Program-made: the position numbers and the translations under genes | Shown here: positions 1 through 64,000 of the stretch, piece after piece | Position numbering within the stretch: position 1 is the first letter of the stretch | Layout: each line of letters opens with the position of its first letter | DNA from: a candidate division FCPU426 bacterium | Lineage (GTDB): Bacteria; Oederibacteriota; Muellerivitia; Muellerivitales; Muellerivitaceae | Length of the DNA: 64,000 nt | Assembly: GCA_963771075.1 (NCBI GenBank) | Contig: CAVYSE010000003.1 | Location: forward strand, 128,001-192,000 | Direction of reading: 5' to 3' | Notes under the pieces: generated by a model | Databases searched by the model: none | What the model was told of the DNA's origin: nothing | What the model saw: the letters and a program-made list of their open reading frames with translations, nothing else

Positions 1-119
1 GAAGAACATCGAACGATAGACTGCATGCGAAACTACGAAATCATTTTTAAGGGCTTTTGTCCATTCCAACGAGCGCTGGATAAAACTTTTCCGCTCTCAG
101 CGGGGAAAGTCTTCATTTT

Positions 120-1469
120 TCAGAGGGAATATTTTTTTATTTTATTAAAAAGGGTCTTCCTGGAAATTCCCAGCAGTTCCGCGGCCTTGGATTTGTTCCA
201 CTTCATTTCCAGCAAGGCCTTTTCGATCCTGCTTTTCTCGTCCGGGTTGGTAGGCGTCATATCGTCCCCCTCCGGCGGGAGATGGGAGGTCTCCTCCTCA
301 AACATCATGATCTCGTCGGGAATGTCACCCACGGTGATCTTGGGACCCCGGGTATTGATGACCATCCGGTTGATGGCGTTTTTCAATTCCCGCACGTTGC
401 CCGGCCAGGAATAGGCCTGCAATTCCTGAATGACCTCCGCCGGCAGGACATCGAGTTTTTTATCGAACGCCTGGCAGGCTTCCTTCCAGAAAAAGCGGGC
501 CAATTCGGTCACGTCGTTGGGCCGGCTCCGGAGGGGGGGAAGTTTCAAGGGGATGACATTGAGACGGTAATAAAGATCGGCGCGGAACTTGCCTTCCCGG
601 GTTTCCTTTTCCAGGTCCCGGTTGGTCGCTGCGATGATCCGGACGTCCAGTAGGACCTCCTTCACCCCGCCCAAGCGGCGCAACTTGTGGTCTTCCAATA
701 CCTTTAAAAGCTTGGTCTGGGTGGAAAGGGGCATTTCCCCCACCTCATCCAGGAACAGGCTCCCTCCTTGGGCGGCCTCGAAAAGCCCGAGCTTCTGCTT
801 GCGCGCGTCCGTGAAGGCGCCGGCCTCGTATCCGAAAAGCTCGGATTCCATGAGGGTCTCGGGGAGGGCTCCACAATGAAGTTCCACGAAGGGCTTGGCC
901 GAACGGGGGGAAAGGTAATGGATGAGCTTGGCCGCGTGTTCCTTGCCCGTGCCCGTTTCCCCCAGGATCAGGGCCGTCACCTTGTCGAGCTGGGCCAGTT
1001 TCTCGATTTTCTCGTAGACCTGGGCCATGGCGGGATCGGAAAGGAACAGGTATTCGTGGGCGAACTGGTCCTGGAGGTACTTCTTCAAGACAGCGACTTC
1101 CTTCCGCAAGCCGAGCTTCTCGCTCGAGCGGTTCAAAACAATTTGCAAGTCGTCCAGGTTCAGGGGTTTTTGGAGATAGTCCTCCGCGCCGGAGCGGATG
1201 GCTTCCACCGCGGTCTTGATGGCCGCGGCCGCGGTCATGATCACGACGCCCACATTGGGATGGTCCTTGCGAAAACCGTCCAGGAGTTCCAGTCCATTGA
1301 TGTCGGGCAGGTAGAGGTCGAGCAGGATCAGGTCCGGCTTAAAGTCCCGGGCCATCTGCTTACCTTCCGCCCCCGTGTAAGCCGAGAAGGTTTCATGGCC
1401 CAATTCCAACAAGAAGGGGGACAGGGCCACATGCATGGATTTCTCATCGTCAATAAGTAGTATTTTCAT
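120..1469 (-). CDS. Sigma-54-dependent response regulator (NtrC/AtoC family; REC-AAA+-Fis HTH)
   Basis: N-terminal REC domain (LLIDDE...LLDLYLP), GETGTGKE Walker A, GAFTDA loop, WPGNVRELKN, C-terminal KAAELLGISRKTL HTH. Confidence 0.95.
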   Translation of the reverse strand: MKILLIDDEKSMHVALSPFLLELGHETFSAYTGAEGKQMARDFKPDLILLDLYLPDINGLELLDGFRKDHPNVGVVIMTAAAAIKTAVEAIRSGAEDYLQKPLNLDDLQIVLNRSSEKLGLRKEVAVLKKYLQDQFAHEYLFLSDPAMAQVYEKIEKLAQLDKVTALILGETGTGKEHAAKLIHYLSPRSAKPFVELHCGALPETLMESELFGYEAGAFTDARKQKLGLFEAAQGGSLFLDEVGEMPLSTQTKLLKVLEDHKLRRLGGVKEVLLDVRIIAATNRDLEKETREGKFRADLYYRLNVIPLKLPPLRSRPNDVTELARFFWKEACQAFDKKLDVLPAEVIQELQAYSWPGNVRELKNAINRMVINTRGPKITVGDIPDEIMMFEEETSHLPPEGDDMTPTNPDEKSRIEKALLEMKWNKSKAAELLGISRKTLFNKIKKYSL

Positions 1470-4400
1470 AGTGGATCCCCCTCAAGCGGACCACTATTTT
1501 GCTCTTGCCAGACGGGCAGTTCAACCAGTAAAGCCGTCCCCCGCGGGAGGCTTTCCACACGGATAGCCCCACCATGGTCTTCCACGATCCTTTTGCTGAC
1601 CGAAAGGCCCAATCCGGACCCGCTTTTCTTGGTGGTGAAAAAAGGCTCAAACAGGCGCGCGCGGGCCTCCGGGGTGATACCCGAGCCGTTATCCTCGACC
1701 CTTACGATCACCTTTTGGCCTTCCGCCGCGCATCCCAGGGTCAGCTGTCCTTCCCGTTCCATCGCCTGGTAGGCGTTCAGGATCAAGTTCACCATGACCT
1801 GGCGGATCCGGTTGGCATTCACCCAAACGAAAAACTGTCCCGTTTCAAGGGTCCACCGCACCTGAACGCGGGATTGACGCGGGCCGAATTGCACCTGCAC
1901 GAACCGCAGGGACGTTTGCAGGAGGTCCCGGATATCCATCCTCTCCCGTTCCTGGGTCGTGTTTTCCCGGGACATGTCCAGCGTGTCGTTCACCAGCTGC
2001 TTCAACCGTTCGGCCTGGTCCAGGATATTCTGGACCTGGATCTCGGCCTCGGGCTGTTCCTTCAGTTTCCGTTTCAGGTATTGGGCGGACAGACCAATGC
2101 CGGATAAGGGATTCCGGATCTCATGGGCCAGGCCCGCCGCCATTTCGCCGATGGCTCCCAGCCGGGTGTATTTGAGCAGGATCTGCTCGGCGTTCTTGCG
2201 CTCGGTCAAATCGCGGAAAACGGCGGCGGCCGCCATTTGTCCCTCGAAGAGGATCCCGAAACTGATCACCTCCACCGGGATGGATTGTCCGTTCTTCTTA
2301 AGGATCCGCCTTTCCACCGGCGGGTTCACCGCGGCAATATCTCCCAGCGTCCGGATCCTGCCATGAATCTTTTCCTTTTCCTCGGCCGGTACCACCTTAT
2401 CCCAGGGCTCACCCGCCAATTCCTCCAATTCCGAATAACCCAGCATCCTTAAAAAGGCGGGGTTCACATAAAGGACCAGATCCTGGGTATGAATCATCAT
2501 CGCATCCGGCGACCGTTCGATGAGGTTTCGGAAACTCTGTTCCGATTTGATCAATTCCGACTGGGCCAGGACGCTTTCGGTCACGTCGCGGTAATTAAAA
2601 ACCAGCCCCCCGACGGAAGGATACTCCATCAGGTTGTAGCCCGACCCCTCGATGTATCTCCAGGACCCATTTTTATGTTTCAAGCGCAACCGGGTGGTCG
2701 GGGAAGGGTTGGTCTTGTTAATCAATGTTTTGAATTCATCATTCAATCGTTCCAAATCATCCGGATGGATCCGGTCCCGAAAATCGACCCCGACCCTCTC
2801 CGTGGGATCGAAACCCAGGACCCGGTGAATGGAAGGGCTGATATAACGGATTTTCCCCTCCGGGCTCAGCAGAATGATCACGTCATAGGCGTTCTCGATC
2901 AGGCTCCGGAAATAATCCTCGGAATTCTTCAGGGCCTCCTCGGCAACGACCCTTTCCGTCACGTCCCGGTAATTCAGGATGATGCCCTGGACCGCCGGGC
3001 TGTGGAGCAAATTGGTACCCATGCCCTCGATATTCCTCCAGGTCCCGTCCTTATGGCGTACCCGGGCGCGGGCATGAAGCGTCTCCCCTGGGCGTAGGAC
3101 GAGCTTCTCCAATTTGCGGAACAGTTCCAGGCGATCGTCCGGATGGACGATCTCCAGGAACTGCCGGCCCGCCCTTTCCGCGGGCGTATAACCCAATATC
3201 TTCTCGATGGAGGGGCTGATGTATTGATTCGTGCCATCCTTCGCGATGAGGGTAATGATGTCGTGGGAATTTTCGATCAAACCCCTGAATTTTTCTTCCG
3301 ATTGCCTTAAGGCCCTTTCCGAGTTCTTTTTCTCGGTCAAATCGTAGAGAACGGCCATCGAGGCGGTTTCACCCTGGAAGGTCACGGAAAGGCTGACCGT
3401 CTCGGTCTCCAACACGCTTCCGTCCTTCCTCAAAAACCTTCGTTCGACCGGGGGATTGGAAATCCCGGGTGATTTTAATTGCGCGATCCGGGCCGCCACC
3501 TCATCCCGTTCCTCGGGATGGACATCGAGGAGGGGGGACCGTCCGAGGAGTTCCTCGGCCCTTTGATAGCCCAACAGCTTGAGGAAGGCCTCGTTCATAT
3601 ATTTGTTTTTAAGCTGGCTGTGGATCACGATGGCGACGGGAAGCTTGTCCATCACGGTCCGGAAGCTTTCTTCCGAACGCCGTAGGGCGTCTTCCACCCT
3701 TTTCCGTTCGGTCACGTCCCTGAAGTTGAGGATGATCCCCCGGACCAGGGGATTGTCCAGGTGATTGGTGGCCGAGGCCTCAAAATGTCTCCATTCGCCC
3801 TGGGCGTTCTTCAGCCGGAGGAAGCCGTTAAAGATGGCTTTCGGTTTTTTCATCAATTCCAGGTAGGAATGGCGGATGGGCGCTTGGTCCTCGGGATGGA
3901 CGATCTCGAAAAAGGACCGGCCCAATCGGTCTTGAATTCGATATCCGAGGATCTTCTCGTAGAAGGGGCTGATATAGGTGGACCGCCCCCGGTCGTCCAC
4001 CAAAGCCACCACGTCATGGGAATTCTCGATCAGGCTCCTGAACTTTTCCTCGGATTCGCGCAATTCGGTTTCCGCCCGATGGCGCTCCGTGATGTCACGC
4101 GCGTTGATGACGACCCCCCGGATCAGGGGATCCATCATCAAATTCTTCCCGGCGATCTCCATGGCGACCCATCGGCCGTCCTTGTGCCTTACGCGCGCCG
4201 TGAAAACGATCATCCCCCCTGGTTTTTCGAGGGTCTTTCGGATGGGGCCCCGCACCTTTTCGCTATCATCGGGGTGGAGAAAATCAAAAATCGTGGTGCC
4301 GGACCGCTCGCCCGGCTGATAGCCCAACAAACGTTCCACCGAGGGGCTCTCATAAACCCTTTTCCCGTCCCGGTCGAGGATATAAACCAGATCGTGCGAG

Positions 4401-5275
4401 TGGTCGATCAGGGCCCGGAAATACCTTTCCTTTTGCCTTAGATCCTCCACCGACAGGAGATTATCGGTCACATCCCGGTAATTGACGATGATTCCCTGGA
4501 CCGCCGGGTTATCCATCCGGTTCGTGGCCGTTACATCCATAGAACGCCAGGAACCATCCTGGTGCTTTACCCTCACCAGGTCCCGGAGGGTCATTCCAGG
4601 TTTTCGGGCCAGCGACCGCAGTTTTTGTTGGACCTTTTTCAAGTCATCGGGATGGATAAGCTCAAAAAAATTCTTTCCTTTTCGAATTTCGTTTTTATAC
4701 CCCAGGACCTTCTCGTAGGAAGGGCTGGTATAAAGGGAAAACCCGTCCGGCCTGATGAGGGAAACGACGTCGTGGATGTTCTCGATGAGACTACGGAATT
4801 TATCCTCGGAAGCCCTTAAAGCGGACTGCGCTTCCTTTTGGGAACTGACATCCCTGAAACTCACCACCACGCCACGAATGGAAGGGTCGTTCAAGCGATT
4901 GATCGCGGTTACTTCGGTATGAACCCAGTGGCCCTTTTTGTGGCGGGTGCGCACTTCCAAGGAATAGGATCTTCCCGGGTGGGCCAGGAGGTTTTTAAAG
5001 GTCTCCCGGACCTTCCCCACATCATCCGGATGGGTGGTTTGATAGACCGTTTTGCCTTTGCGTTCCCCGGGCCTGTAACCCAAGACTTTTTCGGTCGAGG
5101 GGCTTTCATATAACCCCAGGCCCTTACGGTCGAGAATCAAAATGGCATCCTGGACATTTTCGATCAATCCCCGGAACCTTTTTTCGGAAATGGGACTGGA
5201 TTCCCCGGGGATGGGGGCCGGAGGGCGCGTTTTTTTCCTTTTTGGGGAATTCAACCGTTTGGAAGGTTTTTTCAT
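1466..5275 (-). CDS. Cytoplasmic sensor histidine kinase with 8 tandem PAS/PAC domains
   Basis: Eight SExxFRxLIEN-type PAS starts; HEIRNPL H-box; NLILNA, DNGSGI, FFTTK, GSGLGL boxes; 4-bp overlap with the regulator; start placed at MKKPSK. Confidence 0.92.
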   Translation of the reverse strand: MKKPSKRLNSPKRKKTRPPAPIPGESSPISEKRFRGLIENVQDAILILDRKGLGLYESPSTEKVLGYRPGERKGKTVYQTTHPDDVGKVRETFKNLLAHPGRSYSLEVRTRHKKGHWVHTEVTAINRLNDPSIRGVVVSFRDVSSQKEAQSALRASEDKFRSLIENIHDVVSLIRPDGFSLYTSPSYEKVLGYKNEIRKGKNFFELIHPDDLKKVQQKLRSLARKPGMTLRDLVRVKHQDGSWRSMDVTATNRMDNPAVQGIIVNYRDVTDNLLSVEDLRQKERYFRALIDHSHDLVYILDRDGKRVYESPSVERLLGYQPGERSGTTIFDFLHPDDSEKVRGPIRKTLEKPGGMIVFTARVRHKDGRWVAMEIAGKNLMMDPLIRGVVINARDITERHRAETELRESEEKFRSLIENSHDVVALVDDRGRSTYISPFYEKILGYRIQDRLGRSFFEIVHPEDQAPIRHSYLELMKKPKAIFNGFLRLKNAQGEWRHFEASATNHLDNPLVRGIILNFRDVTERKRVEDALRRSEESFRTVMDKLPVAIVIHSQLKNKYMNEAFLKLLGYQRAEELLGRSPLLDVHPEERDEVAARIAQLKSPGISNPPVERRFLRKDGSVLETETVSLSVTFQGETASMAVLYDLTEKKNSERALRQSEEKFRGLIENSHDIITLIAKDGTNQYISPSIEKILGYTPAERAGRQFLEIVHPDDRLELFRKLEKLVLRPGETLHARARVRHKDGTWRNIEGMGTNLLHSPAVQGIILNYRDVTERVVAEEALKNSEDYFRSLIENAYDVIILLSPEGKIRYISPSIHRVLGFDPTERVGVDFRDRIHPDDLERLNDEFKTLINKTNPSPTTRLRLKHKNGSWRYIEGSGYNLMEYPSVGGLVFNYRDVTESVLAQSELIKSEQSFRNLIERSPDAMMIHTQDLVLYVNPAFLRMLGYSELEELAGEPWDKVVPAEEKEKIHGRIRTLGDIAAVNPPVERRILKKNGQSIPVEVISFGILFEGQMAAAAVFRDLTERKNAEQILLKYTRLGAIGEMAAGLAHEIRNPLSGIGLSAQYLKRKLKEQPEAEIQVQNILDQAERLKQLVNDTLDMSRENTTQERERMDIRDLLQTSLRFVQVQFGPRQSRVQVRWTLETGQFFVWVNANRIRQVMVNLILNAYQAMEREGQLTLGCAAEGQKVIVRVEDNGSGITPEARARLFEPFFTTKKSGSGLGLSVSKRIVEDHGGAIRVESLPRGTALLVELPVWQEQNSGPLEGDPL

Positions 5276-5495
5276 TTGAATCCGTTTTCCGGAATATAAA
5301 CTCCGCTCCCCCAATGGAAAGCTTTCTCGAACGCTCCTAGTATAAATCAAAAATTCAAGGCCCCTGCGGCCCAAAGTTCGCCGCAAAAACCAAAGTTTCT
5401 TTGGATCTGCCGGATAGGATTCACTTCCAGGTTTTGTTACCATGGACCCGCTTTTGAGTCCCCGCGCTTCAAGCCTTAACCAACCCGAGGAAAGC

Positions 5496-6161
5496 ATGAA
5501 ATCCCTTCAAGTCTCCGCGTCCGTCCTATCCGCCGATTTCGGCCAATTATTGGCCGATGCGCTCAAGGCCGTGGAAGCGGGGGTGGATATGCTTCACATG
5601 GACGTCATGGACGGCCATTTTGTCCCCAACCTCACCTTTGGCGCCCCCGTCATCAGCTCCCTCAAGGGCAAGGTCCCGGTTCCCATCGACAGCCACCTCA
5701 TGATCGAGAACGCCGACAAATACATCCCCGATTTCGCCAAGGCGGGTTCCTCCTATATTCTCTTTCACGCGGAGGCGGTGCTGGAACCCAAACAAGTGAT
5801 CTCGCAGATCCTGTCCCATGGTTGTAAACCCGGAATGGTCCTGAACCCGGACACAAGCGAGGACATGGTCAAGCCCTTCGCCTCCAAGCTGGAATATGTG
5901 CTTTTCATGTCGGTCTTTCCAGGATTCGCGGGGCAATCTTTTATTCCTTCGGTCGTTCCCAAAATCGCCCGTTTCTCCCGTTGGTGCCGGGAGGAGGGTT
6001 TGGACCCGGTCATTGGCGTGGACGGGGGTATTTCCCCCAAAACCGCGCCCCTAGTCGTGGAGGCGGGGGCGAACCTGTTGGTGGCGGCGACGGCGATCTT
6101 TAAGGCCCCAGACATGGCCCAGGCCGTACGAGAATTGAAAAAAGCGGGACAAAAGACTTAG
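5496..6161 (+). CDS. rpe: Ribulose-phosphate 3-epimerase
   Basis: SVLSADF, HMDVMDGHFVPNLTFG, DSHLMI, VDGGI motifs; GAGG RBS upstream of ATG 5496. Confidence 0.96.
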   Translation: MKSLQVSASVLSADFGQLLADALKAVEAGVDMLHMDVMDGHFVPNLTFGAPVISSLKGKVPVPIDSHLMIENADKYIPDFAKAGSSYILFHAEAVLEPKQVISQILSHGCKPGMVLNPDTSEDMVKPFASKLEYVLFMSVFPGFAGQSFIPSVVPKIARFSRWCREEGLDPVIGVDGGISPKTAPLVVEAGANLLVAATAIFKAPDMAQAVRELKKAGQKT

Positions 6162-6218
6162 AAGCCGGAACAAACCTCAAATATTCACCGCGAAAACGCG
6201 AAGAAAGCATGATGAAAT

Positions 6219-8270
6219 ATGAAATTCCTTAGGCATGGAATAGTCTTCAATACTAAATTATCCGTCTTTGCCTTCCTATGCGTCTTCGCGGTTCCATTTT
6301 GCCTTTTGTTTTCCGGGTGCGCCACCGAACCTCCCCTTCCGACCGAAAAAGCGGAAACCGACCCGACCCTCGCCTTGCTGTCCCAGGCCTCCACCCAATT
6401 GTCCGCCCCGGACGCACCCGAATGGATCCGGGCCACAGATGAGGCGGCCGCCGAATGGGGCATCGACAAAAGCCTGAAAATCTCCGTCCGGGAGATTTGG
6501 GCGGCTCGGGCGAAGCCCAGCCAGCCCCTTCCGCCCTTATTCGTCGTCAATACCGACTCCCAAGAATTTAAGGTCGATTCCCTGAAGCGCTATAGCTTGA
6601 ACGCGGATGGCTCCGTTTCCCCATCCTCCGACCCGGGAGAATGCAGATATTCGCCGGTTGCCCCCGATCTTCCGCCCGGCTTGGCTTGCGTCACCATGGT
6701 CCAACTACCCGAGTTAAACGCGGGCGAGGCCCTTGAAGTGCGCTATACCCTCCGAACGAAAACCCTCAACCTGTCCCCCAGCAAGCCCGTTTCCGATGTT
6801 TCCGCTTCCCTGCGTCCCGTCCGGAGCGAGGGAAGTTTCGCCTTTTCATGGAATGATTTCGTTCCGGCCATGGACCGGGGCTTGACCGTGACGTTTCCGA
6901 AAGACCTGCGCCTTTACGCGGTCAACCTGAGATTTCCCGGTAATGACCAACCGCTGGATACGATCGAAGGCACCCAACACCGCCTGGGTTTCAGCCTTCC
7001 TTCCTCTCCCGCCACCCTGACCCAGGAAATCTTCGCTCCTCCCCGGTGGGATCTCTCCCCCTTTACGGGTTTCACCTTGAATAAAAATTGGGAAGAATCG
7101 GTCATGCCCTACCGCAAACGCCTGCAACAATTCCTGAACGGGGACCTCAAGGCGGTCAACGAGCAACTGGCGGACGCTTTGGGCAACACGACCTTGGCCT
7201 TGGCCGACCGCTTAGGCAAAATGAAGACGGCGGTTCATCAAAAGGTGGAATTCGTGGATACCGGCCTCCCGGTCTACTTGAATCCGGACCGGAGCCTGGC
7301 CGACATATTGGCCAGCGGTAAGGGTTCCGCCCACGATATGGCCATGCTTTTCGCCTGTGCCCTGAAAGCCATGCGGTTGAACCCCCAGGTCTATTTGTTC
7401 CGCAAGACGGATTCGGGGGACTTGGTGGGTAATCTGCCGGCCCTGGCCCAGCTCGACGGGGTCCTGGTGGCGGTGGAGGCTTCGGATAAAAGCCTGATCT
7501 GGATGGACCCCACCGAACCCCTGGCCGTTCCCAATGTTTTGCCCCTCAACGCGCTGGACCGGCAAGCCCTGGCGGTCCTTTCTCCCCTTTTCTGGAAAAA
7601 CACCCCCGCCTTCATTACCAAGGATCACCGCAAGGAAAGGGATGTGACCACCCAATTGACGGCCGACGGGAGCGTGAATTGCTCGGTGGACTTGAGCGCT
7701 TACGGCTCGGCGGACCTGGCCCTGCGGCAGTTTTTCCGCCAAACCAGCCAGGAGACCCGACGCTCCCTGGTGCTTCGGGGTTTATCCAGGCGATACCCGG
7801 GTGTGGCGCTGATGGACTATCAGTCGGGTGATTACCTGGATCTTTCCAAACCCCTGACCCTTCACTACTCGTTCTCCGTACCCCATTACGCGGAGCCACT
7901 TCCCAAAAAGGGGTGGAAAATATTCCCAATGGTGTTTGATGACGTTGAGGAATTCTTGACGGGCTTGAGGGAAACGAGGATCAACCCGGTGGTGGCGCCC
8001 CAAAATTTCAACTCCATTACCCGTGAGGTCTTCACCCTTCCCATCGGATTTGTTTGGGGGGAACTGCCCAAGGGAATCACCTATTCCAACAGCGTGGCCG
8101 AATTCAACAATGACTCCAAACTTCAATTCGGCGCCCTATCGCTCGATAGGGACTTGGGTCTTAAACAACGCGTGGTCAAACCTGGCAAGGATTACGAGGA
8201 GCTCCAGGCTTTTTATCAAGTTCTTTTGACCCAGGACCGGACGCCCTTTAAGGCCTTGTTCAACAAGTAA
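6219..8270 (+). CDS. Lipoprotein, DUF3857/transglutaminase-like
   Basis: Lipobox FSGC; GKGSAHDMAMLF (degenerate GxGDCKD) and WMDPT motifs; catalytic Cys apparently absent. Confidence 0.7.
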   Translation: MKFLRHGIVFNTKLSVFAFLCVFAVPFCLLFSGCATEPPLPTEKAETDPTLALLSQASTQLSAPDAPEWIRATDEAAAEWGIDKSLKISVREIWAARAKPSQPLPPLFVVNTDSQEFKVDSLKRYSLNADGSVSPSSDPGECRYSPVAPDLPPGLACVTMVQLPELNAGEALEVRYTLRTKTLNLSPSKPVSDVSASLRPVRSEGSFAFSWNDFVPAMDRGLTVTFPKDLRLYAVNLRFPGNDQPLDTIEGTQHRLGFSLPSSPATLTQEIFAPPRWDLSPFTGFTLNKNWEESVMPYRKRLQQFLNGDLKAVNEQLADALGNTTLALADRLGKMKTAVHQKVEFVDTGLPVYLNPDRSLADILASGKGSAHDMAMLFACALKAMRLNPQVYLFRKTDSGDLVGNLPALAQLDGVLVAVEASDKSLIWMDPTEPLAVPNVLPLNALDRQALAVLSPLFWKNTPAFITKDHRKERDVTTQLTADGSVNCSVDLSAYGSADLALRQFFRQTSQETRRSLVLRGLSRRYPGVALMDYQSGDYLDLSKPLTLHYSFSVPHYAEPLPKKGWKIFPMVFDDVEEFLTGLRETRINPVVAPQNFNSITREVFTLPIGFVWGELPKGITYSNSVAEFNNDSKLQFGALSLDRDLGLKQRVVKPGKDYEELQAFYQVLLTQDRTPFKALFNK

Positions 8271-8382
8271 TTCCCCGTCGCTTCCCTTCTATTTTCTTAA
8301 TCCTTTGATAAAATTTTAACGTTTAAAACAAAGAATTGTACGAGAGCCCAACATCCAAAGTTTTTCCTCCAACCTAATCTTA

Positions 8383-10452
8383 TTGACCTTTTGCATGACA
8401 AGCGCCGTTCAGGCTGCTTCCATTTTTTTTACCGTGGATCCATCCCAAAATAACAGTCACATTTCTCCTTATAGTTACGGCTCCAATGATCGGATAACCA
8501 ATAATCCAACGACCGTGACGACTCCCACCGTCCTGCTCGTGAACAGCATTCCTTTATACAGGTTGGGGGGAAACCGCCTGACCGCTTACAACTGGGAGAA
8601 CAATGCTTCCAACGCCGGCAACGATTACGGCCCTAACCATGAGGACTGGTATATGGTCCCTGGGGGCGTGACACCCCCCGGCATGCCCGCCACGACCTTG
8701 ACCACCTTCATTCAGGCCAATAACGCCGTTACCGCCTCTTCCTTGGTCACCTTGCAAATGGCGGGTTACGTCTCCGCGGATGGGAACTGCAACTGCGATG
8801 TCACAGTGACCGGACCCAATGATACCTCCGGGACCTATTGGAAGGCGGTCAGTTTCTCAGGTGGCCCCATCTCGGGAAATCCCGTGACCACTGACAACGT
8901 TGTTTATATGGACGAGGAAGTCAATTACCTCTTGAGCGCGGTAGGTGATTCGACCTCGGGAGGCGCCAAATTTTATGATTTGGACAACGAGCCGGCCCTT
9001 TGGAATAGCACCCATCCCATGGTCCATCCGAGCCAGCCTACCTGCGCCGAAGTATCCTCCAAGGGGATCAGCCTCTCCACGGTCATCACCCGTATTGACC
9101 CCAACGCCCAAATTTTGGGGCCGGTGGCTTATGGTTGGAGTGAGTACGTCAACAACCAGGGCGCACCCGACGTGAATGTCCTGACCCCTTACACGAACGG
9201 TAACGATATCGCCTACATCAATTATTACCTGGCCCAAATGCAAACCGCCTCGGCCTCGCAGGGCCGGAGGCTTTTACACTACCTAGATTTGCATTGGTAC
9301 CCGGAAGCCACGGGTTCGCACGGAACCACCGCAGTGCGTATCACAAACAATGACACCTCCCAGGGGGTCGCCATCGCCCGAATGCAGGCGCCCCGAAGCC
9401 TGTGGGATCCCACTTATGTGGAAACCAGCTGGATTACCGCCGATTCCACCGGCAACAAACCGATCACCCTGATTCCCCGTTTACAGGCCGCTGTGAACCA
9501 GTATTACCCAGGTACCCAACTTTCCTTCTCGGAATACAATTACGGTTCAGGTGAGGACATTTCCGGGGGCGTGGCCCAGGCCGATGTCTTGGGAATCTTC
9601 GGGAAATACGGGGTTGCCGCCTGCCGTTGGGATGACGGGACCAGCAATAATTATGTGGCCGCCGCCTACAACATGTATTTGAACTACGACGGGGCCAATT
9701 CGGGTTTCGGCGACACATCCATCCTTTCCACCACGAGTTCGGTCACCGAAACATCCATTTATGCCGCCAAAGACAGCTCCCACCCCGATCTTATCAACGT
9801 GATTCTGTTGAACAAGGATTACAGCAACAGCAACACGGCCTCGGTAAACCTGAACAACCTCCTGGCGGGCCAACAAATCGCGAGCATTCGGGTTTTCCGC
9901 TTTGATACCACCACCGCTACCCTCTATACCCCTGGCGCAGCCCCCACTTTCACGTCCAATGGTTTTTCCGATACCCTGCCCTTCCGTTCAGCGACCCTCT
10001 ATGAGGTCACTTTGAACGAGGGCTTTCCCACCGCAACGCCTTCCCTCACCCCCACCCAGACCTTTACCCCAACCATCACCTGGACGCCCACCGTAACGGG
10101 TACACCGACCCAGACCGGCACGCCCACCCTCTCGCCCACCATCACATCCACGCCCATATTAAACAGCCCCAATTTGCAGCCCATTCCCTTCCCCAATCCC
10201 GTCAAATATCCCGGCCCGGTTTATGTGGCCTTCAATCTCCAAAACCAAACCCCGGTTTTGGACGTGAAGCTGTTCACCACCGCGTTCCGAAAGGTCTGGC
10301 AAACCACCGTTTATAATCTGGGGCCCGGTTACCATCAGGTACCCCTGACCCTGACCGCGACCGACGGAAACCCACTCGCCAATGGCCTTTATTACGTCGT
10401 GCTCACCGACCGAAAAAACCAGGCGGTCGGGAAATGGCTGATTTTCCTTTAA
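8383..10452 (+). CDS. Glycoside hydrolase family 44 (endoglucanase/xyloglucanase) with Thr-Pro linker and C-terminal sorting-like domain
   Basis: RLGGNRLTAYNWENNASNAGND, LDNEPALW, DLHWYPEA, SEYNYG motifs; TPT repeats; PFPNP...ANGLYY tail; start uncertain. Confidence 0.9.
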   Translation: MTFCMTSAVQAASIFFTVDPSQNNSHISPYSYGSNDRITNNPTTVTTPTVLLVNSIPLYRLGGNRLTAYNWENNASNAGNDYGPNHEDWYMVPGGVTPPGMPATTLTTFIQANNAVTASSLVTLQMAGYVSADGNCNCDVTVTGPNDTSGTYWKAVSFSGGPISGNPVTTDNVVYMDEEVNYLLSAVGDSTSGGAKFYDLDNEPALWNSTHPMVHPSQPTCAEVSSKGISLSTVITRIDPNAQILGPVAYGWSEYVNNQGAPDVNVLTPYTNGNDIAYINYYLAQMQTASASQGRRLLHYLDLHWYPEATGSHGTTAVRITNNDTSQGVAIARMQAPRSLWDPTYVETSWITADSTGNKPITLIPRLQAAVNQYYPGTQLSFSEYNYGSGEDISGGVAQADVLGIFGKYGVAACRWDDGTSNNYVAAAYNMYLNYDGANSGFGDTSILSTTSSVTETSIYAAKDSSHPDLINVILLNKDYSNSNTASVNLNNLLAGQQIASIRVFRFDTTTATLYTPGAAPTFTSNGFSDTLPFRSATLYEVTLNEGFPTATPSLTPTQTFTPTITWTPTVTGTPTQTGTPTLSPTITSTPILNSPNLQPIPFPNPVKYPGPVYVAFNLQNQTPVLDVKLFTTAFRKVWQTTVYNLGPGYHQVPLTLTATDGNPLANGLYYVVLTDRKNQAVGKWLIFL

Positions 10453-10507
10453 CCGGGCCCGCTCTCCGACCTTGCAATTTGCAATTTATAAGCTTTATAA
10501 GATTCCA

Positions 10508-10891
10508 ATGAAACGTTCCCATTCTTCATTCCTGTTGATTTTCCTGGCTTTCTGGATCACCGGGGGCCAATGGATGCTCCTCCAATCGGCGGCATGGATC
10601 CACATGGTACGGGACTATTCCCAAACCGAAAGTCTGTGCCAAGCCTTTTCCAAAACCTTCGATGGGAACCATCCCTGTCCGCTTTGCCGCTTGATCCAAA
10701 AAGAAAAGGCGGCCCAAAATTCCCAGAAGGTCGCTCCGACCATCCAGAAGTATTCATTCTTACCCATTCCATTTGCCCTGCTTGAAATCACTCTTTTTTC
10801 CAAACCGAATCTTTTTTACAACCATCCCCCGCCTCACAAGTTATTTTCAGAACCACTCTCTCCCCCTCCCGAAGCAATTTCCCAAGCCTAA
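10508..10891 (+). CDS. DUF2946-like small protein (CPLC motif, C-terminal Pro run), possible metal-responsive leader
   Basis: Hydrophobic N-terminus, FDGNHPCPLC, ends PLSPPPEA; immediately upstream of a Cys-rich beta-barrel gene. Confidence 0.6.
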   Translation: MKRSHSSFLLIFLAFWITGGQWMLLQSAAWIHMVRDYSQTESLCQAFSKTFDGNHPCPLCRLIQKEKAAQNSQKVAPTIQKYSFLPIPFALLEITLFSKPNLFYNHPPPHKLFSEPLSPPPEAISQA

Positions 10892-10971
10892 AGCTAAGCC
10901 GAATCCAAGTCCGAAGGGCCTGAATTCAACAGCCCTTTTCATCCACATTCACCATTCAAAGGAGAATCCAA

Positions 10972-12009
10972 ATGTCACGATTTCTAAACCGTTTCACCCT
11001 TGCCGTAGGACTCATCGCCCTGATCTTACTTGGGGGCCCATGCCCAGCCAGCGCCTGCTCCGTTTGCGGTTGCGGCGATCCATTGGCTTCTTCAGGAACC
11101 GCCCATCCCCTCGCGGGGTCTTTCCGCTTGGACTTTGAGAGTATTTATCTCAATGCCAGCGCGGCCAGCGACAATCCTTTCGACACGACCCAGATGGAAT
11201 CGTTGGTCCAGGTCAACTTAAACACCACGTTAACCTTCAGTCCAACGGACGATTTGACATTGACCGCCATGCTGCCCCTGGTCCAAAAGTACTGGACCCT
11301 GGAAGCCGGGGACGCTCCCATCGTGGAAGGGGCAACTATCGCGGATACCGGGACGAACTTCGGCATGGGCGACCTCAACTTGGGGATGCGGTACTTCTTC
11401 TGGCAGGAGACTGATTTTAAGGCGATTGAACACCAAGCCCTGGCCCTCTCCATCGGGTCCTTTCTGCCGACGGGCGCCACGAATCGGGTCTCCCCACTCA
11501 CGGGGGGCCCCATCGATACCCACGCCCAATTGGGAACAGGCGCTTTTGGATTTTACGGGGGCTTGTTGTACAACCATATTTGGGATAATTTCACTTTGAG
11601 CGCCAACGCGAACGTGGTTTACCATACCCAAGCCCTGACGAACGATATCACTTCCCCGGTTTATGAATATACTTTCGGAACTTCCACCACGGGCGGCATT
11701 TCAGGACAATGGAAGGCAGGAGACTCTTTGGCCGTGGGTTTAGCCGTGGAAGGCCGTTATACAAACCCAGACACCGAACCCAATCCATACTTGAATGACA
11801 TGGACGGAAACGTTACTTCCGGGCAAGCGACTTGGAACACCCCTAACACCGGCGGTACGGTCATCGACCTGTCCCCGGCGGTTTATTGGAACGTCTCAGG
11901 TGACTCCACGCTCTACGGCAAGGTTCAAATTCCCGTCCTCACCTCCTTTAACGGAACCCAAACCTTGAGTCCTACCTATGTTTTCGGCACCCAGTTTCTT
12001 ATCCATTAA
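10972..12009 (+). CDS. Putative outer-membrane beta-barrel transporter with N-terminal ACSVCGCG motif
   Basis: Signal peptide, CxxCGC, GMGD, LPTG and QLGTG motifs, alternating-strand C-terminus; GGAG RBS. Confidence 0.65.
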   Translation: MSRFLNRFTLAVGLIALILLGGPCPASACSVCGCGDPLASSGTAHPLAGSFRLDFESIYLNASAASDNPFDTTQMESLVQVNLNTTLTFSPTDDLTLTAMLPLVQKYWTLEAGDAPIVEGATIADTGTNFGMGDLNLGMRYFFWQETDFKAIEHQALALSIGSFLPTGATNRVSPLTGGPIDTHAQLGTGAFGFYGGLLYNHIWDNFTLSANANVVYHTQALTNDITSPVYEYTFGTSTTGGISGQWKAGDSLAVGLAVEGRYTNPDTEPNPYLNDMDGNVTSGQATWNTPNTGGTVIDLSPAVYWNVSGDSTLYGKVQIPVLTSFNGTQTLSPTYVFGTQFLIH

Positions 12010-12037
12010 ATAAATCATAGGAAAAAACGGAAAACCG

Positions 12038-12070
12038 GCCGCTCGGGTCCTACCGAGCGGCTTTTCTTTT
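12038..12070 (+). terminator. Intrinsic terminator
   Basis: GCCGCTCGG-gtccta-CCGAGCGGC 9-bp stem followed by TTTTCTTTT. Confidence 0.8.
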
Positions 12071-12126
12071 AGTGTGAATCCCCTTAAAATTCCTCCCCCT
12101 ATCATCCACTTGACCAAAGGCGACCC

Positions 12127-13497
12127 TTGTTCGACCAACTGACGGAAAAGATCCAAAAAGTTTTCAAGGACCTCCGGGGCCAGGGAAAACTGACCGAAAC
12201 CAATATCGAGGATGCCCTGGAACAGGTCCGCCTGGCCCTGTTGGACGCCGACGTGCACCTGGAAACCGCCAAGCTCTTCCTGGAAAGGGTGAAGGCCAAG
12301 GCCTTGGGTCGGGATGTTTCCTTAAGCCTGAACCCGGGCCAGGTCTTCATCAAGATCGTTCACGAGGAATTGATCCAGCTCCTGACGCCCAAAGACCGCA
12401 ACGCCACCAAACTTCGCTTCGCTCCCGCCCCGCCTACCCTGATCCTTTTGGCGGGCCTCCAGGGAACGGGGAAAACCACCACCGCCGCGAAGATCGCCCT
12501 GTGGCTCAAAAAGGATGGACGCCGCCCCGGCCTGGTCGCCGCGGACCTGGTCCGCCCGGCGGCCATTGACCAACTGGAGGTATTGGCCTCCCAGATCGGG
12601 GTCCCTTTCTTCAAACCGGGCGCGGGAGAAGGGCCGTTGGAAGTTTGCCAAAGGGCGGTCAAGACCTGCCTGCAGAACGACTGCAACATCCTGCTGCTGG
12701 ACACCGCGGGCCGCCTTCAAATCGATGAGGCGATGATGGCGGAGATCACCACCCTGGCCCAAAAACTGAAACCTCAAAATATTCTTTTCACCGTCGACGC
12801 CATGACCGGCCAAAACGCGGTGGCGGTGGCCAAGGCCTTTCACGAAAGACTGCAACTGACGGGACTCGTATTAACGAAAGCCGACGGGGACGCCCGTGGC
12901 GGCGCCCTTTTTTCCATCACGTCGGCGACGGGCCTGCCCATCCAGTTCGTGGGTGTGAGCGAGAAAATGGAGGGCCTGGAGCCCTTTTACCCCGACCGGA
13001 TGGCCTCCCGCATCCTGGGCATGGGCGACCTGTTGTCCCTGGTGGAAAAGGCCGAAGCGGTCGCCCGGCAGTCGGCCGCCGAAAGACAGCGTCCCCCGAA
13101 ACCCTCGGACTTCAACCTGGACAGCCTCCTGGACCAGATCCGGCAGTTGAAAAAAATGGGTTCCATGGATGAACTGGTTTCCATGCTTCCCGGCAACCCG
13201 GCGCAAAAAAAACAGATGTTGTCCCAGGCCCCGGACGAGAAAAAGATCAAGCGCATGGAGGCTATTCTTTTATCCATGACGGCCAAGGAGAGGCTGTTTC
13301 CCCAGCTTTTGGACGGATCGCGCAAAAAGCGCATCGCGGCCGGCTCCGGGACACGCCCCGACGAGATCAACGCGCTGTTGAAACAATATGACATGATGAG
13401 AAAAGTCATGAAAAAGGGCCTAACGGGAAAGTTTCCACCCATGCCGGGAGCCGGGTTCAACCCCGGAGCCGGTTTTCCGCCGGGTTTCCCCCGGTAA
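12127..13497 (+). CDS. ffh: Signal recognition particle protein
   Basis: GLQGTGKTT, DTAGRLQID, TKADGDARGG, PDRMASRILGMGD, M domain SRKKRIAAGSG. Confidence 0.97.
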   Translation: MFDQLTEKIQKVFKDLRGQGKLTETNIEDALEQVRLALLDADVHLETAKLFLERVKAKALGRDVSLSLNPGQVFIKIVHEELIQLLTPKDRNATKLRFAPAPPTLILLAGLQGTGKTTTAAKIALWLKKDGRRPGLVAADLVRPAAIDQLEVLASQIGVPFFKPGAGEGPLEVCQRAVKTCLQNDCNILLLDTAGRLQIDEAMMAEITTLAQKLKPQNILFTVDAMTGQNAVAVAKAFHERLQLTGLVLTKADGDARGGALFSITSATGLPIQFVGVSEKMEGLEPFYPDRMASRILGMGDLLSLVEKAEAVARQSAAERQRPPKPSDFNLDSLLDQIRQLKKMGSMDELVSMLPGNPAQKKQMLSQAPDEKKIKRMEAILLSMTAKERLFPQLLDGSRKKRIAAGSGTRPDEINALLKQYDMMRKVMKKGLTGKFPPMPGAGFNPGAGFPPGFPR

Positions 13498-13732
13498 TCG
13501 GGTCTTTTCAAACGGCGGGCCGGGACAAGCCGGGGTTCCACGAAATCCTGGCTTCGCTTGCCCTGCCTTCGGCGGGGGCGGCTTTCAACGACCGGTTCCT
13601 TTCCCTGTCCCTTCCAAAGCATTTCCATCTTTCCCGCGGTTCGGGTTCGCATTGACGTTCAAGAAGAAGCGGGGCTAGAATGTGCCCCTCCTTTCCAACT
13701 CCCCACTTTTTTCAAGGTTAAACGGCCAAAAC

Positions 13733-15577
13733 ATGGGACTTTTCGGAAGCAAAGACGACAAGAAAAAAGAGTTATTGGAAACCGCTGAGAAGCTGGCTTC
13801 CCAGGGCGAAACCGCCAAGGCCATGAAGGAACTTCAAAAAGCCGTCGAGCTGGACCCCCAATTCAAGGAAGCCTATACCGCCATGGCCTTCCTTTATTCC
13901 GACCTGGGCCAGCCGGACAACGCCATCGAGCTTTTCCGAAAAGTCATCACGATTGACAACAATTCCCCCGAGGCTTGGAACAACTTGGGTCTGACCCTCG
14001 CCCGGTCCGAGCGGTACAACGAGTCCATCAAGACCTTCGAGGACGCCATTTCCCGCAATCCCAAAACCGCGACCTTCTTCAACAATCTGGGAAACGTCTA
14101 CTACGAACTGGGGCAGTACGCGCAGGCCATGCAGGTTTTCCAAACCGCCGTGGAACTCGATCCCTCCTATGCCGAGTCCTACCATCGACTGGGCATCGAC
14201 AAGGATACGGCCGGAAATATGGATGTGGCGCTCAAGCGGCTGGAGGAAGCGGCCAAGACCGGGAAAAACAAGGCGAAGGTCGCATTCGACATGGGCACCC
14301 TCTACGCCAAACAGGAGCTCGAGGACAAGTCGATCAAATCCTTCCAGGAAGCCTGCCGCCTGGACCCCCGCTACGAGCAGGCCTTCATGGCCCTCGGGTT
14401 CGCCTATGAGCGGAAAGGCGACCTGCAAAAGGCCCTGGAAACTTTCGGAACCGTGATCACCCTGAACCCGCAAAGCGCCAAGGTCCACAACACGATGGGC
14501 CTGATCTTCGACAAGCTCAAGTTATACAAGCAGGCCATCAACGAATACCGGGTCGCCATCAAGCTGGAACCCAGTTATTCCAACGCCCACTTCGTCCTGG
14601 GCCAGGTCTATGAAAACAAGGGGATCATCCAGAAGGCCGTGGCGGAATATGAAAAGTTCGTGCGCATCCATGAAACGGGCGCCATGGTGGAGGAGGCCAA
14701 ATCGAGGATCGCCCGGATCCGCAATACGTCGATGGAAGAGGTGGAGCAATCCCTGGCCCTGAAGAAGCAGGACTCGGCCGGCGGTCCCGCCCAGGCGGAA
14801 AGGGCCGCCTCATCCGTTGCGGCGGCCGAAACCGCGAAATCCCAGGCCGAGTCCACCTCCGCCCCAACCCCCGTTGAACCAGGCGGGGTCAAACTGACCG
14901 ACCCCAAGGAATACCTCAAGCAGGTGCTGGCGAAAGCCCGCGCGGCGAAAAACCCACCCCCCCCCGCGGCAGCTTCCGAGGCGGTGACCACCCCTTCCCC
15001 GGCTCCCCAGCCGAAAGCGGCACCTAAGCCCGCTGCGGTTCCGGCCGATCTTTCCCATCTGGGCGACCCTCCGCCGCCGCCATTCGTTTCTGCCCCCGCG
15101 GCCGCGGTTCCCCCGCCGGCCGTTCCGGAAGCTCCAACCGTGCCCGAACCTAAACCCGTTACGGCCGCTCCCTTGACCCCTGACGCGCCCTTGGTCTCAC
15201 ACCCGGAACCGCTCTCCACGCCCTTTGATTCCCCGACGCCGGTGGTCCACCCCGCCCCGCCTCAACCGGCCGCCCCCACCCCTTCCCCAGCGCCCCCGGC
15301 TGAGACCGAGTTCAGCTTTGACAACCTGCCCGCCTCGGCCTTGGACGGCTTTCAATTGGATGAACAGGACGTGTTGGACGCCATCGCCCGGGTCGATACC
15401 CAAAGCGTCGAGCAGGAAGCCCAGGTCTTGGAAACGGTGGAGGCCATCGGCCTTTCTTCGTCCGATGAAATGTTGGAGGATCCCCCCGAGGAACCCACGG
15501 CTCCTTCCCATCCCACAACGCCCTCATCCGCCCCGCCTCCCGGCGGCAAACCGGGTATTCGAAGGGGTTTTTATTGA
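13733..15577 (+). CDS. Tetratricopeptide-repeat protein with Pro/Ala-rich disordered tail
   Basis: Multiple TPR units (AWNNLG, FFNNLGNVY, AHFVLGQVY) followed by low-complexity region. Confidence 0.88.
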   Translation: MGLFGSKDDKKKELLETAEKLASQGETAKAMKELQKAVELDPQFKEAYTAMAFLYSDLGQPDNAIELFRKVITIDNNSPEAWNNLGLTLARSERYNESIKTFEDAISRNPKTATFFNNLGNVYYELGQYAQAMQVFQTAVELDPSYAESYHRLGIDKDTAGNMDVALKRLEEAAKTGKNKAKVAFDMGTLYAKQELEDKSIKSFQEACRLDPRYEQAFMALGFAYERKGDLQKALETFGTVITLNPQSAKVHNTMGLIFDKLKLYKQAINEYRVAIKLEPSYSNAHFVLGQVYENKGIIQKAVAEYEKFVRIHETGAMVEEAKSRIARIRNTSMEEVEQSLALKKQDSAGGPAQAERAASSVAAAETAKSQAESTSAPTPVEPGGVKLTDPKEYLKQVLAKARAAKNPPPPAAASEAVTTPSPAPQPKAAPKPAAVPADLSHLGDPPPPPFVSAPAAAVPPPAVPEAPTVPEPKPVTAAPLTPDAPLVSHPEPLSTPFDSPTPVVHPAPPQPAAPTPSPAPPAETEFSFDNLPASALDGFQLDEQDVLDAIARVDTQSVEQEAQVLETVEAIGLSSSDEMLEDPPEEPTAPSHPTTPSSAPPPGGKPGIRRGFY

Positions 15578-15657
15578 GGGGGGCCTTGTTTTCCCTTGCC
15601 AGATGAAATAACAATTCTAAAATTACTTTCATTCCATCCGCCTCAAGGAGACCACCC

Positions 15658-16113
15658 ATGCCCGATGTGACCTACCTGTCCAAATACGCGCCTTTTAAAA
15701 CCTTCGACGGGAACGACCTGGACGCCCTCGGGACCTTCGGGGTGGAAAAAGAGGTCAAGAAGGACGAGTTGGTCTTCGACGAGGATTCCAAGGGCGACAG
15801 CATGTATATCCTCAAGTCGGGGGCGGTGAAGATCCTGAAGAAGGTCAAAAACCAGGAAAACACCATCGCCGTCTTGAACCCCGGGGAATTTTTCGGGGAA
15901 ATGGCCCTGTTGGATGGACTTCCCCGGTCCGCCGCGGTTCGAGCCACGACCGATAGCGAGGTTTTCCAGGTGACCCTGGAGGGTTATCAAAAACTAAGGT
16001 TGGAAAAGCCCCATACCGCCTTGAAACTCATGGACATCATCATCAAGGTTCTCTCCAACCGCCTGCGCCAGGCCAACAAAAACCTGGAAGTCATCAGTTT
16101 CTGGATCGAGTAG
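15658..16113 (+). CDS. Stand-alone cyclic-nucleotide-binding domain protein
   Basis: GDSMYILKSGAV, FFGEMALLDGLPRSA phosphate-binding cassette; AAGGAG RBS. Confidence 0.92.
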   Translation: MPDVTYLSKYAPFKTFDGNDLDALGTFGVEKEVKKDELVFDEDSKGDSMYILKSGAVKILKKVKNQENTIAVLNPGEFFGEMALLDGLPRSAAVRATTDSEVFQVTLEGYQKLRLEKPHTALKLMDIIIKVLSNRLRQANKNLEVISFWIE

Positions 16114-16309
16114 CACCAGCTTGCGGCTGACAGTTCGCAGTCGGCAGCCAGGCCGGTAGTGGTCGATTCCTTTTCTTTCCTGGGGACTGCCAACTCGATC
16201 GCCGACTGGTTTAAATAAAAAACCCCGGATGGGGTCCGGGGTTTCTAGAGGGGGGTTCCCCTCGGTGTCCGGCTGGGGGGCCGGAACACGGTGTTCTTTT
16301 ACAGTCGGC

Positions 16310-16600
16310 TCAATTGTTCTGAACCTTCTCCTGTTGTTTCTTGGCTTCCTGCTCCAATTGGCGTTGTCGTTTCTTTTCTTCCCGGTCCAAATCTTCCTGC
16401 AAGGCGGAAAGGACATTCGCGATACGGGCCTGAACATTGCGCAGGGCCCGGTCCCTTCCACCGCCCAGGTCGGGAACGGTGATCTCGCCAAAATTGTTGA
16501 TGTGCGCCCTGGCGAAGACCTTGCCCTTTTCTTCGAACAGAACCACCTCATATTCCTTCTCGTGGACCATCACCTTCAGTTTCTCGCCGGTTGAGTTCAT
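16310..16600 (-). CDS. Hypothetical protein with coiled-coil C-terminus
   Basis: AAGGAG RBS before MNSTGEK; protein-like composition. Confidence 0.55.
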   Translation of the reverse strand: MNSTGEKLKVMVHEKEYEVVLFEEKGKVFARAHINNFGEITVPDLGGGRDRALRNVQARIANVLSALQEDLDREEKKRQRQLEQEAKKQQEKVQNN

Positions 16601-16765
16601 GAAAAAAGCTCCTTGGGGTTTCTTTGGGAGCGACATAGTACCTTTCCAAAGGTTCTTTTGCAAGTTTCCGCATGGTGCCATCCCAAAAACTGCCTTGTTT
16701 TTGTTGCAACTTTTCCATCCCACGATAACAATAATCCCGTTCAATCCAATCTCGAGGTTCGAACC

Positions 16766-18300
16766 ATGCTCGCGAATATTCCAAGCGCCGCGCTCCTCGG
16801 CATCGACGCCTACCCGGTGGAATGCGAGGTGGACATCGCGCCCGGCCTCCCCACTTTCCAAACGGTCGGCCTCCCCGACGCGGCCGTCAAGGAATCCAAG
16901 GACCGGGTCAAGAGCGCCCTGACCAACAGCCAGTTTCCCTTTCCCGTCCAGAGGATCACCGTTAATTTGGCCCCCGCGGATACGAAAAAGGAGGGTCCTT
17001 CTTTCGATCTGCCCATGGCGGTGGGCATCCTGGTGGCGTCGGGCAAGCTTCCCGCCCAGGCGGTGGAAGGCTGTTGGATGGTAGGGGAACTGGCCCTGGA
17101 GGGCAGGGTAAGGCCCGTCCGGGGAAGCCTTCCCATTTCCCTGGCGGCCCGGGACGCCAAGGCCCGGGTCCTGATGGTTCCGCCCGAGAACGGCAAGGAA
17201 GCTGCGGTGGTGGAAGGAACCCAGGTGATCCCCGTGCGTTCACTTAGGGAAGCCTATGAGTTTCTCGCCGGATTCAAGAAAATAAACCCCATTCAGGTGG
17301 ACCTGAACGCGGAGTTTAAACAGCTCTCGTCTTACAAAGTGGATTTTTCGGACGTCAAGGGCCAGGAAAACGCGAAAAGGGCCCTGGAAGTGGCCGCCGC
17401 GGGGGGGCATAACATCCTGCTGGTAGGACCTCCGGGATCGGGCAAGACCATGCTTGCCAAGCGCCTGCCCACCATCCTTCCCCCGCTCACGCTGGAAGAG
17501 GCGATCCAGACGACCAAAATCCATTCCATAGCGGGCACCCTCAGCCGCCGAAAAGCGCTCCTGGCCACCCGGCCCTTCCGTTCGCCCCACCACACCATTT
17601 CCGATGCCGGCCTGATCGGGGGGGAACCATTCCCCGCCCAGGGGAAGTAAGCCTCTCCCATCACGGGGTGCTTTTTTTGGATGAATTCCCCGAGTTCAAC
17701 AAGAACGTGTTGGAGGTCCTGCGCCAGCCCTTGGAAGACGGGATGGTCACGATATCAAGGGTCCAGTCCAGCCTGACCTTCCCCGCCCAATTCATGCTGG
17801 CGGCCGCGATGAACCCCTGCCCCTGCGGCTACTTCACCGATCCCTCGCGGGAATGCGTCTGCACGCCCCGGCAGATCCAAAAATACTTGAGCCGCATCTC
17901 CGGGCCCTTATTGGACCGCATCGACCTGCACATCGAGGTACCCGCCCTCAAGTGGAAGGAAATCGCCGATACCACCCCCGCGGAACCTTCCGTCTCGGTG
18001 CGTGAAAGGGTCTGCCAAGCCAGGGTCATCCAAGAAAAAAGGTTCGAAGGAACCGGCATCCACAATAACGCCCAGATGACCCCCGCCCTCCTGCGGGAGC
18101 ACTGCCGCCTGGACGGGCCATCCCAAAACCTTCTTCAAAACGCCATGGAAAAATTCGGCCTCTCCGCCCGGGCCTACGACCGCATCCTGAAGGTCTCCCG
18201 CACCCTCGCCGATCTTGACGGAAACCCGAACTTAGAATCCCGCCACATAGCGGAAGCTATCCAATATCGTAATCTCGATCGAAGCGTGTGGCGAAATTAG
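16766..18300 (+). pseudogene. comM: ComM/YifB Mg-chelatase-like AAA+ ATPase, split by a 1-bp indel in a G7 run (probably a sequencing error)
   Basis: [50 protein letters not shown]; adding one G at 17618-17624 restores [13 protein letters not shown]. Confidence 0.9.
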
Positions 18301-18973
18301 GTCATTATCAAAAAAAATCCGTCGATCTTCTGAAAAACATCAGGTGTTCCTCATTCAAGTCCTGACCCTTAAAATTCACTACCGAAAATATTTTCGTGAG
18401 GCCTTCCGTTTTTTGTTTGTGAATATTTTTACTCGATGGTCAACAATTCATCACCGCCTTAAATATGAATATTTCTTATTGTCACGCTTGCACTTCGAGA
18501 CAAAAAGAAAAGTATTATTCGCGCTAACCATTCGGGGCTTTTCGATCGCGGTATAATGCGCCTGTTGCTACTACGAGGTGCGCCGCCATGAACTCATTCG
18601 CTTACTCAAGCCAAGTCCTTCCGCTGTCCCTCACTCCGCCCTAGTTTATTTTCCCATACCAAGCCAGCGTTCCCTCCCATTCCCCGCGGCGCTCCGTAAT
18701 CGGGCCCGGAGGGAGGAATCTCCTTTTGAACCCGTTTCACGCAAGGAAAAATCACGCCATGTTTTTAAAACTATCTTTCACATCCAGGACGGAACCTGCC
18801 GATCCACTTCCCGGGCCAAGGTCCCGTTACAAGCCGGGGAGGCGGTTAAGGCCACCCCCTGGCCGGTTTCCATCCGAAAGCGGGGCCCCATCGCTGGGGG
18901 GCGGCGCAAACGATGGGGCTGAAAATGTCAAAGTGTGCCGGGAAAGAGCCGACTCCAGGAAGGCGGAAACAGC

Positions 18974-19396
18974 ATGAAGACGGCAACGATGTTGAAACCG
19001 AAAAGCGGGTACGGACCCAAGGCGGGGCCGATCCGGAGCCTATTATTGACGAAAAGAAGTGGTTTCCGGGCTTATGCCGGGGCCTTTATGCGCCGGGCGC
19101 TGCGCCGTTGCGCTATCCAGGTCATCGCCGGCGAGGCCGCCGCCCTGGAGACCCTGCGGCTGGCCAAATTCCATTTCGTCATCATCGACATGGATCTGTT
19201 GGGAATGGGGGGCGGGGCCCACTTGGAGCAATGGGGCGACCGGGTGGACCGGATGGAGAAAACGGAATTTCTTTTCATAGGCCCGGCTGTTCCGGACCTG
19301 AAACTGCGGTTCACCAACTACAACAACGTCTGGTTCCTGGAATACGACCTGCCGAAGGATGTGGTCGCCAGTCTGGTCAAGTGCCTGCGGGAATGA
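18974..19396 (+). CDS. Hypothetical protein (degenerate receiver-like)
   Basis: FHFVIIDMDL resembles a REC beta-3 strand; ORF only otherwise. Confidence 0.45.
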   Translation: MKTATMLKPKSGYGPKAGPIRSLLLTKRSGFRAYAGAFMRRALRRCAIQVIAGEAAALETLRLAKFHFVIIDMDLLGMGGGAHLEQWGDRVDRMEKTEFLFIGPAVPDLKLRFTNYNNVWFLEYDLPKDVVASLVKCLRE

Positions 19397-19499
19397 GTGG
19401 ATTGGGAGCCACTCGGACCCTTCGCCGCCTGGTCCAGGGCGGTTTCGGGAGGAAGGGAACCCCGGACGTCAGCCACCCTTAACGAAAGGAAACAGAGCC

Positions 19500-20438
19500 A
19501 TGATGATCAAACGCAGTGATGCCGGAAAATTGGTGACCTTGCCGATCAAGCCGGATTGGGGTCCCGGGAAGATCGTGAAGATCGAGGCCGGATATGCCTA
19601 TATCCGCTTCCGGGATTGCGAGGACAGGATGGCGAAAAAATACTCGGTTACCGAGAATCCGCTGGCCTTGTCCCAGGTCCAGACGGACGCCGTCTTGGAT
19701 GACCTCATCCAGCAATCCGAGAAGAAGAAGCGCATGCGCAAGCCCGCCGAACCCATCCGTCGGGTCACGTTCCAGGAGGCCGTCGTGCTTTTCAAGGCGA
19801 AGTATCCCCAGGCCTTCGGAGACGCCCTTTATAAAGGAGGGGCCCAGGTAGGTGGGCAGTACGCCATCGAGGATTTGGCCCGAACCTTCCATTCCTCCTT
19901 CGGGGACGGCCAACTGCGCAAAATGGTTGACAACCATTCAGCGAGGGTCATCGCGGACCGGGCGGTGGCCCTCCTGGACCGCCAGGACCTGATCTACCGG
20001 GGTGAGCTGAAGAGCTTCAAGAATCTGCTCAAGGATGAGGCCCAAACCCTGGCCTATTTCAGGGCGCTGGCTTTCGCGCTGGAGGCCGGGGCCGTCACCG
20101 AGACTTCCATGCGGCCCTATTTCGAGGCCGTGAACGCCTGCCCAATACCGGGGTTCGCCAAATGGCCCAACGCGACCCTGTTCCTTTTCCTGGCCCGGCC
20201 CGAATGCCACATGCTCCTGAAGCCCCAGGTGACGAAAAGATTCGCCGCGATGCTGGGAAACGCGCTGATTTACGAGGCCCATCCCAACTGGATGACCTAC
20301 GTGAACCTGTTGGAGATGTCGGCGGGAACCTTGGGCATGCTGAAGCCCCTTGGCGCGAGGGATTACCTGGACCTGTTGACCTTCATGCAGGTCGTCCAGG
20401 AAACCGCTTCCCAAAAAGAAGCCGCGGGCTTGAACTGA
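19500..20438 (+). CDS. DUF3553-like N-terminal SH3-type domain protein
   Basis: PIKPDWGPGKIVKI N-terminal motif; KWPNATLFLFL..P..HMLLKP conserved-looking core. Confidence 0.6.
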   Translation: MMIKRSDAGKLVTLPIKPDWGPGKIVKIEAGYAYIRFRDCEDRMAKKYSVTENPLALSQVQTDAVLDDLIQQSEKKKRMRKPAEPIRRVTFQEAVVLFKAKYPQAFGDALYKGGAQVGGQYAIEDLARTFHSSFGDGQLRKMVDNHSARVIADRAVALLDRQDLIYRGELKSFKNLLKDEAQTLAYFRALAFALEAGAVTETSMRPYFEAVNACPIPGFAKWPNATLFLFLARPECHMLLKPQVTKRFAAMLGNALIYEAHPNWMTYVNLLEMSAGTLGMLKPLGARDYLDLLTFMQVVQETASQKEAAGLN

Positions 20439-20748
20439 CGGGCTCCTTGTCCAGGGCGACGCCTATTGCGAGCCAACCAGGCGAGAAGTGAGGTTTGGCT
20501 TCTCCGAATTTTAAAACGGCTGGGGCAAGCCGAGGACTGGATCGATGGGTGCCGGGGCGGGCTAATTAAGAGCCCCGGCACTTGGGTCCTGGTTTCTTGC
20601 CAGTTTAAAAGAAAAACGAACAACAAAATGCCTGTCCACCATGATCCATTATTCATTTTGTCCACGACAGGTCCCCGCCATGTTGCATGTGCTTGCGTTT
20701 AGCTACATGGCCCGTTGTGGATAACCAATTCCAGGTTTAAGGCGCGAG

Positions 20749-21075
20749 CTATTTATTACGGCGGGCTAAAGCGGAAAACTGATAAAAATATTTTCGTAGG
20801 TCGGAAGTTACGGGTCCGGGTTCCATGATGCGGCAGGCTTCCCCCCTTAACCGCGCTATTTCCTTGAGGCGGTGCCTCCATCGTGGATCCGCAAGGGTCA
20901 GGTCCAAAAGCTCCAACATCCGGTCAAATGCTTTTTGCGCCTGTTCCGGATTGTTTTTATTTTTCCAGTTCAAGGCCCGTTCGTACTCACTACCCACGTT
21001 GCCCAACTGTTCCGGAAGGGTCAGGGTGAACCAACGGCCCGAGGATAAACCCGGATGCAAGGGTTCGGGGCTCAT
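20749..21075 (-). CDS. Helical hypothetical protein (type I recall next to DUF5674 genes)
   Basis: GRWFTLTLPEQLGNVGSEYERA motif; ATGA-coupled to the upstream remnant. Confidence 0.7.
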   Translation of the reverse strand: MSPEPLHPGLSSGRWFTLTLPEQLGNVGSEYERALNWKNKNNPEQAQKAFDRMLELLDLTLADPRWRHRLKEIARLRGEACRIMEPGPVTSDLRKYFYQFSALARRNK

Positions 21076-21199
21076 AGCACTAGTTTCCTTACGATTGACT
21101 CGATTTCCCGTCTGATACCATATCCCCAAAACACATTTTGGCGATTTCCCTCAAGCGTTGGAGCGTTATGGGGGCGGTGATCAGTTCAATATTGTCCAT
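21072..21199 (-). pseudogene. DUF5674-like gene remnant with the middle deleted
   Basis: N-terminus MDNIELITAPITLQRLREIAKMCFGDMV joined out of frame to a C-terminus IRREIESIVRKLVL*. Confidence 0.55.
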
Positions 21200-21331
21200 A
21201 AGTCCGGATTATAACATTCTTTCCCGAAAATCATGTTTAGACCCCCTATCCTTTCGTGATCCGAGATGGGTCCCCGCCATGCAGCATGCGCTTGCCCTTA
21301 GCTACATGGCCCGTCGCGGACCATTAACAGC

Positions 21332-21508
21332 CTAAGGTTTATAAACGAGCATCGCCTTGATATACATGGCGATGGCGCCCACAATCCAGCCCGCGAAAAA
21401 TATGGCGACGTCCCTGGTTTGTGCCGGATTACCCTTGAGCCAAAATCCGCCGAGAACGACGGCCATCACGATGACCACCGCGATCCCCCAACTGACGAAT
21501 GGATTCAT
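21332..21508 (-). CDS. 58-aa two-TM membrane protein (absent from the ORF track)
   Basis: GGAGG RBS; MNPFVSWGIAVVIVMAVVLGGFWLKGNPAQTRDVAIFFAGWIVGAIAMYIKAMLVYKP*; fills the interval between two dyad sites. Confidence 0.75.
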   Translation of the reverse strand: MNPFVSWGIAVVIVMAVVLGGFWLKGNPAQTRDVAIFFAGWIVGAIAMYIKAMLVYKP

Positions 21509-21586
21509 AACGCAACCTCCGATTTGGCCGTCCTCAATGGTTACTCCCCGCGGACAAGGTTTTAGGCATTTTTTGAAACTTCAAAT

Positions 21587-22291
21587 TTACATTTTTTCTT
21601 TTACGCCCTTCATTGCTTTTTCTGTCATCGGGGCGGTTTTTGACATGCCGTTGATAACTTCAAATGTTAGTAAAAGTGCCACACCCGGATTCATTACTTC
21701 ATGAATCTTCTCCAACAGATCAACCAAGCTGCGAACGGAAGCCCTTAACGCCTCTTTTTTATTTTTTAACGGACCCAAAATCGCATCCACCTTAGGGCGG
21801 GTTTCGTATCCGATTTTCAACGGAATCACGAAGGGATTATTATCCGGGGGCACAGATAATGGCACCTTGCCCCAATCCTCCGGTTTTCCAATCCCGGCGG
21901 CGTAATTTTCTAATACTTTCTTCATCGGGGGAAAGTCGCCTTGGGCGTAAACGCCTGGCGTTAATTGGTCTCGCAGCATTCCTACAACCGAATCCGAGGG
22001 AAACGAATCTAATTCCTTGCTCAGGGATTCGCCGTAAATAATCGAATTGACCTTATCGGAAAACACTCTCGCCCCGGGGACCAAGTCGTGATCACGAAGG
22101 GAGAAATCCCCCGCTAGGTCTATGCACCGTTCCGCGACAATGGTTGAGATTAGGGCTAGGGCATCTTCTGAACGAATTCGTTTATTTTTCTCGGACAAGG
22201 CTTCAATGACAAAGGCGGTAAGTCTGGCTTGGGCTATATCAGGTTTTGAGGAAAATCCCGTCATATCCATCAGTAAATCTTTAATTCCCAT
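21587..22291 (-). CDS. Hypothetical protein (module gene)
   Basis: 234-aa ORF with AGGAGG RBS, fills the interval between two dyad sites. Confidence 0.8.
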   Translation of the reverse strand: MGIKDLLMDMTGFSSKPDIAQARLTAFVIEALSEKNKRIRSEDALALISTIVAERCIDLAGDFSLRDHDLVPGARVFSDKVNSIIYGESLSKELDSFPSDSVVGMLRDQLTPGVYAQGDFPPMKKVLENYAAGIGKPEDWGKVPLSVPPDNNPFVIPLKIGYETRPKVDAILGPLKNKKEALRASVRSLVDLLEKIHEVMNPGVALLLTFEVINGMSKTAPMTEKAMKGVKEKM

Positions 22292-22339
22292 ACGACCTCC
22301 TATATTCCTTGACCACGACAGGTCCCCATAGGGGGACTA

Positions 22340-22774
22340 TTATCCGTTCCGATTGGCAGAGCGGGCATGCCGAACATAGCTTTCCACTTCCAATTGGGTA
22401 TGTGTAGCGATTTTGTCCATGTCCGCATCGGCATGAAGCAGGATCAGATGGTGTTTATGCGCTTTATAGGCGATCAAAGCATCAACTGTTTTTATCTTGT
22501 GCCCTTTTTGGCGATGTTCCCGCACCCACTCGGCCGCCTCCACCCACTCATGGGGAAATAAGGGGAAAGTGTGAAGCGCGGATAAATGAGCCGCCAACAG
22601 GGCCGAATGAGCCTGGGATTTCTCCGAGGAAACAAGCTCAAAGAAGATAGGGGATGTGATGGCCGCAAGATTGTTTTCCACCAATTTCTCCACCCTAGCC
22701 CGTATAACCTCCAACGGGTGAGAACCTAAGGCAAAAATCCACGCGGAACTATCGATCAGGTAAAGTTTATTCAA
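22340..22774 (-). CDS. vapC: PIN-domain toxin (VapC family)
   Basis: LIDSSAWI, conserved E, DALIA, LLHADAD PIN acidic residues. Confidence 0.88.
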   Translation of the reverse strand: MNKLYLIDSSAWIFALGSHPLEVIRARVEKLVENNLAAITSPIFFELVSSEKSQAHSALLAAHLSALHTFPLFPHEWVEAAEWVREHRQKGHKIKTVDALIAYKAHKHHLILLHADADMDKIATHTQLEVESYVRHARSANRNG

Positions 22775-22968
22775 CCCCTGGACTCTTTTAGGGATTTAGG
22801 CGTGAGATTAAGGCGGAACTTATCGAAATCCTTCACGAAACTCTTCCTTTGGATTTCCGACAATAAGTTGCGCAAGCCCGCCTCAAGGACTTCCCGTTGA
22901 GTAGCGATTCCCGTTTCCCGCTTGGCCTGTTTTAAAAGGCCTTCATCGATATGGGTTGTGATTTTCAT
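22771..22968 (-). CDS. vapB: VapB-type antitoxin
   Basis: MKITTHIDEGLLKQAKRETG..TQREVLEAGL (DUF2191/VapB-like); overlaps vapC; GGAGG RBS. Confidence 0.85.
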   Translation of the reverse strand: MKITTHIDEGLLKQAKRETGIATQREVLEAGLRNLLSEIQRKSFVKDFDKFRLNLTPKSLKESRG

Positions 22969-23064
22969 ATTAACCTCCGTGAGTATGGCATTGCTTGCCA
23001 TACTTATATCAAATTCAGGGGGTATAGACAATCGGGCAAAATTACAGACCAGGCCCAAATTCTT

Positions 23065-25041
23065 GCAGAGTAGAGCGCTGGCGCGTATGCCTTAGAGTAC
23101 GGTGGCGAATCCAACCCTTTCGGATTGGGCCTCAGTCCGGCTCTCATCACCACGTTTCCAGCGCCCCCTCATCAAACCGTACGTGACCTTTTCGATCATA
23201 CGGCTTTCCGACAACCTTTCAACCGGCAGCATTCAAGGCAAAAGCTGGAATCCAGTTCAAACCAAGGCGTTTCACTTCCTCGATCGACCATGTTCGTCCT
23301 TCCCAGGCGTACTTATGCCTCCGAAACAAAGTCAGCCTTTCGAGTACGTAAAATTGAAGCTTGGAAAAGTATGGCTGGCTGTCCCCAATTCGGAAATAGT
23401 TGGCCCACCCCCTTAACACCGGGTTCAAAGCCTTCGCTACATCCTCCATTGGAGATAAGAGCCGCTCTCGGCCCGCCGTCATCTGCTTCACTTTCTCGGC
23501 GATTTTCTTCATGGCCTTCCGGCTCGGCCAGCTCAGGCAACAGGTCTTACCCAATCCTACCACCGGCATACCTACTCGAAAGTGGAACCCAAGGAAGTCA
23601 AACCCTTCCTTCCCAGGCCCCATTTCCACCAGCCGTGTCTTTTCGGGGTGCAGTTCAAGCCCTAGTCGTCCCATCAATTCCTTGATGACTTCCAGGCTCT
23701 TTTCCGCATGGGCTTGGCTTCCGCACAACACCACAAAATCGTCGGCGTAGCGCACCAGCCTACCCAGTTTCCTGTGCCTCTTATTCCAAACCTTGTCCAG
23801 CAAGTGAAGGTAAACATTGGATAACAGCGGTGAGATCACCCCGCCTTGCGGTGTCCCTCGGAGAGTCGGCGTAAGCCTTCCTTCCTCAAACACACCCGCC
23901 TTCAGCCACCCTCGGATCAGTTTCAAAACCTTCCGGTCACTGATCCTCTGGCGCACCAGCACCATCAGTTTGTCGTGGTCGATGGAATCGAAATACTTCC
24001 GAATATCTCCATCCACCACCCATCTGTACCCGCCATTGATCCACTTCTTGATCTCCCGGTGGGCCTGCTGGGCTCCGCGTTTTGGCCGAAATCCAAACGA
24101 GCCTTCCAGAAAGTCCGCCTCAAAGATGGGTTCCACCACCTTCCGGCAAGCCGCTTGAACTACCCGATCCCGAATTACCGGGATTCCCAACGGTCTCTTG
24201 CTTCCATCAGGCTTGGGTATTTCCACTCGTCTCACAGGTTTAGGCAGATACTTCCCAGCTTTGAGTTCTTCCTGGATGCCCTTCAGGAATGGAATAATTC
24301 CCACCTTCTCTTCGATCCATTCCAGCGTTTCCCCGTCCACTCCTCCTTGGCCTTTATTAGCCTTCACCTGTTTCCATGCCGCTGTCAGGACATCCCATCG
24401 GGTCATCCTGTCATGCAGTACATGAAATCTCCGGCTTGGGCTCCTCTTGGCCGCTCGGTATAGCGCCCTTTGAAGGGTTCGCGCCTTGTCTTCGGAGTTG
24501 TTGGCCCTTTGGGGCATGCTCCAGCGCCTCCCTTTTGAAGGTTGCTTGGTTGAAGCAGGGGTCCTTCCCTCCAGGTGGTTTTGTTGTCCACCCTTCACAG
24601 GTATTGTGACCCCCTCCGACTTCCTCCCGCCCTTGCCCCTTTTCGGTTTTAGCCTTATAGCGGCAAGTCTTTTGGCGGGTAGGATCTCCCAGGTTGCTTG
24701 CAAAGCCTTTCCAGCATTCCGTTCCCCATACGCCGGAGGACTTGCCCCGCTTGCTCCAGATTCTTCAGCGGGATCGTGGCCTTCGCCGGTAGACACGCGG
24801 CTCGGCATCCTCTTGCACCTTTCGGTGTCCCATTCACGACGCGGCAGGATTCACTTGATGTTGCGGACTGCTAGATTGTTCCCTCACTGAATGAGGTTTA
24901 TGACCCCGTTTCGGGCAGAACCTCTCGGTCCTACGCCGGGGGCTGACTTCCAGGCTCTCTGGCGATTACCTGGTCAGGATTTGGGCTGGCCCTCTTCGGC
25001 CTACTCCCTCACCTGCTGGCTCTACAAACCTTCGCTGGCAC
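23065..25041 (-). mobile_element. Group II intron, family A, copy 1 (about 1977 bp)
   Basis: RT ORF; domain V AAAGCCGTATGATCGAAAAGGTCACGTACGGTTT; domain VI ending CTCTACTCTGC; 5' end GTGCC; boundaries from comparison with copy 2, uncertain by 1-3 nt. Confidence 0.93.
23219..24517 (-). CDS. ltrA: Group II intron reverse transcriptase/maturase, no endonuclease domain
   Basis: RPLGIP, GTPQGGVISPLLSN, RYADD, FDFLGF, LRGWANYF; start at MPQRANN after GGAGG. Confidence 0.95.
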   Translation of the reverse strand: MPQRANNSEDKARTLQRALYRAAKRSPSRRFHVLHDRMTRWDVLTAAWKQVKANKGQGGVDGETLEWIEEKVGIIPFLKGIQEELKAGKYLPKPVRRVEIPKPDGSKRPLGIPVIRDRVVQAACRKVVEPIFEADFLEGSFGFRPKRGAQQAHREIKKWINGGYRWVVDGDIRKYFDSIDHDKLMVLVRQRISDRKVLKLIRGWLKAGVFEEGRLTPTLRGTPQGGVISPLLSNVYLHLLDKVWNKRHRKLGRLVRYADDFVVLCGSQAHAEKSLEVIKELMGRLGLELHPEKTRLVEMGPGKEGFDFLGFHFRVGMPVVGLGKTCCLSWPSRKAMKKIAEKVKQMTAGRERLLSPMEDVAKALNPVLRGWANYFRIGDSQPYFSKLQFYVLERLTLFRRHKYAWEGRTWSIEEVKRLGLNWIPAFALNAAG

Positions 25042-26278
25042 GATGTCCACGATGAGGACCCATCGTGGACAAGGTTTAAATTATAGCCGTTTCATATTTT
25101 TGAAATCCCTTGTAGGGGAAAGCGGGAGGCATTTGGGTTCCAGCTCATCGTGAATTCGTAAATGATTTTCATGGACTTGGTAATGGCGTGGTCCCCAGCC
25201 CCGGGGCCGTCCTTCCCAACTGCCTGAGCAATTTTCCATTCCCGGTTTGCTCGTCCTTGTTCACGCCCAGGCCCCAAAGGTAATCGCCCAGGGGGATTCC
25301 GCCGCAGGTCGAGGGCCTTTTCCAGACCATCGGGTAAAAGCGCAGTTTCACCTCCTCCGACCGCCACACCGGGCCAGATCTTGGTTCTCGGGAGGGATAG
25401 GGGGGCCAAAGCCTTTGGGGTTCTTCCCCCTCGGCCAGGGTTTTCTTGGGGCGACCGGGCTTGAGCCCGGTCCCAGTGCCCAAGTCGGCCAGATGAATGG
25501 CGGCACTCACGGAAATACCCCAAATTCCCTTATTTTGATTTGCGGAGTATCCGCCAATCAAATCCCTTGATTTCGAGATTCAAGAGAGGAAGGAGACCTA
25601 ATGCCTCTCGGATAGATCGCTGAAGCCCTTCCCCCTGCCGCAAAAGAACTGATTTACCAAAATCTTCAAAAAACCCTTAAAAACGATCCCCCGATTCGGG
25701 GGACGAAAAATAAGGGTTTTTTGATAACCGAGTACCATCTGCTGGCTTTGGCTGATCTGGTGGATCCGCTCCAGGTCGAAAAGCCCTTCACCTGGCTCAA
25801 AAGTGGGTTCAGGGTCCAAATCGGTTAAATGGGTTACAGAAGCCTCTGAAATCCCTTTATTTACCATCGTACAATTTGTACGAAGTACCTCCTCGGGAGC
25901 CTCGTTTAAGAGGGTAAGACGCCATAAGCTTTGCTAACTCTTGGTCTAGTCATCCGCAACCGCTTGGAAACCTGATCCAAATTTAAGGTCAACTCGTCCT
26001 TGATCCGGTTCTCGATGGCCTGGTAGGCGGCCCACCATCCCCTATCCCTGTTGATTTTGTCTCAAACTGATAAAAAGGCGTATATTGGATTTCTTGAAGG
26101 GACAGGGGATGAACTATAAAAGTAACAAGCAGTTGGCGGTTGGCAGGTAAGACCTAACACCAACATCCAACACGACCCATCAGCCCCCTGACTGAGGGCG
26201 ATAAAAACCATCGAGACGCCAATCCGCCAAGCCTTTCGATGCGATAAAGCTTACCTGGCGGGAAGGGCTTATATAAAA

Positions 26279-26554
26279 ATGGGCACCAAGGCTGACCGGA
26301 ACAAAATCATCACCCGTTATGTAGATGATTTCCTTAAAAACCAGGGCCTTATTCTTTTCGAAAAGTGGTATTCGGTCCTGCAAAATCTGAATTCCCCCCA
26401 AAAAGTCCATGACTTTGAAGTCCGCGACAAAATGCTCGAGGAAATCCTTGCCTTAGTGGCCCAGGATAATTCCCTGATTTTGAACAAGAAGGACAAGGGT
26501 ATGGTGGAGGAGCTTTTGAACAAGTTCCTTTTGGGATCAAACCTTTTGAAATAA
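26279..26554 (+). CDS. Hypothetical protein
   Basis: 91-aa ORF with protein-like composition only. Confidence 0.45.
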   Translation: MGTKADRNKIITRYVDDFLKNQGLILFEKWYSVLQNLNSPQKVHDFEVRDKMLEEILALVAQDNSLILNKKDKGMVEELLNKFLLGSNLLK

Positions 26555-26732
26555 AAGTCAACCAAGGATTGGGACCAAGCTTTTTCGGTTTTTTAGGGGG
26601 GGTAGGGTAATGCCACTACGGGTTGTGGACTAGTGTGTTAAGTGTTGGCAGGCCCCTCGGTTTTTGGTGGGGCAGGCTCCGCTGGAAATCCGCTTGTGGA
26701 TGGATTGATTCAACCAACGGGATGGGGATTAA

Positions 26733-27089
26733 TTAAATACGTTCACCTCTGAGGGGATCCAGGTTCCGAATGGTCCTCAGAACCTCGTTACTCGTTATTA
26801 TAAATCGCATCCCGCAATCATCCTCTTTGACCCAAACCACCTTGGCGTATAAATCGAAGGATTTTTCCATTTCCAAAGCTAAATCCACTATGAGAATGTC
26901 GCTTTCTTTAAGAGGAATGGGCGTTTTTAGCTTAAGACCACCCTCGCTGATATTTTGAGCGCGTCCGCGAAAAGGGGTTTTGGCGGTTTGATAGATATTG
27001 AGCGACGGCGAGGGTTGGACGAGATAGATCTGAATGGATTTTAAGTATTTGAACCGTTCATGAAGGCGTTCGTTTTTTGTTTTACTCAT
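26733..27089 (-). CDS. PilZ-domain protein
   Basis: ERLHERF (RxxxR) and NISEGG (D/NxSxxG), AKVVW, GMRF. Confidence 0.8.
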   Translation of the reverse strand: MSKTKNERLHERFKYLKSIQIYLVQPSPSLNIYQTAKTPFRGRAQNISEGGLKLKTPIPLKESDILIVDLALEMEKSFDLYAKVVWVKEDDCGMRFIITSNEVLRTIRNLDPLRGERI

Positions 27090-27534
27090 TCCCGGGTTAC
27101 CTGGCACAGTTTTTTCAAGCGAAAGTGTTGAAAATAGGTTGGCGCTTATTGACCGCAATGGTAGAGGAGGTGTCCAGAGGGTCAGCCCCCTTGATCGACG
27201 GAGGCTTCACTTCCCTGTCCAGATAACCGGGTTCTTTATAGGTTATTTAGTTTTTTGGCGCAATAAACTTTTTTAATGGCTTGGAAGTTCATACAAGAAT
27301 TATGTAAAGGAAATACATATTTGTAGGAGAGCGTAAGACCTTAGGTTGGTTTAGCCTATTTTGTTTTGCGGTTATTCATCCTAACAATGTATTCGGCCTC
27401 GATAGCCCAATGGATTTAAACAGTTCTCGTGCAGCCTGATCGCTTCTGCTTTCTCCCCAAGGGGCCTGCTTCCACTTCTGGGCCCGGCCCTGAGCAGAGC
27501 AAAACTCTTTCGAAGGGCCCCTAACCGTCCTTAG

Positions 27535-27663
27535 CTTAGAGGCTCAACGCCAACCCGCCGAAGTTCCCGAAGTAACCCGCCGACAGGTTCCAATCGGGCC
27601 CGAAAATGAGCTGGAACCCCGCTCCCACACCGTAAAGCATGTGGGCGGGTGGGGTAATGCCAC
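27535..27663 (-). repeat. Direct repeat copy A: tail of a beta-barrel/autotransporter-like gene
   Basis: Aligns with 33616-33774 apart from substitutions and a 30-bp deletion. Confidence 0.85.
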
Positions 27664-27696
27664 AGCCAACCCCATGAGATTTTTCAAGCCCCCCCT

Positions 27697-28155
27697 TTAA
27701 AACCCTTTGGGAACAATCTTCTTCATCCAAAATGATTCGACATATTTCATGGCCATCATGAAGGGTTCCGGGTCCGGCGGCTTCACGAAATACAAGTCGG
27801 CCTTGAAGTCATGGGCCTCGATCACATCCTGCTCCCAAGTGGAGGTGGTCATGACTACGACGGGAATATCCGCGAATTCCGGGTTTTCCTTTATTTCACC
27901 CAGGATAATCCTGCCGTCCTTGCGGGGCAGGTTCAAATCCAGAAATACCAGGTCGGGCCGCTGGACGCGGGTGTGGCGACCCTTTTGGCTGAAATAATCG
28001 GAGGCATCCTGGCCATCCCGGATGAGGACAGCGTGATTCGTGACTTCCGAGCCCTTCAGGAACTCCAGCAATAAATAAGCGTCCCCCACATTGTCTTCCA
28101 CCACCAGAATTTCAATCGGCCGTGCCGCGCCCGAAATTTCCGTCTGAACGCTCAT
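27697..28155 (-). CDS. Single-domain response regulator (Rcp1-like)
   Basis: ILVVEDNVGD, FLDLNLPRKDG, VMTTS, VKP. Confidence 0.9.
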   Translation of the reverse strand: MSVQTEISGAARPIEILVVEDNVGDAYLLLEFLKGSEVTNHAVLIRDGQDASDYFSQKGRHTRVQRPDLVFLDLNLPRKDGRIILGEIKENPEFADIPVVVMTTSTWEQDVIEAHDFKADLYFVKPPDPEPFMMAMKYVESFWMKKIVPKGF

Positions 28156-28613
28156 GGCTTTCCCCCCGAATGACCCCAAAGCTTCTCGAGCCAAAAATCC
28201 TCTATGTATTTCATGATTCCCAGGTAGTCCCCCATGTCCATGGGCTTAACGATAAAGAAGTTGGCGTTGTTGGCGTAAGACTGCTCCAGGTCTTTCGGGT
28301 CTTTGGAGGAAGTCATGATCAGGACGGGGATTTCGCAAAGTTCCCGGTCGCTCTTGATCGCCCCCAGCAATTCCCGGCCGCCCATTTTGGGCAGGTTCAA
28401 ATCCAGCAGGATCAGGTCCGGCTCACCCGCGTTGGGGTAAGGTTCCTGGCGGCGGAGGTAATGGAGGGCGTCCAGCCCGTTGCGCGCCACGTTCAGCCGG
28501 ATGGGGAACCGGGAGTATTTGATCATCTCCTTCATCAAGACGACGTCCCCCAGGTTATCCTCCACCAGCAGGATCTGGACTTCCTTGGGCTTCACTTCCA
28601 CTTGATAGGCCAT
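28152..28613 (-). CDS. Single-domain response regulator (Rcp1-like)
   Basis: ILLVEDNLGD, LLDLNLPKMGG, IMTSS, IVKP; start at MAYQVEV. Confidence 0.9.
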   Translation of the reverse strand: MAYQVEVKPKEVQILLVEDNLGDVVLMKEMIKYSRFPIRLNVARNGLDALHYLRRQEPYPNAGEPDLILLDLNLPKMGGRELLGAIKSDRELCEIPVLIMTSSKDPKDLEQSYANNANFFIVKPMDMGDYLGIMKYIEDFWLEKLWGHSGGKP

Positions 28614-29724
28614 GCTCCCCTCCTTTGGTTTTCCGAGGGATCGTAAAGCAAAAAATCGACCCCTTGCCCGGTTCCGACTCGACCCAAATCCTTCCCTTGT
28701 GCTGCTCCACGATCCGCTTGCATAGCGCCAGCCCGATGCCGGTGCCCGGGTATTGGTCCCGGTGGTGCAGGCGCTGGAACACCTCAAAAATCTTGTCGAA
28801 ATATTGCGGTTCGATTCCGATGCCATTGTCTTTCACCCGGATCACCCATTGGTCCGGTTCCTCCCAGGCGAACAAATGGACCCGGGGCTTTTTGGCGCCA
28901 TGGAACCGGATTGCGTTTTCAAGCAGGTTTTGCAAAAGAAGCCCCATTTGGGCGGAATCCGCCTCCACCTCGGGGAGGAAACCGTGGGTGACCTCCGCCC
29001 CTTTCTCCTCCACGAGCAGCTTCAGGTTTTCCATCGTCTCGTGGAACACCCGGATCAGGGGGACGGGCCGCCGGACCAGGGACTGGGCCCCTAGGTGGGT
29101 ATATGAAAGAAGGTCGTCGATGAGCTGCTGGAGGCGGTGGGCCGCGTCCAGGGTGATGCGCAGGTACTCCTCGATGCGGTGGTCCATATGGTCGATCAGG
29201 TGGGTTTTCAGGAGCTGGACGAAACAGCTGATCATCCGGAGGGGTTCCTTCAAGTCGTGGGACACCGCGTAAACGAACTGCTGGAGTTCCGAATTGGACC
29301 GGGCCAGTTCCAGGGCCTTTTCCTCCACTGCCTGGGTCCTTTCCCGGACTTTTTGCTCCAAAGACTCGTTCATTTCCCGGAGGCGCCCGTTGGCGGCCCT
29401 CAAATCCTCCGCCCGTTCCCGGAGGACCGACAGGGTGTCCTGGTAGCCTCGGTGGAGGGTATGGAAGGGGGAAAGGGCTTCCCGGAGGAAATCCCCGGCG
29501 GCTCCGAGGGCCCAGGCCCCAGGGTCCCATCCCTCCAGGGCGGAAAAAATCCCCCTCAGGGCCTCATGGTGGGCGTCCGCCAGTTCCAGGGGGCCCAGCC
29601 CCTCCGCCAGGGCCTTCCGGCCCAGCTCATAGCCCCGCCTCAGGGCCCCCTCGTTCCGGGTTTGCAGGTAGCCCATCAGCGCCTGGGAATAGTCGTCCTG
29701 GAGTTTCACTTGGAGCGGGCTCAT
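28555..29724 (-). CDS. Histidine kinase with RsbU N-terminal-like input domain
   Basis: N-terminus YSQALMGYL...GYELGRKALAEGLGPLEL..HHEAL; SHDLKEPLR H-box; YPGTGIGLA G2 box. Confidence 0.9.
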   Translation of the reverse strand: MSPLQVKLQDDYSQALMGYLQTRNEGALRRGYELGRKALAEGLGPLELADAHHEALRGIFSALEGWDPGAWALGAAGDFLREALSPFHTLHRGYQDTLSVLRERAEDLRAANGRLREMNESLEQKVRERTQAVEEKALELARSNSELQQFVYAVSHDLKEPLRMISCFVQLLKTHLIDHMDHRIEEYLRITLDAAHRLQQLIDDLLSYTHLGAQSLVRRPVPLIRVFHETMENLKLLVEEKGAEVTHGFLPEVEADSAQMGLLLQNLLENAIRFHGAKKPRVHLFAWEEPDQWVIRVKDNGIGIEPQYFDKIFEVFQRLHHRDQYPGTGIGLALCKRIVEQHKGRIWVESEPGKGSIFCFTIPRKTKGGEHGLSSGSEAQGSPDPAGGG

Positions 29725-30353
29725 GGCTTCCCTCCCAGGTAACGGACGGCCAACACCAGCGCGTCGTCCGTGTCTTTCTTGTTTTGGGCCAGGATGCGCT
29801 CGGCGATTCGCGGGGGCGGCTCGTGCAGGCTCTGGATGAGGGCCTGGGAAAAATTACTGCGCAGCCCGTCCGTGGCGAGGATGAGCGTGTCGCCCGGCAT
29901 GACGGGGATCACCGTGGCCCGCAGTTCGGGCAGGTTGAACCCCACCCCCCCGGATCGCAACAGCAGGTACTCGGCGGCGGGGCTGGCGTTGGCGCCGGCC
30001 CGGTAGAGAAGGCCCTCGACGTTCCCCACCCCGGCCCAGGTCATGGTACCGTCCGTTTTATTGAAGGAAGCCAGGCTCATCACGACCCCCCGGGTTTTCT
30101 GGGCGGCCTCGTGGCAGTGCCGGAAAAGGGAGATCGGCGATTCCTGGGCGAAATCCGAGAGGGTGGCCGCCACCGTGCGGCCCGCCACGGCCGCGTCCGT
30201 CCCGTGGCCCAGGCCGTCCACGACCGCCGCCAACGCGCCCTGGGGAAAGCACTTCACCACGTAGGTATCCCCGGACTCGCTCTCTCCGGCCATCGTTTGG
30301 GAAGCCACCCCCCACTCGATGCAATCGCAGCGCCCGGAATTTCCCACGTTCAC
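29721..30353 (-). CDS. rsbX: RsbX-like SpoIIE/PP2C phosphatase
   Basis: GESESGD, VDGLGHG, GVGNV, LATDGL, DDALV; GTG start overlapping the rsbT stop. Confidence 0.85.
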   Translation of the reverse strand: MNVGNSGRCDCIEWGVASQTMAGESESGDTYVVKCFPQGALAAVVDGLGHGTDAAVAGRTVAATLSDFAQESPISLFRHCHEAAQKTRGVVMSLASFNKTDGTMTWAGVGNVEGLLYRAGANASPAAEYLLLRSGGVGFNLPELRATVIPVMPGDTLILATDGLRSNFSQALIQSLHEPPPRIAERILAQNKKDTDDALVLAVRYLGGKP

Positions 30354-30754
30354 AGGTACCTCCATTTGCGCATGGTTACCGTGGTCCCCTGGCCCACCTG
30401 GGACTGGACCTCGAACTCGTCCATCAGGCGCTTGGACCCGGGAAGCCCCAGCCCCAGCCCCTTGCCGGTCGAGAACTCGTCCTGCATGGCCCTCGCCACG
30501 TCCGGGATGCCCGGGCCCTTGTCCCTCGCCACGATCTGGATGCCCTGTTTGGGCCCGTGCTGGCACTCGGTGAGGACCATCTCGCCCGATTTGGCGTGCT
30601 CCACGATGTTGCGCGCGATTTCCGAGATGGCCGTGGCGATGACCGTCAGTTCCACCTGGGAAAAGCCGATCTTTCCCGCCAGCACCCGGCCCTGCTCGCG
30701 GGCGGTCACGATGTCCGTGTCGGAGCGGATGGGGACTTGGATGGCGCCATCCAT
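30350..30754 (-). CDS. rsbT: Stressosome Ser/Thr kinase
   Basis: IATAISEIARNI, DKGPGIPD, GLGLGLPGSKRLMDEF. Confidence 0.95.
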   Translation of the reverse strand: MDGAIQVPIRSDTDIVTAREQGRVLAGKIGFSQVELTVIATAISEIARNIVEHAKSGEMVLTECQHGPKQGIQIVARDKGPGIPDVARAMQDEFSTGKGLGLGLPGSKRLMDEFEVQSQVGQGTTVTMRKWRYL

Positions 30755-30755
30755 G

Positions 30756-31121
30756 TCAGCTCCCGCTTTTCTTGGTCAGCGTGTCGAGGTAGGCCAGGCC
30801 CTCCTCCAGATCCAGGGCGGTGGCCACGTCCTCCAGCGTCAGGCCCAGCTGGACCATGGCGAAGGCCACCTCGGGTTGGATGCCCACGATCACCGTTTCC
30901 GCGCCCCTCAAGCGCAGCATGTGGGCGATGGACCGCAGCGTCCTCACCGCGAAGGAATCCATGACGTCCAGGGCGGTCACGTCCACAATGGCGCCCCGGG
31001 ACCGGTACTGGCCCACCTTGCTGGACAGGTCGTCCTGCAATTGCAGCAGGTCGGCGTCGGTCAGGGCCGCCTGGATGGAGGCGATCAGGTAGCTCCCCTG
31101 CTTGTGGATCGGGACGCGCAT
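30756..31121 (-). CDS. rsbS: Stressosome STAS antagonist
   Basis: VPI, DVTALDVMDSF, GIQPEVAFAMVQLGL, TALDLEEG. Confidence 0.95.
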   Translation of the reverse strand: MRVPIHKQGSYLIASIQAALTDADLLQLQDDLSSKVGQYRSRGAIVDVTALDVMDSFAVRTLRSIAHMLRLRGAETVIVGIQPEVAFAMVQLGLTLEDVATALDLEEGLAYLDTLTKKSGS

Positions 31122-31127
31122 GGCGGG

Positions 31128-32073
31128 CTAGACCTGTTTCTGCTCGCTCAAGGGCGTCTCGGTGATGATGACCTTGTAGCCCAGCAGGCGCTCGGCCTCC
31201 TCGATGCCCCCCTGCAGGTCGCCGACCGCGTTGATCTTGCCCAGGTCGACCCCGATGGTCACCAGGGTTTGGGCGATCTCGGAGGAAAGCCCCGTCACGA
31301 TGACGCTGGCCCCCATCAGGCGGGAGGCGTCCACCGTCTGCACCAGGTGGTTGGCCACGGTGGCGTCCACCGAGGGCACGCCGGTGATGTCGATGACGAC
31401 CACCTTGGCGCGGTTGGCCCGGATGCCCCGCAAAAGCTGTTCCGTGACCTGGCGGGCGCGCTGGGAATCGATGACGCCGATGATGGGAAGGATCAGGAGC
31501 CTCTCGCGCACCTGCAGGACCGGGGTGGAAAGCTCCCGGATGGCCTCCTGCTGTTGGCGGATGATGCGCTCGCGCTCCTGGACGAAACCCACGCCCACCG
31601 TGTTGGCGATGCGGTTGGCGGCCGGTTCGTAGGCGTCCAAGACCCGGTTCAACAGCGCGAAATCGGTTTGGTATTTGCCGAAAAGGGACCGAGCCAGCAC
31701 GTCACGAAGGAGAAGCACGATCCCCAGCACTTCCTGGGTTTCCACGCCCCGGGGAATGATGCGTTCCGAGAGGTTGCGGGCGTAGGCCTGGAGGGCCTCC
31801 ACCGATCCCGATTCCAGGACTTCCACGTAGTTGTCGTAGACCGAGGTGGCCTCGGCGAAGATCTCCTCCTTCGTCATGGCCATGAGCAGTTTGGCCTCGA
31901 TGATGCGCCGCACCCACTCTTCCCGGAGCTGGGTGCGGTTTTGCCTCAAGTGGGCCACCAGTTCCCTCAGACAGGTCGGCGGTGGACTCGGGGGAAAGCC
32001 CCGTGATCCCGGAACCAATGACCGGATTTTTCGGCTTGATGTTTTCTTTCTCCATGGGTTTCTCCTTCGGCAT
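31128..32073 (-). CDS. rsbR: Stressosome sensor (globin-like N-terminal domain plus STAS), with an apparent +1 indel near 31972
   Basis: AIRELSTPV, IGVIDSQRA, DITGVPSVD; N-terminus MPKEKPMEKEN...STADL lies in another frame. Confidence 0.9.
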
Positions 32074-32597
32074 GGGTTCGGCGGGGGGGTGAGGTTAAGT
32101 TTTGATTGGAATGAAGAGGCGGCCGGGAGTTCAACCTCGGCCGGGGAAAGCCGGGAGGCCTTCCGGGGATAATTAAATTTTACTCCCCGAGGGGAAAACA
32201 ACCCGCCCTTAAAAATAAAATCATTTTCGGCACGGGGAATGTTTGGCACAAAAAATGTCAATTAGGTAAACGCAAACCAAAAAACAACCGGAGGGAAAAC
32301 CGCGGGAAATCAGGGGAATAAAAATGGACCTCATCATGCTTTTTGAAACGCGGGGATGCCTCCGTAAAAGTTCCCCGGCGCGTTACAGCAATGAAAATTT
32401 TTCGCCCATTCCTCCTCATCATAAATAGAAAGGTCGCGCGGAAAACATGACACCCCTGGTGAAATTTTGATCGGGTAAATGGTTTCCGAAAAATAATTTC
32501 CAAACCCCTGGCAGATCCTAACCCATGGGTTCATATTGAATTCGATTGATCCCGCCTCGGATGATTTCCTTTCCACCGCGGGCATAAAGGAGGCTTG

Positions 32598-33095
32598 ATG
32601 GCCCTCGCTCTCAATCCCGATCACCCTCCGATGGGAAAACCGGTGCAGGTCCTCCTGGTGGAGGACAACCCGGCGGATGTATCCCTGCTTGAAAAAATCC
32701 TCGAAAACTCCCAATACCCGGTGCGACTCAACGTGGTCCAGGACGGCGAGGAAGCCCTGGCATATCTCCGCCATCAGGGACCTTACCGGGATGCGCCCCA
32801 TCCGGGCTTGATCCTGTTAGACCTGAAACTTCCCCGAAAGAGCGGCCACGAAGTTCTCGAGGAAATGCAGCGGTCCACTCACCTAAGATCGATCCCGACC
32901 GTGGTCCTGACCCAGTCGAAACAGGGTGGTGACTGGAGGCGGGCCCATGAAGCCCATGTGGGCGCTTATCTGCTGAAACCCAAAGACTGGTTTCACTACG
33001 CGGGTTTGCTGAAATATTTGGAGGAAAACTGGTTTCGGGGCATCCAACAGGCCATGACCTGGGAGAACCTGGAAACGGAGGGGGAACGGTCATGA
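32598..33095 (+). CDS. Single-domain response regulator (Rcp1-like)
   Basis: VLLVEDNPAD, LLDLKLPRKSG, LLKP; AAGGAGG RBS. Confidence 0.88.
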   Translation: MALALNPDHPPMGKPVQVLLVEDNPADVSLLEKILENSQYPVRLNVVQDGEEALAYLRHQGPYRDAPHPGLILLDLKLPRKSGHEVLEEMQRSTHLRSIPTVVLTQSKQGGDWRRAHEAHVGAYLLKPKDWFHYAGLLKYLEENWFRGIQQAMTWENLETEGERS

Positions 33096-33535
33096 GAACA
33101 CAACTTAAGGAAGAACAAGCGCTCCAGGTCTTATTGGTGGAGGACAACCCCGGGGATGCGGGTCTCATTCGGCATGCCCTGGACCTTTCCGATCATCCGG
33201 TTCACTTGACCGTTTGTCCGGATGGCCTCAGCGCGTTGGGTTATTTGAGAAGGGGGGACGGGCCTCCCGTCCAAATCATCCTGCTGGACTTAGGTTTGCC
33301 ACTGAAGGACGGGTGGGATGTACTTTCCGAATTGAAAGCGGATATTCGCTTGAAAGATATCCCCGTCCTGATCCTCACCGGTTCTGAGGACGCCGAGGAT
33401 TCCATCCGCGCCACTTTTTCAAGGGCGGACGATTATCTTTTGAAACCCAAGGATTTGATCCGCCTCAGCGCCCTATTGCATTACTTGGAAAAAAATTGGT
33501 TCTCGAAATTTCGACCGAAACGGGACCCTGATTAA
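33092..33535 (+). CDS. Single-domain response regulator (Rcp1-like)
   Basis: VLLVEDNPGD, LLDLGLPLKDG, ILTGS, LLKP. Confidence 0.88.
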   Translation: MRTQLKEEQALQVLLVEDNPGDAGLIRHALDLSDHPVHLTVCPDGLSALGYLRRGDGPPVQIILLDLGLPLKDGWDVLSELKADIRLKDIPVLILTGSEDAEDSIRATFSRADDYLLKPKDLIRLSALLHYLEKNWFSKFRPKRDPD

Positions 33536-33615
33536 AACGCGATTCCTGAAACCCAAAAGTCATCCAGTTCCCCAGTTGGATGCATTCGATCAAAGGGGCC
33601 CCCACCCCTACTTGC

Positions 33616-33774
33616 CTTAGAGGCTCAGCGCCACCCCGCCGTTGAAGGCGTTCAGGTTCTGTCCCCCTCCGAAGTTCCCGGAGTAACCCGCCGACAGGTT
33701 CCAATCGGGCCCGAAGATGAGCTGAAACCCCGCCCCCACGCCGTAAAGCATGGGGGCGGGTGGGGTAATGCCAC
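33616..33774 (-). repeat. Direct repeat copy B: tail of a beta-barrel/autotransporter-like gene
   Basis: Minus strand reads MLYGVGAGFQLIFGPDWNLSAGYSGNFGGGQNLNAFNGGVALSL*. Confidence 0.85.
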
Positions 33775-34259
33775 GATGGGGTGAGGACTAAAGTGTTAAA
33801 TGCTGGCCAGGCCCCTCGGTTTCGTTAAAAACATAAGTTAAACTTAACGGCACGTTATTCTTTCAAGTGAATATTTTTCGGTTGTTTAAGGAAATGACTT
33901 GAAAAACATCGGACAGAAATTGAAGCTTGGTGTAAAGATGAAAATATCTGAAAAAATAACCCCGGTGATTAATGAGATGATGAATATGCATCAGAGAAAT
34001 AAGGTTTTAGATAAGACCAAACACAAACCAAGTCCAATTAATCAAATTGGCAATAAGTTTAATCAACACATGTAATCTTTGTCGTTTTGCCCTATCTATC
34101 CAAACATTTCTTATTCTGCAAATCGCGCCGGCTGTTAGAAGTTTTTTTCAAATCCACAATGCTCAAGTCAACATTAGATTTCGGGATATCCCCCTCCCCA
34201 ATGGTTTTCCCCGCCCCACCCGTTAAAATGACCCCTCCATTCCCAAGGAGCCTTCCCTC

Positions 34260-36057
34260 ATGGCCGAGATCGTCGTATCCGATAAGGAAGAAATCGACTT
34301 TAAATACAATTTAAAGGTCTATTTCGGCTTCCTGACCAAATATAAATGGGCCGCACTGGTGCTGGTGGGTTTGGCATTCCTCATCGAGCAGTCTCGACCT
34401 GGTGCAAAACTACGCCTTCAAGCTGATCATCGACAAGGCCACCCTCTTCATGGGCCACCAATGGCTTCCGACCCCTTTCAACGGTTTTTGTTGATCGTTT
34501 TCGCCGTGCTTCTGGGGGTTACCGCCACGCGGGTTTTGGGGCGGTGGATCTACCTGCGCAACATCAACCTGCTGGAATCGGACCTCATCACTGACATCAA
34601 GCGTTATTATTTCAACCACCTGCTGACCCTTTCCCACGGGTTTCACACCACCCACAAGACCGGCTCCCTGATCTCCCGGCTTTCCCGGGGGTCAGGCGCG
34701 GTGGAAACCATGACCGACATGATCATCTTCCAGTACGTCCCCCTGCTCTTCCAATTGGGGATGGCTGGAGCTTCTATTTTTCATTACAGCTTTAAGGTAG
34801 GTTTCATCGTTTTCGCCACGGCGGTGGTCTTATATCGCCTTTTCCTACGTCATGAACGAACACCAACGACGGGTGAACGCCCTGTACAACAACATGTCCG
34901 ACCTGGAAAAGGGCAACATCAGCGACGTTTTCACCAACATCGAGTCGATCAAGTATTTCGCCAAGGAAAAGGACGTGCAAAACCGCTACCGCGGCCTTGA
35001 GCGAAAAGACCAAGGAACTTCAACTCGATTTCTGGAACAGCTACAAGCTGATGGAAGCCGGCCAATTGCTGATATTGGGGTTGGGAAGTCTTTTTCCTGA
35101 TTTTATTTTCCCTCCAGGACCTAATCGCGGGCCGCATCGGCATCGGCACTTTCGTCTTTATTTTCACCGTCTTCGGCAGTTTCATGGGCCCCCTTTCGGG
35201 CTTCGTTTTCGGCATCCGCAACATGTACCGAGCCCTGGCGGATTTCGAGGACCTTTTCCAATACGGAAAGGCCGAGAACGACATCCAGGACAAGCCGGGG
35301 GCTTCTTCCTTGAGGGTGAATAAAGGGGCTATCGAGTTTAAGGACGTGATTTTCCAATACAAAAAAAGACACATCCTCAACGGTTTCTCGCTGAAGGTTC
35401 CGGCCCACCAAAAGGTGGCGGTGGTGGGCCCCTCGGGGGCGGGCAAGACCACCCTGATCCGTTTGCTTTTCCGCCTATACGACGTGGAGGGGGGCCGGAT
35501 CAGCATGGACGGCACCGATATCGCGGACGTCACCCAGGGGTCGCTCCGCGAAAGCATGAGCATGGTGCCCCAGGAATGTATCCTCTTTGACGACAGCCTC
35601 TACAACAACATCGCTTTTTCCAACCCCGAAGCCTCCCGGGAAGAGGTTTTCGACGCCATGCGGTTCGCCCAGTTGGAAACATTTATCGCCGGCCTGCCCG
35701 AGAAGGAAAACACAATCGTAGGGGAGCGGGGCGTGAAGCTTTCGGGGGGCGAAAAACAACGGGTTTCCATCGCCCGGGCGCTGCTTGGCCGACAAGCGGA
35801 TATTGATCCTGGACGAGGCCACCTCGTCGCTGGATTCTGAAACCGAGCACGAGATTCAGAAAGGGCTGAAGGACCTGATGAAGGGCCGTACCTCGATCCT
35901 CATCGCCCACCGGCTTTCCACCATCATGAGCGCCGACATCATCGTGGTGCTGGACAAGGGGAAGGTGGTTCAACAGGGCCGCCACCAGGATTTGATCAAG
36001 GAACCGGGCTTATATAAGAAGCTTTGGAACCTTCAAAAGGGCGGGTATATCGAGTAG
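34260..36057 (+). pseudogene. ABC exporter (TMD plus NBD; Atm1/MsbA-like) with several frameshifts
   Basis: [48 protein letters not shown] spread over different frames. Confidence 0.88.
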
Positions 36058-36193
36058 GTCCAAAACCCATCCCAAACCACACCTCTCTTTAACGTCAAAC
36101 CCGTCATTTATAAATTCCGACAGTGATTTGTATCAGAAAGATCCGTTGGTTGCCTGGCCTATGATTAAAAAAAAGTATTTCAAGGTTTCGGTC

Positions 36194-36571
36194 ATGGTCG
36201 ATACAGGCAAATCAAGAGAAAAAAGAATCCATCCCCGTTTTCAAGTCAATGTTCCCGTTAGGTACCGGGTGATTGAGCATGAAACGGATTCAACGACCGT
36301 TTCGGACCGGCAAAAAAAAATTCGAACATGTCATACAGGGGACTTGAGCTTGAGTGGCCTTTTCCTTGTCTGCGATCAAGCCCTCGCGGTGGATACCTTA
36401 CTCAAGTTGGACATTTCCATTCCCGAAATCCCACTTAAAATAACGGCCTTTGCAATGGTCGTTTGGACCAACCTGAGGGGAGTGGGCCTCCATTTCGAGG
36501 CCATAAAAAATGAAGACATTATCACTTTGAGGAACTACCTTTCGCAGGCGCCCCCCGAAAATAAGAACTAG
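36194..36571 (+). CDS. PilZ-domain protein
   Basis: EKRIHPRF and DLSLSG motifs, AMVVW, GVGLHF. Confidence 0.85.
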   Translation: MVDTGKSREKRIHPRFQVNVPVRYRVIEHETDSTTVSDRQKKIRTCHTGDLSLSGLFLVCDQALAVDTLLKLDISIPEIPLKITAFAMVVWTNLRGVGLHFEAIKNEDIITLRNYLSQAPPENKN

Positions 36572-36641
36572 CCATGGGTTCTAGGCGTTCGACCGGATTA
36601 TACTAAGTCCCTGAATCCATCCCAATCAAAGGGCTTTCCCG

Positions 36642-37322
36642 GTGATCTCCGAAGTTGAATTAAGAAACGAACTCAACGCAATGATTGATTCCTTCCTGGA
36701 AGATTGTCCCTTTTTCTTGTCGTGGAAGAAGGGTTCCATCGACCGGACTTTGTCCGGGAAATTTCTCGCCACCTTCGACACCTTGGTAAAAAGTTTCCCG
36801 GAGTTGATCGCGGCAGGGGCGTCGCGCATGACGGACGAAGAGGCTCGGACAGTCCTGGCGGTGAACTTGTACCAGGAATGCGGTGAGGGGAATGTCCAAC
36901 GGACCCATTACGCCATCTACCGGAAATTCCTCTCCACCACCGGGTTGGACCTTTCCTCCGTCACCGAAAATGGATTCGCGGAGGAATGGAGAACCAAGAT
37001 GAAGGGTTATATCCAGGACACCGGGTGTGTCGGGGCCGTACTGGGCGCCCTGGCCGCCGGGGAATACCTGGCACAACCCGCCTTGACCCGGATCTATTCG
37101 GTGCTGAAACCCCTCTTTCCCGGGGCGGACCCCGAATATTTCGAGAAACACCTGGTGTTGGAGGAAGACCATGTCAGGGAAATCACCGGGATGATGGTGA
37201 AAGAGGCTGAAAAAAACGACGGACTGGAAGCGGTGCTATCCGGCTTTAAGTTCGGATTATCGGTTTGGGGGGAATACTTTGGCCACCTGGCCGAGTTTGT
37301 GACCTCGGCAAAAAAGGGTTGA
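36642..37322 (+). CDS. Heme-oxygenase-like diiron redox enzyme (PqqC/CADD/HDO superfamily)
   Basis: NLYQECG..THY, GE, YFEKHLVLEEDH ligand pattern. Confidence 0.78.
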   Translation: MISEVELRNELNAMIDSFLEDCPFFLSWKKGSIDRTLSGKFLATFDTLVKSFPELIAAGASRMTDEEARTVLAVNLYQECGEGNVQRTHYAIYRKFLSTTGLDLSSVTENGFAEEWRTKMKGYIQDTGCVGAVLGALAAGEYLAQPALTRIYSVLKPLFPGADPEYFEKHLVLEEDHVREITGMMVKEAEKNDGLEAVLSGFKFGLSVWGEYFGHLAEFVTSAKKG

Positions 37323-37324
37323 AG

Positions 37325-38110
37325 TCAATTAAACACCGGCAGGGGGCTGAGCCGGCGGCATCCCAACTTCACGATCTCGGTGACATGAAGCTGCATCATA
37401 TAGTTGAGGTACCTTTCCTGGGCGCCGGCAAGTTTGAGCCTCCGCTCGTAAGTGGCGCAATCCAATAAAATCAAATCCTTTCCATTCGCGATATGGGGGG
37501 GTTCATCCTTTTCGATGTCGTCAATCGCGTTCATCAGTTCGGGATCGAATAATCGCTTGAAAATACTGGTTTCCAGGTCGGTCATGGAGGAGAGCACTAT
37601 TTCCCCGGCAAATTGGTTGGCGGCGGCGATTTCCGAAGCCGTTTCGGCCTCCGTTTGGACCCTTTGCATTTGGACGAGTATTTCGGGCAGCACAAAATCG
37701 CCGATATTGGGCTCCGCGCCATAACGGCGAAGTTGCCGGGCGAAAACGTCATAATGACGCACCTCATCCCTGATTTGCCGGGCGAGCCTTAATTTCAACT
37801 CGACCTGGTCCTCGGGCAAAAGCGTGATTTCCCTTGCCTGGGCAACAGTGCCAAAATACCACTCCGACCAGGCCCGACGCCTTAGATAGGCGACGAGGGC
37901 GGTTTTATAAACTTCCTCATCCAAGGTCATGAATTCGTACTTCCTTGAATCATACAGGTCGTCCCCCACGTTCTTGGCGCGATGATAAAGGGCTTGCATG
38001 AACTCGTTGGGAGTTAACTTCATCAGTTCTTCCGAGCCCCACTTGGAATAGGATGGAACCATAAGAGGCTTATCCCCATCGGATGGATGGGCTTGATCCG
38101 GGTTTTGCAT
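37325..38110 (-). CDS. Ferritin-like diiron-carboxylate protein
   Basis: Two ExxH motifs (QIRDEVRH, EKDEPPH) with upstream E residues. Confidence 0.75.
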   Translation of the reverse strand: MQNPDQAHPSDGDKPLMVPSYSKWGSEELMKLTPNEFMQALYHRAKNVGDDLYDSRKYEFMTLDEEVYKTALVAYLRRRAWSEWYFGTVAQAREITLLPEDQVELKLRLARQIRDEVRHYDVFARQLRRYGAEPNIGDFVLPEILVQMQRVQTEAETASEIAAANQFAGEIVLSSMTDLETSIFKRLFDPELMNAIDDIEKDEPPHIANGKDLILLDCATYERRLKLAGAQERYLNYMMQLHVTEIVKLGCRRLSPLPVFN

Positions 38111-38328
38111 GGCTTTTTTCTCCCCTCAAACAAACAGGCAAACCTTCTGGGATTGATCCCACACCAATCTTTATAAGCCCAACGCACCCGCAAAGTGAAT
38201 AGGGTCCAACCCGGACCTTTTTATTTAATGACTGAAAATAACCAGGTGCCTGGCCACCGTTATCCACGATTCATCTTGTCCATGTTGGGTCCCCGCAGTG
38301 GCCAGCAGCCTTAATGAGGGTGGCAATG

Positions 38329-38601
38329 TTATTTTTTTCCGGCAACAGCCAACAAGGCCTCGTTGATGACGGTTTGGTATCCGATGCCTCTCTGTTTGCC
38401 AATTCTCTTGGCCCATTCTAAGGTTTTCGGATTGAGGCGGATTGAAACCGGCAAATAAAGCTCATGAGGCTCTTTAGTCGGTCGGCCACGCGGACGGCGC
38501 GGCTTGCCCGAGTGATGTTCGATCGCTTGCCGGTTCTTCTCCACTTCTCCGGGAGTTATCCTTCTTGCCTTGTGAAACGGAAATTCATTTGAGTTCTTCA
38601 T
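38329..38601 (-). CDS. brnA: BrnA-family antitoxin
   Basis: RGRP, VSIRL, GIGYQTVINEAL. Confidence 0.9.
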   Translation of the reverse strand: MKNSNEFPFHKARRITPGEVEKNRQAIEHHSGKPRRPRGRPTKEPHELYLPVSIRLNPKTLEWAKRIGKQRGIGYQTVINEALLAVAGKK

Positions 38602-38866
38602 AACGGTTCCTTTCCCGACGGCTTGCCGGCCTTGCGCTGATGATTCGACAGACCTGGCCTTGTAAGCGCTTGGTGAAAACGACCACTAAAATCTTTCCAC
38701 CGTCAGCTTCTCCAATCAACCATTCCCTGGATTCCAGGGTCGAGTGTTTAGGGTCAGCGGCTACCAGGGCAAAAGGATCATCAAATTCCGTAATAGCTGT
38801 TTTGAATGAAACGCCGTGTTTCTTTTGGTTGGCTTCGTCCTTGGCGAGGTTCCAATCAAATCGCAT
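38585..38866 (-). CDS. brnT: BrnT-family toxin
   Basis: MRFDWNLAKDEANQKKHGVSF, RIISARPA. Confidence 0.93.
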   Translation of the reverse strand: MRFDWNLAKDEANQKKHGVSFKTAITEFDDPFALVAADPKHSTLESREWLIGEADGGKILVVVFTKRLQGQVCRIISARPASRRERNRYEELK

Positions 38867-39002
38867 ATTTTTAGTATATACAATAAATAAAGGTCGTCAA
38901 GGTTCGGTTTCTCATATTCGGACTATCTCTTAATAGGGTTTTAGCTGTTCACGATAGGTCCCCGTCGTGGACAAAAACTACAAGCCGAATACGGGTGGTC
39001 CG

Positions 39003-39440
39003 CTACCTTTTTAATTCCTCAAGTGGAAGAAGTCGCGAGTCTTCCAAGGCGGCCGTTCGGTGTCCAAGACCTTTCAAATAACCTTCGTTGGACGCAAAAG
39101 AAAGAAATGAATCCACGCTCTGCTGGCGGATAAGCGCAACCATATCCCACCGCTCGGTTTCTGGCCCAATTAGAAATTTACCACCTTTGCCGAGGAACAA
39201 TATATCTCCCCCGGTCTCACGCAAGAATGGCAAGGTATGGTCGATATAGCGTCGAAAGGCATCCGCGCCGCTGATGGGTGTTGGCGGACGAAGATCCGGT
39301 GTCGCTGAATAGTCGGCGGTTTCACGGAATCGCAGTAAGTTCAACATCACGATTTCCCCGAGGATCCTCCGCATGACGAAATCCCGTCCGGCTTCCTGCG
39401 TCACATCAAGATAAGGTTTCGTTCCATTTTTATTTGTCAT
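39003..39440 (-). CDS. DUF1330-family protein
   Basis: VMLNLLRFR, FLIGP..ERWD, HRTAALEDSRL. Confidence 0.85.
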   Translation of the reverse strand: MTNKNGTKPYLDVTQEAGRDFVMRRILGEIVMLNLLRFRETADYSATPDLRPPTPISGADAFRRYIDHTLPFLRETGGDILFLGKGGKFLIGPETERWDMVALIRQQSVDSFLSFASNEGYLKGLGHRTAALEDSRLLPLEELKR

Positions 39441-39573
39441 TCAAGCTTGTCCTTTTTTTAGACAGTCATTTCCAACCTAGCAGTTCAGTCTCCAGATATT
39501 GTCCAATGCGGGTCCCCATCGTGGACAGGTAATCGAATCAAATCTCGCTTTCGAGTTTCCAGCAACAAACAGT

Positions 39574-40104
39574 TTAGCGGTTCGGGAATTTTCCTTGGAT
39601 GGTTTTGATCGCCAGAAACAGCGTTTGGGGTTTGTTTGCCAACGGATGGAAACCGTATTTTTGATAAAACCGGACAGCTTGATCATCCTTGGCGTCCACT
39701 ACAACTCCGTAAATTCCAATTTCGTTTGATAAACGTTCAGCTCTCTGTAAAGCGTCTATCAAGAGCGCAATGCCAATTCCACGGCCTTGGTGCCTTTTAT
39801 CCACCGCCAATCTTCCGACCCTAATGGCAGGAGCGGGATAACGGGGGAGGCCTTTTGAATGGGGGGGCGGCAGCATTTGGGAGTCGATTTCTGAAGACAC
39901 GGCCGTGTAAAAACCCAAAACCTTCCCGCTCTCGCTTTTCATCTGCGCAACAAATGTTTTGCCGATGTTTCGTTCATGGTTTTGCCGGGCATATTTTCGC
40001 AAATATTCATTTAGCTCTAATACCCCGCAATCAAAGGAATCAAAATCCAAATGGCAGGTTATGGCTTGAATCTCGAATGCTAAAGGATTCCCTGCGGGGT
40101 TCAA
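39574..40104 (-). CDS. GNAT acetyltransferase toxin (AtaT/TacT-like)
   Basis: FDCG..LNEYL, GRLAVD..QGRGIG, VDAKD..A..FY..YGF. Confidence 0.9.
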   Translation of the reverse strand: MNPAGNPLAFEIQAITCHLDFDSFDCGVLELNEYLRKYARQNHERNIGKTFVAQMKSESGKVLGFYTAVSSEIDSQMLPPPHSKGLPRYPAPAIRVGRLAVDKRHQGRGIGIALLIDALQRAERLSNEIGIYGVVVDAKDDQAVRFYQKYGFHPLANKPQTLFLAIKTIQGKFPNR

Positions 40105-40376
40105 GGGCGGCTATATTTCTTGATCGCCGCTGACAAAGCCTTATTGGGACGGGGCGGATTTTCCAGTACTTTCATGAAAGAATTCCACTCATTTTCGGAA
40201 AGAGTGATGCGGCTTTGGGTCGTAAGCCCCTCCTGGGCGGCCCTTAAGGAATTTGAAAGCATGAACGCACTGAGGCTAAGGCCAAAAATCGAGGCGGCCT
40301 TTTCAAGCATGGCCTTGTCTTTCGGGCGGATGCGAATTTCAATTCGTTGTTCCCTGGATTGTGTCGCCGTTGGCAT
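40101..40376 (-). CDS. DUF1778 antitoxin (AtaR/TacA-like)
   Basis: RIEIR, LEKAA, LSAFM, ITLS..EW..F..LENPP.PN.AL. Confidence 0.92.
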   Translation of the reverse strand: MPTATQSREQRIEIRIRPKDKAMLEKAASIFGLSLSAFMLSNSLRAAQEGLTTQSRITLSENEWNSFMKVLENPPRPNKALSAAIKKYSRP

Positions 40377-40464
40377 AAAGACCTCCTAATTTCTATAAAA
40401 GAAGCATACCTCATCGTACGGATGATGTCCACACACAAGACAAAAATGGTCGTCCACGACGGGT

Positions 40465-41462
40465 AGTTCTGTTCTTTTCTTCATCTTCGGCGTGAACTTC
40501 ACTACCCATTTCCCCCGGCGGTTTATCTCCATCCGGAAGTCAAACCCCAGAAACCCAAAGCTTTCGCCTTTCGTTAAGTCCACTGTCCTCGTTTTGTCCG
40601 TGTTGATTTTCAGGTCAAGTTTAACCAATTCCTCAAGTAGCCTCTGGTAGACCGCCTTCACAAGCCCTTCCCCCTGTGGGTTTCCATCCACGAGGATCAC
40701 CATATCGTCGGCAAACCTCGCATATTCGACAGGGGTGTACATCCCTTGCCGGGTCGCTTCCTTCGCCTTTTCCAGCATCTTGTCCACCTCGTTGAGGTAG
40801 AGATTCGCCAGAAGTGGGGAAACAACTCCGCCTTGGGGAACTCCTCTTTTGCCGCTGGCTTTCAGGATTAGCTTCAGCAATCTCATCACCGTTTTATCCT
40901 CAATCCTCTGCGCTACCTTCTTCAACAGCAGGTCATGCCTTACCGTATCGAAGTACGCCTTCAGATCAAGGTCGATGACTCGGGTTTTCCCCCCGACAAT
41001 TGCTTCGGCTACCCTGTTCACCGCCGCATGAGCAGTCCGCTTGGGCCGGTACCCATAAGACCCGTCTTGAAAATCAGCTTCGAAAATTGGTTCCAGGATG
41101 AGCTTCATCGCTCCCTGGACAACCCTGTCCCGAATGTTGGGTATCCCAAGAGTTCTGACCTTCCCATCTCCCTTGGGTATCTCCTTCTTCCGGTTCCGGG
41201 CCGGTCTATACGTGCCTTGGACTAGTTCACGCTGGATGCTTTCAAGAAACGGCTCTATCCCTGCTTCTTCAATGGCCTCAAATGTCACCCCGTCTATTCC
41301 AGGGGCTCCATTGTTTGACTTCGCCATCTGGTAAGCCTGTTGGAGCGCTTCCATCTTGCAAACATGCGTGTAAAGTCCCCAGAAACGCCAGTTCTTCTCA
41401 GCCTTCGCTTTGACGTATATCTCTCGTCTCAGGTCTTGCAGACTGATGGACGTCTTTTTCAT
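40465..41462 (-). pseudogene. ltrA: Truncated group II intron RT/maturase (RT0-7 present, thumb/X domain lost)
   Basis: SLQDLRREIYVKAKAE, RTLGIP, GVPQGGVVSPLLAN, RFADD, FGFLGFDF; homology stops at KKRTE and the frame reads through into flanking DNA to 40386. Confidence 0.9.
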
Positions 41463-41973
41463 ACCGTCCCTGCCTCCCACTTTTGCCAAGAGATTTCACA
41501 ACAGCAGGGTTACTTCGCTCCACGGGAATTACCCCGCTTCTTAGCTACTTTTAACCCGTCCTACTCCCTCTTGCCTTCGACCGCTTTCCCGCATCGGGTT
41601 ATACGGCCTACCTTTTTCCAAGTATTTCTACCTGGGGCAAGGAGGGTCTCTCCAGTTGCTTGGTATGTCCTTGTCATCATGCCGTGGCTAGCACCCCGCC
41701 AGTGTGTTCCAGCGCATTGGCCATCTGGCCGCTGTTCCATGTTGCCTTCATCCCACGACGGAGGATTCGGCCACTGGGGCTATTGTTTTCGGGGCCACCT
41801 ATGCCTTCACTTTCGTTACGGCCTGACGACTCGCTCACCATCCCGAAGATGGCTTTGTCGATGGGCTTCAGGCATTAAGTTTCCCGCTTGCCTGCCATCC
41901 TAGCTAATGGGTTTTGGCTATTACCCATGCAAGTCTACCTCTTGCTGAACACACCTGCCTTTTCTGGACGCAT
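40465..41973 (-). mobile_element. Group II intron, family B, 3'-truncated, inserted in the spacer of a dyad site
   Basis: 5' end (A)TGCGTCCAGAAAGG with domain I-like motifs and an RT ORF; no domain V/VI; flanked by the two halves of one 26-bp site. Confidence 0.88.
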
Positions 41974-41990
41974 CCCCGTCGTGGACAAGC

Positions 41991-42534
41991 TTAACCAGAA
42001 CTCGATGAATATTTTTTAAGAATCGTTAATTCTTCAGGTGTAAAAAAATCAGGCCATTTCTTTTTAAATGGCAAAACAAACCCCTTATAGAACCATTTAC
42101 GATCAATTCGGGTTTTTAGCGCATCGGGCAATTCATGTATGGCATCCATATAATCTGTAACTAGACTTAGATTTGTGTTTTTGATTAAAGAAGAAGTCCT
42201 GCTAAATACATGGATGAGTGTGTCATGGTCTAATTTCGTTATGCTTCGAGGCCATGGGTAGTAATAAAGAATTTCCGTTAGTTCTTCCTGGTCTAAAGTT
42301 TGGATTTTTAAAACCCGGCAAAGTATTTTTTCCCCATGTCTCTTGTCCTGCTACACGAGATACTCGGTTATTTCCGTCGGCGAAACCATCATTCGCTTTA
42401 ATCTCTTCCAAAGCTCTCACAATCGCATTTAAATATTTAGTCTCTTCTGGCTTCGCCCTGGCCTGAACAGCCAATCGGTGCAATAGATCCAGAAAACAAA
42501 CAGAAATCATTTTTTGTTCAACTGGAGCACTCAT
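41991..42534 (-). CDS. Low-GC hypothetical module gene, probably one ORF broken by two indels
   Basis: AGGAG RBS; 103-aa ORF, then open overlapping frames continuing to a TAA at 41991, 4 nt from the dyad site. Confidence 0.5.
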
Positions 42535-42613
42535 TAAATAATTCTCCTAAAAGAACCTCTTTATCGTTTTTCCTTGTCCAATCCGGGTCCCCGTCGTGGA
42601 CAAGCTTAACCGC

Positions 42614-42966
42614 TTATTCACGTACCCTCACCCGTCCTTTTTCAATAATCCACAACCGTTTATCTACCTGTTCTTTGGACAACAGATCCAATACGGGGCG
42701 GAAAAGTTCGACCATGGTTGGTTTGTCCTGGCGGTCAGACCGGATCACCATGATTCCAGGATATTTTTCCGGCGGGTAAGCCCGGATATCCGAAAAATCA
42801 AGGTCAGAGGTAATGAAGGCGCGGTTTTCGGCCAAGCAAACGACGGCTAAATTCGTATCAGGATGGCCGGTTAATTCTTGGTCTTTTACCGTAAGGGCGT
42901 CATGACCAGCTTGGATTAAAAGATGTTTGATCTCGAAAGGCAGGTTTTCATCGATTTTGAACTTCA

Positions 42967-42967
<1 letters not shown>
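42614..42967 (-). CDS. DUF5615 PIN-like toxin
   Basis: MKFKIDENLP, GHDA, FITSDLDFSD. Confidence 0.9.
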
Positions 42968-43287
<320 letters not shown>

Positions 43288-43335
43288 TTAAACAACCCCT
43301 AAAGGCTAAAACCGGCTCTAATAGCACTATTACCT

Positions 43336-45312
43336 GCAGAGTAGAGCGCTGGCGCGTATGCCTTAGAGTACGGTGGCGAATCCAACCCTTTCGGATTGGG
43401 CCTCAGTCCGGCTCTCATCACCACGTTTCCAGCGCCCCCTCATCAAACCGTACGTGACCTTTTCGATCATACGGCTTTCCGACAACCTTTCAACCGGCAG
43501 CATTCAAGGCAAAAGCTGGAATCCAGTTCAAACCAAGGCGTTTCACTTCCTCGATCGACCATGTTCGTCCTTCCCAGGCGTACTTATGCCTCCGAAACAA
43601 AGTCAGCCTTTCGAGTACGTAAAATTGAAGCTTGGAAAAGTATGGCTGGCTGTCCCCAATTCGGAAATAGTTGGCCCACCCCCTTAACACCGGGTTCAAA
43701 GCCTTCGCTACATCCTCCATTGGAGATAAGAGCCGCTCTCGGCCCGCCGTCATCTGCTTCACTTTCTCGGCGATTTTCTTCATGGCCTTCCGGCTCGGCC
43801 AGCTCAGGCAACAGGTCTTACCCAATCCTACCACCGGCATACCTACTCGAAAGTGGAACCCAAGGAAGTCAAACCCTTCCTTCCCAGGCCCCATTTCCAC
43901 CAGCCGTGTCTTTTCGGGGTGCAGTTCAAGCCCTAGTCGTCCCATCAATTCCTTGATGACTTCCAGGCTCTTTTCCGCATGGGCTTGGCTTCCGCACAAC
44001 ACCACAAAATCGTCGGCGTAGCGCACCAGCCTACCCAGTTTCCTGTGCCTCTTATTCCAAACCTTGTCCAGCAAGTGAAGGTAAACATTGGATAACAGCG
44101 GTGAGATCACCCCGCCTTGCGGTGTCCCTCGGAGAGTCGGCGTAAGCCTTCCTTCCTCAAACACACCCGCCTTCAGCCACCCTCGGATCAGTTTCAAAAC
44201 CTTCCGGTCACTGATCCTCTGGCGCACCAGCACCATCAGTTTGTCGTGGTCGATGGAATCGAAATACTTCCGAATATCTCCATCCACCACCCATCTGTAC
44301 CCGCCATTGATCCACTTCTTGATCTCCCGGTGGGCCTGCTGGGCTCCGCGTTTTGGCCGAAATCCAAACGAGCCTTCCAGAAAGTCCGCCTCAAAGATGG
44401 GTTCCACCACCTTCCGGCAAGCCGCTTGAACTACCCGATCCCGAATTACCGGGATTCCCAACGGTCTCTTGCTTCCATCAGGCTTGGGTATTTCCACTCG
44501 TCTCACAGGTTTAGGCAGATACTTCCCAGCTTTGAGTTCTTCCTGGATGCCCTTCAGGAATGGAATAATTCCCACCTTCTCTTCGATCCATTCCAGCGTT
44601 TCCCCGTCCACTCCTCCTTGGCCTTTATTAGCCTTCACCTGTTTCCATGCCGCTGTCAGGACATCCCATCGGGTCATCCTGTCATGCAGTACATGAAATC
44701 TCCGGCTTGGGCTCCTCTTGGCCGCTCGGTATAGCGCCCTTTGAAGGGTTCGCGCCTTGTCTTCGGAGTTGTTGGCCCTTTGGGGCATGCTCCAGCGCCT
44801 CCCTTTTGAAGGTTGCTTGGTTGAAGCAGGGGTCCTTCCCTCCAGGTGGTTTTGTTGTCCACCCTTCACAGGTATTGTGACCCCCTCCGACTTCCTCCCG
44901 CCCTTGCCCCTTTTCGGTTTTAGCCTTATAGCGGCAAGTCTTTTGGCGGGTAGGATCTCCCAGGTTGCTTGCAAAGCCTTTCCAGCATTCCGTTCCCCAT
45001 ACGCCGGAGGACTTTCCCCGCTTGCTCCAGATTCTTCAGCGGGATCGTGGCCTTCGCCGGTAGACACGCGGCTCGGCATCCTCTTGCACCTTTCGGTGTC
45101 CCATTCACGACGCGGCAGGATTCACTTGATGTTGCGGACTGCTAGATTGTTCCCTCACTGAATGAGGTTTATGACCCCGTTTCGGGCAGAACCTCTCGGT
45201 CCTACGCCGGGGGCTGACTTCCAGGCTCTCTGGCGATTACCTGGTCAGGATTTGGGCTGGCCCTCTTCGGCCTACTCCCTCACCTGCTGGCTCTACAAAC
45301 CTTCGCTGGCAC
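43336..45312 (-). mobile_element. Group II intron, family A, copy 2
   Basis: Matches 23065-25041; only one substitution seen (45015 T vs 24744 G). Confidence 0.93.
43490..44788 (-). CDS. ltrA: Group II intron reverse transcriptase/maturase
   Basis: Identical protein to 23219-24517. Confidence 0.95.
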   Translation of the reverse strand: MPQRANNSEDKARTLQRALYRAAKRSPSRRFHVLHDRMTRWDVLTAAWKQVKANKGQGGVDGETLEWIEEKVGIIPFLKGIQEELKAGKYLPKPVRRVEIPKPDGSKRPLGIPVIRDRVVQAACRKVVEPIFEADFLEGSFGFRPKRGAQQAHREIKKWINGGYRWVVDGDIRKYFDSIDHDKLMVLVRQRISDRKVLKLIRGWLKAGVFEEGRLTPTLRGTPQGGVISPLLSNVYLHLLDKVWNKRHRKLGRLVRYADDFVVLCGSQAHAEKSLEVIKELMGRLGLELHPEKTRLVEMGPGKEGFDFLGFHFRVGMPVVGLGKTCCLSWPSRKAMKKIAEKVKQMTAGRERLLSPMEDVAKALNPVLRGWANYFRIGDSQPYFSKLQFYVLERLTLFRRHKYAWEGRTWSIEEVKRLGLNWIPAFALNAAG

Positions 45313-45386
45313 GATGTCCACGAAGGGTCCCCGTTGTGGACGGCAAATTCACTTCAAAATAGTAATAGTGGCCTGACACCTTTTTC

Positions 45387-45842
45387 TTAGTCTAAAATCT
45401 TTCGCATTTGCCTGCAATCTTCCGCAATCCCGGTAAGCTCATCCGCATCCCAGTCATAAAATTCCCAGCCCAATTTTTTGTAGAATCCCAAAGCCTCAGG
45501 CGCGGCATTCACATATAAAGTCTTAATCCCAAAGTCGCGCGCATACTTTTCCACCAAAGAAGATAATTGGCGTCCGTGACCACTCCTTTGGTAATCATCT
45601 GATATGGCAACCAGTCGTACCGCGCCATAGCCATCTCTAAAATCATCTAAGCGGGTAGTACCAACAGGGATGTTATTGAGCAACAATAGAAGCGGGTGAT
45701 GATTCGGCAGATATTCATCCTCATGCATTTCATCGTAGTCTTGTTTTCCACGATTTTCCCACAGCACTTTATGGCGAATGTCGTGATATGCCTGCCAATG
45801 GTTCAAAGCGGTAACTTTTATGAGTTCATAGTTTTTTTGCAT
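45387..45842 (-). CDS. GNAT N-acetyltransferase
   Basis: VRLVAI..YQRSGHG, NAAPEALGFYKKLGW. Confidence 0.88.
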   Translation of the reverse strand: MQKNYELIKVTALNHWQAYHDIRHKVLWENRGKQDYDEMHEDEYLPNHHPLLLLLNNIPVGTTRLDDFRDGYGAVRLVAISDDYQRSGHGRQLSSLVEKYARDFGIKTLYVNAAPEALGFYKKLGWEFYDWDADELTGIAEDCRQMRKILD

Positions 45843-45953
45843 TTTCGAACCTAACAAACCGTAATTCAAAAGTATTTTTAAAAAAGGGACAGACCAACAT
45901 TAACCATTTTTCCCTGTCCAATGCGGCTCCCCATCGTGGACAGGTCCATCCTG

Positions 45954-46376
45954 TTATTGCCCACTCTTGACTACTTTGGTGATCTTAACAGAGTCGATGC
46001 AGACAAATTGCATGACCCCTTTTTGATAGGGCGTACAGGGGCATACCGTGAAGATTCCATAAACCTCAGCGCCCAAATCATCCCTGAAAATCGCATCTAA
46101 ATTTTCTGGAGTGGGAGCTTCACCACGCACACCCAATACCCTCTGGGTTCCAATCATCCAAATCTTCATTGATGTAAGATTGGCGCCAAAACGTGCCCGT
46201 CCCCTAAAAGAAAAGCATTTTCCAACAACCCTGGGGTCGCTATGACAGGGGCCTTTGAATTCCATGTAGGAGTCTACTGTCGGGGTGGCAGTGGCACTAT
46301 CAGCACTGACGGGGTGTTTCAACCCCACGCACAAAAGAAGAAGAGTTATAGAAATAATATTTATTTTTTTCATCAC
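45954..46376 (-). CDS. Secreted Cys-containing hypothetical protein
   Basis: Signal peptide; GKCFSFRGR, YGIFTVCP, QFVCID; fills a site-to-site interval. Confidence 0.75.
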   Translation of the reverse strand: MMKKINIISITLLLLCVGLKHPVSADSATATPTVDSYMEFKGPCHSDPRVVGKCFSFRGRARFGANLTSMKIWMIGTQRVLGVRGEAPTPENLDAIFRDDLGAEVYGIFTVCPCTPYQKGVMQFVCIDSVKITKVVKSGQ

Positions 46377-46430
46377 GTCTCACTTCTCCAATTTTGTCTG
46401 TCCACGATGGGTCCCCATCGTGGACAAGGA

Positions 46431-46787
46431 TTAAGCCCTGCGAACCCGAACCTTTTGATTTGTGGCTACGACATTGCAACCAGCCCAAGTGGAGACATCT
46501 TCACTTTCAAAAATCTCCACAATGCGTTTAAACAGGTCTTCGCGGCTAGGATCAATAAGTCGGATGAGTAGAACGCCATGGTGGGTTCCCGGGGAATGGC
46601 TTCGTATGTCGGAGAAATACAAATCCTGTGATACTAGAAAGCGCTTGGCTTCCTGGGCGGCCTTCCAAACGCTTGGATCGTCCTTGCCCTTCAGGCTCTC
46701 TTGGAGGACGGTATCCACGTCATGGCCGAGCCGGGTAAGGGGTTCACTTAAATCGGCGGGAAGGTTCTCATCCAGCTTTATTTTCAT
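46431..46787 (-). CDS. DUF5615 PIN-like toxin (second, divergent copy)
   Basis: MKIKLDENLP, GHDVDTV, LVSQD..FSD, HHGV. Confidence 0.9.
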   Translation of the reverse strand: MKIKLDENLPADLSEPLTRLGHDVDTVLQESLKGKDDPSVWKAAQEAKRFLVSQDLYFSDIRSHSPGTHHGVLLIRLIDPSREDLFKRIVEIFESEDVSTWAGCNVVATNQKVRVRRA

Positions 46788-46796
46788 GTGGTGGAA

Positions 46797-47033
46797 TTAG
46801 ACGGTTGGGACGGCGGGAACGGGCAGGTCTTCCTCAGCAGAAGATGCGGCATAAGAAATGACGGAGGTTACCGCCTCACGTGTTAACGAGGGAAAAGATT
46901 TAAGCACTTGATCCATGCTGTCACCGGCGGCAAGGCTGGCTAAAACAGTCCTAAGAGTTACCCTCGTGCCTTTAATGACGGGTTGGCCGTTACAGATTTT
47001 TGGGTCTCTAACGATAAAGTCCGTGTGATTCAT
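46797..47033 (-). CDS. DUF433 antitoxin (second, divergent copy)
   Basis: DPKICNGQPVIKGTRV, FPSL. Confidence 0.92.
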   Translation of the reverse strand: MNHTDFIVRDPKICNGQPVIKGTRVTLRTVLASLAAGDSMDQVLKSFPSLTREAVTSVISYAASSAEEDLPVPAVPTV

Positions 47034-47230
47034 AACCCCTCCTCATCAACTGAAGTTATTTTAGGCATGATGCCATGGGGGAACAAGTGGCTGTGTAGTA
47101 AGTGGCCCTTATGCAATATAACCAGCCCAAAAGGAGGTATATTTACAATCAATTTAGGTGTCCACGATGGGTCCCCATCGTGGACTAGCTTCAACGTCAG
47201 GTGTCGGAAATAACTTTCATGGGATCGGGT

Positions 47231-48934
47231 TCAACGGATCACTAGGATCTTCAGGATTTTTGACGACTGGACCGGGCCGGTGACCTGGACCCTCAAGTAA
47301 TAAAGCCCGTTGGCCACGGGTGAGGCCCAAGAGTCTTTCAAATTCCAAGACAAAATCGTATTAGTGCCGGAGACGGATTGGGGATGATCCAGGATTTTGC
47401 GGTAAGCCGTCGTGAAAACGCTCCATTCGATCATGGAATCGGCGGGAAACCACAGGGGAATAAGAACCGGCCCGTTACCGCTGGGGTTGGGATAGGGGTT
47501 GCCGACCATCACGCTCGTAACGACCGGGATTGCCGTGGCGGTGGAAGTGTTAGCTGGCCCCGGCGTGTCCGTGGGTGTACCCAATGGCGTAGCCGTCGAC
47601 GTGTTCGTGGGGCTCGGCGTGGCGGTGGGTGTTCCCGTGGCACTATTGGAAGCCGTTGGCGTCGGACTGTTCGTGGCCGTTTGAGTCGGCGTTTCCGTGG
47701 AGGTAGGAGTACCCGTATCTATGGAAGAAACGGTATAGACCGGAGTGGAAGTCCAGCTGGCGGTGAGGGACGCCGTCCCAGTGGGTGTCATAGAACCTGT
47801 CGGAGTCTGGGAGGTTGTCGCGCTTGGCGTCATCGTACCCGTGGGGGTAAAGGATAAGGTGGAAGTCGATGTGAAGGAGGCGGTGTTGGAAGGCGTGGTG
47901 GGCAGGGTCGCGGCCCAGGTGGGAGTGGGGGTGACCGTGAAGGAAGAAGTTGGCGTTAGGGTGAGGGTCGGGCTGGGTGTCGCGGTGGAGGTAGCGGTCG
48001 GGGTCGAGGTCAGGGTGGGCGAGGGGGTGGGGGTATCCGGTTCGTAGGCCCGCACGTAATCCACCAGCATGGTCTGGGGAAAGGATGTGGTGGCGTCCGG
48101 TTTGCCGGGCCAGTTCCCGCCCACGGCCATGTTCAACAGGAAAAAGAAGGTGTTGTTGAATTCGTAGGTGCCCCCGGCGGAGGCGGCACCGGCGGAAGTC
48201 TGGGTCTCATAAAGCGTATCGTCCACGTAAAACTGCACCTGGTTGGCCTGCCAAAGGATCCCGAAGGTGTGGTAGGCGTTGTGGTAAAGCGCCCCGGCCG
48301 GAAGCGTGTAGATGGCGCTGGGGTTCCAGTTGGGCGCGTGCAGGGAGCCGTGGTTGTTCCCCTGGTCCGCGGGGTTGCCGTTGTAGGTGGCGGGGTTGCC
48401 GATGTTCTCCATGATGTCCATCTCGCCGCAGTTCGGCCAGGCGGTGCCGGAGTTGATGCTGGTGCCCAGCATCCAAAAGGCCGGCCAGATGCCGTCGCCA
48501 TAGGGCATTTGGATTCGCGCCTCCATGTAGCCGTACTGGAAGGTGACGCCCTGGAAACCCGACGCGTTCGACAAGAGGCGCGCGGAAGTGTAACGCCCCA
48601 CCGTGCCGTAGTTGGCGTTGCCGGGAGTGGTATCAATGGCGATGATCGCGAGGGATTTGCCGTCGGTGGCGTTGGGATCGGAGACGATTTGGGCGTTGGC
48701 GGTGCTGTTGGTGTAGTTTTCCAGCTCGTTGTTGCCCCAGCCCGAATCGCCCGTGTTGTAGGTCCAGTTGGAAGAATTGGGGGCGCTTCCCACGGTGCCG
48801 TTGAATTCATCGCTCCAAACCTGGCTGTAACCGGCGGGCGCGGCTGAGCCAAGGCCGGCCATGGCCCAAAAGGCCAGGACCGGTGGAAGCAACAATAACC
48901 TGAGGGAAAATTGATTTTCGGAAGGTTGTTTCAA
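47231..48934 (-). CDS. Glycoside hydrolase family 16 (beta-1,3-glucanase-like) with Thr-Pro linker and C-terminal sorting-like domain
   Basis: WSDEFNG, YTSARL, GIWPAFWMLG, GEMDIME catalytic motif; PYPNP...ANGLYY tail. Confidence 0.93.
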   Translation of the reverse strand: MKQPSENQFSLRLLLLPPVLAFWAMAGLGSAAPAGYSQVWSDEFNGTVGSAPNSSNWTYNTGDSGWGNNELENYTNSTANAQIVSDPNATDGKSLAIIAIDTTPGNANYGTVGRYTSARLLSNASGFQGVTFQYGYMEARIQMPYGDGIWPAFWMLGTSINSGTAWPNCGEMDIMENIGNPATYNGNPADQGNNHGSLHAPNWNPSAIYTLPAGALYHNAYHTFGILWQANQVQFYVDDTLYETQTSAGAASAGGTYEFNNTFFFLLNMAVGGNWPGKPDATTSFPQTMLVDYVRAYEPDTPTPSPTLTSTPTATSTATPSPTLTLTPTSSFTVTPTPTWAATLPTTPSNTASFTSTSTLSFTPTGTMTPSATTSQTPTGSMTPTGTASLTASWTSTPVYTVSSIDTGTPTSTETPTQTATNSPTPTASNSATGTPTATPSPTNTSTATPLGTPTDTPGPANTSTATAIPVVTSVMVGNPYPNPSGNGPVLIPLWFPADSMIEWSVFTTAYRKILDHPQSVSGTNTILSWNLKDSWASPVANGLYYLRVQVTGPVQSSKILKILVIR

Positions 48935-49614
48935 CGCTTACCCCGAGCGGGGTTACCACCCATGAAAATAGGGATCAGTCCACCATGACCCTTTTTAAAG
49001 CCACACCCCTGGAGCCGCTCACAGATCAGTATATTTCTTATCGCTTCCCTTCGCCTTTGAATTCCAGTTCCCAGCCCTTCGAGAGCCTCAGAACAAAGGG
49101 CCCGACCCTTTTATTTAAAAGCTATAACAAAACTCGACTTTGGAAAATCTTGAAAGAAACGCCGTGAAGATCAATTTCCCCCTTGTTCCCCCTCTTTCAG
49201 AGGGGGAGGCATTGTGTGTCCCTACTGAATTTGCCAAAGTTGAGAACAAAACCTAATTTCATCACAGGCCGCCTTTGGCGGCCACAGAGGCACAGAAAAA
49301 AATCTTTCTTCATTCAAGGAATCTTAAACCCATTGTCCGGGTTTACTGTTTCCCCTTTCGCCCAAAAGGCGAAAGAAATCGGGACAATACCGACCCCATT
49401 TAATGTCTCATAGATGGTCGGCATGTGTCTTCGGGTCTCTGTGGCAAATTTGGGTTTTGTTAGAGATTCATAGGAGTGTTGAGCGTTCTTGACCCTTTTG
49501 ATCAATTTGATCCAAATTCGATCCCGATCCCAAAATAATAGGCAGAATTCCCCAAACAATCCCCTATTAACGATTTAAAATAAACCCGTTCACCAACCCA
49601 GCCCGCGGGAAAAC

Positions 49615-52497
49615 ATGACCGATCCAATACCCCTTCACAAAACCCGCCCCTTTTGGGTGGGGATCACCCTCGTCCTCCTCGCCTTTTCGGGGATCTGGAT
49701 CTATACCTTCGTGACCATCAACCGGCACCAGGATTCCTCGATATGGGTGGATCAAACTTACGAAGCCCTCTCGGCGCTCCAGAAAATCCCCGCGGACCTG
49801 CGGTCGATGGAAAGCGGGGAGCGGGGTTTTCTCCTATTACATGACGCCGGTTATCTCTCGTCCTATTCCGCCGGCCAGCGTTCCGTCCAAACCGATCTTC
49901 TCAAGGCGCGCGACCATTCCCCCGACATCCCCGAACTCACGGCGCTCTTTAACCGGCTCAATCCGCTGGTCGGGGAAAAGCTATCCAGTATGAAACAACT
50001 GGTTTCCCTGGGCCGGAAAGGTCGGTATGAGGAGGCCCTCGCCCAGGCCCAAAAAGGCCGGGGAAAGAACATCATGGACCGGCTGGGTATCATCGTCTCG
50101 AATATCCAGTCACTGGAATTCCAGTTCCTCCAAAACCGGAAATCACTGGAATACCAGACCATGGAAAGGGAATTGTGGACCCTGCTCTTCTCGGGGACCA
50201 GCGTGATCCTCCTGCTTTTGGCCGGGAGCGGATTTTTTCTCCGCCAATCGCGCCTTGCCCAAGCCACCGCCCTCAAGCTCCAATCCAGCGAAAAAAGGTT
50301 CAATTCCCTTCTCCAATCCACCACCGACTCCTTCATCACCGCCAACGGTGAAGGGACCATCATGGACGTGAATCCCGCCACCGAAATCCTCTTTGGCTTC
50401 ATGAAAAAGGAACTGGTCGGCCAGCCGATGGAGATCCTCCTGGAAGCGCCTCCCCAGGATGGGAATACCGCCAAGCCTTTTGAGCGATTCCTGTCCTCCG
50501 TGCAAGCTTCCAGCAGCGCGGGCGCCATGGAAATAAGCATGAGGCGCAGGGACCGGACCGTATTTCCGGCCGAGGTTTCCCTGGCCGCCTGGAAAAGCCC
50601 CGAGGAGACCTTCTACACCATCATTTCCAGGGACATCAGCGAGAGGAAATTCTTCACCAAGATGCTCATGAAAAACGAGCACCGCCTATTCCAGTTCCTG
50701 GAGGCCATCCCGGTGGGTATTTTCGTCCTGGACCGGGTCGGGAAACCCTACTACGCGAACCAGGCCGCCAAGGATCTCTTCCCCAAGAGGGTGGACGCGA
50801 GGATACAGCCGGAGCAATTCGCCCAGGCCTACGGGCTTTACCGGGCGGACCAAAAGACTTTTTACCCCTCCCTCCAGCTGCCCCTGATCCGCGCCCTCGA
50901 GGGGGAGAAATCCGCAGTGGACGACCTGGAGCTCCGGGACGGCGAAAGGGAAATTCCCCTGCAAGCCTGGGGCGTGCCGATCCTGGATGAGGCCGGCAAG
51001 GTGAAATATTGCGTGGGGGTATTCCTCGATATCACCCAGCGGCGCCAAAGCATGCGCGCCCTCCAGGAACGGGAGGAATTTTTCCGGACCCTGTTTGACG
51101 AGAGCCCGATCGGCATGACCCTCGCCTTCCCCGATTCCTCCCTGATCAACGTCAACCGGGCCTTCACCCAGCTCACCGGTTATACCTCCGATGAGTTGGT
51201 GGGGCGTTCCTACCGGGAGCTTTCCCATCCCATCGACGCGGCGGCGGAAGCCGATTACGACTTGAAGTTGTTCGAGAGGAGTATCCCGCAATATTCCATC
51301 GAAAAGCGCCTCCTCACGAAAGCGGGGCAGGCCCTGTGGTGCAAAAAATCCTCCTCCGTGATCCTCGACGCCAATGACGAACCCTTGTTCCTCCTGGGCA
51401 TGGTGGAAAACATCAACGACCAGAAGGAAGCCGAGATCGCCCTGAAAAACAGCGAGGAGCAGTTCCGGAAGGTCTTTGAAAAAAGCCCCCTGGGCATGGT
51501 TTTCGCCGACATGAACGGGAACCCCTTGGACGCCAATCAATCCTTCTGCCGGATGCTGGGCTTCACCCGCGAGGAGCTTCTTAAGAAAAACCTGCAGGAC
51601 GTGACCTATCCCGAGGACCGTCCGATCAGCCGGTCCATCCCCCTGCAGGAACCCCATTCCCCCAACCACAGCTTTGAGTTCCGCTCGGTGGCCAAGGACG
51701 GACGGGTGGTTTGGACCAAGGTCGTTCCCCTGGTCATGGAGGATAACGGGAAGGTGAAGGTGCTTAGCATCGTGGAGGATGTCACCGAGCGGAAACAGGT
51801 GGACGAAATGAAGCGCGACCTCCTGGCGGTGGTTTCCCACCAGCTCAAGACCCCGGTGGCGGAGATCAACGGCTACCTGGAAAACCTCCTGGATGGGGTG
51901 GCCGGCCACCTGTCGGAAAAACAGCGCGAGTACCTGACCGACATGCGGGAGATCGGTGTTGAAAACTACCGGCTGATCACGGACCTTCTGAACATGTCCA
52001 AGATCGAGAGGGGCGTGGCCTCGGTCAACCTGCAATCCGCCTCCCTTTGGAGGATATTGGAACTTTCCCTGAGGGATTACGAGGCCTCCATCCAGCGCAA
52101 GGGACTGGACTTGCGCCTGGATAAGGGTCCGGTCGACCTCGAATTATGGGCCGACCAGGACAAGACCTCGGAGGCACTGCGTAACATCATCAACAATGCC
52201 TTGAAATGCACCGACCGCGGCTATATCGCCATTCATGCCCGGGAAGAAGGCGAATTCGGGGTCATCGAGGTGAAAGACACGGGAATCGGCATGAAACCCG
52301 AAGTTTTGAACCGTCTTTTCACCAAGGAAAGGGTCATGGGGACGGAGGCCACCCGTTCGGGCTCCGGCCTAGGCCTTTTTATCGCCCGCAGCTTCCTCCA
52401 GTTGCAAGGCGGGGACATCACCGTGGAATCAAAAGAAGGCCAAGGAAGCCTCTTTAGGATTAAAATACCCAAGTTGAAAAGGAGCGGCCATGCCTAA
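49615..52497 (+). CDS. Membrane sensor histidine kinase (CHASE3-like, 4 PAS, HisKA, HATPase)
   Basis: Two TM segments, MESGERGFLL CHASE3 motif, SHQLKTP, DTGIGM, GSGLGL. Confidence 0.92.
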   Translation: MTDPIPLHKTRPFWVGITLVLLAFSGIWIYTFVTINRHQDSSIWVDQTYEALSALQKIPADLRSMESGERGFLLLHDAGYLSSYSAGQRSVQTDLLKARDHSPDIPELTALFNRLNPLVGEKLSSMKQLVSLGRKGRYEEALAQAQKGRGKNIMDRLGIIVSNIQSLEFQFLQNRKSLEYQTMERELWTLLFSGTSVILLLLAGSGFFLRQSRLAQATALKLQSSEKRFNSLLQSTTDSFITANGEGTIMDVNPATEILFGFMKKELVGQPMEILLEAPPQDGNTAKPFERFLSSVQASSSAGAMEISMRRRDRTVFPAEVSLAAWKSPEETFYTIISRDISERKFFTKMLMKNEHRLFQFLEAIPVGIFVLDRVGKPYYANQAAKDLFPKRVDARIQPEQFAQAYGLYRADQKTFYPSLQLPLIRALEGEKSAVDDLELRDGEREIPLQAWGVPILDEAGKVKYCVGVFLDITQRRQSMRALQEREEFFRTLFDESPIGMTLAFPDSSLINVNRAFTQLTGYTSDELVGRSYRELSHPIDAAAEADYDLKLFERSIPQYSIEKRLLTKAGQALWCKKSSSVILDANDEPLFLLGMVENINDQKEAEIALKNSEEQFRKVFEKSPLGMVFADMNGNPLDANQSFCRMLGFTREELLKKNLQDVTYPEDRPISRSIPLQEPHSPNHSFEFRSVAKDGRVVWTKVVPLVMEDNGKVKVLSIVEDVTERKQVDEMKRDLLAVVSHQLKTPVAEINGYLENLLDGVAGHLSEKQREYLTDMREIGVENYRLITDLLNMSKIERGVASVNLQSASLWRILELSLRDYEASIQRKGLDLRLDKGPVDLELWADQDKTSEALRNIINNALKCTDRGYIAIHAREEGEFGVIEVKDTGIGMKPEVLNRLFTKERVMGTEATRSGSGLGLFIARSFLQLQGGDITVESKEGQGSLFRIKIPKLKRSGHA

Positions 52498-53125
52498 AAA
52501 AATAATTTTGATCGTGGAAGACCAGCCGGGTTTCCGGCGTATTTATCGCGACGTGTTGGAAGCGGATGGATATGAGGTTCTGGAAGCCGAGGACGGGGAA
52601 ACGGGCTGGAACATGGCCAAAGGCCACAAACCCCACCTGATCCTGCTGGATTTGGGGCTCCCCATTCTCGATGGTTTCGCGGTCTTGAAAAAAGTCCGGG
52701 GTGATTCCGAAACACGCTCCATTCCCGTCATCATTTTTTCCGTCCTGGGCGAGCAGAAGGATATCCAGCGGGGAATGGAATTGGGCGCCAACGATTACAC
52801 GGTCAAGGGCTTTTACACTCCCCGGCAGATCCTGGTGAAGATCAAGGACCTGCTGGCAAAGACGCCCGCGCCGGAACAGGAAACTTCCCCCCAGGCCGCG
52901 CCCGCGCACTCCTCTCCCGTTCAGCCCTCTTCTTATAAGGTCCGGATGACCTCCGGCTGGGGCGAGGAATCCCGCTTCTGTTCCGAAGTGGGGCTGAACC
53001 CGGGACATCCCTGCCCCCATTGCAACACCGAGTTGGTCCTGGAATTGATCCCCGACTACCAGCGTACCGATGGACATTGGTTCACAGGCCACTTGACCTG
53101 CACCAGTTGCCATAAAAGCTTTTAA
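52490..53125 (+). CDS. Response regulator with C-terminal Cys4 zinc-ribbon-like domain
   Basis: REC domain plus CPHC...CTSC. Confidence 0.85.
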   Translation: MPKKIILIVEDQPGFRRIYRDVLEADGYEVLEAEDGETGWNMAKGHKPHLILLDLGLPILDGFAVLKKVRGDSETRSIPVIIFSVLGEQKDIQRGMELGANDYTVKGFYTPRQILVKIKDLLAKTPAPEQETSPQAAPAHSSPVQPSSYKVRMTSGWGEESRFCSEVGLNPGHPCPHCNTELVLELIPDYQRTDGHWFTGHLTCTSCHKSF

Positions 53126-53139
53126 GGGGGCCCGGCCTG

Positions 53140-53778
53140 ATGGCGGAACAAAACATTCCCGATATTTCCTCGCCCGAGCCCGTCGGACCCACCAAGGGAC
53201 TCATCCTGATCTGCGATGACCAAAGGGGATTCCGAAGGATCTACCGGGATGTTTTGGAGCAGGATGGCTACCAGGTCCTGGAAGCGTCCACCGGCGAGGA
53301 AGGCTGGGACGCCATCCTGGAGCACAAGCCCGACCTGGTCCTTTTGGACCTCGGCTTGCCGGTGATGGACGGCTTTCAGGTGTTGGAAAAAATGCGCCGC
53401 AGTACCCAGACCCAGGATATTCCGGTCATTATTTTTTCCGTCCTGGGGGAACCCCGGGACGTCCAAAAAGCCATTCAGATGGGCGCCAACGACTATACGG
53501 TCAAGGGTTTTTACACTCCCCGCCAGATCCTCAGCAAGGTCCGGGACCTAATGCACAACCGGCAAAAAAGGTCGGCGGCCAATTCTTACCATCTCCAGAT
53601 CCAAGCCGAATTAATGGACGAACCCATCCTGAGGAACGATTTGGGCCTGGTGGACGGGCTCCAATGCCCTTCCTGCCACTTTCCCCTGGACGCGGAGTTT
53701 TTCCCCGATTACGCGCGGGCGGACGGCCATTGGTTCGCGGCCCGTTTCACCTGCCCCAAGTGCGGGAAGCCTTTTTGA
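53140..53778 (+). CDS. Response regulator with C-terminal Cys4 zinc-ribbon-like domain (paralog)
   Basis: REC domain plus CPSC...CPKC. Confidence 0.85.
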   Translation: MAEQNIPDISSPEPVGPTKGLILICDDQRGFRRIYRDVLEQDGYQVLEASTGEEGWDAILEHKPDLVLLDLGLPVMDGFQVLEKMRRSTQTQDIPVIIFSVLGEPRDVQKAIQMGANDYTVKGFYTPRQILSKVRDLMHNRQKRSAANSYHLQIQAELMDEPILRNDLGLVDGLQCPSCHFPLDAEFFPDYARADGHWFAARFTCPKCGKPF

Positions 53779-55945
53779 CGTCATCGTAGAGCCGAATGAA
53801 ACGTCCCCGCAAAAGCGTTTCCCGCTACCCCGCCGATCGATTCATCCCCGTGTACGCGGGGAACACACCCCCTCCTGGAAAGCGTACTGCGTGACCATCG
53901 GTTCATCCCCGCGTACGCGGGGAACGTTCAACATCTAAAACAATTTGCTCAACCCAGTCCGGTTCATCCCCGCGTACGCGGGGAACGTTGGCCTGTGCAA
54001 TTGGGGGAAAATGTATCCCTCGGTTCATCCCCGCGTACGCGGGGAACGTAAGCCAAGTTCAGGGCTTTTGTTTTACGGGCACGGTTCATCCCCGCGTACG
54101 CGGGGAACGTGGTCCGGGGACAACCTTCTTTTACGCACAAATCGGTTCATCCCCGCGTACGCGGGGAACGTTTAATTAATTAACCTAACTTTCTCTAAAA
54201 ACCCGGTTCATCCCCGCGTACGCGGGGAACGTTTGCATAGGCCAAAGCCTAAGACTGAAAAGACCGGTTCATCCCCGCGTACGCGGGGAACGTAAGGCCT
54301 TCATCCAGACCAACCCGGGTTGGGGCGGTTCATCCCCGCGTACGCGGGGAACGTAAAGGCATTTGATTGCGCGGGAAATCAATATACGGTTCATCCCCGC
54401 GTACGCGGGGAACGTCATTTCTTCTAAATCGGACAACGGTAAACCATCGGTTCATCCCCGCGTACGCGGGGAACGTTACATCCTCCCGTTAACAACGTAT
54501 TCAAGAGCCGGTTCATCCCCGCGTACGCGGGGAACGTCTAGTAATGAGGCATTAAATGAATTGGTTTTGCGGTTCATCCCCGCGTACGCGGGGAACGTTA
54601 CAATGTGGCAACCGCGGCCTCGATTACCGGCGGTTCATCCCCGCGTACGCGGGGAACGTCGATACTAACTCATGCAAATACCGGCAATCACCGGTTCATC
54701 CCCGCGTACGCGGGGAACGTACTGATTCTGAAATTCCTGTATCGTCTATTTCCGGTTCATCCCCGCGTACGCGGGGAACGTGATGCTTTGGCTGGCCGGA
54801 ACAACTGCTGGACCGGTTCATCCCCGCGTACGCGGGGAACGTAAAAGAGAGAGTTAACCGAAACGTTTTCCATCCGGTTCATCCCCGCGTACGCGGGGAA
54901 CGTAGTCAAGCGCACTCCGAACCGCCGCTCGGTTTCGGTTCATCCCCGCGTACGCGGGGAACGTTGTGAGGGCCGGCGAAAATAGGCCCGCTAAAGCGGT
55001 TCATCCCCGCGTACGCGGGGAACGTGACGCTCAATTTTTCCTAGACAACTTGGATTCCGGTTCATCCCCGCGTACGCGGGGAACGTGTTTTAGCTAAGTC
55101 TGATTTAACATCTTATGCCGGTTCATCCCCGCGTACGCGGGGAACGTGTCTAGGACAAATTGAGGCATCATAATCGCTCACGGTTCATCCCCGCGTACGC
55201 GGGGAACGTTCAGTGGACTCCACCTTGTGCTCCACGGACGCGCGGTTCATCCCCGCGTACGCGGGGAACGTTTGCTGAGTATCGTCTCGATCTCTGTCAC
55301 GAGCGGTTCATCCCCGCGTACGCGGGGAACGCTATCCTTGAGAATTGAGGCGAGGCATCTTGTATCCGGTTCATCCCCGCGTACGCGGGGAACGTTGGGG
55401 TATGCTAGGGTATGACAATTAATCTCGGTTCATCCCCGCGTACGCGGGGAACGTTAGACCCTTTTGAATTCCGACCGGAAAAATTCCGGTTCATCCCCGC
55501 GTACGCGGGGAACGTGACTGATACCCACAAGTTTTATGGCGAAGGACCGGTTCATCCCCGCGTACGCGGGGAACGTCGGTGTTCACACGTTGCAGCTGGA
55601 GCGCTGGACGGTTCATCCCCGCGTACGCGGGGAACGTTCCAATCGACTTTGCCAATTCGCAAATACTTCTCGGTTCATCCCCGCGTACGCGGGGAACGTC
55701 TGTCATTCGGCCATTATGCGTACCATCGAGTCGGTTCATCCCCGCGTACGCGGGGAACGTTTGCCTTGGTTTTGGTGCCATTATCGGCCTACCCGGTTCA
55801 TCCCCGCGTACGCGGGGAACGTTTCACCATCTTCTGCTGGGCCTCGTCCTTGGCCGGTTCATCCCCGCGTACGCGGGGAACGTTAGAAACTCTCTCCCTT
55901 AAATTTAACTACCCCGGTTCATCCCCGCGTACGCGGGGAACGTAA

Positions 55946-57000
55946 CCCGAGTTCCATAAGTAAGTGCAACACTCAGTGCAAGAAGAAAGCCGCCTCCATA
56001 GGATAGGCGGCCATGAAAAAAAACTACAAGCATTTAAGCGTTGAAGAAAGAGATCACTTGGCCGTTTTGAAGGGGAAAGGTCATGGGGTCCGGGATATCG
56101 CCAGAATCCTCAAGCGTTCCCCATCCACCATCTCCCGCGAACTCAAGCGCAACGCCCCAACCATCCGCACGGGTTATTACTTAGCCCACCGTGCCCACCT
56201 ACGATATATCGTCCGTAACCAGCAACGGGCACGCCGTTTACGCCTGAAAACAAAGCGAATTCGTGCCTACGTCCGCCGTCAATTGAAACGAGGTTGGTCT
56301 CCTGAACTCATTTCGGGTCGTTGGAGCTGCCTACATCCCAAGCAAACCATTGGCCCCGAAGCCATCTACCAGTGGATTTACATTGAGGCCACTGATTTGA
56401 TCTCTTACCTCGTTCGACACCACCGGCAACGTCTCTCTTTCGGCCACAGCCGTAAGCACGCCAAAAACCATATTCCAGGCCGTGTTTCCATCGACAAAAG
56501 GCCCAAGGCCGTCAACCAACGCAAGCAGTTCGGCCATTGGGAAACCGACACCATGGTCTCCCGTGAAAGCAAAGTCGCCATGCGGGCTCTCGTCGAACGT
56601 CAAAGCCGTTTTTCCAAGTTGGGAAAGCTCAAACGAAAAACAGCTGCCCAAATGAGTCACAGCCTCAATCGTACTTTAGGCCGCTTCCCTCAAGAAGCTC
56701 GTCTGAGTTTGACCTACGACAATGGAACCGAAAACACCAACCACCTGGAAACCAACCGCGTGCTTGGTACAAAATCCTTTTTCGGTGCGCCTTTCCACAG
56801 TTGGGAAAAAGGCACTGTAGAAAATACCATTGGTCTTGTTCGCCGTTATTTGCCCAAAAAGACTGACCTTGCTAAAGTATCTCTCAAAGAATTCAAAGCC
56901 ATCGAAAGATGGCTCAATCACAGGCCCAGAAAATGTTTGGGTTTTAAAACTCCGGCGGAAGTCTTCCGGCGAAGTGTTGCACTTACTCCGTGAATTCAGC
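55946..57000 (+). mobile_element. IS30-family insertion sequence within the CRISPR array
   Basis: Imperfect ~27-bp terminal IRs sharing AGTAAGTGCAACACT; TAA(C) target duplication. Confidence 0.93.
56013..56993 (+). CDS. IS30-family transposase
   Basis: YKHLSVEER, STISRELKRN, GHWETDT, TYDNGTE, WEKGTVEN, LNHRPRKCLG. Confidence 0.96.
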   Translation: MKKNYKHLSVEERDHLAVLKGKGHGVRDIARILKRSPSTISRELKRNAPTIRTGYYLAHRAHLRYIVRNQQRARRLRLKTKRIRAYVRRQLKRGWSPELISGRWSCLHPKQTIGPEAIYQWIYIEATDLISYLVRHHRQRLSFGHSRKHAKNHIPGRVSIDKRPKAVNQRKQFGHWETDTMVSRESKVAMRALVERQSRFSKLGKLKRKTAAQMSHSLNRTLGRFPQEARLSLTYDNGTENTNHLETNRVLGTKSFFGAPFHSWEKGTVENTIGLVRRYLPKKTDLAKVSLKEFKAIERWLNHRPRKCLGFKTPAEVFRRSVALTP

Positions 57001-57617
57001 TAACTTCACCTGAGCGATACTGATTTTTTTAAACGGTTCATCCCCGCGTACGCGGGGAACGTTCAGGGGTGACGTTTCCGGAATCAGGGTGACCGGTTCA
57101 TCCCCGCGTACGCGGGGAACGTTCGGTGATCGCCCAATTTCACCATTCCGCCTTCGGTTCATCCCCGCGTACGCGGGGAACGTAGGTCTTATCCTCCTTT
57201 CCCTTGACTCTCTTTCGGTTCATCCCCGCGTACGCGGGGAACGTAGACCAAGATTGAGCCACACCTTCTTCCTAGCCCGGTTCATCCCCGCGTACGCGGG
57301 GAACGCTGGCATGGCAATACGGAAATGGGGACAGATCAAATCGGTTCATCCCCGCGTACGCGGGGAACGTTGTCACACAGGCGGGAGCGGCGACGACATC
57401 TCCGGTTCATCCCCGCGTACGCGGGGAACGTTTCTTCTGTTTCGGCATGAGCAGGTTCCTCCTCGGTTCATCCCCGCGTACGCGGGGAACGTGGCTTGTA
57501 ACTGATTCATTAGTCACGACCTCCCGGTTCATCCCCGCGTACGCGGGGAACGTACTTATAAACGGCCATTTAACGCGTCATTTTTCCGTCAAACGGCTCC
57601 GTAGCCCTAAAAACGCC

Positions 57618-58826
<1,209 letters not shown>

Positions 58827-58830
<4 letters not shown>

Positions 58831-59315
58831 TTGGGGCCTTCCTGCGCTTTTGGCAGTTCCTCAAGCTTGTACCGGACATACTTGCCGCCCCCCACCCGCA
58901 CCAGGCGTTTGCCGTGCATCATCCGAAAGACGTGATTTAAGAAGAAATAGTTGTCCCCCCTTCGGGTCACCCCTTGGCAGAGGTCCAAAAGCCGATTCAA
59001 GTTATAAATTAGGGTACTTTTGGGAACGCCCAGTTCACGTGCTAAATCCCCTGGGGCGATTTCCCCCTCACGTTCAATGCAATCTATGATCTTTTTCCAA
59101 TATTCCATGGCATCCTCATGCGGGCGTCTTCCTTTTTTTCTGTTGAGATAGGCTTCTGTTTTAGGTTTGGGCGCCTTGTCTTTGGTGATGGATTGGATGG
59201 GTTGCGCCAAGGGAGGTGATTCAACAGGCGGGTTTGGCTTTGGGTGTGCAGCTTGGGTAGTATTTAAGCCAAAGAGACCCTTGATTAAACTTTTAATAGA
59301 CGGTTCATCTGCCAT
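58827..59315 (-). CDS. Winged-HTH-like protein translationally coupled to cas1
   Basis: GEIAPGDLARELGVPKSTLIYNLNRL helix-turn-helix, wing RVGGGKYVRY; ATGA overlap with cas1. Confidence 0.7.
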
Positions 59316-59337
59316 ACACCCACCATCCTTTCACCTT

Positions 59338-59809
59338 CTCACGTCCAATTTTAGCCGTGTTGTCGCTTTAATTGGACGCGAGGCAGTTTAAATGTCGTTT
59401 AAACGAGCCTTACATTCCCAAGACAAAACAGACCTTTGTCTTATTAGAAAAAATCCAATGTTTTCCGGCCCAGGTTATCCATCCGTCACGTCCAATTTTA
59501 GCCGCGTTACAGTTTTAATTGGACGCGAGACGCGTTTATCAACCCCTACCGTTCCATACGACTCCATCCCTTTGCCATCTCACGTCCAATTAATACCGCA
59601 TTGCGGACAAAATTGGACGCGAGACACCCTGCATAAACCATCTCAAACACCCAACTTGTGCAAGAGGCCCTTGCACAATTGACCGGTTGAGCTAAGCCGA
59701 AACAAAAACCCACATATACTTGAGATTCCGGGGTAAAAACCCCTCATGTCCGGGAAAGCGGCGGATAAACTTGCCAATTAATTCCGAAATACGGAAATAA
59801 TTGGCAAGT
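59338..59809. repeat. Four palindromic boxes CCAATT-N4-CCG-N5-CGG-N4-AATTGG
   Basis: Copies at 59338-59382, 59485-59529, 59579-59623, 59769-59809, all with 19 nt between CCAATT and AATTGG; inner CGG imperfect in the first two. Confidence 0.85.
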
Positions 59810-59832
59810 AAGCCCCGGAAAACGACCGTGAC

Positions 59833-60894
59833 TTAAACCCGGTAGGATACACGGCTTTCCATGAGCCGTTGGGTTTTCATGATTTCCCCGGCCAAGGTAT
59901 CCTCATCCGGCAGGGCCATACGGTATTCCGCCGCCATGATCTTGTTGGGTAGACCCTCCAAAGCGTATTTAGCGACTGCCTCGTCCCTTTGGGCGCACAA
60001 GATCAGGCCTACCGGGGGGTTTTCCTCCTCCCGGGCCCAGTGTTCCCGGGCGTAATTGAGGTACATGTGCATCTGGCCCGCGTCGGCGTGGGTGAACTTG
60101 CCGATTTTCAGGTCGATCACCACCAAGCAACGCAGTTTTCGGTGGAAGAAGAGCAAATCCACCCGGTACCATTCGTCGCCGATTCTCAGCCGTTTTTGGC
60201 GGCCCACGAAGGTGAAGTCCCCGCCCAGTTCCATCAGGAAGTATTCCAACTGCCGTATGAGGGCTTCCTCCAGGTCGTTCTCGGAATACTCGTCTTTCAG
60301 CCCCAAAAACTCCAAAACCAGGGGATCTTTCAGTTCCGTCTCGGGCGTTGTTTCCTCTCCCGCTTGTGCCTTTTCGCCCTTGCGGAGCATGGAAGCCTTG
60401 TTTTTGGACATGGACGTGCGCTCGTAAAACAGACTGGAAACCTGCCGGTCCAACTGCCGCACGCTCCATCCGCCCCGCAGGGCCTCGGTTTCATAAAAGG
60501 CCCTGGCCTTTGGTGAACGGCTTTTCCGGACCAACAGAACGTAATGAGACCAAGAAAGGGGAAAAACACCGGCTAATTGGACAGCCTCTAATTTCCGAGA
60601 CAGCGTCTCGGAAATCTTTTCGGATGAATAAGCCATATAGAAAAGCCGCATGGTTTCAAGGTTATCGTGTGAAAACCCCCGCCCAAACTGATTGGTCAAA
60701 TCCTCTCCCAACTGTTTGAGCAAAGCTTCCCCATACCCGGCCCTTTCCTTACCGCCCTGCTCAAATTCCACGATCCGGCGGCCCACCAGCCAATAGGTGG
60801 CGGTCATGACCGAATTGACGGTCCGGGCGGAGGTCCGACGGGCTTCGGCCAGGTAATCGGCGACTTCCTTCAGGAGGACATCATAATTTTTCAT
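59833..60894 (-). CDS. YhcG/DUF1016 PD-(D/E)XK nuclease-domain protein
   Basis: YWLVGRRIVEFEQGG, LSWSHY, KDPLVLEFL, FVGRQKR, DLLFFHR, DLKIG, GQMHMYLNY. Confidence 0.93.
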   Translation of the reverse strand: MKNYDVLLKEVADYLAEARRTSARTVNSVMTATYWLVGRRIVEFEQGGKERAGYGEALLKQLGEDLTNQFGRGFSHDNLETMRLFYMAYSSEKISETLSRKLEAVQLAGVFPLSWSHYVLLVRKSRSPKARAFYETEALRGGWSVRQLDRQVSSLFYERTSMSKNKASMLRKGEKAQAGEETTPETELKDPLVLEFLGLKDEYSENDLEEALIRQLEYFLMELGGDFTFVGRQKRLRIGDEWYRVDLLFFHRKLRCLVVIDLKIGKFTHADAGQMHMYLNYAREHWAREEENPPVGLILCAQRDEAVAKYALEGLPNKIMAAEYRMALPDEDTLAGEIMKTQRLMESRVSYRV

Positions 60895-61526
60895 GCAGGA
60901 ACCACCGAAAAGAGGCCTAATCCCATTGCTTTACCCCTACCAATGCCGGTTTTAACGGCGGTTTTAAACTTCTCCGGTTCCTTTACCGTAAGAATTCCGT
61001 CAAAAAGGACAGAAAATGCGTGAATGGCACCGCCATTACGCCTATCACCATGGGCCATCTTTTCTTCCGAGACATGGATTGATACCAGGGAAAAACCGTG
61101 GTTCTCCCCCTTCCTGGCAAGCCATTTTTCCTGTTCCACCAAGCGCAATAGACCCAGGCGTTTCCCATTGTGGATATCGGTTTTGCTGGGATTGGCCCGC
61201 AATCGGTAACGAAACCTTTGCCCTATTGAAAGGGAACCCAATTTCAACCGACCGGTTAAATCAATCGGAGAATCTGGATCGCGGGCGAACCAATCCTTAA
61301 CCCCGATTCGTGACCAATCAGGTGTTGAACGGCTTTGGACCAAAACCCTTGGATTCCCTTTCGGGTCTGTTTCCGGCTCCAAACGCCAAAGGATCTCCCC
61401 TGGTGGACATTTCTTTTCAGGTGTCGAAAACGCCCGGCAAAGGGTGGAATGCATCTCATAAGGATCGGCCAAATCGCGCCGGGCTTCCTTGCAGCGAAGG
61501 TTGAGGTGCAACCTATGCAGGAGCAT
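60891..61526 (-). CDS. cas6e: Cas6e (Cse3/CasE)
   Basis: PYEMHSTL, RLRANP, GIGRGKAMGLGL Gly-rich loop. Confidence 0.96.
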   Translation of the reverse strand: MLLHRLHLNLRCKEARRDLADPYEMHSTLCRAFSTPEKKCPPGEILWRLEPETDPKGNPRVLVQSRSTPDWSRIGVKDWFARDPDSPIDLTGRLKLGSLSIGQRFRYRLRANPSKTDIHNGKRLGLLRLVEQEKWLARKGENHGFSLVSIHVSEEKMAHGDRRNGGAIHAFSVLFDGILTVKEPEKFKTAVKTGIGRGKAMGLGLFSVVPA

Positions 61527-62181
61527 GGACGGCCTCCTTGCCAAAGGGTATCCATTCAGAGTTCACGAAACGGGCCCCAAAACGCCGTTCGGCGAACGAA
61601 GAAAGGGGCTGGTCCATTCGCATGGTCCCGGTGCCATCCTCGGATTCCCACGAGTAAAGCAGTTTTTCTGGTAAATCCCCCGTTCCCAACCAGGGGTAGG
61701 CCATGAGGGCATCCCGAAGGGATTTGTCTTGAATGCCATCAGGTAGCCAGATTGGTTCGGAAGGCACATAAGATTTCCGTCCTAAGGCCAAAGGCCAAGT
61801 GGGATTACACAAGGCCCCATGAATTTCCTCAAGAAAAGTTCGATCTTTTCCTTCTAGGCCCACCAAAAAAGCCGCATCAGCCAGGTATTCACGGGTAGTA
61901 ACTGCCGTTTCATGGATTTTGCTATGGTCAGCCGAAATAATGTGTTGAGCCGTCTGGTAATCACGTTTTGGAATTCCGGACCTGTCATGGCGAATTCCCA
62001 TTTTTAACATCGTTAGGGGCTCCAATTCTTCCCATTTTTCCCGGTCAATTCCCCTTGCCGCCGCCAGCAATCCGATTACGCCGGACTTGCTCGGTTCTTT
62101 GCCAGTATCCCGCTGGTCGAAACGGCTGATGGTTCCCCAGGATTGCATAGGTCCCACCAGCCTTAATAGAAGGGTCGCCAT
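61513..62181 (-). CDS. cas5e: Cas5e (CasD)
   Basis: LRLVGPMQSWG, PSKSGVIGLLAAA, LGRKSYVP. Confidence 0.96.
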   Translation of the reverse strand: MATLLLRLVGPMQSWGTISRFDQRDTGKEPSKSGVIGLLAAARGIDREKWEELEPLTMLKMGIRHDRSGIPKRDYQTAQHIISADHSKIHETAVTTREYLADAAFLVGLEGKDRTFLEEIHGALCNPTWPLALGRKSYVPSEPIWLPDGIQDKSLRDALMAYPWLGTGDLPEKLLYSWESEDGTGTMRMDQPLSSFAERRFGARFVNSEWIPFGKEAVHAPA

Positions 62182-62183
62182 AG

Positions 62184-63341
62184 CTATGCCTCCACGGCAG
62201 CCAAGGTTTTATCCAACAACTCTTGAAGCGACTTAACTTCCGTGGCGTAACCATTTATATCCACGCCAGTTAAGTTAAGCGCATAAGCCGTACTGTCGCC
62301 CCCATAGGCGGCTTGCAGGACCTTGTCCTTCTCAACCAAACGGTTGGCCGATTCCCCGATCAACGATTGATCCTTCTTGACCTTAACTGGAACTTCAAAA
62401 GCGTTAGCGACATTTCGGGGGGAGCAATCCTTGCGGACCTTGGTCACCACGAATTCGGATGGATTATGGGCGGCAAAGGTATTTTGTTTCCCTGTCGGCT
62501 CGGCGACGATGAAACCCTCCAGAAAAGCCCGCAATCCCTTTTTCGCCAACGCCTCGTCTTTTTGAAGATTCTGGGTGAGCTTGGTCCAGTCCACGACGGC
62601 GTAACGGTAAAAACATGCCGAGTTGAACTCCACCGTGCCCATCATGTCGGCGCCGCTAGTGTCCCCCGGCTTGAGATCATCGACGGCTGTGTAGAAATCA
62701 AATTCCCGGTCCACCGCGTGGGTCGAGATGGCATGAGCCACCTGGCAGGCGGCGTCCTGGTTTTTCTCAGGCATATCCGCGAGCATCCGTCCAAAAAGGG
62801 CCACGTCCACCGATTTGCCGCCGTTGAGCGTTTTCTCAAGAGCAGCCTTCAATTCCGGCGATGCACCCTTGGCTGCTTCTTTTTTCGTTTTTCCACCCTT
62901 CTTGTCCTCATCCTTTCCTTCACTCTTTTTTATGCTTTTCCATTGGTCATGAATGACCCCGGCGATTCCCTCAATTTCCCTTTGACCCAAAAATAAAAGG
63001 TACTGGTTTTTGCCATCATCCTTAATCGAAAGCTCAATGGCCGCCAGTGCTTGGCGTACCTTTTCCGCCGACTCTTCCTCACCATGCCCTTTATCCTTAA
63101 GCGATTTCACCAAGGCGTCCGACAGACGTTTGGTGCGGGTCGCCACGTCTTCAGGAGTCAACTTTCCTTGTTCCACCAAACCTTTGAAATACTCCCGCAC
63201 GGCCCGTTTGAGACATTGGCTCGATACCCTCGCACGACGTGTTCCACCGAACAAGGCGTCCTTGGGAGCTCCGGTATCATCACGATTCAAATTTGACGGG
63301 GCGAAATTCTGCAAAACATGGATTTCAATCAACTTTTTCAT
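62184..63341 (-). CDS. cas7e: Cas7e (Cse4/CasC)
   Basis: SNLNRDDTGAPK, RVSSQCLKR, DVALFGRM, DFYTAVDD, PTGKQNTFA. Confidence 0.97.
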   Translation of the reverse strand: MKKLIEIHVLQNFAPSNLNRDDTGAPKDALFGGTRRARVSSQCLKRAVREYFKGLVEQGKLTPEDVATRTKRLSDALVKSLKDKGHGEEESAEKVRQALAAIELSIKDDGKNQYLLFLGQREIEGIAGVIHDQWKSIKKSEGKDEDKKGGKTKKEAAKGASPELKAALEKTLNGGKSVDVALFGRMLADMPEKNQDAACQVAHAISTHAVDREFDFYTAVDDLKPGDTSGADMMGTVEFNSACFYRYAVVDWTKLTQNLQKDEALAKKGLRAFLEGFIVAEPTGKQNTFAAHNPSEFVVTKVRKDCSPRNVANAFEVPVKVKKDQSLIGESANRLVEKDKVLQAAYGGDSTAYALNLTGVDINGYATEVKSLQELLDKTLAAVEA

Positions 63342-63883
63342 TCTACTTCCTCCTTGGATAAACTGGTTTCATGAACTGGTTCGTTCTCATTCTCTTTTTC
63401 GGTTTCCGTCTTCCAATGCCGGTAAAAATCCTGTGCCCAACGGTTCTGAACCCATTTTTTCTCGTGCGTCCAGGATAACAAGTCCTTTAAGAGAAGCTCA
63501 AAATCCAACGGGTATTCCTTTAAAATTCCCACCATTTGACGCAAACGGTAAGGTAACTGGTCGGGGTCGGAATCCAGTAACGTGATAAAGCGGCGTTCCA
63601 CGCTGGGTGATTCCCCCTGAGATAAGTAATATTCAAAGCACGCATTTGCCACCGTTTGCGGATTCCCTGACCGTTCTTGCCGCCAATGAGTGGCCCACAA
63701 GCCCGCAACAAGATAATAAAAGTCGCGCTTCCATGAGCCGTTCTCACCTTTTATAAAAGGTTCGACATAAGGATAGGCTGATGGATATTCACCAGCCTCA
63801 AATGCAAGGCTTCTCCGCAAAACCGCCCGAACACGGGTGTCTTTCCGGTTCAATATCTCCAACCATTCGATAAATCCGTTCAT
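63338..63883 (-). CDS. cse2: Cas11/Cse2 (CasB)
   Basis: RAVLRRSL, SVERRFITLLD, WAQDFY; operon position. Confidence 0.93.
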   Translation of the reverse strand: MNGFIEWLEILNRKDTRVRAVLRRSLAFEAGEYPSAYPYVEPFIKGENGSWKRDFYYLVAGLWATHWRQERSGNPQTVANACFEYYLSQGESPSVERRFITLLDSDPDQLPYRLRQMVGILKEYPLDFELLLKDLLSWTHEKKWVQNRWAQDFYRHWKTETEKENENEPVHETSLSKEEVE

Positions 63884-64000
63884 GCAACCTCCTTTTTGGG
63901 ATTAATTAATTTTTCCAATTCGTTGATCTTCCTACGGATAGGGCCTTCCGCCTTCACCAGTGCCCGGATGGCCCAGGCGTCGCTTAGTGATATCAACGTT
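63880..64000 (-). CDS. cse1: 3' end of probable Cas8e/Cse1 (CasA), cut by the window edge
   Basis: Open frame ...DAWAIRALVKAEGPIRRKINELEKLINPKKEVA* ATGA-coupled to cse2; assigned mainly by position. Confidence 0.7.
   Translation of the reverse strand, partial: TLISLSDAWAIRALVKAEGPIRRKINELEKLINPKKEVA

Follow-up and report, generated by a model that had tools for sequence, protein, structure and literature searches.

A gene-cassette array with exchange at the centre of a 28-base palindrome, and a shortened serine recombinase as the likely enzyme

Cassette arrays are taken as the hallmark of integrons, whose attC sites carry the core motif RYYYAAC...GTTRRRY (R''/R'). Detection tools seek attC sites and the integrase IntI, and arrays of the kind described here are therefore invisible to them. 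Three other systems are close enough to be compared: the SCC elements, with full-length Ccr proteins and units of tens of kb at one locus; the pdif modules of Acinetobacter, along which the sites alternate in orientation; and the large serine recombinases. The AAC/GTT triplet of attC is described by Cury et al. 2016 (PMC4889954), and the D/C and C/D sites of pdif modules are named in PMC12907356. In serine integrases the recombinase domain has a 13-bp contact area, and deletion of the coiled coil leads to promiscuous excision (PMC3783163). For a phage integrase, the same source reports binding about 25-fold weaker once the zinc ribbon is removed, and no efficient intermolecular integration once the coiled coil is gone; a natural short enzyme would therefore have to compensate. 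A literature search at the level of titles and abstract openings, sparse on subscription journals, found no description of a cassette system like the present one.

The DNA analysed here (the window) is a stretch of 64,000 nt from an uncultured soil bacterium, with an array region whose sites span 20659-47186. The array site is a 28-base palindrome (13-base arm, TC, 13-base arm) that folds as a 12-bp hairpin. Eight sites in the window match the 26-mer of the original prediction at three mismatches or fewer, with none expected from 100 shuffles. Its count of 14 sites is borne out if it takes in the long forms at 20659 and 21258, the decayed copies at 21529 and 22310 and the other diverged copies at 38277 and 41960. 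Its claim that the window has no full copy elsewhere also holds, as no copy lies outside 20659-47186. The features are as follows, with coordinates in the window.

20659..20723 (+): long-form site: left arm, TC, 37-base hairpin insert, right arm
20749..21129 (-): cassette ORF, no Pfam match
21258..21322 (+): long-form site
21529..21556 (+): decayed site
21587..22291 (-): cassette ORF, 234 aa, no Pfam match; start 18 bases from the next site
22310..22337 (+): decayed site
22340..22971 (-): VapB/VapC (PIN) cassette (Pfam)
23064..25040 (-): group II intron with a 529-aa reverse transcriptase, at the foot of a site; ends approximate
25044..25071 (-): site, centre reversed
25072..38276 (both strands): 13-kb block, site-free, not cassette-like
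38277..38304 (+): site, 5 mismatches
38329..38866 (-): BrnT/BrnA cassette (Pfam)
38946..38973 (+): site
39003..39440 (-): cassette ORF, 145 aa, no Pfam match
39500..39527 (+): site
39574..40376 (-): TacA antitoxin + GNAT cassette (Pfam)
40451..40464 (+): split site, left half (13-base arm + T), absent from the original prediction
40465..41972 (-): second group II intron, 3'-truncated, in the centre of the split site
41973..41987 (+): split site, right half (TC + 13-base arm)
41991..42534 (-): module with two small ORFs (52 + 103 aa), the 103-aa ORF without Pfam match
42575..42602 (+): site
42614..43200 (-): DUF433/DUF5615 cassette (Pfam)
43335..45311 (-): second copy of the group II intron with the 529-aa reverse transcriptase; ends approximate
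45315..45342 (+): site
45387..45842 (-): GNAT cassette (Pfam)
45915..45942 (+): site
45954..46376 (-): cassette ORF, 140 aa, no Pfam match
46399..46426 (+): perfect site, TGTCCACGATGGG-TC-CCCATCGTGGACA
46431..47033 (-): DUF433/DUF5615 cassette (Pfam)
47159..47186 (+): site, last of the array

As had been claimed, the asymmetric spacer points the same way in nearly all copies, the site at 25044 being the one in the window with a reversed centre, and the hairpins lack a poly-U tail, with no T-tract 3' of any of them. Stop codons lie near the downstream site, at 2-46 bases in the 11 modules measured. The spacing of about 20 bases proposed between start codon and upstream site is found in only two of seven modules measured, the range being 18-125 bases; a 206-base module was left out. 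The listed cassettes are all on the minus strand, as expected, but the 13-kb block carries genes on both; its content is PilZ, response regulators, a histidine kinase, an ABC transporter in pieces and a heme-oxygenase-like gene. Cargo recovered by Pfam is VapBC, BrnTA, TacA with GNAT, two DUF433/DUF5615 pairs and a single GNAT; the predicted DUF1330 is not recovered (39006-39440 has no Pfam match). Three group II introns, which had gone unmentioned, stand at or inside sites of the window.

The site has 111 copies in the genome and none in the reversed genome. About 100 of these copies lie beyond the window, where the first description did not reach. On the question whether they are scattered singly, 101 of the 111 fall into 18 clusters around accessory genes, and 10 are solitary. 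Neighbouring sites are co-oriented in 79 of 83 pairs, the largest ORF is on the strand opposite to the site in 69 of 78 modules, and the median module is 792 bp long. Sites are present in 21 of 24 genomes of the family, in the one sister-family genome and in none of 15 others; viral contigs gave no exact matches.

Of the twelve window modules, six are also found elsewhere between two sites, next to different neighbours. The VapB/VapC cassette is found intron-free in L073 and L155, BrnT/BrnA on contig C21 of the same genome and in L158, and the DUF433/DUF5615 cassette at 46431..47033 in L152, while homologues of the 145-aa ORF, the TacA + GNAT cassette and the 140-aa ORF occur in L124, L162 and L155, respectively. 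The last DUF433/DUF5615 cassette also has a different right neighbour in sequencing run X1, a contig of which is identical to 46447-47185 apart from one difference before it runs on into other sequence. Homologues of the genes that flank the window array sit in other contexts (empty-site comparison).

Modules are reshuffled, and the breakpoints lie inside the sites, as the original prediction anticipated. Among 394 sites, 19 families with a common right flank vary in 52 left-arm, 11 right-arm and 0 centre columns, and 12 families with a common left flank in 4 left-arm, 12 right-arm and 0 centre columns. Each arm moves with its own flank, and exchange therefore takes place at the centre of the site. 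The breakpoint interval is site positions 13-18, which includes the TC at 14-15 and does not single it out; in one drifted pair the right flank is shared and yet position 17 is not the same. Position 12 varies in 24 and position 13 in 54 of the 394 sites, 14-17 are conserved, and in one cassette the partners L081 and C28:108352 differ at both 12 and 13. In a comparison aimed at a circular intermediate, over 203 cassettes, arm complementarity is 10.61 for a cassette's own arms (p 0.046) versus 10.59 for the arms in place (p 0.118). No circle or excision joint at a site was seen in the contigs of the sequencing runs, which are of low depth. Loose ends at 45915/45945 were considered as rearrangements and rejected: in runs X2, X5 and X6 they correspond to site 39500 of the window itself, and in run X3 to different sites of this genome.

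The sole Resolvase-domain gene of the genome lies on another contig, at C8:80002-80835, and encodes 277 aa with Resolvase and Recombinase domains (PF00239, PF07508), lacking a zinc ribbon (no PF13408) and a coiled coil. A site begins 14 bases past its stop codon. Proteins of the short form make up 19 clusters (275-283 aa). They are 50-60% identical to full-length relatives that target tRNA, and the 10 rows tested in a tree fall into a single clade with support of 100/99; the motif VRVSS is invariant in 20 of 20 sequences. The site comes after each of the 13 distinct 3' ends seen for the short clade (complete in 10, partial in 3), compared with none of 10 longer relatives from site-bearing genomes. 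In Foldseek the 277-aa model matches serine integrase-att complexes best (E 2.5e-11); this AlphaFold model is of low confidence (mean pLDDT 67, pTM 0.44) and served for the fold match only. The intact gene was found in only five of 31 family genomes, and relics in five more; decayed 3' ends adjoin a site in genomes without the gene. Neither gene nor relic was found in G001, G003, G014, G018 and G041, which have 17-43 site strand matches each and are 86-99% complete. The recombinase gene has ArdC, RadC and NYN genes as neighbours, and in L284 it lies within a 7-kb unit bounded by two sites. A metagenome scan (13 of 64 parts) gave two short-clade loci among 80 kept.

The window holds a cassette array whose modules are exchanged at the middle of a 28-base palindrome, probably by a shortened serine recombinase from another contig. 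The observed part of this reading comprises the clustered sites with their shared orientation, the reappearance of modules among other neighbours, the breakpoint at positions 13-18 and the fixed place of the site behind the recombinase gene. The 13-2-13 layout of the site suits a serine recombinase. A dimer would bind both 13-base arms through its recombinase domains and cut around the central TC; DNA between two co-oriented sites would leave as a one-site circle and could insert at any other site, with the asymmetric TC presumably holding all cassettes to one direction. An enzyme with neither zinc ribbon nor coiled coil may lack attP/attB directionality, and every site would therefore be a potential target. 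Having no recombinase of its own, the window array would depend on one acting in trans, as attC clusters without an integrase do.

The geometry of the site had suggested a tyrosine recombinase acting on an 11-6-11, dif-like sequence. It is unlikely that the family's single Xer-like enzyme moves the cassettes in this way, as in the dif modules of Acinetobacter, even though dif sites are likewise 28 bp with two 11-bp arms (PMC12907356) and a close Xer orthologue, in 23 of 24 family genomes and the one sister-family genome, spans the same range as the site. The stand-alone Xer has an unrelated dyad of its own, with inner ATAA/TTAT arms, beside the gene in 20 of 25 loci; the two sequences agree at only two of 11 arm positions, and no copy of the array site was found near xer. 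The supposed 6-bp overlap, moreover, varies at the positions given above and between the two partners named, and it is a truncated serine recombinase that adjoins the site. Of eight tyrosine recombinase matches in the genome (a trio, four phage-like and the Xer), none is beside an array, and they were rejected as the array enzyme.

There is a small chance, put about as low, that the short serine recombinase uses the site only as the att of its own island (ArdC, RadC, NYN, toxin-antitoxin) and that another enzyme builds the arrays. The company of the gene, its patchy occurrence and the two-site unit of L284 fit this, and introns too parasitise the site. However, an enzyme that uses the site as att could in principle recombine the remaining copies, one cassette end follows the recombinase-adjacent arm in one place and an ordinary arm in another, and no other candidate enzyme was found in the genome. 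It is very improbable that the palindrome is a REP-like repeat or a terminator and that HUH transposases, or homologous recombination between its copies, move the modules. The hairpin, the solitary copies and 20 Y1-transposase matches in the genome speak for it, but the breakpoints are central and not at the hairpin foot, which largely refutes it; the clustered, co-oriented copies around accessory genes and the missing T-tract also argue against it. Dispersal after ordinary genes and sites beside a Y1 transposase were not seen; among the matches whose flanks were listed, the Y1 genes are bounded by short inverted ends of their own, with no array site in the flanks.

Returning to the serine recombinase, we also favour, somewhat less firmly, the view that it represents an independently evolved second integron-type system of gene capture: a domesticated large serine recombinase that has lost its directionality domains and acts on about 100 equivalent 28-bp chromosomal sites, compact and Cre-like with a short natural site. 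If true, this would show that the cassette design evolved more than once, from different parts, and provide a second system for asking how cassettes arise. The short enzyme would be a natural test of the model that attributes the length of the site and the direction of the reaction to the zinc ribbon and the coiled coil. The arrays are also a store of genes without known function (43 of 100 array genes scanned have no Pfam match).

Compared with integrons and CALINs (IntI, attI, attC; PMC4889954), the array shares co-oriented cassettes of one or two genes with stops near a palindromic site, many toxin-antitoxin genes and genes of unknown function, group II introns at sites, and clusters far from the recombinase or in genomes without it; reshuffled, site-bounded cassettes are a trait of both. 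The prediction of a non-attC platform with its recombinase elsewhere is supported: an RYYYAAC...GTTRRRY pair at 50-150 bases spans none of the 14 window sites on either strand, and no IntI was found in the genome (best TIGR02249 match 41.8 bits, cut-off 265). Unlike integrons, it has a fixed 28-base site with no AAC/GTT triplets or variable terminal structure, a central breakpoint, a candidate serine recombinase located at the cassettes' 3' end in convergent orientation, and arrays spread across 18 clusters. Like pdif modules (XerC/XerD; PMC12907356), its 28-bp sites bound modules of accessory genes with a recombinase in trans, but its arms are unrelated to the Xer arms, the host's dif-like site is another sequence, and neighbouring sites are directly repeated rather than inverted. 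With SCC elements it would share a serine recombinase, the NCBIfam match to Ccr being weak and below cut-off, that stacks cassettes at repeated att sites; its modules, by contrast, are small and at many loci. The catalytic and recombinase domains and the att site directly behind the gene resemble those of large serine recombinases (LI/A118, phiC31, Bxb1, SPbeta; PMC3783163, PMC5499577), whereas the short enzyme ends at about 277 aa with no zinc ribbon or coiled coil, and in place of the 40-50-bp attP/attB pair there is a near-symmetric 28-bp site in about 100 copies.

The array in the window is almost certainly a cassette platform. The 26-mer of the original prediction matches the window eight times at up to three mismatches, against none in 100 shuffles, and with the decayed copies and two long forms (carrying a 37-base hairpin insert) added by weight matrix and motif scan, the count reaches the 14 sites predicted, at 20659-47186; a whole-window scan found no site in the rest of the window, as had also been claimed. 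Conservation covers a unit of 28 bases, TGTCCACGAYGGG-TC-CCCRTCGTGGACA, and extends only about one base further on each side; the layout of the unit is compatible with an 11-6-11 or a 13-2-13 reading. In the 11 window modules measured, the stop codon is 2-46 bases away from the site, and no T-tract was found after any hairpin, both in agreement with the prediction. Of the cargo proposed, toxin-antitoxin pairs and GNATs were confirmed by Pfam search (VapBC, BrnTA, TacA with GNAT, two DUF433/DUF5615 pairs and one GNAT), but DUF1330 was not. Three group II introns are found at or within window sites. Individual features of the window are:

16613-18300: comM-like Mg-chelatase gene, divided between two ORFs
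20659-20723 and 21258-21322: long forms of the site
23064-25040 and 43335-45311: near-identical group II intron (99%)
25044-25071: the sole reversed site, bordering the site-free 13-kb block; given its forward-like flanks, its centre may be a loop flipped locally
26596-26663, 27515-27663 and 33596-33822: local repeats of the 13-kb block, upstream of response-regulator genes (69 bases at 84%, 110 bases at 94%; the rest of the genome has one short match)
34260-36057: ABC transporter gene broken by frameshifts into several pieces
40451-41987: 3′-truncated group II intron in the exact centre of a site
56013-64000: IS30-like transposase, cas1, DUF1016/YhcG gene and type I-E-like cas7 (CT1975)

Every one of the roughly ten genomic copies of the near-identical intron sits at a site's foot, in either direction, and the intron has an atypical 5′ end. 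The truncated intron splits its site in the order left arm plus T, intron, TC plus right arm, 3-4 bases from the insertion point of intact copies in relatives, and could be the trace of a repaired break at the central dinucleotide. Among loci of relatives, the long-form insert has both arms altered together in L117 and its loop inverted in L152, and other hairpins (L044:13269, L044:13911 and L070:1620) share the TGTCC...GGACA ends but have different interiors.

Genome-wide, 111 sites were identified (98 short, 13 long), compared with none in the reversed genome; 101 of these fall in 18 clusters and 10 are solitary. Neighbouring sites are co-oriented in 79 of 83 pairs, the largest ORF is on the strand opposite the site in 69 of 78 modules, and modules have a median length of 792 bases. 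In clusters other than that of the window, 100 module ORFs (101 called, one duplicate removed) include 27 that match toxin-antitoxin-type families and 43 with no match, by hand count. The scan of relatives that had been suggested as a check shows that, among the genomes scanned, the site is confined to the family Muellerivitaceae (21/24 genomes) and its sister family (1/1), with none in 15 others of the phylum. Exact matches were found in 10 assemblies of the genome collection, most titled “uncultured” and one Candidatus Firestonebacteria, and in no viral contigs. Four of five tested assemblies carry the Xer of the family; the fifth, with a single site near a contig end and both flanks common to another assembly, is probably mis-binned.

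Comparison of module order, also suggested earlier, shows that six of the 12 window modules occur elsewhere between two sites with different neighbours: the VapBC module in loci L073 and L155 (no intron, with the sites offset by -1 and +5), the BrnTA module on contig C21 of the same genome and in L158, and four others in one locus each (L124, L162, L155 and L152). A further three are found again with one or no site detected, and three have no match. A 782-base contig of sequencing run X1 matches window 46447-47185 with one difference and diverges from it at the site's final base; the sequence that follows is absent from this genome and from the loci collected. Breakpoints fall inside the site. 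Among 394 unique sites, 19 families sharing a right flank have 52 variable columns in the left arm, none in the centre and 11 in the right arm, and 12 families sharing a left flank have 4, 0 and 12, respectively. The partners of a single cassette end differ at both position 12 and position 13, and position 18 goes with the right flank, which places the exchange between 13 and 18, although one drifted pair is an exception, differing at position 17. On the gene strand, the arm following the stop codon is conserved (mean mismatches 0.61), while that preceding the next start is variable (1.49).

The tyrosine-recombinase (dif-like) driver originally proposed was not borne out. The only stand-alone Xer-like gene, family-wide, has its own dyad beside it, with inner ATAA/TTAT arms in 20 of 25 loci and unrelated to the array site, and is unlikely to be the array enzyme. 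In this genome the dyad is at L001:10167-10196 on contig C6, just before xer. The family and sister family carry one such divergent recombinase; other families of the phylum have only distant matches (~30%). A gene-adjacent dif-like site is the arrangement of XerS/XerH modules. No integron integrase was found above cut-off in the genome, and no attC core spans a window site, consistent with the non-attC nature claimed. The genome also encodes multi-copy Y1 transposases of ~317 aa (17 weaker PF01797 matches on contigs C1-C28), bounded by short inverted ends, which is unusual among HUH elements.

A short serine recombinase is the likely enzyme of the platform, encoded, as predicted, outside the window array. 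The one Resolvase-domain gene of the genome encodes 277 aa (Resolvase and Recombinase domains), and a site begins 14 bases past its stop; three additional 3′ fragments in the genome also run up to a site, each with different cassettes beyond it. The short form comprises 19 clusters (275-283 aa; 68-96% identity), followed by a gap to at most 61%, so short length is a family trait; ten of these clusters form one clade among full-length relatives (support 100/99; bootstrap not settled). The site follows every one of the 13 distinct short-clade 3′ ends in view:

10 ends: whole site
1 end: site cut by the contig end
1 end: site split by an intron
1 end: site in a frameshifted copy

By hand count, about 67 longer relatives could be read past their stop; none of them is followed by a whole site, and one carries a lone arm-like 13-mer. 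These are mostly from other lineages, and in the fair control, those from site-bearing genomes only, the site follows 0 of 10. On sequence reading, many full-length relatives run instead into a tRNA-like end. The predicted fold of the 277-aa protein, a weak model, matches serine integrases. The gene lies among ArdC, RadC and NYN genes, and thus probably travels on an island.

The distribution of the gene has to be weighed against this assignment. It is intact in five of 31 family genomes and fragmentary in two more; DNA searches of G002 and G008 found decayed 3′ ends adjoining a site, and in G043 a left arm was found. The gene or a relic is present in seven of the eight genomes with at least 40 strand matches (a threshold chosen afterwards) and in none of the five without a strand match. 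In G001, G003, G014, G018 and G041, however, sites are present but gene and DNA searches revealed no trace of the gene, which leaves room for another enzyme. A section of PMC4889954 places half of integrase-less attC clusters in genomes also without IntI, so a missing gene is not fatal to assigning the short recombinase.

In the LI integrase structure, sections of PMC3783163 describe a recombinase-domain contact area of 13 bp and a zinc ribbon reading positions 16-24; from this, a ribbon-less enzyme would be expected to read 13+2+13 bases, which is the size observed. Coiled-coil removal gives promiscuous excision with all four site pairs (sections of PMC3783163 and PMC5499577), ribbon loss weakens binding ~25-fold, and coiled-coil loss abolishes efficient intermolecular integration (PMC3783163). 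A natural short enzyme would have to overcome the weak binding and poor intermolecular integration expected. DNA between sites would be excised as circles carrying one site and reinserted at any site, the TC centre preserving cassette direction.

No earlier description of such a system was found in the open-access literature, at the level of titles and abstract openings. The array works like an integron as a cassette array, yet falls outside the integrons; it is likewise distinct from dif modules, and its system from the full large serine recombinases.

Follow-up and report, generated by a model that had tools for sequence, protein, structure and literature searches.

Intron copies and their boundaries

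The window, a 64,000-nt stretch of the genome under study (G000:C3:128001-192000), carries two minus-strand copies of a group II intron, here called lineage A, each directly following a 28-bp dyad (Table 1). Rfam models matched the domain I motif and domain V/VI in both copies, which differ at one of 1,979 positions (24744) and have unrelated flanks on both sides. The one-base difference and the unlike flanks agree with the earlier note, which had described two near-identical minus-strand copies and read them as independent recent insertions. Dyads in the window flank small genes, including those encoding PIN, GNAT, DUF433, and DUF5615 proteins.

Table 1. Features of the lineage A intron, its targets, and a lineage B intron in the window (window positions; minus-strand features read from high to low numbers).
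Feature	Position	Strand	Basis or remark
Group II intron, lineage A, copy 1	23065..25043	-	1,979 nt, 5' UCGUG ... CUCUGC 3'; Rfam RF02003 and RF00029 matches
5' terminus U1-C2-G3-U4-G5	25039..25043	-	siblings, arm-end counts, alignment
Basal domain I stem strand CCAG, nt 6-9	25035..25038	-	predicted pairing with CUGG 24692-24689 (alignment)
alpha CCAGA	24958..24962	-	compensatory changes with alpha'
epsilon' AC	24908..24909	-	pairs with G3-U4; AC with G3U4, GC with G3C4 in L085/L001
Predicted EBS2 region AUGGGAC	24827..24833	-	covaries with exon -16..-9 in L083, L084, L085, L122, L179
EBS1 UGUCUAC	24789..24795	-	last 7 nt of 9-nt loop; preceding G at 24796 likely delta
alpha' UCUGG in terminal loop	24756..24760	-	a IIE/IIF feature (PMC3753933, available text)
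Predicted EBS3, U	24728..24728	-	U opposite exon A, changed to G opposite C in L085 and to A opposite T in L001
RT/maturase ORF, 432 aa, YADD, no endonuclease domain	23219..24517	-	Pfam RVT_1 and GIIM; TIGR04416
Domain V, AGC triad 23205-23203, 5-nt GAAAA loop	23175..23207	-	Rfam, fold
Long domain VI, bulged branch A at 23071 (-7)	23068..23170	-	predicted fold, z -3.2
3' terminus GC, penultimate G at 23066	23065..23066	-	genomic copies, siblings
IBS1 GTGGACA, final 7 nt of dyad arm	25044..25050	-	pairs with EBS1
Predicted IBS2, -13 to -9; CTCAT here, CCCAT in most copies	25052..25056	-	counts; covariation in alignment
IBS3, A, first 3' exon base	23064..23064	-	A after 13/13 3' ends; empty alleles
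28-bp dyad (11-6-11), 5' exon of copy 1	25044..25071	.	intact after insertion
Lineage A copy 2	43336..45314	-	genomic copy census
Dyad, 5' exon of copy 2	45315..45342	.	spacer in other orientation
Truncated lineage B (g2, FADD) intron	40462..41973	-	between dyad left arm 41987-41977 and right arm 40461-40451

Across the genome, all 13 intron 5' ends were preceded by the dyad and opened with TC, and each of the 13 3' ends consisted of CTCTACTCTGC with A as the next base; the listing of genomic copies and flanks proposed in the earlier note thus returned no 5' end at an unrelated target. One more junction, the 14th, lies at C8 and derives from a sibling intron whose first base is C. Ten intact, identical RT genes were present, along with one truncated RT (42% identical). 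Proximity to a presumed recombination site, together with two 3' fragments (C8 and C11) that have one duplicated flank in common, might indicate that the copies moved as DNA, through a cassette recombinase or duplication, rather than by retrohoming. However, no 3' flank of a complete element recurred elsewhere in the genome, all 11 being different and directly abutting the intron, insertion was precise by comparison with empty alleles, and both spacer orientations of the dyad are used. Spread as DNA is thus highly improbable, and retrohoming is the favored account.

Pattern matching detected lineage A junctions in eight of 31 family genomes, one of which (G023) was counted by pattern alone. 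A metagenome scan with a 16-nt junction recovered real dyad-intron junctions in three of 120 stretches, the rest being mostly chance matches, and dyad matches in viral contigs numbered zero. An ORF-less element of 798 nt, at C2:58050 of the genome under study, has kept the ribozyme and lost the RT. In a second genome (G027), 13 5' regions matched this element and nine distinct copies were identical over 800 nt. The ORF-less derivative is likely mobilized in trans; such mobilization is described for ORF-less TeI3 introns (PMC2882425, available text).

Sequence comparison places the intron at 25043..23065, inserted 0 nt beyond the dyad, starting with UCGUG and ending with GC, since arm-end counts, siblings, empty alleles, epsilon', and the domain I stem all agree. 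Among 182 empty arm ends, the next bases were TC in two, TCA in none, and A in 106. In other genomes, siblings that share this insertion point open with GCGUG (L141, L152, L154, L178, L179, L146, and L158) or GUGUG (L180). Empty alleles in the genome under study read GGACA/A, the slash marking the insertion point, both for the U1 intron L088 (90% flank identity) and for the G1 intron L121 (96% over 48 nt). The epsilon' bulge tracks intron positions 3-4, being AC in introns with GU there and GC in introns with GC (L085 and L001), and in the alignment only the UCGUG register has the basal domain I stem beginning at nt 6. For the genome's own copies, a search within the same genome found no empty alleles. 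In relatives, six of eight loci homologous to copy 1 hold an unoccupied dyad roughly where it is expected, at an identity of only 77-83% that does not fix the nucleotide, and the dyad was found in none of seven loci homologous to copy 2. Over registers in which the arm's last A or the next A is an intron base, GGACR/A is favored on four grounds: a GGACG target at C5:87693, a flank score of 30.8 versus 16.8 bits, the empty alleles, and one copy in G027 (L082) whose first 3' exon base is G.

The earlier note had set the insertion 3 nt beyond the dyad, with a 5' exon ending in GGACATC and intron termini of GTGCC and GC. Its 3' end, GC followed by A, stands. A GUGCC start resembles GUGYG, and TC does precede GTGCC in 13 of 13 copies of the genome; however, the rarity of TC after empty arm ends, its absence from the empty alleles, the GC or GT that siblings carry in its place, the G3U4 required by epsilon' AC, and the position of the domain I stem all assign TC to the intron and leave that start with next to no probability. 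An element limit at 25070, also given there, would take in most of the dyad (25044-25071) and was abandoned for the UCGUG boundary.

Ribozyme class and the terminal base pair

The intact RT/maturase lies in domain IV and consists of RT and X domains only; it scored 422.9 bits against TIGR04416 (cut-off 300), and domain V/VI scored 43.4 bits against RF00029 (cut-off 40). Pairing of alpha with alpha' is backed by compensatory changes, from CCAGA with UCUGG to CCUG with CAGG and CCCG with CGGG. The element shows several traits of class F/IIF introns, namely alpha' closing a stem-loop and a 5-nt domain V loop, both common to IIE, a long domain VI, and an endonuclease-free RT-X protein of ~430 aa (sizes from Table S2 of PMC3552965).

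RT phylogeny, a check named in the earlier note, was run as a quick tree of 69 rows and a more careful LG+G4 tree of 26 representatives chosen among them. References were labeled from Tables S1/S2 of PMC3552965, in its available parts, and comprised neither Ge.ur.I1, Pe.th.I2, nor So.us.I2; the class C reference (L310) was recognized by its CGC triad and integron position. Lineage A formed a six-member family-level clade (100/100) within a weakly resolved assemblage of F-like and unclassified introns, and class F itself is unsupported as a group in the available text of PMC3552965. It joined none of the labeled g1, g2, or g3 references at strong support, the closest labeled one being the unclassified Rh.sp.I1 (47.5%), and it lacks the traits of variety g2 (FADD and clustering with B.th.I3), having YADD. 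Identity to the class D reference was 34%. The RT is 37.7% identical to that of the integron class C intron, which falls in a separate clade, and an AU test joining lineage A to class C, with one integron reference, gave a marginal rejection (p = 0.041). Although that rejection is marginal, the triad, EBS2, and the shape of the RNA agree with it; on this evidence the intron is classified as endonuclease-minus, class F-like, and not IIC, and the AGC triad on which the earlier note had based its non-IIC assignment was confirmed at 23205-23203.

The termini UCGUG...GC depart from the consensus GUGYG...AY, which they fit at positions 3-5 and miss at positions 1-2 and n-1. Termini were listed for 50 rows, of which two were false matches, 16 had no 3' end, and 32 had both ends; a Leptospira relative that ends in GC was left out of the count as its 5' end could not be located. 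In all 32, without exception, U1 occurred with a GC end (25 elements) or G1 with an AC end (seven), though these represent ~7 and ~5 distinct variants and are not independent. Hence the odd ends are read as a compensated pair, U1 with a penultimate G and G1 with a penultimate A. Both states are present in both lineage A subclades, which implies either repeated switching or spread through recombination.

The first and penultimate intron bases form a non-Watson-Crick pair, and Table 1A of PMC8283771 gives U-G for TeI4h and also as the compensatory mutation of Chanfreau and Jacquier 1993. The UHB.I2 termini UUGCG...GU likewise combine U1 with a penultimate G (PMC7923331), and RmInt1 with a penultimate G is impaired in the second splicing step (PMC4238363); these statements follow the available text of the three papers. 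Given the U-G precedents, lineage A ends are a known alternative, found here as a near-isogenic natural pair. In the proposed mechanism, U1-G(n-1) would stand in for the G1-A(n-1) contact on which the second splicing step normally depends. Siblings with the same target and 95% identical ribozymes, the figure recorded for L178 and L179, that differ in having G1-A or U1-G offer naturally occurring material for testing the first-penultimate contact.

Recognition of the dyad end

EBS1 pairs with GTRGRCR. Target variants with AGAC (two copies), GGACG (one), or GGGCA (L083, L157, and L174) are explained by G-U wobble at the U residues of EBS1. The earlier note had identified the stem-loop containing GUGUCU (24796-24791) and its match to the dyad; both exist, with the pairing off by one, as EBS1 UGUCUAC pairs with GTGGACA and not GUGUCU with GGACAT. 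Covariation was read from an alignment of 13 variants. EBS2 and its target changed together, from AUGGG with CCCAT (lineage A here) to AAGGG with CCCTT (L179) and ACACC with GGTGT (L083), and in further relatives to GAGAGG with CCTCTC (L084), AUGUGC with GCACAT (L085), and GUGUC with GACAC (L122). In the L124/L157 group the match was incomplete, and the EBS2 register varies among variants; EBS2 is dispensable for splicing of IIE/IIF introns in vitro, according to the available text of PMC3753933. An exception at IBS3 is L082, whose G as first 3' exon base counts against this pairing scheme. Within the genome, IBS1 plus IBS3 matched at 1,174 places and IBS2 plus IBS1 plus IBS3 at 64, and 57 suitable dyad ends are still empty.

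Relatives with a changed EBS1 loop were found at matching non-dyad targets, namely L084 (73% RT identity), L122/L123 (68%), and L085 (59%), and empty alleles were found for the L084 and L122 targets. Use of other targets by relatives of 68-73% identity suggests that the preference resides in a few loop bases and is not a fixed trait of the clade.

An alternative mechanism, of the IIC-attC type implied by the earlier note, would have the intron recognize the folded palindrome, either a single-stranded hairpin or a cruciform, with EBS1 fixing only the last bases. Insertion directly 3' of a perfect hairpin would suit this mechanism, as would the predicted folding of occupied dyads as DNA hairpins (10 of 11 at -4.6 to -14.4 kcal/mol) and UHB.I2, a IIB1 intron also located directly after attC, for which a hairpin role was speculated (PMC7923331, available text). 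However, IBS1 is part of the stem, and pairing would require the hairpin to melt; insertions also occur behind right arms that have no left arm and hence no palindrome (L163, L174, and L154), and the occupied dyad at C9 barely folds (-1.3 kcal/mol), with change after insertion being possible in such cases. Moreover, EBS2 covaries with the target, whereas IIC introns have no EBS2. Covariation of EBS1 (7 nt), EBS2, and EBS3 with their targets points to sequence-based homing rather than IIC-type hairpin reading, which we consider unlikely.

Both spacer orientations were used, with a bias (8/12 copies versus 15/57 suitable empty ends, p 0.015), and insertions favored the G-rich strand (10/12 copies versus 17/57 suitable empty ends, Fisher p 0.0009); both p values are overstated because the sites are clustered and not independent, and the strand bias is further confounded by clustering and gene orientation. 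As analyzed, the strand bias would fit what is expected for homing that uses the lagging-strand template, as described for RmInt1 (PMC8914252, available text). Seven of 11 introns were co-oriented with the next gene on a crude ORF call, with no fixed antisense arrangement.

Taken together, we assign a probability of about 0.85 to an endonuclease-minus, class F-like intron that inserts directly after the last dyad base, likely by retrohoming, through predicted RNA pairing via EBS1 (7 nt), EBS2 (~5 nt), and EBS3 (1 nt). Splicing, use of the branch point, and both splice sites are predictions from DNA. Read-through transcription would yield the intron RNA, which would splice with the help of the maturase as a lariat from A23071 and reverse splice into single-stranded target DNA, with priming at the replication fork. 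In single-stranded DNA, IBS1 and IBS2 would be buried in the stable hairpins predicted for most occupied dyads, a difficulty for this fork-dependent route. An ordinary homing intron would gain dozens of intergenic targets because ~100 dyads offer two ends each, and as the 28-bp core is intact after insertion, the intron would travel with the downstream cassette.

A presumed recombination site shared by three intron lineages

Allowing at most six mismatches, the genome contains 97 dyads and the reversed genome none. Dyads were found in 25 of 30 same-family genomes and in the one same-order genome, and in none of 29 other members of the phylum. The 11-6-11 geometry is that of dif sites, and by geometry the dyad may be a Xer/dif-module site. 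A single-copy Xer-like tyrosine recombinase (345 aa) was encoded in 29 of 30 family genomes and the one order member, and in none of the 29 others (E 1e-40), a range that matches the dyad's, as would that of any order-specific gene. The protein scored below the cut-offs of all Xer models, and its integron-integrase match lay far below cut-off. One genome (G019, 97% complete) carries the Xer-like gene and has no dyad at three mismatches. Searches by GC skew and for KOPS-like motifs did not locate the terminus or dif, and no syntenic terminus site was identified. Half-sites at four loci adjoin the end of a truncated serine recombinase gene. As the enzyme of the dyad it is disfavored, PF07508 having been found in no more than 13 of 31 family genomes and in none of five dyad-rich ones (G002, G003, G008, G018, and G025). 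The 345-aa Xer-like protein and a 289-residue serine recombinase frame are the candidate enzymes.

Two further lineages use the same dyad at other positions. Lineage B, with FADD and 39-42% RT identity to lineage A, is sister to the g2 intron B.th.I3 (100/100) and inserts after dyad nt 11, with 14 dyad junctions and two at a non-dyad site in six of 31 genomes. Its EBS1 loop has the same geometry and insertion directly follows the 7 nt matched; in the window copy the loop matches the left arm and three extra bases are present at the 5' junction. Lineage C (46% RT identity) inserts after dyad nt 19, with two instances in one genome only (L107 and L137). Lineages A and B occur together on single dyads (L126, L131, and L136). 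Constraint tests rejected A, B, and C as one clade (p 4e-11) and the dyad-targeting members of A alone as a clade (p 4e-10). Each lineage has close relatives or neighbors at other targets, suggesting that dyad use was gained or lost several times. By these tests, two unrelated lineages reached the dyad independently of lineage A, and the dyad appears to be a repeatedly exploited landing pad. The "convergent specialist" of the earlier note is thereby upheld as to convergence on a cassette site, by three separate lineages; specialization is limited, as relatives with a changed EBS1 use other targets.

The comparisons that follow reflect the available parts of the sources cited. Like lineage A, IIC-attC introns (S.ma.I2 type; PMC7923331, PMC4424553) are endonuclease-minus and sit at a palindrome between toxin-antitoxin-rich cassettes. 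They have a CGC triad, as in L310, in contrast to AGC, and combine a 3-4 bp EBS1 with a hairpin and no EBS2, whereas lineage A has a 7-nt EBS1 and an EBS2; they target the attC bottom strand, antisense to the cassettes, whereas lineage A uses an 11-6-11 dyad in both orientations. UHB.I2 (PMC7923331) is also a non-IIC intron directly after a cassette site, with U1 and a penultimate G, but it is IIB1/CL1 and single copy, with no evidence of repeated homing there, as against a dozen copies and three lineages on a non-attC site here. Class F/IIF introns, varieties g1-g4 (PMC3552965, PMC3753933), resemble lineage A in the ~430-aa RT-X, a length of ~1,980 nt, alpha' in a terminal loop, a 5-nt domain V loop, and a long domain VI; g2 has FADD versus YADD in lineage A. 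TeI4h and TeI3 of Thermosynechococcus elongatus (PMC8283771, PMC2882425) match the present system in the U-G pair, the trans-mobilized ORF-less derivatives, and EBS-driven family divergence, but are IIB1/CL1 introns with an endonuclease domain and many unrelated targets, in contrast to one repeated host site.

RmInt1 (class D) homes, like lineage A, to a repeated element with no endonuclease and has a non-consensus penultimate base, but its protein class differs and its target is an IS rather than a cassette site. Known group II intron specificities comprise homing sites, terminators, and attC (PMC4424553), to which start and stop codons were added (PMC12584367), both as given in the available text. 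A literature search, made mostly without subscription papers, did not turn up any group II intron described as homing to a cassette palindrome other than attC. Within the literature searched, each part has precedent, and the partition of one site among three lineages and a sibling-level switch of the terminal pair are without precedent.

A wider scenario, possible though doubtful as a whole, would make the dyad a dif-type site of the order's single Xer-like recombinase, reused in an integron-like manner, and a retroelement niche split by nucleotide among three intron lineages. Lineage A would have evolved landing at the edge, a position that keeps the site active and allows the intron to be shuffled, excised, and transferred with cassettes, its terminal pair flipping between G-A and U-G among near-identical siblings. 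Apart from this scenario, repeated intron targeting is a separate line of evidence that the dyad is functional and probably single-stranded at times. Colonization of cassette sites is not confined to class C introns that read hairpins, as homing by EBS-IBS pairing alone reached another cassette site at least three times, in support of the idea that repeated recombination sites are a general safe haven for retroelements.

A candidate recombinase for the dyad

A single-copy gene for an Xer-like tyrosine recombinase, with 55 to 75% identity throughout the Muellerivitales, encodes a candidate recombinase for the dyad; the protein scores under every NCBIfam Xer cut-off. Serine recombinase fragments were found on contigs C6, C8, and C28 of the same genome. 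The serine recombinase gene terminates immediately ahead of a dyad half-site, beyond which the sequence differs from locus to locus.

Relatives and derivatives of lineage A

The intron at locus L084, 73% identical to lineage A (the F-like intron found directly after the dyad), has a different repeated site as its predicted homing target, and two of its empty alleles have phage-type integrase genes about 2 kb away. Among F-like introns, the members of a broad sister group (L003, L005-L010, L012, L013, and many further GTDB loci) have a 3' end that reads ...CUACCAAU, followed by G; these introns apparently insert into start codons in many phyla. ORF-less lineage A derivatives occur as many identical copies in genome G027, where an IS-like insertion, roughly 1.5 kb long, breaks up three full-length close relatives. 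In another genome, an ORF-less lineage A element contains a second intron (L088, G021:C42).

Repeats elsewhere in the window

Within the CRISPR array, at 55942-57004, lies a 1-kb insert that interrupts it and has inverted ends; further repeats are tabulated.

Features and their positions (G000, genome of the window; G027, a further genome; C, contigs; L, loci)
Feature	Position	Description
Xer-like tyrosine recombinase (L318)	G000:C6:114198-115235	345 aa, single-copy
Serine recombinase	G000:C8:79966-80835	Resolvase and Recombinase domains, without C-terminal part
L084-associated positions	G000:C7:100378, C7:111055, C18:218401	
ORF-less lineage A derivative	G000:C2:58050-57253; G027 (L169-L177)	798-800 nt
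Hairpin-like insert in dyad spacer	window 20661-20721 and 21260-21320	34 nt
CRISPR array	window 53837-57500	period 61 nt, >40 repeats
Three 63-nt repeats	window 59323-59626	internal inverted arms TCACGTCCAATT ... AATTGGACGCGAG
Duplicated segments	window 26596-27663 and 33596-33814	46-110 nt, near PilZ and response regulator genes

Lineage B remnant and spacer inserts

At window positions 40451-40470, where the lineage B intron remnant ends, a dyad right arm is fused to coding sequence of the RT, a junction resembling the outcome of crossover at a pseudo-site within the intron. In some dyads the arms are split by a conserved hairpin-like insert placed in the spacer. This insert, present at 13 places in the genome, is a fourth kind of element at the dyad.

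Follow-up and report, generated by a model that had tools for sequence, protein, structure and literature searches.

The window, that is, the whole 64,000-nt stretch of DNA analysed here, contains a cassette array on the minus strand (38277..47186) in which all sites have one orientation, and one of these sites is split by part of a group II intron at 40465-41972, hereafter intron B. Further array sites lie at 38277 (decayed), 38946, 39500, 42575, 45315, 45915, 46399 and 47159, and the array carries no recombinase gene. Downstream of the intron, a minus-strand cassette encodes a TacA1 antitoxin and a GNAT toxin (39574..40376) and recurs between sites with other neighbours in genomes G014 and G020; upstream lies a cassette with a 103-aa ORF (42223..42534, minus strand) for which neither Pfam nor NCBIfam gives a match. 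Intron A (1,979 nt; 43336..45314, minus strand) directly follows the outer end of a site arm, and a second copy of it lies at 23065-25043. Several decayed half-sites stand beside small genes near the A copy that comes first in the window (20633-22337). We take 54363-63883 to be a type I-E CRISPR-Cas locus with extra genes between cas1 and cas6, its CRISPR array presumably split by an IS-like transposase at 56013-56993.

Read on the minus strand, the split site runs TGTCCACGACGGG-GA, 1,508 intron bases, A-CCCGTCGTGGACG. Alignment to two full-length relatives, L211 and L215, identifies the intron bases (40465..41972, minus strand) as nucleotides 2-1509 of 1,997, with three differences over 1,508 nt (99.8% identity). 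Relative to L211, the window copy is without G1, the last 488 nt and the GGG of the 3' exon, and it has an extra GGA at its 5' junction, so that the core A appears twice. The left 13-nt arm (41975..41987, minus strand; IBS1 at 41977-41982, usual insertion point at 41976/41977) is followed at the 5' junction by the core dinucleotide GA (41973..41974, minus strand), whereas in relatives the intron's G1 comes directly after the 11-nt arm end. On the other side, the second core A (40464) and the right 13-nt arm occupy 40451..40464 (minus strand) by comparison with the full-length intron; this A derives from the site because intron nucleotide 1510 is T. A sequence-only reading of this DNA had set the intron limits at 40465-41973. 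The intron's own sequence is 40465-41972 (nt 1509 to 2), and 41973 is not its G1; the letters confirm, as that reading had it, that excising 40465-41973 restores a perfect site, GTCCACGACG-GGTCCC-CGTCGTGGAC.

The reverse transcriptase (RT) frame comprises codons 1-333 of 433 (40465..41462, minus strand) and scores 317.7 bits with TIGR04416 (cut-off 300); RVT_1 is present and GIIM absent. It ends in codon 333, at the start of the maturase/thumb domain (GIIM 333-398 in a homologue), and stays open beyond the junction, with its stop at 40386 in the flank; the complete C-terminus of a B-type RT is present in L211. Part of ribozyme domain I is recognised at 41811..41947 (minus strand; Rfam group-II-D1D4-4, RF02003, 116.8 bits, gathering 49). 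Intron B is a single copy in G000, the genome assembly that contains the window. Domains V-VI are absent from this copy and were found nowhere in the assembly, so no donor copy of B is assembled in G000; the loss of the RT thumb and of domains V-VI noted before thus holds.

A repeated 13-GA-13 site in cassette arrays

Half-site matches with at most one mismatch number 22 against 3.6 expected, and a profile built from 68 sites of G000 finds 96 matches in that genome (among them the left portion of the split site and a few copies that assembly has duplicated) and none in a reversed-genome control; the site is therefore no chance repeat. It measures 28 bp, is conserved only within 13-GA-13 and has the GA core in 89 of the 96 matches, a count that is partly circular since seeds were picked on the spacer. 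The sites stand in runs, each directly behind a short gene or a toxin-antitoxin pair, and 68 of 70 neighbour pairs are co-oriented. The pattern occurs in 25 of 30 genomes of the same family, in the one genome of the same order (1/1) and in none of 29 others, and together with the 96 genome matches this bears out the earlier view of the site as an abundant and persistent target. These contexts support the site as a putative boundary of mobile cassettes.

Changes in the arms are mostly one-sided (151, with 8 two-sided), which fits binding by a protein to the double strand more than recognition of a folded single strand. Hairpin recognition of the site was rejected, arm compensation being slight (3 of the 8 two-sided changes). 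Y1 HUH elements are multi-copy in G000 (17 of 20 PF01797 matches, mostly 316-326-aa frames with short terminal inverted repeats), and some lie inside or near arrays; a HUH/REP reading of the site was discarded, as these 316-326-aa transposases have terminal repeats of their own.

The assembly G000 holds one intact 277-aa gene with Resolvase and Recombinase domains, a short serine recombinase, and three truncated copies, and a site lies 15 bases behind the stop in each of them. The truncated copies (G000:C6:158408, C8:42242 and C28:107694) have lost their 5' part and each retain the end site. Among 11 short-form loci (at least 71% identity), eight have a site 9-35 nt after the stop, two belong to a single frameshifted gene that has a site close by, and in one the site is split by a B intron. 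At L176/L093 (G020), a B intron stands in the site about 36 bases behind the short serine recombinase gene. More distant recombinase loci have no adjoining site (0/15), and the query used did not recover the short recombinase from several genomes rich in arrays (G002, G008, G018 and G025). We regard 13-GA-13 as a probable serine-recombinase cassette site, with inverted arms around a 2-bp asymmetric core, directly repeated.

A tyrosine recombinase (dif-like) reading was set aside, no site lying within about 1.5 kb of an Xer-like gene in 30 loci. The single, divergent Xer-like gene at G000:C6:114198-115232 occurs in 29 of 30 family genomes, 1/1 of the same order and 0/29 others, the range of the site itself; any clade-wide gene would have that range. 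The family of G000 is mostly without the strong XerC/XerD-like matches found in other families of the phylum. As for IntI, not one of the 8 PF00589 matches comes within 25 kb of a listed site, and the one of these eight that was scanned reaches 74.9 with TIGR02249, whose cut-off is 265. Judged against attC cores, the site is not attC. A search of full-text literature, whose coverage mostly leaves out subscription papers, found no serine-recombinase cassette arrays or introns in them.

Intron B inserts at a fixed point in the site arm

A genome scan for B relatives recovered 80 loci. One MAG holds 12 full-length B-type copies (84% identical), 10 of them at TGTCCACGACG/GGGACC-type junctions (the slash marks the insertion point) and the remaining two at TGTCGTCGACG/TGGTAC. 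The same arm/GG insertion point is used by L091, L093 and the ORF-less L095, L096 and L107; L090 and L094 are inserted at other sequences, and L102 has no readable 5' exon. The target of L090 is near-cognate, and its 5' junction carries a single additional C. A pattern search of metagenomes that permitted 1-6 bases at the junction gave 23 matches, 19 at the canonical TGTCCACGACG/GGGACC and 4 in unrelated contexts, and some of these matches share flanks (L208/L213/L218 and L207/L219). The GGGA junction of the window type was seen in 0 of the 23 metagenome matches and in none of the genome copies read, and viral contigs searched for the junction pattern gave 0 matches. L211 and L215, both complete at 1,997 nt and with an EBS1 loop identical to that of the window copy, occupy the site in opposite core orientation; the intron therefore ignores the core. 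Insertion of the B lineage is fixed at TGTCCACGACG/GG, a point within one arm of the 13-GA-13 site, and the close full-length relatives, whose targets the sequence-only reading had proposed to examine, occupy this same site.

The EBS1 of the window copy, CGUCGU(G) at 41754..41760 (minus strand), is supported by covariation over 56 junctions and by a stem-loop fold; it pairs with exon positions -1 to -6/-7, CGUCGU facing the ACGACG of the site arm. A register test drew on 59 junctions, 56 of them with the 11-nt loop segment, from relatives that are not independent: 49 of the 56 pair five or six of six positions at offset 0, whereas at most 1 of 56 does so at five other offsets. Over 33 distinct EBS/IBS types, the mean is 4.70 of 6 Watson-Crick pairs against 2.92 when shuffled, and 0 of 10,000 shuffles were as high. 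The EBS1/IBS1 pairing that had been proposed for modelling is thus found at offset 0. A likely EBS2, ACAA at 41783..41786 (minus strand), pairs with exon positions -9 to -12 (TTGT) in the best register over 61 junctions, where the paired fraction is 0.85. EBS1 and the likely EBS2 both read arm sequence.

These results bear on the claim that B is programmed against the centre of the site. The complementarity behind it, of CTCCGTCGTGG (41753-41763) to the 5' exon CCACGACGGGG with one G-U pair, can be written; as a working register the 11-nt pairing fails, EBS1 being only 41755-41760 plus 41754, and 10 relatives whose targets differ carry the CTC of the earlier GGG pairing as well. Whichever way the core points, relatives are inserted at the arm boundary, and with the register test at offset 0 the claim is contradicted.

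Short ORF-less introns with B-like 5' ends occupy the same arm position (L095/L103, L096, L107 and L208/L213/L218; 654 nt in L208), and at L103 an ORF-less intron is followed head-to-tail by another B-type copy. Four of 10 site-inserted B copies of one MAG (L009, L015, L017 and L036) are in sites that also hold an A-type intron, at the end of the far arm; L017 and L036 have an identical flank.

Intron A has 10 near-full copies in G000. In 10 of 10 full copies it adjoins the outer end of an arm and leaves the site whole, and UGUCUA is its likely EBS1 by sequence. With RTs of A and B 42-43% identical, two different retroelements do specialise on one site, as had been suspected.

Class and ancestry of intron B

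The complete B intron encodes a 433-aa ORF with only RVT_1 and GIIM and no En domain. Its full-length ends in L211, L215 and L010 are GTGCG...CCCTAC, with 5' GUGYG and 3' AY as in group II introns. Domains V and VI of L211 fold as expected, but Rfam RF00029 stays below gathering in L211 and L010; in domain V of L211 we recognise what we take to be the AGC triad. With six to seven EBS1 pairs, an EBS2-like register and a target other than attC, B reads as a non-class-C intron; passages of PMC3753933 describe IIC introns as lacking part of EBS1 and all of EBS2. En-minus classes F and g1-g6 are covered in PMC3552965 and PMC8919778, and PMC12584367 describes a further IIB intron that is specialised, though on a different target. 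Near-identical copies at many sites are an indirect sign that B may splice and home.

Site-targeting copies group in a single clade (11 rows, SH-aLRT 99) that lies within the distant relatives and far from A, in a quick tree with a midpoint root and no bootstrap; the tree covered proteins with at least 240 aligned residues and contained no reference class members of PMC3552965. Among distant relatives with a readable 5' junction, 33 of 46 are inserted where a domain V-like hairpin ends and 13 elsewhere, by a rule of our own. Since the site-targeting clade is nested among mostly domain V-inserted relatives, the B lineage likely switched its target from domain V of other introns to the cassette site, a switch that changes in the EBS loops would have made; against it, L094 inside the clade carries another EBS1. 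The EBS1 of L094 matches its own, non-site target. At the cassette site, the intron RNA would reverse-splice into one arm by EBS1/EBS2 pairing and then be copied by its own RT, primed probably at the replication fork as in other En-minus introns (PMC4424553), and the site would be put out of action, since insertion leaves 11 of its arm bases 2 kb from the core.

Origin of the truncated, centred copy

The centred insertion and clean truncation of the window copy are probably not biology. The likeliest explanation, and in our judgement a probable one, is a hybrid made in the long-read consensus from two alleles, an empty site and one occupied by the full 1,997-nt intron. The B insertion would have been recent and polymorphic in the sequenced population, and window-based polishing would have swapped about 500 bases for the empty allele and left site letters at the other junction. 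A long-read assembly is indicated because G000 resolves 10 near-identical 2-kb introns. Racon-style polishing makes the consensus in separate windows (PMC5411768), set at 500 nt in one Racon re-implementation (PMC11392814), and long-read metagenome assemblies are described as splicing parts of two subpopulations (10.1101/2025.04.22.649783). The 491 bases lost and 1,508 kept fit one and three 500-nt polishing windows, and both junction edges carry site letters, as empty-allele reads would add. Contigs at least 99% identical continue as intron past 40465 in 7 of 7 sequencing runs examined (7 of 24 listed, from 4 studies), and among the listed 5' loose ends (X1, X3, X5 and X6) all are canonical. 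Inverted duplications of 91-97% identity with many gaps, on contigs C26, C17, C22 and C10 of G000, three of which reach the contig end, also favour a hybrid; we read them as presumably fold-back long-read artefacts. The one on C26 doubles three array sites. The break shows neither microhomology nor a pseudo-site, and G000 has no donor copy and no trace of the missing tail, which we also count in favour of a hybrid.

Several observations count against a hybrid. No contig of the seven runs bridges either flank to the site, and the runs say nothing of this locus; in present contig coordinates, about 44 bases separate the break from a multiple of 500; both ends are intact in all 10 full A copies of G000; L090 is a case, at another locus, of a junction displaced by one base; and the left junction falls exactly after GA, where a serine recombinase would presumably cut. 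Inspection of G000 by eye for other partial repeats near multiples of 500 gave nothing clear. In runs X4 (DNA) and X15 (RNA), one contig each over 40250-42200 joins 41972 to 40465 via 489 letters; this number is exactly that of the missing part (1,997 minus 1,508) and points to a head-to-tail intron junction, in a circle or a tandem pair.

A real deletion of 491 bases (the intron 3' end and GGG) from a normal copy, with the 5' GGA added later by empty-site polishing, would require only a small consensus error, and truncated group II introns are described as common, also in cassette arrays (PMC7923331). We nevertheless think it unlikely, for it would need to end inside the 6-base spacer by chance, and the 1-3 differences from active copies leave little time since insertion. 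The two breaks moreover share 0 bases, which also speaks against the microhomology deletion once proposed for the 3' loss. Loss by the recombinase at a pseudo-site, the other mechanism put forward, fares no better: arm-likeness lies at the 7th-24th percentile for ends 1509-1511 and at the 83rd for 1508, with all scores strongly negative. That the lineage was reprogrammed to the site centre and then trimmed by microhomology or by the recombinase at a cryptic site is very hard to credit. The 11-nt complementarity is writable and removal restores a perfect site, yet L211 and L215 insert at the arm boundary with an identical EBS1 loop, the register test contradicts it, and neither microhomology nor a pseudo-site was found.

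Rather improbable, and placed by us below a deletion, is a break-primed cDNA patch, in which a serine recombinase cut the GA core, the RT primed on the cut end within the intron RNA at nt 1509 and made cDNA as far as nt 2, and this cDNA was then linked to the opposite end with one core base doubled. The junctions, exactly arm13+GA on the left and A+arm13 on the right, suit such a patch, and the missing G1 would be expected from a stop at the lariat branch; G000 has an intact recombinase gene, group II RTs are reported to act in break repair (10.1101/2022.03.14.484287), and error-prone 5' junctions to arise from linear RNA (PMC3280974). Yet this form occurs in 0 of 23 metagenome matches and in no genome copy read, the primer end would be mismatched (T against U1510), G000 has no assembled donor copy, a core junction comes easily by chance with only six spacer positions, and the near-500 lengths stay unexplained. 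If true, the patch would be a route for RNA capture into an integron-like array built on serine recombination. The consensus hybrid, which we prefer, carries a caution instead: where a truncated element in a long-read MAG is flanked by a target that its removal restores perfectly, consensus building can be the cause.

Two intron lineages on one site, and comparison with known systems

The second intron lineage is in our view real, and it homes to an arm of the cassette site, which is probably that of a serine recombinase. Like IIC-attC introns on integrons, two distinct non-class-C introns appear to have converged on a single recombination site, and this convergence lends independent support to the site as an abundant, long-lived, mobile element. 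As A leaves the site whole and B splits it, their effects on cassette movement should differ. The intron RTs could serve as baits for finding such arrays, and the B clade may offer a traceable target change, in which few EBS changes would have led from domain V of introns to the cassette site.

The arrays resemble integrons and CALINs in their cassettes, which share one orientation, hold a single gene or a toxin-antitoxin pair and each have a site at the end, in a recombinase gene that converges on an atypical end site, and in that some arrays, like that of the window, have no recombinase. They differ in that no IntI scored over the cut-off among the proteins scanned here and in that the arms vary one side at a time. 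Halophile IIB introns in integrons and CALINs, as PMC7923331 describes them, are likewise non-class-C, some of them truncated, and sit in toxin-antitoxin-rich arrays; those are attC/IntI arrays, whereas here a fixed homing point in a non-attC site is used by many copies in many genomes. The nested introns of Methanosarcina acetivorans (described in PMC4424553) share site-specific homing, into other group II introns, and a lasting safe target, but the B clade has likely left the intron target for a cassette site. Closest in setting are the IIC-attC introns (S.ma.I2 and kin, also in PMC4424553), En-minus introns in recombination sites of cassette arrays. Intron B differs from these in its 6-7-nt EBS1 and likely EBS2 reading the arm, in a site that is a 28-bp 13-GA-13 palindrome neighboured by a short serine recombinase and not IntI, and in that two separate intron lineages share this one site.
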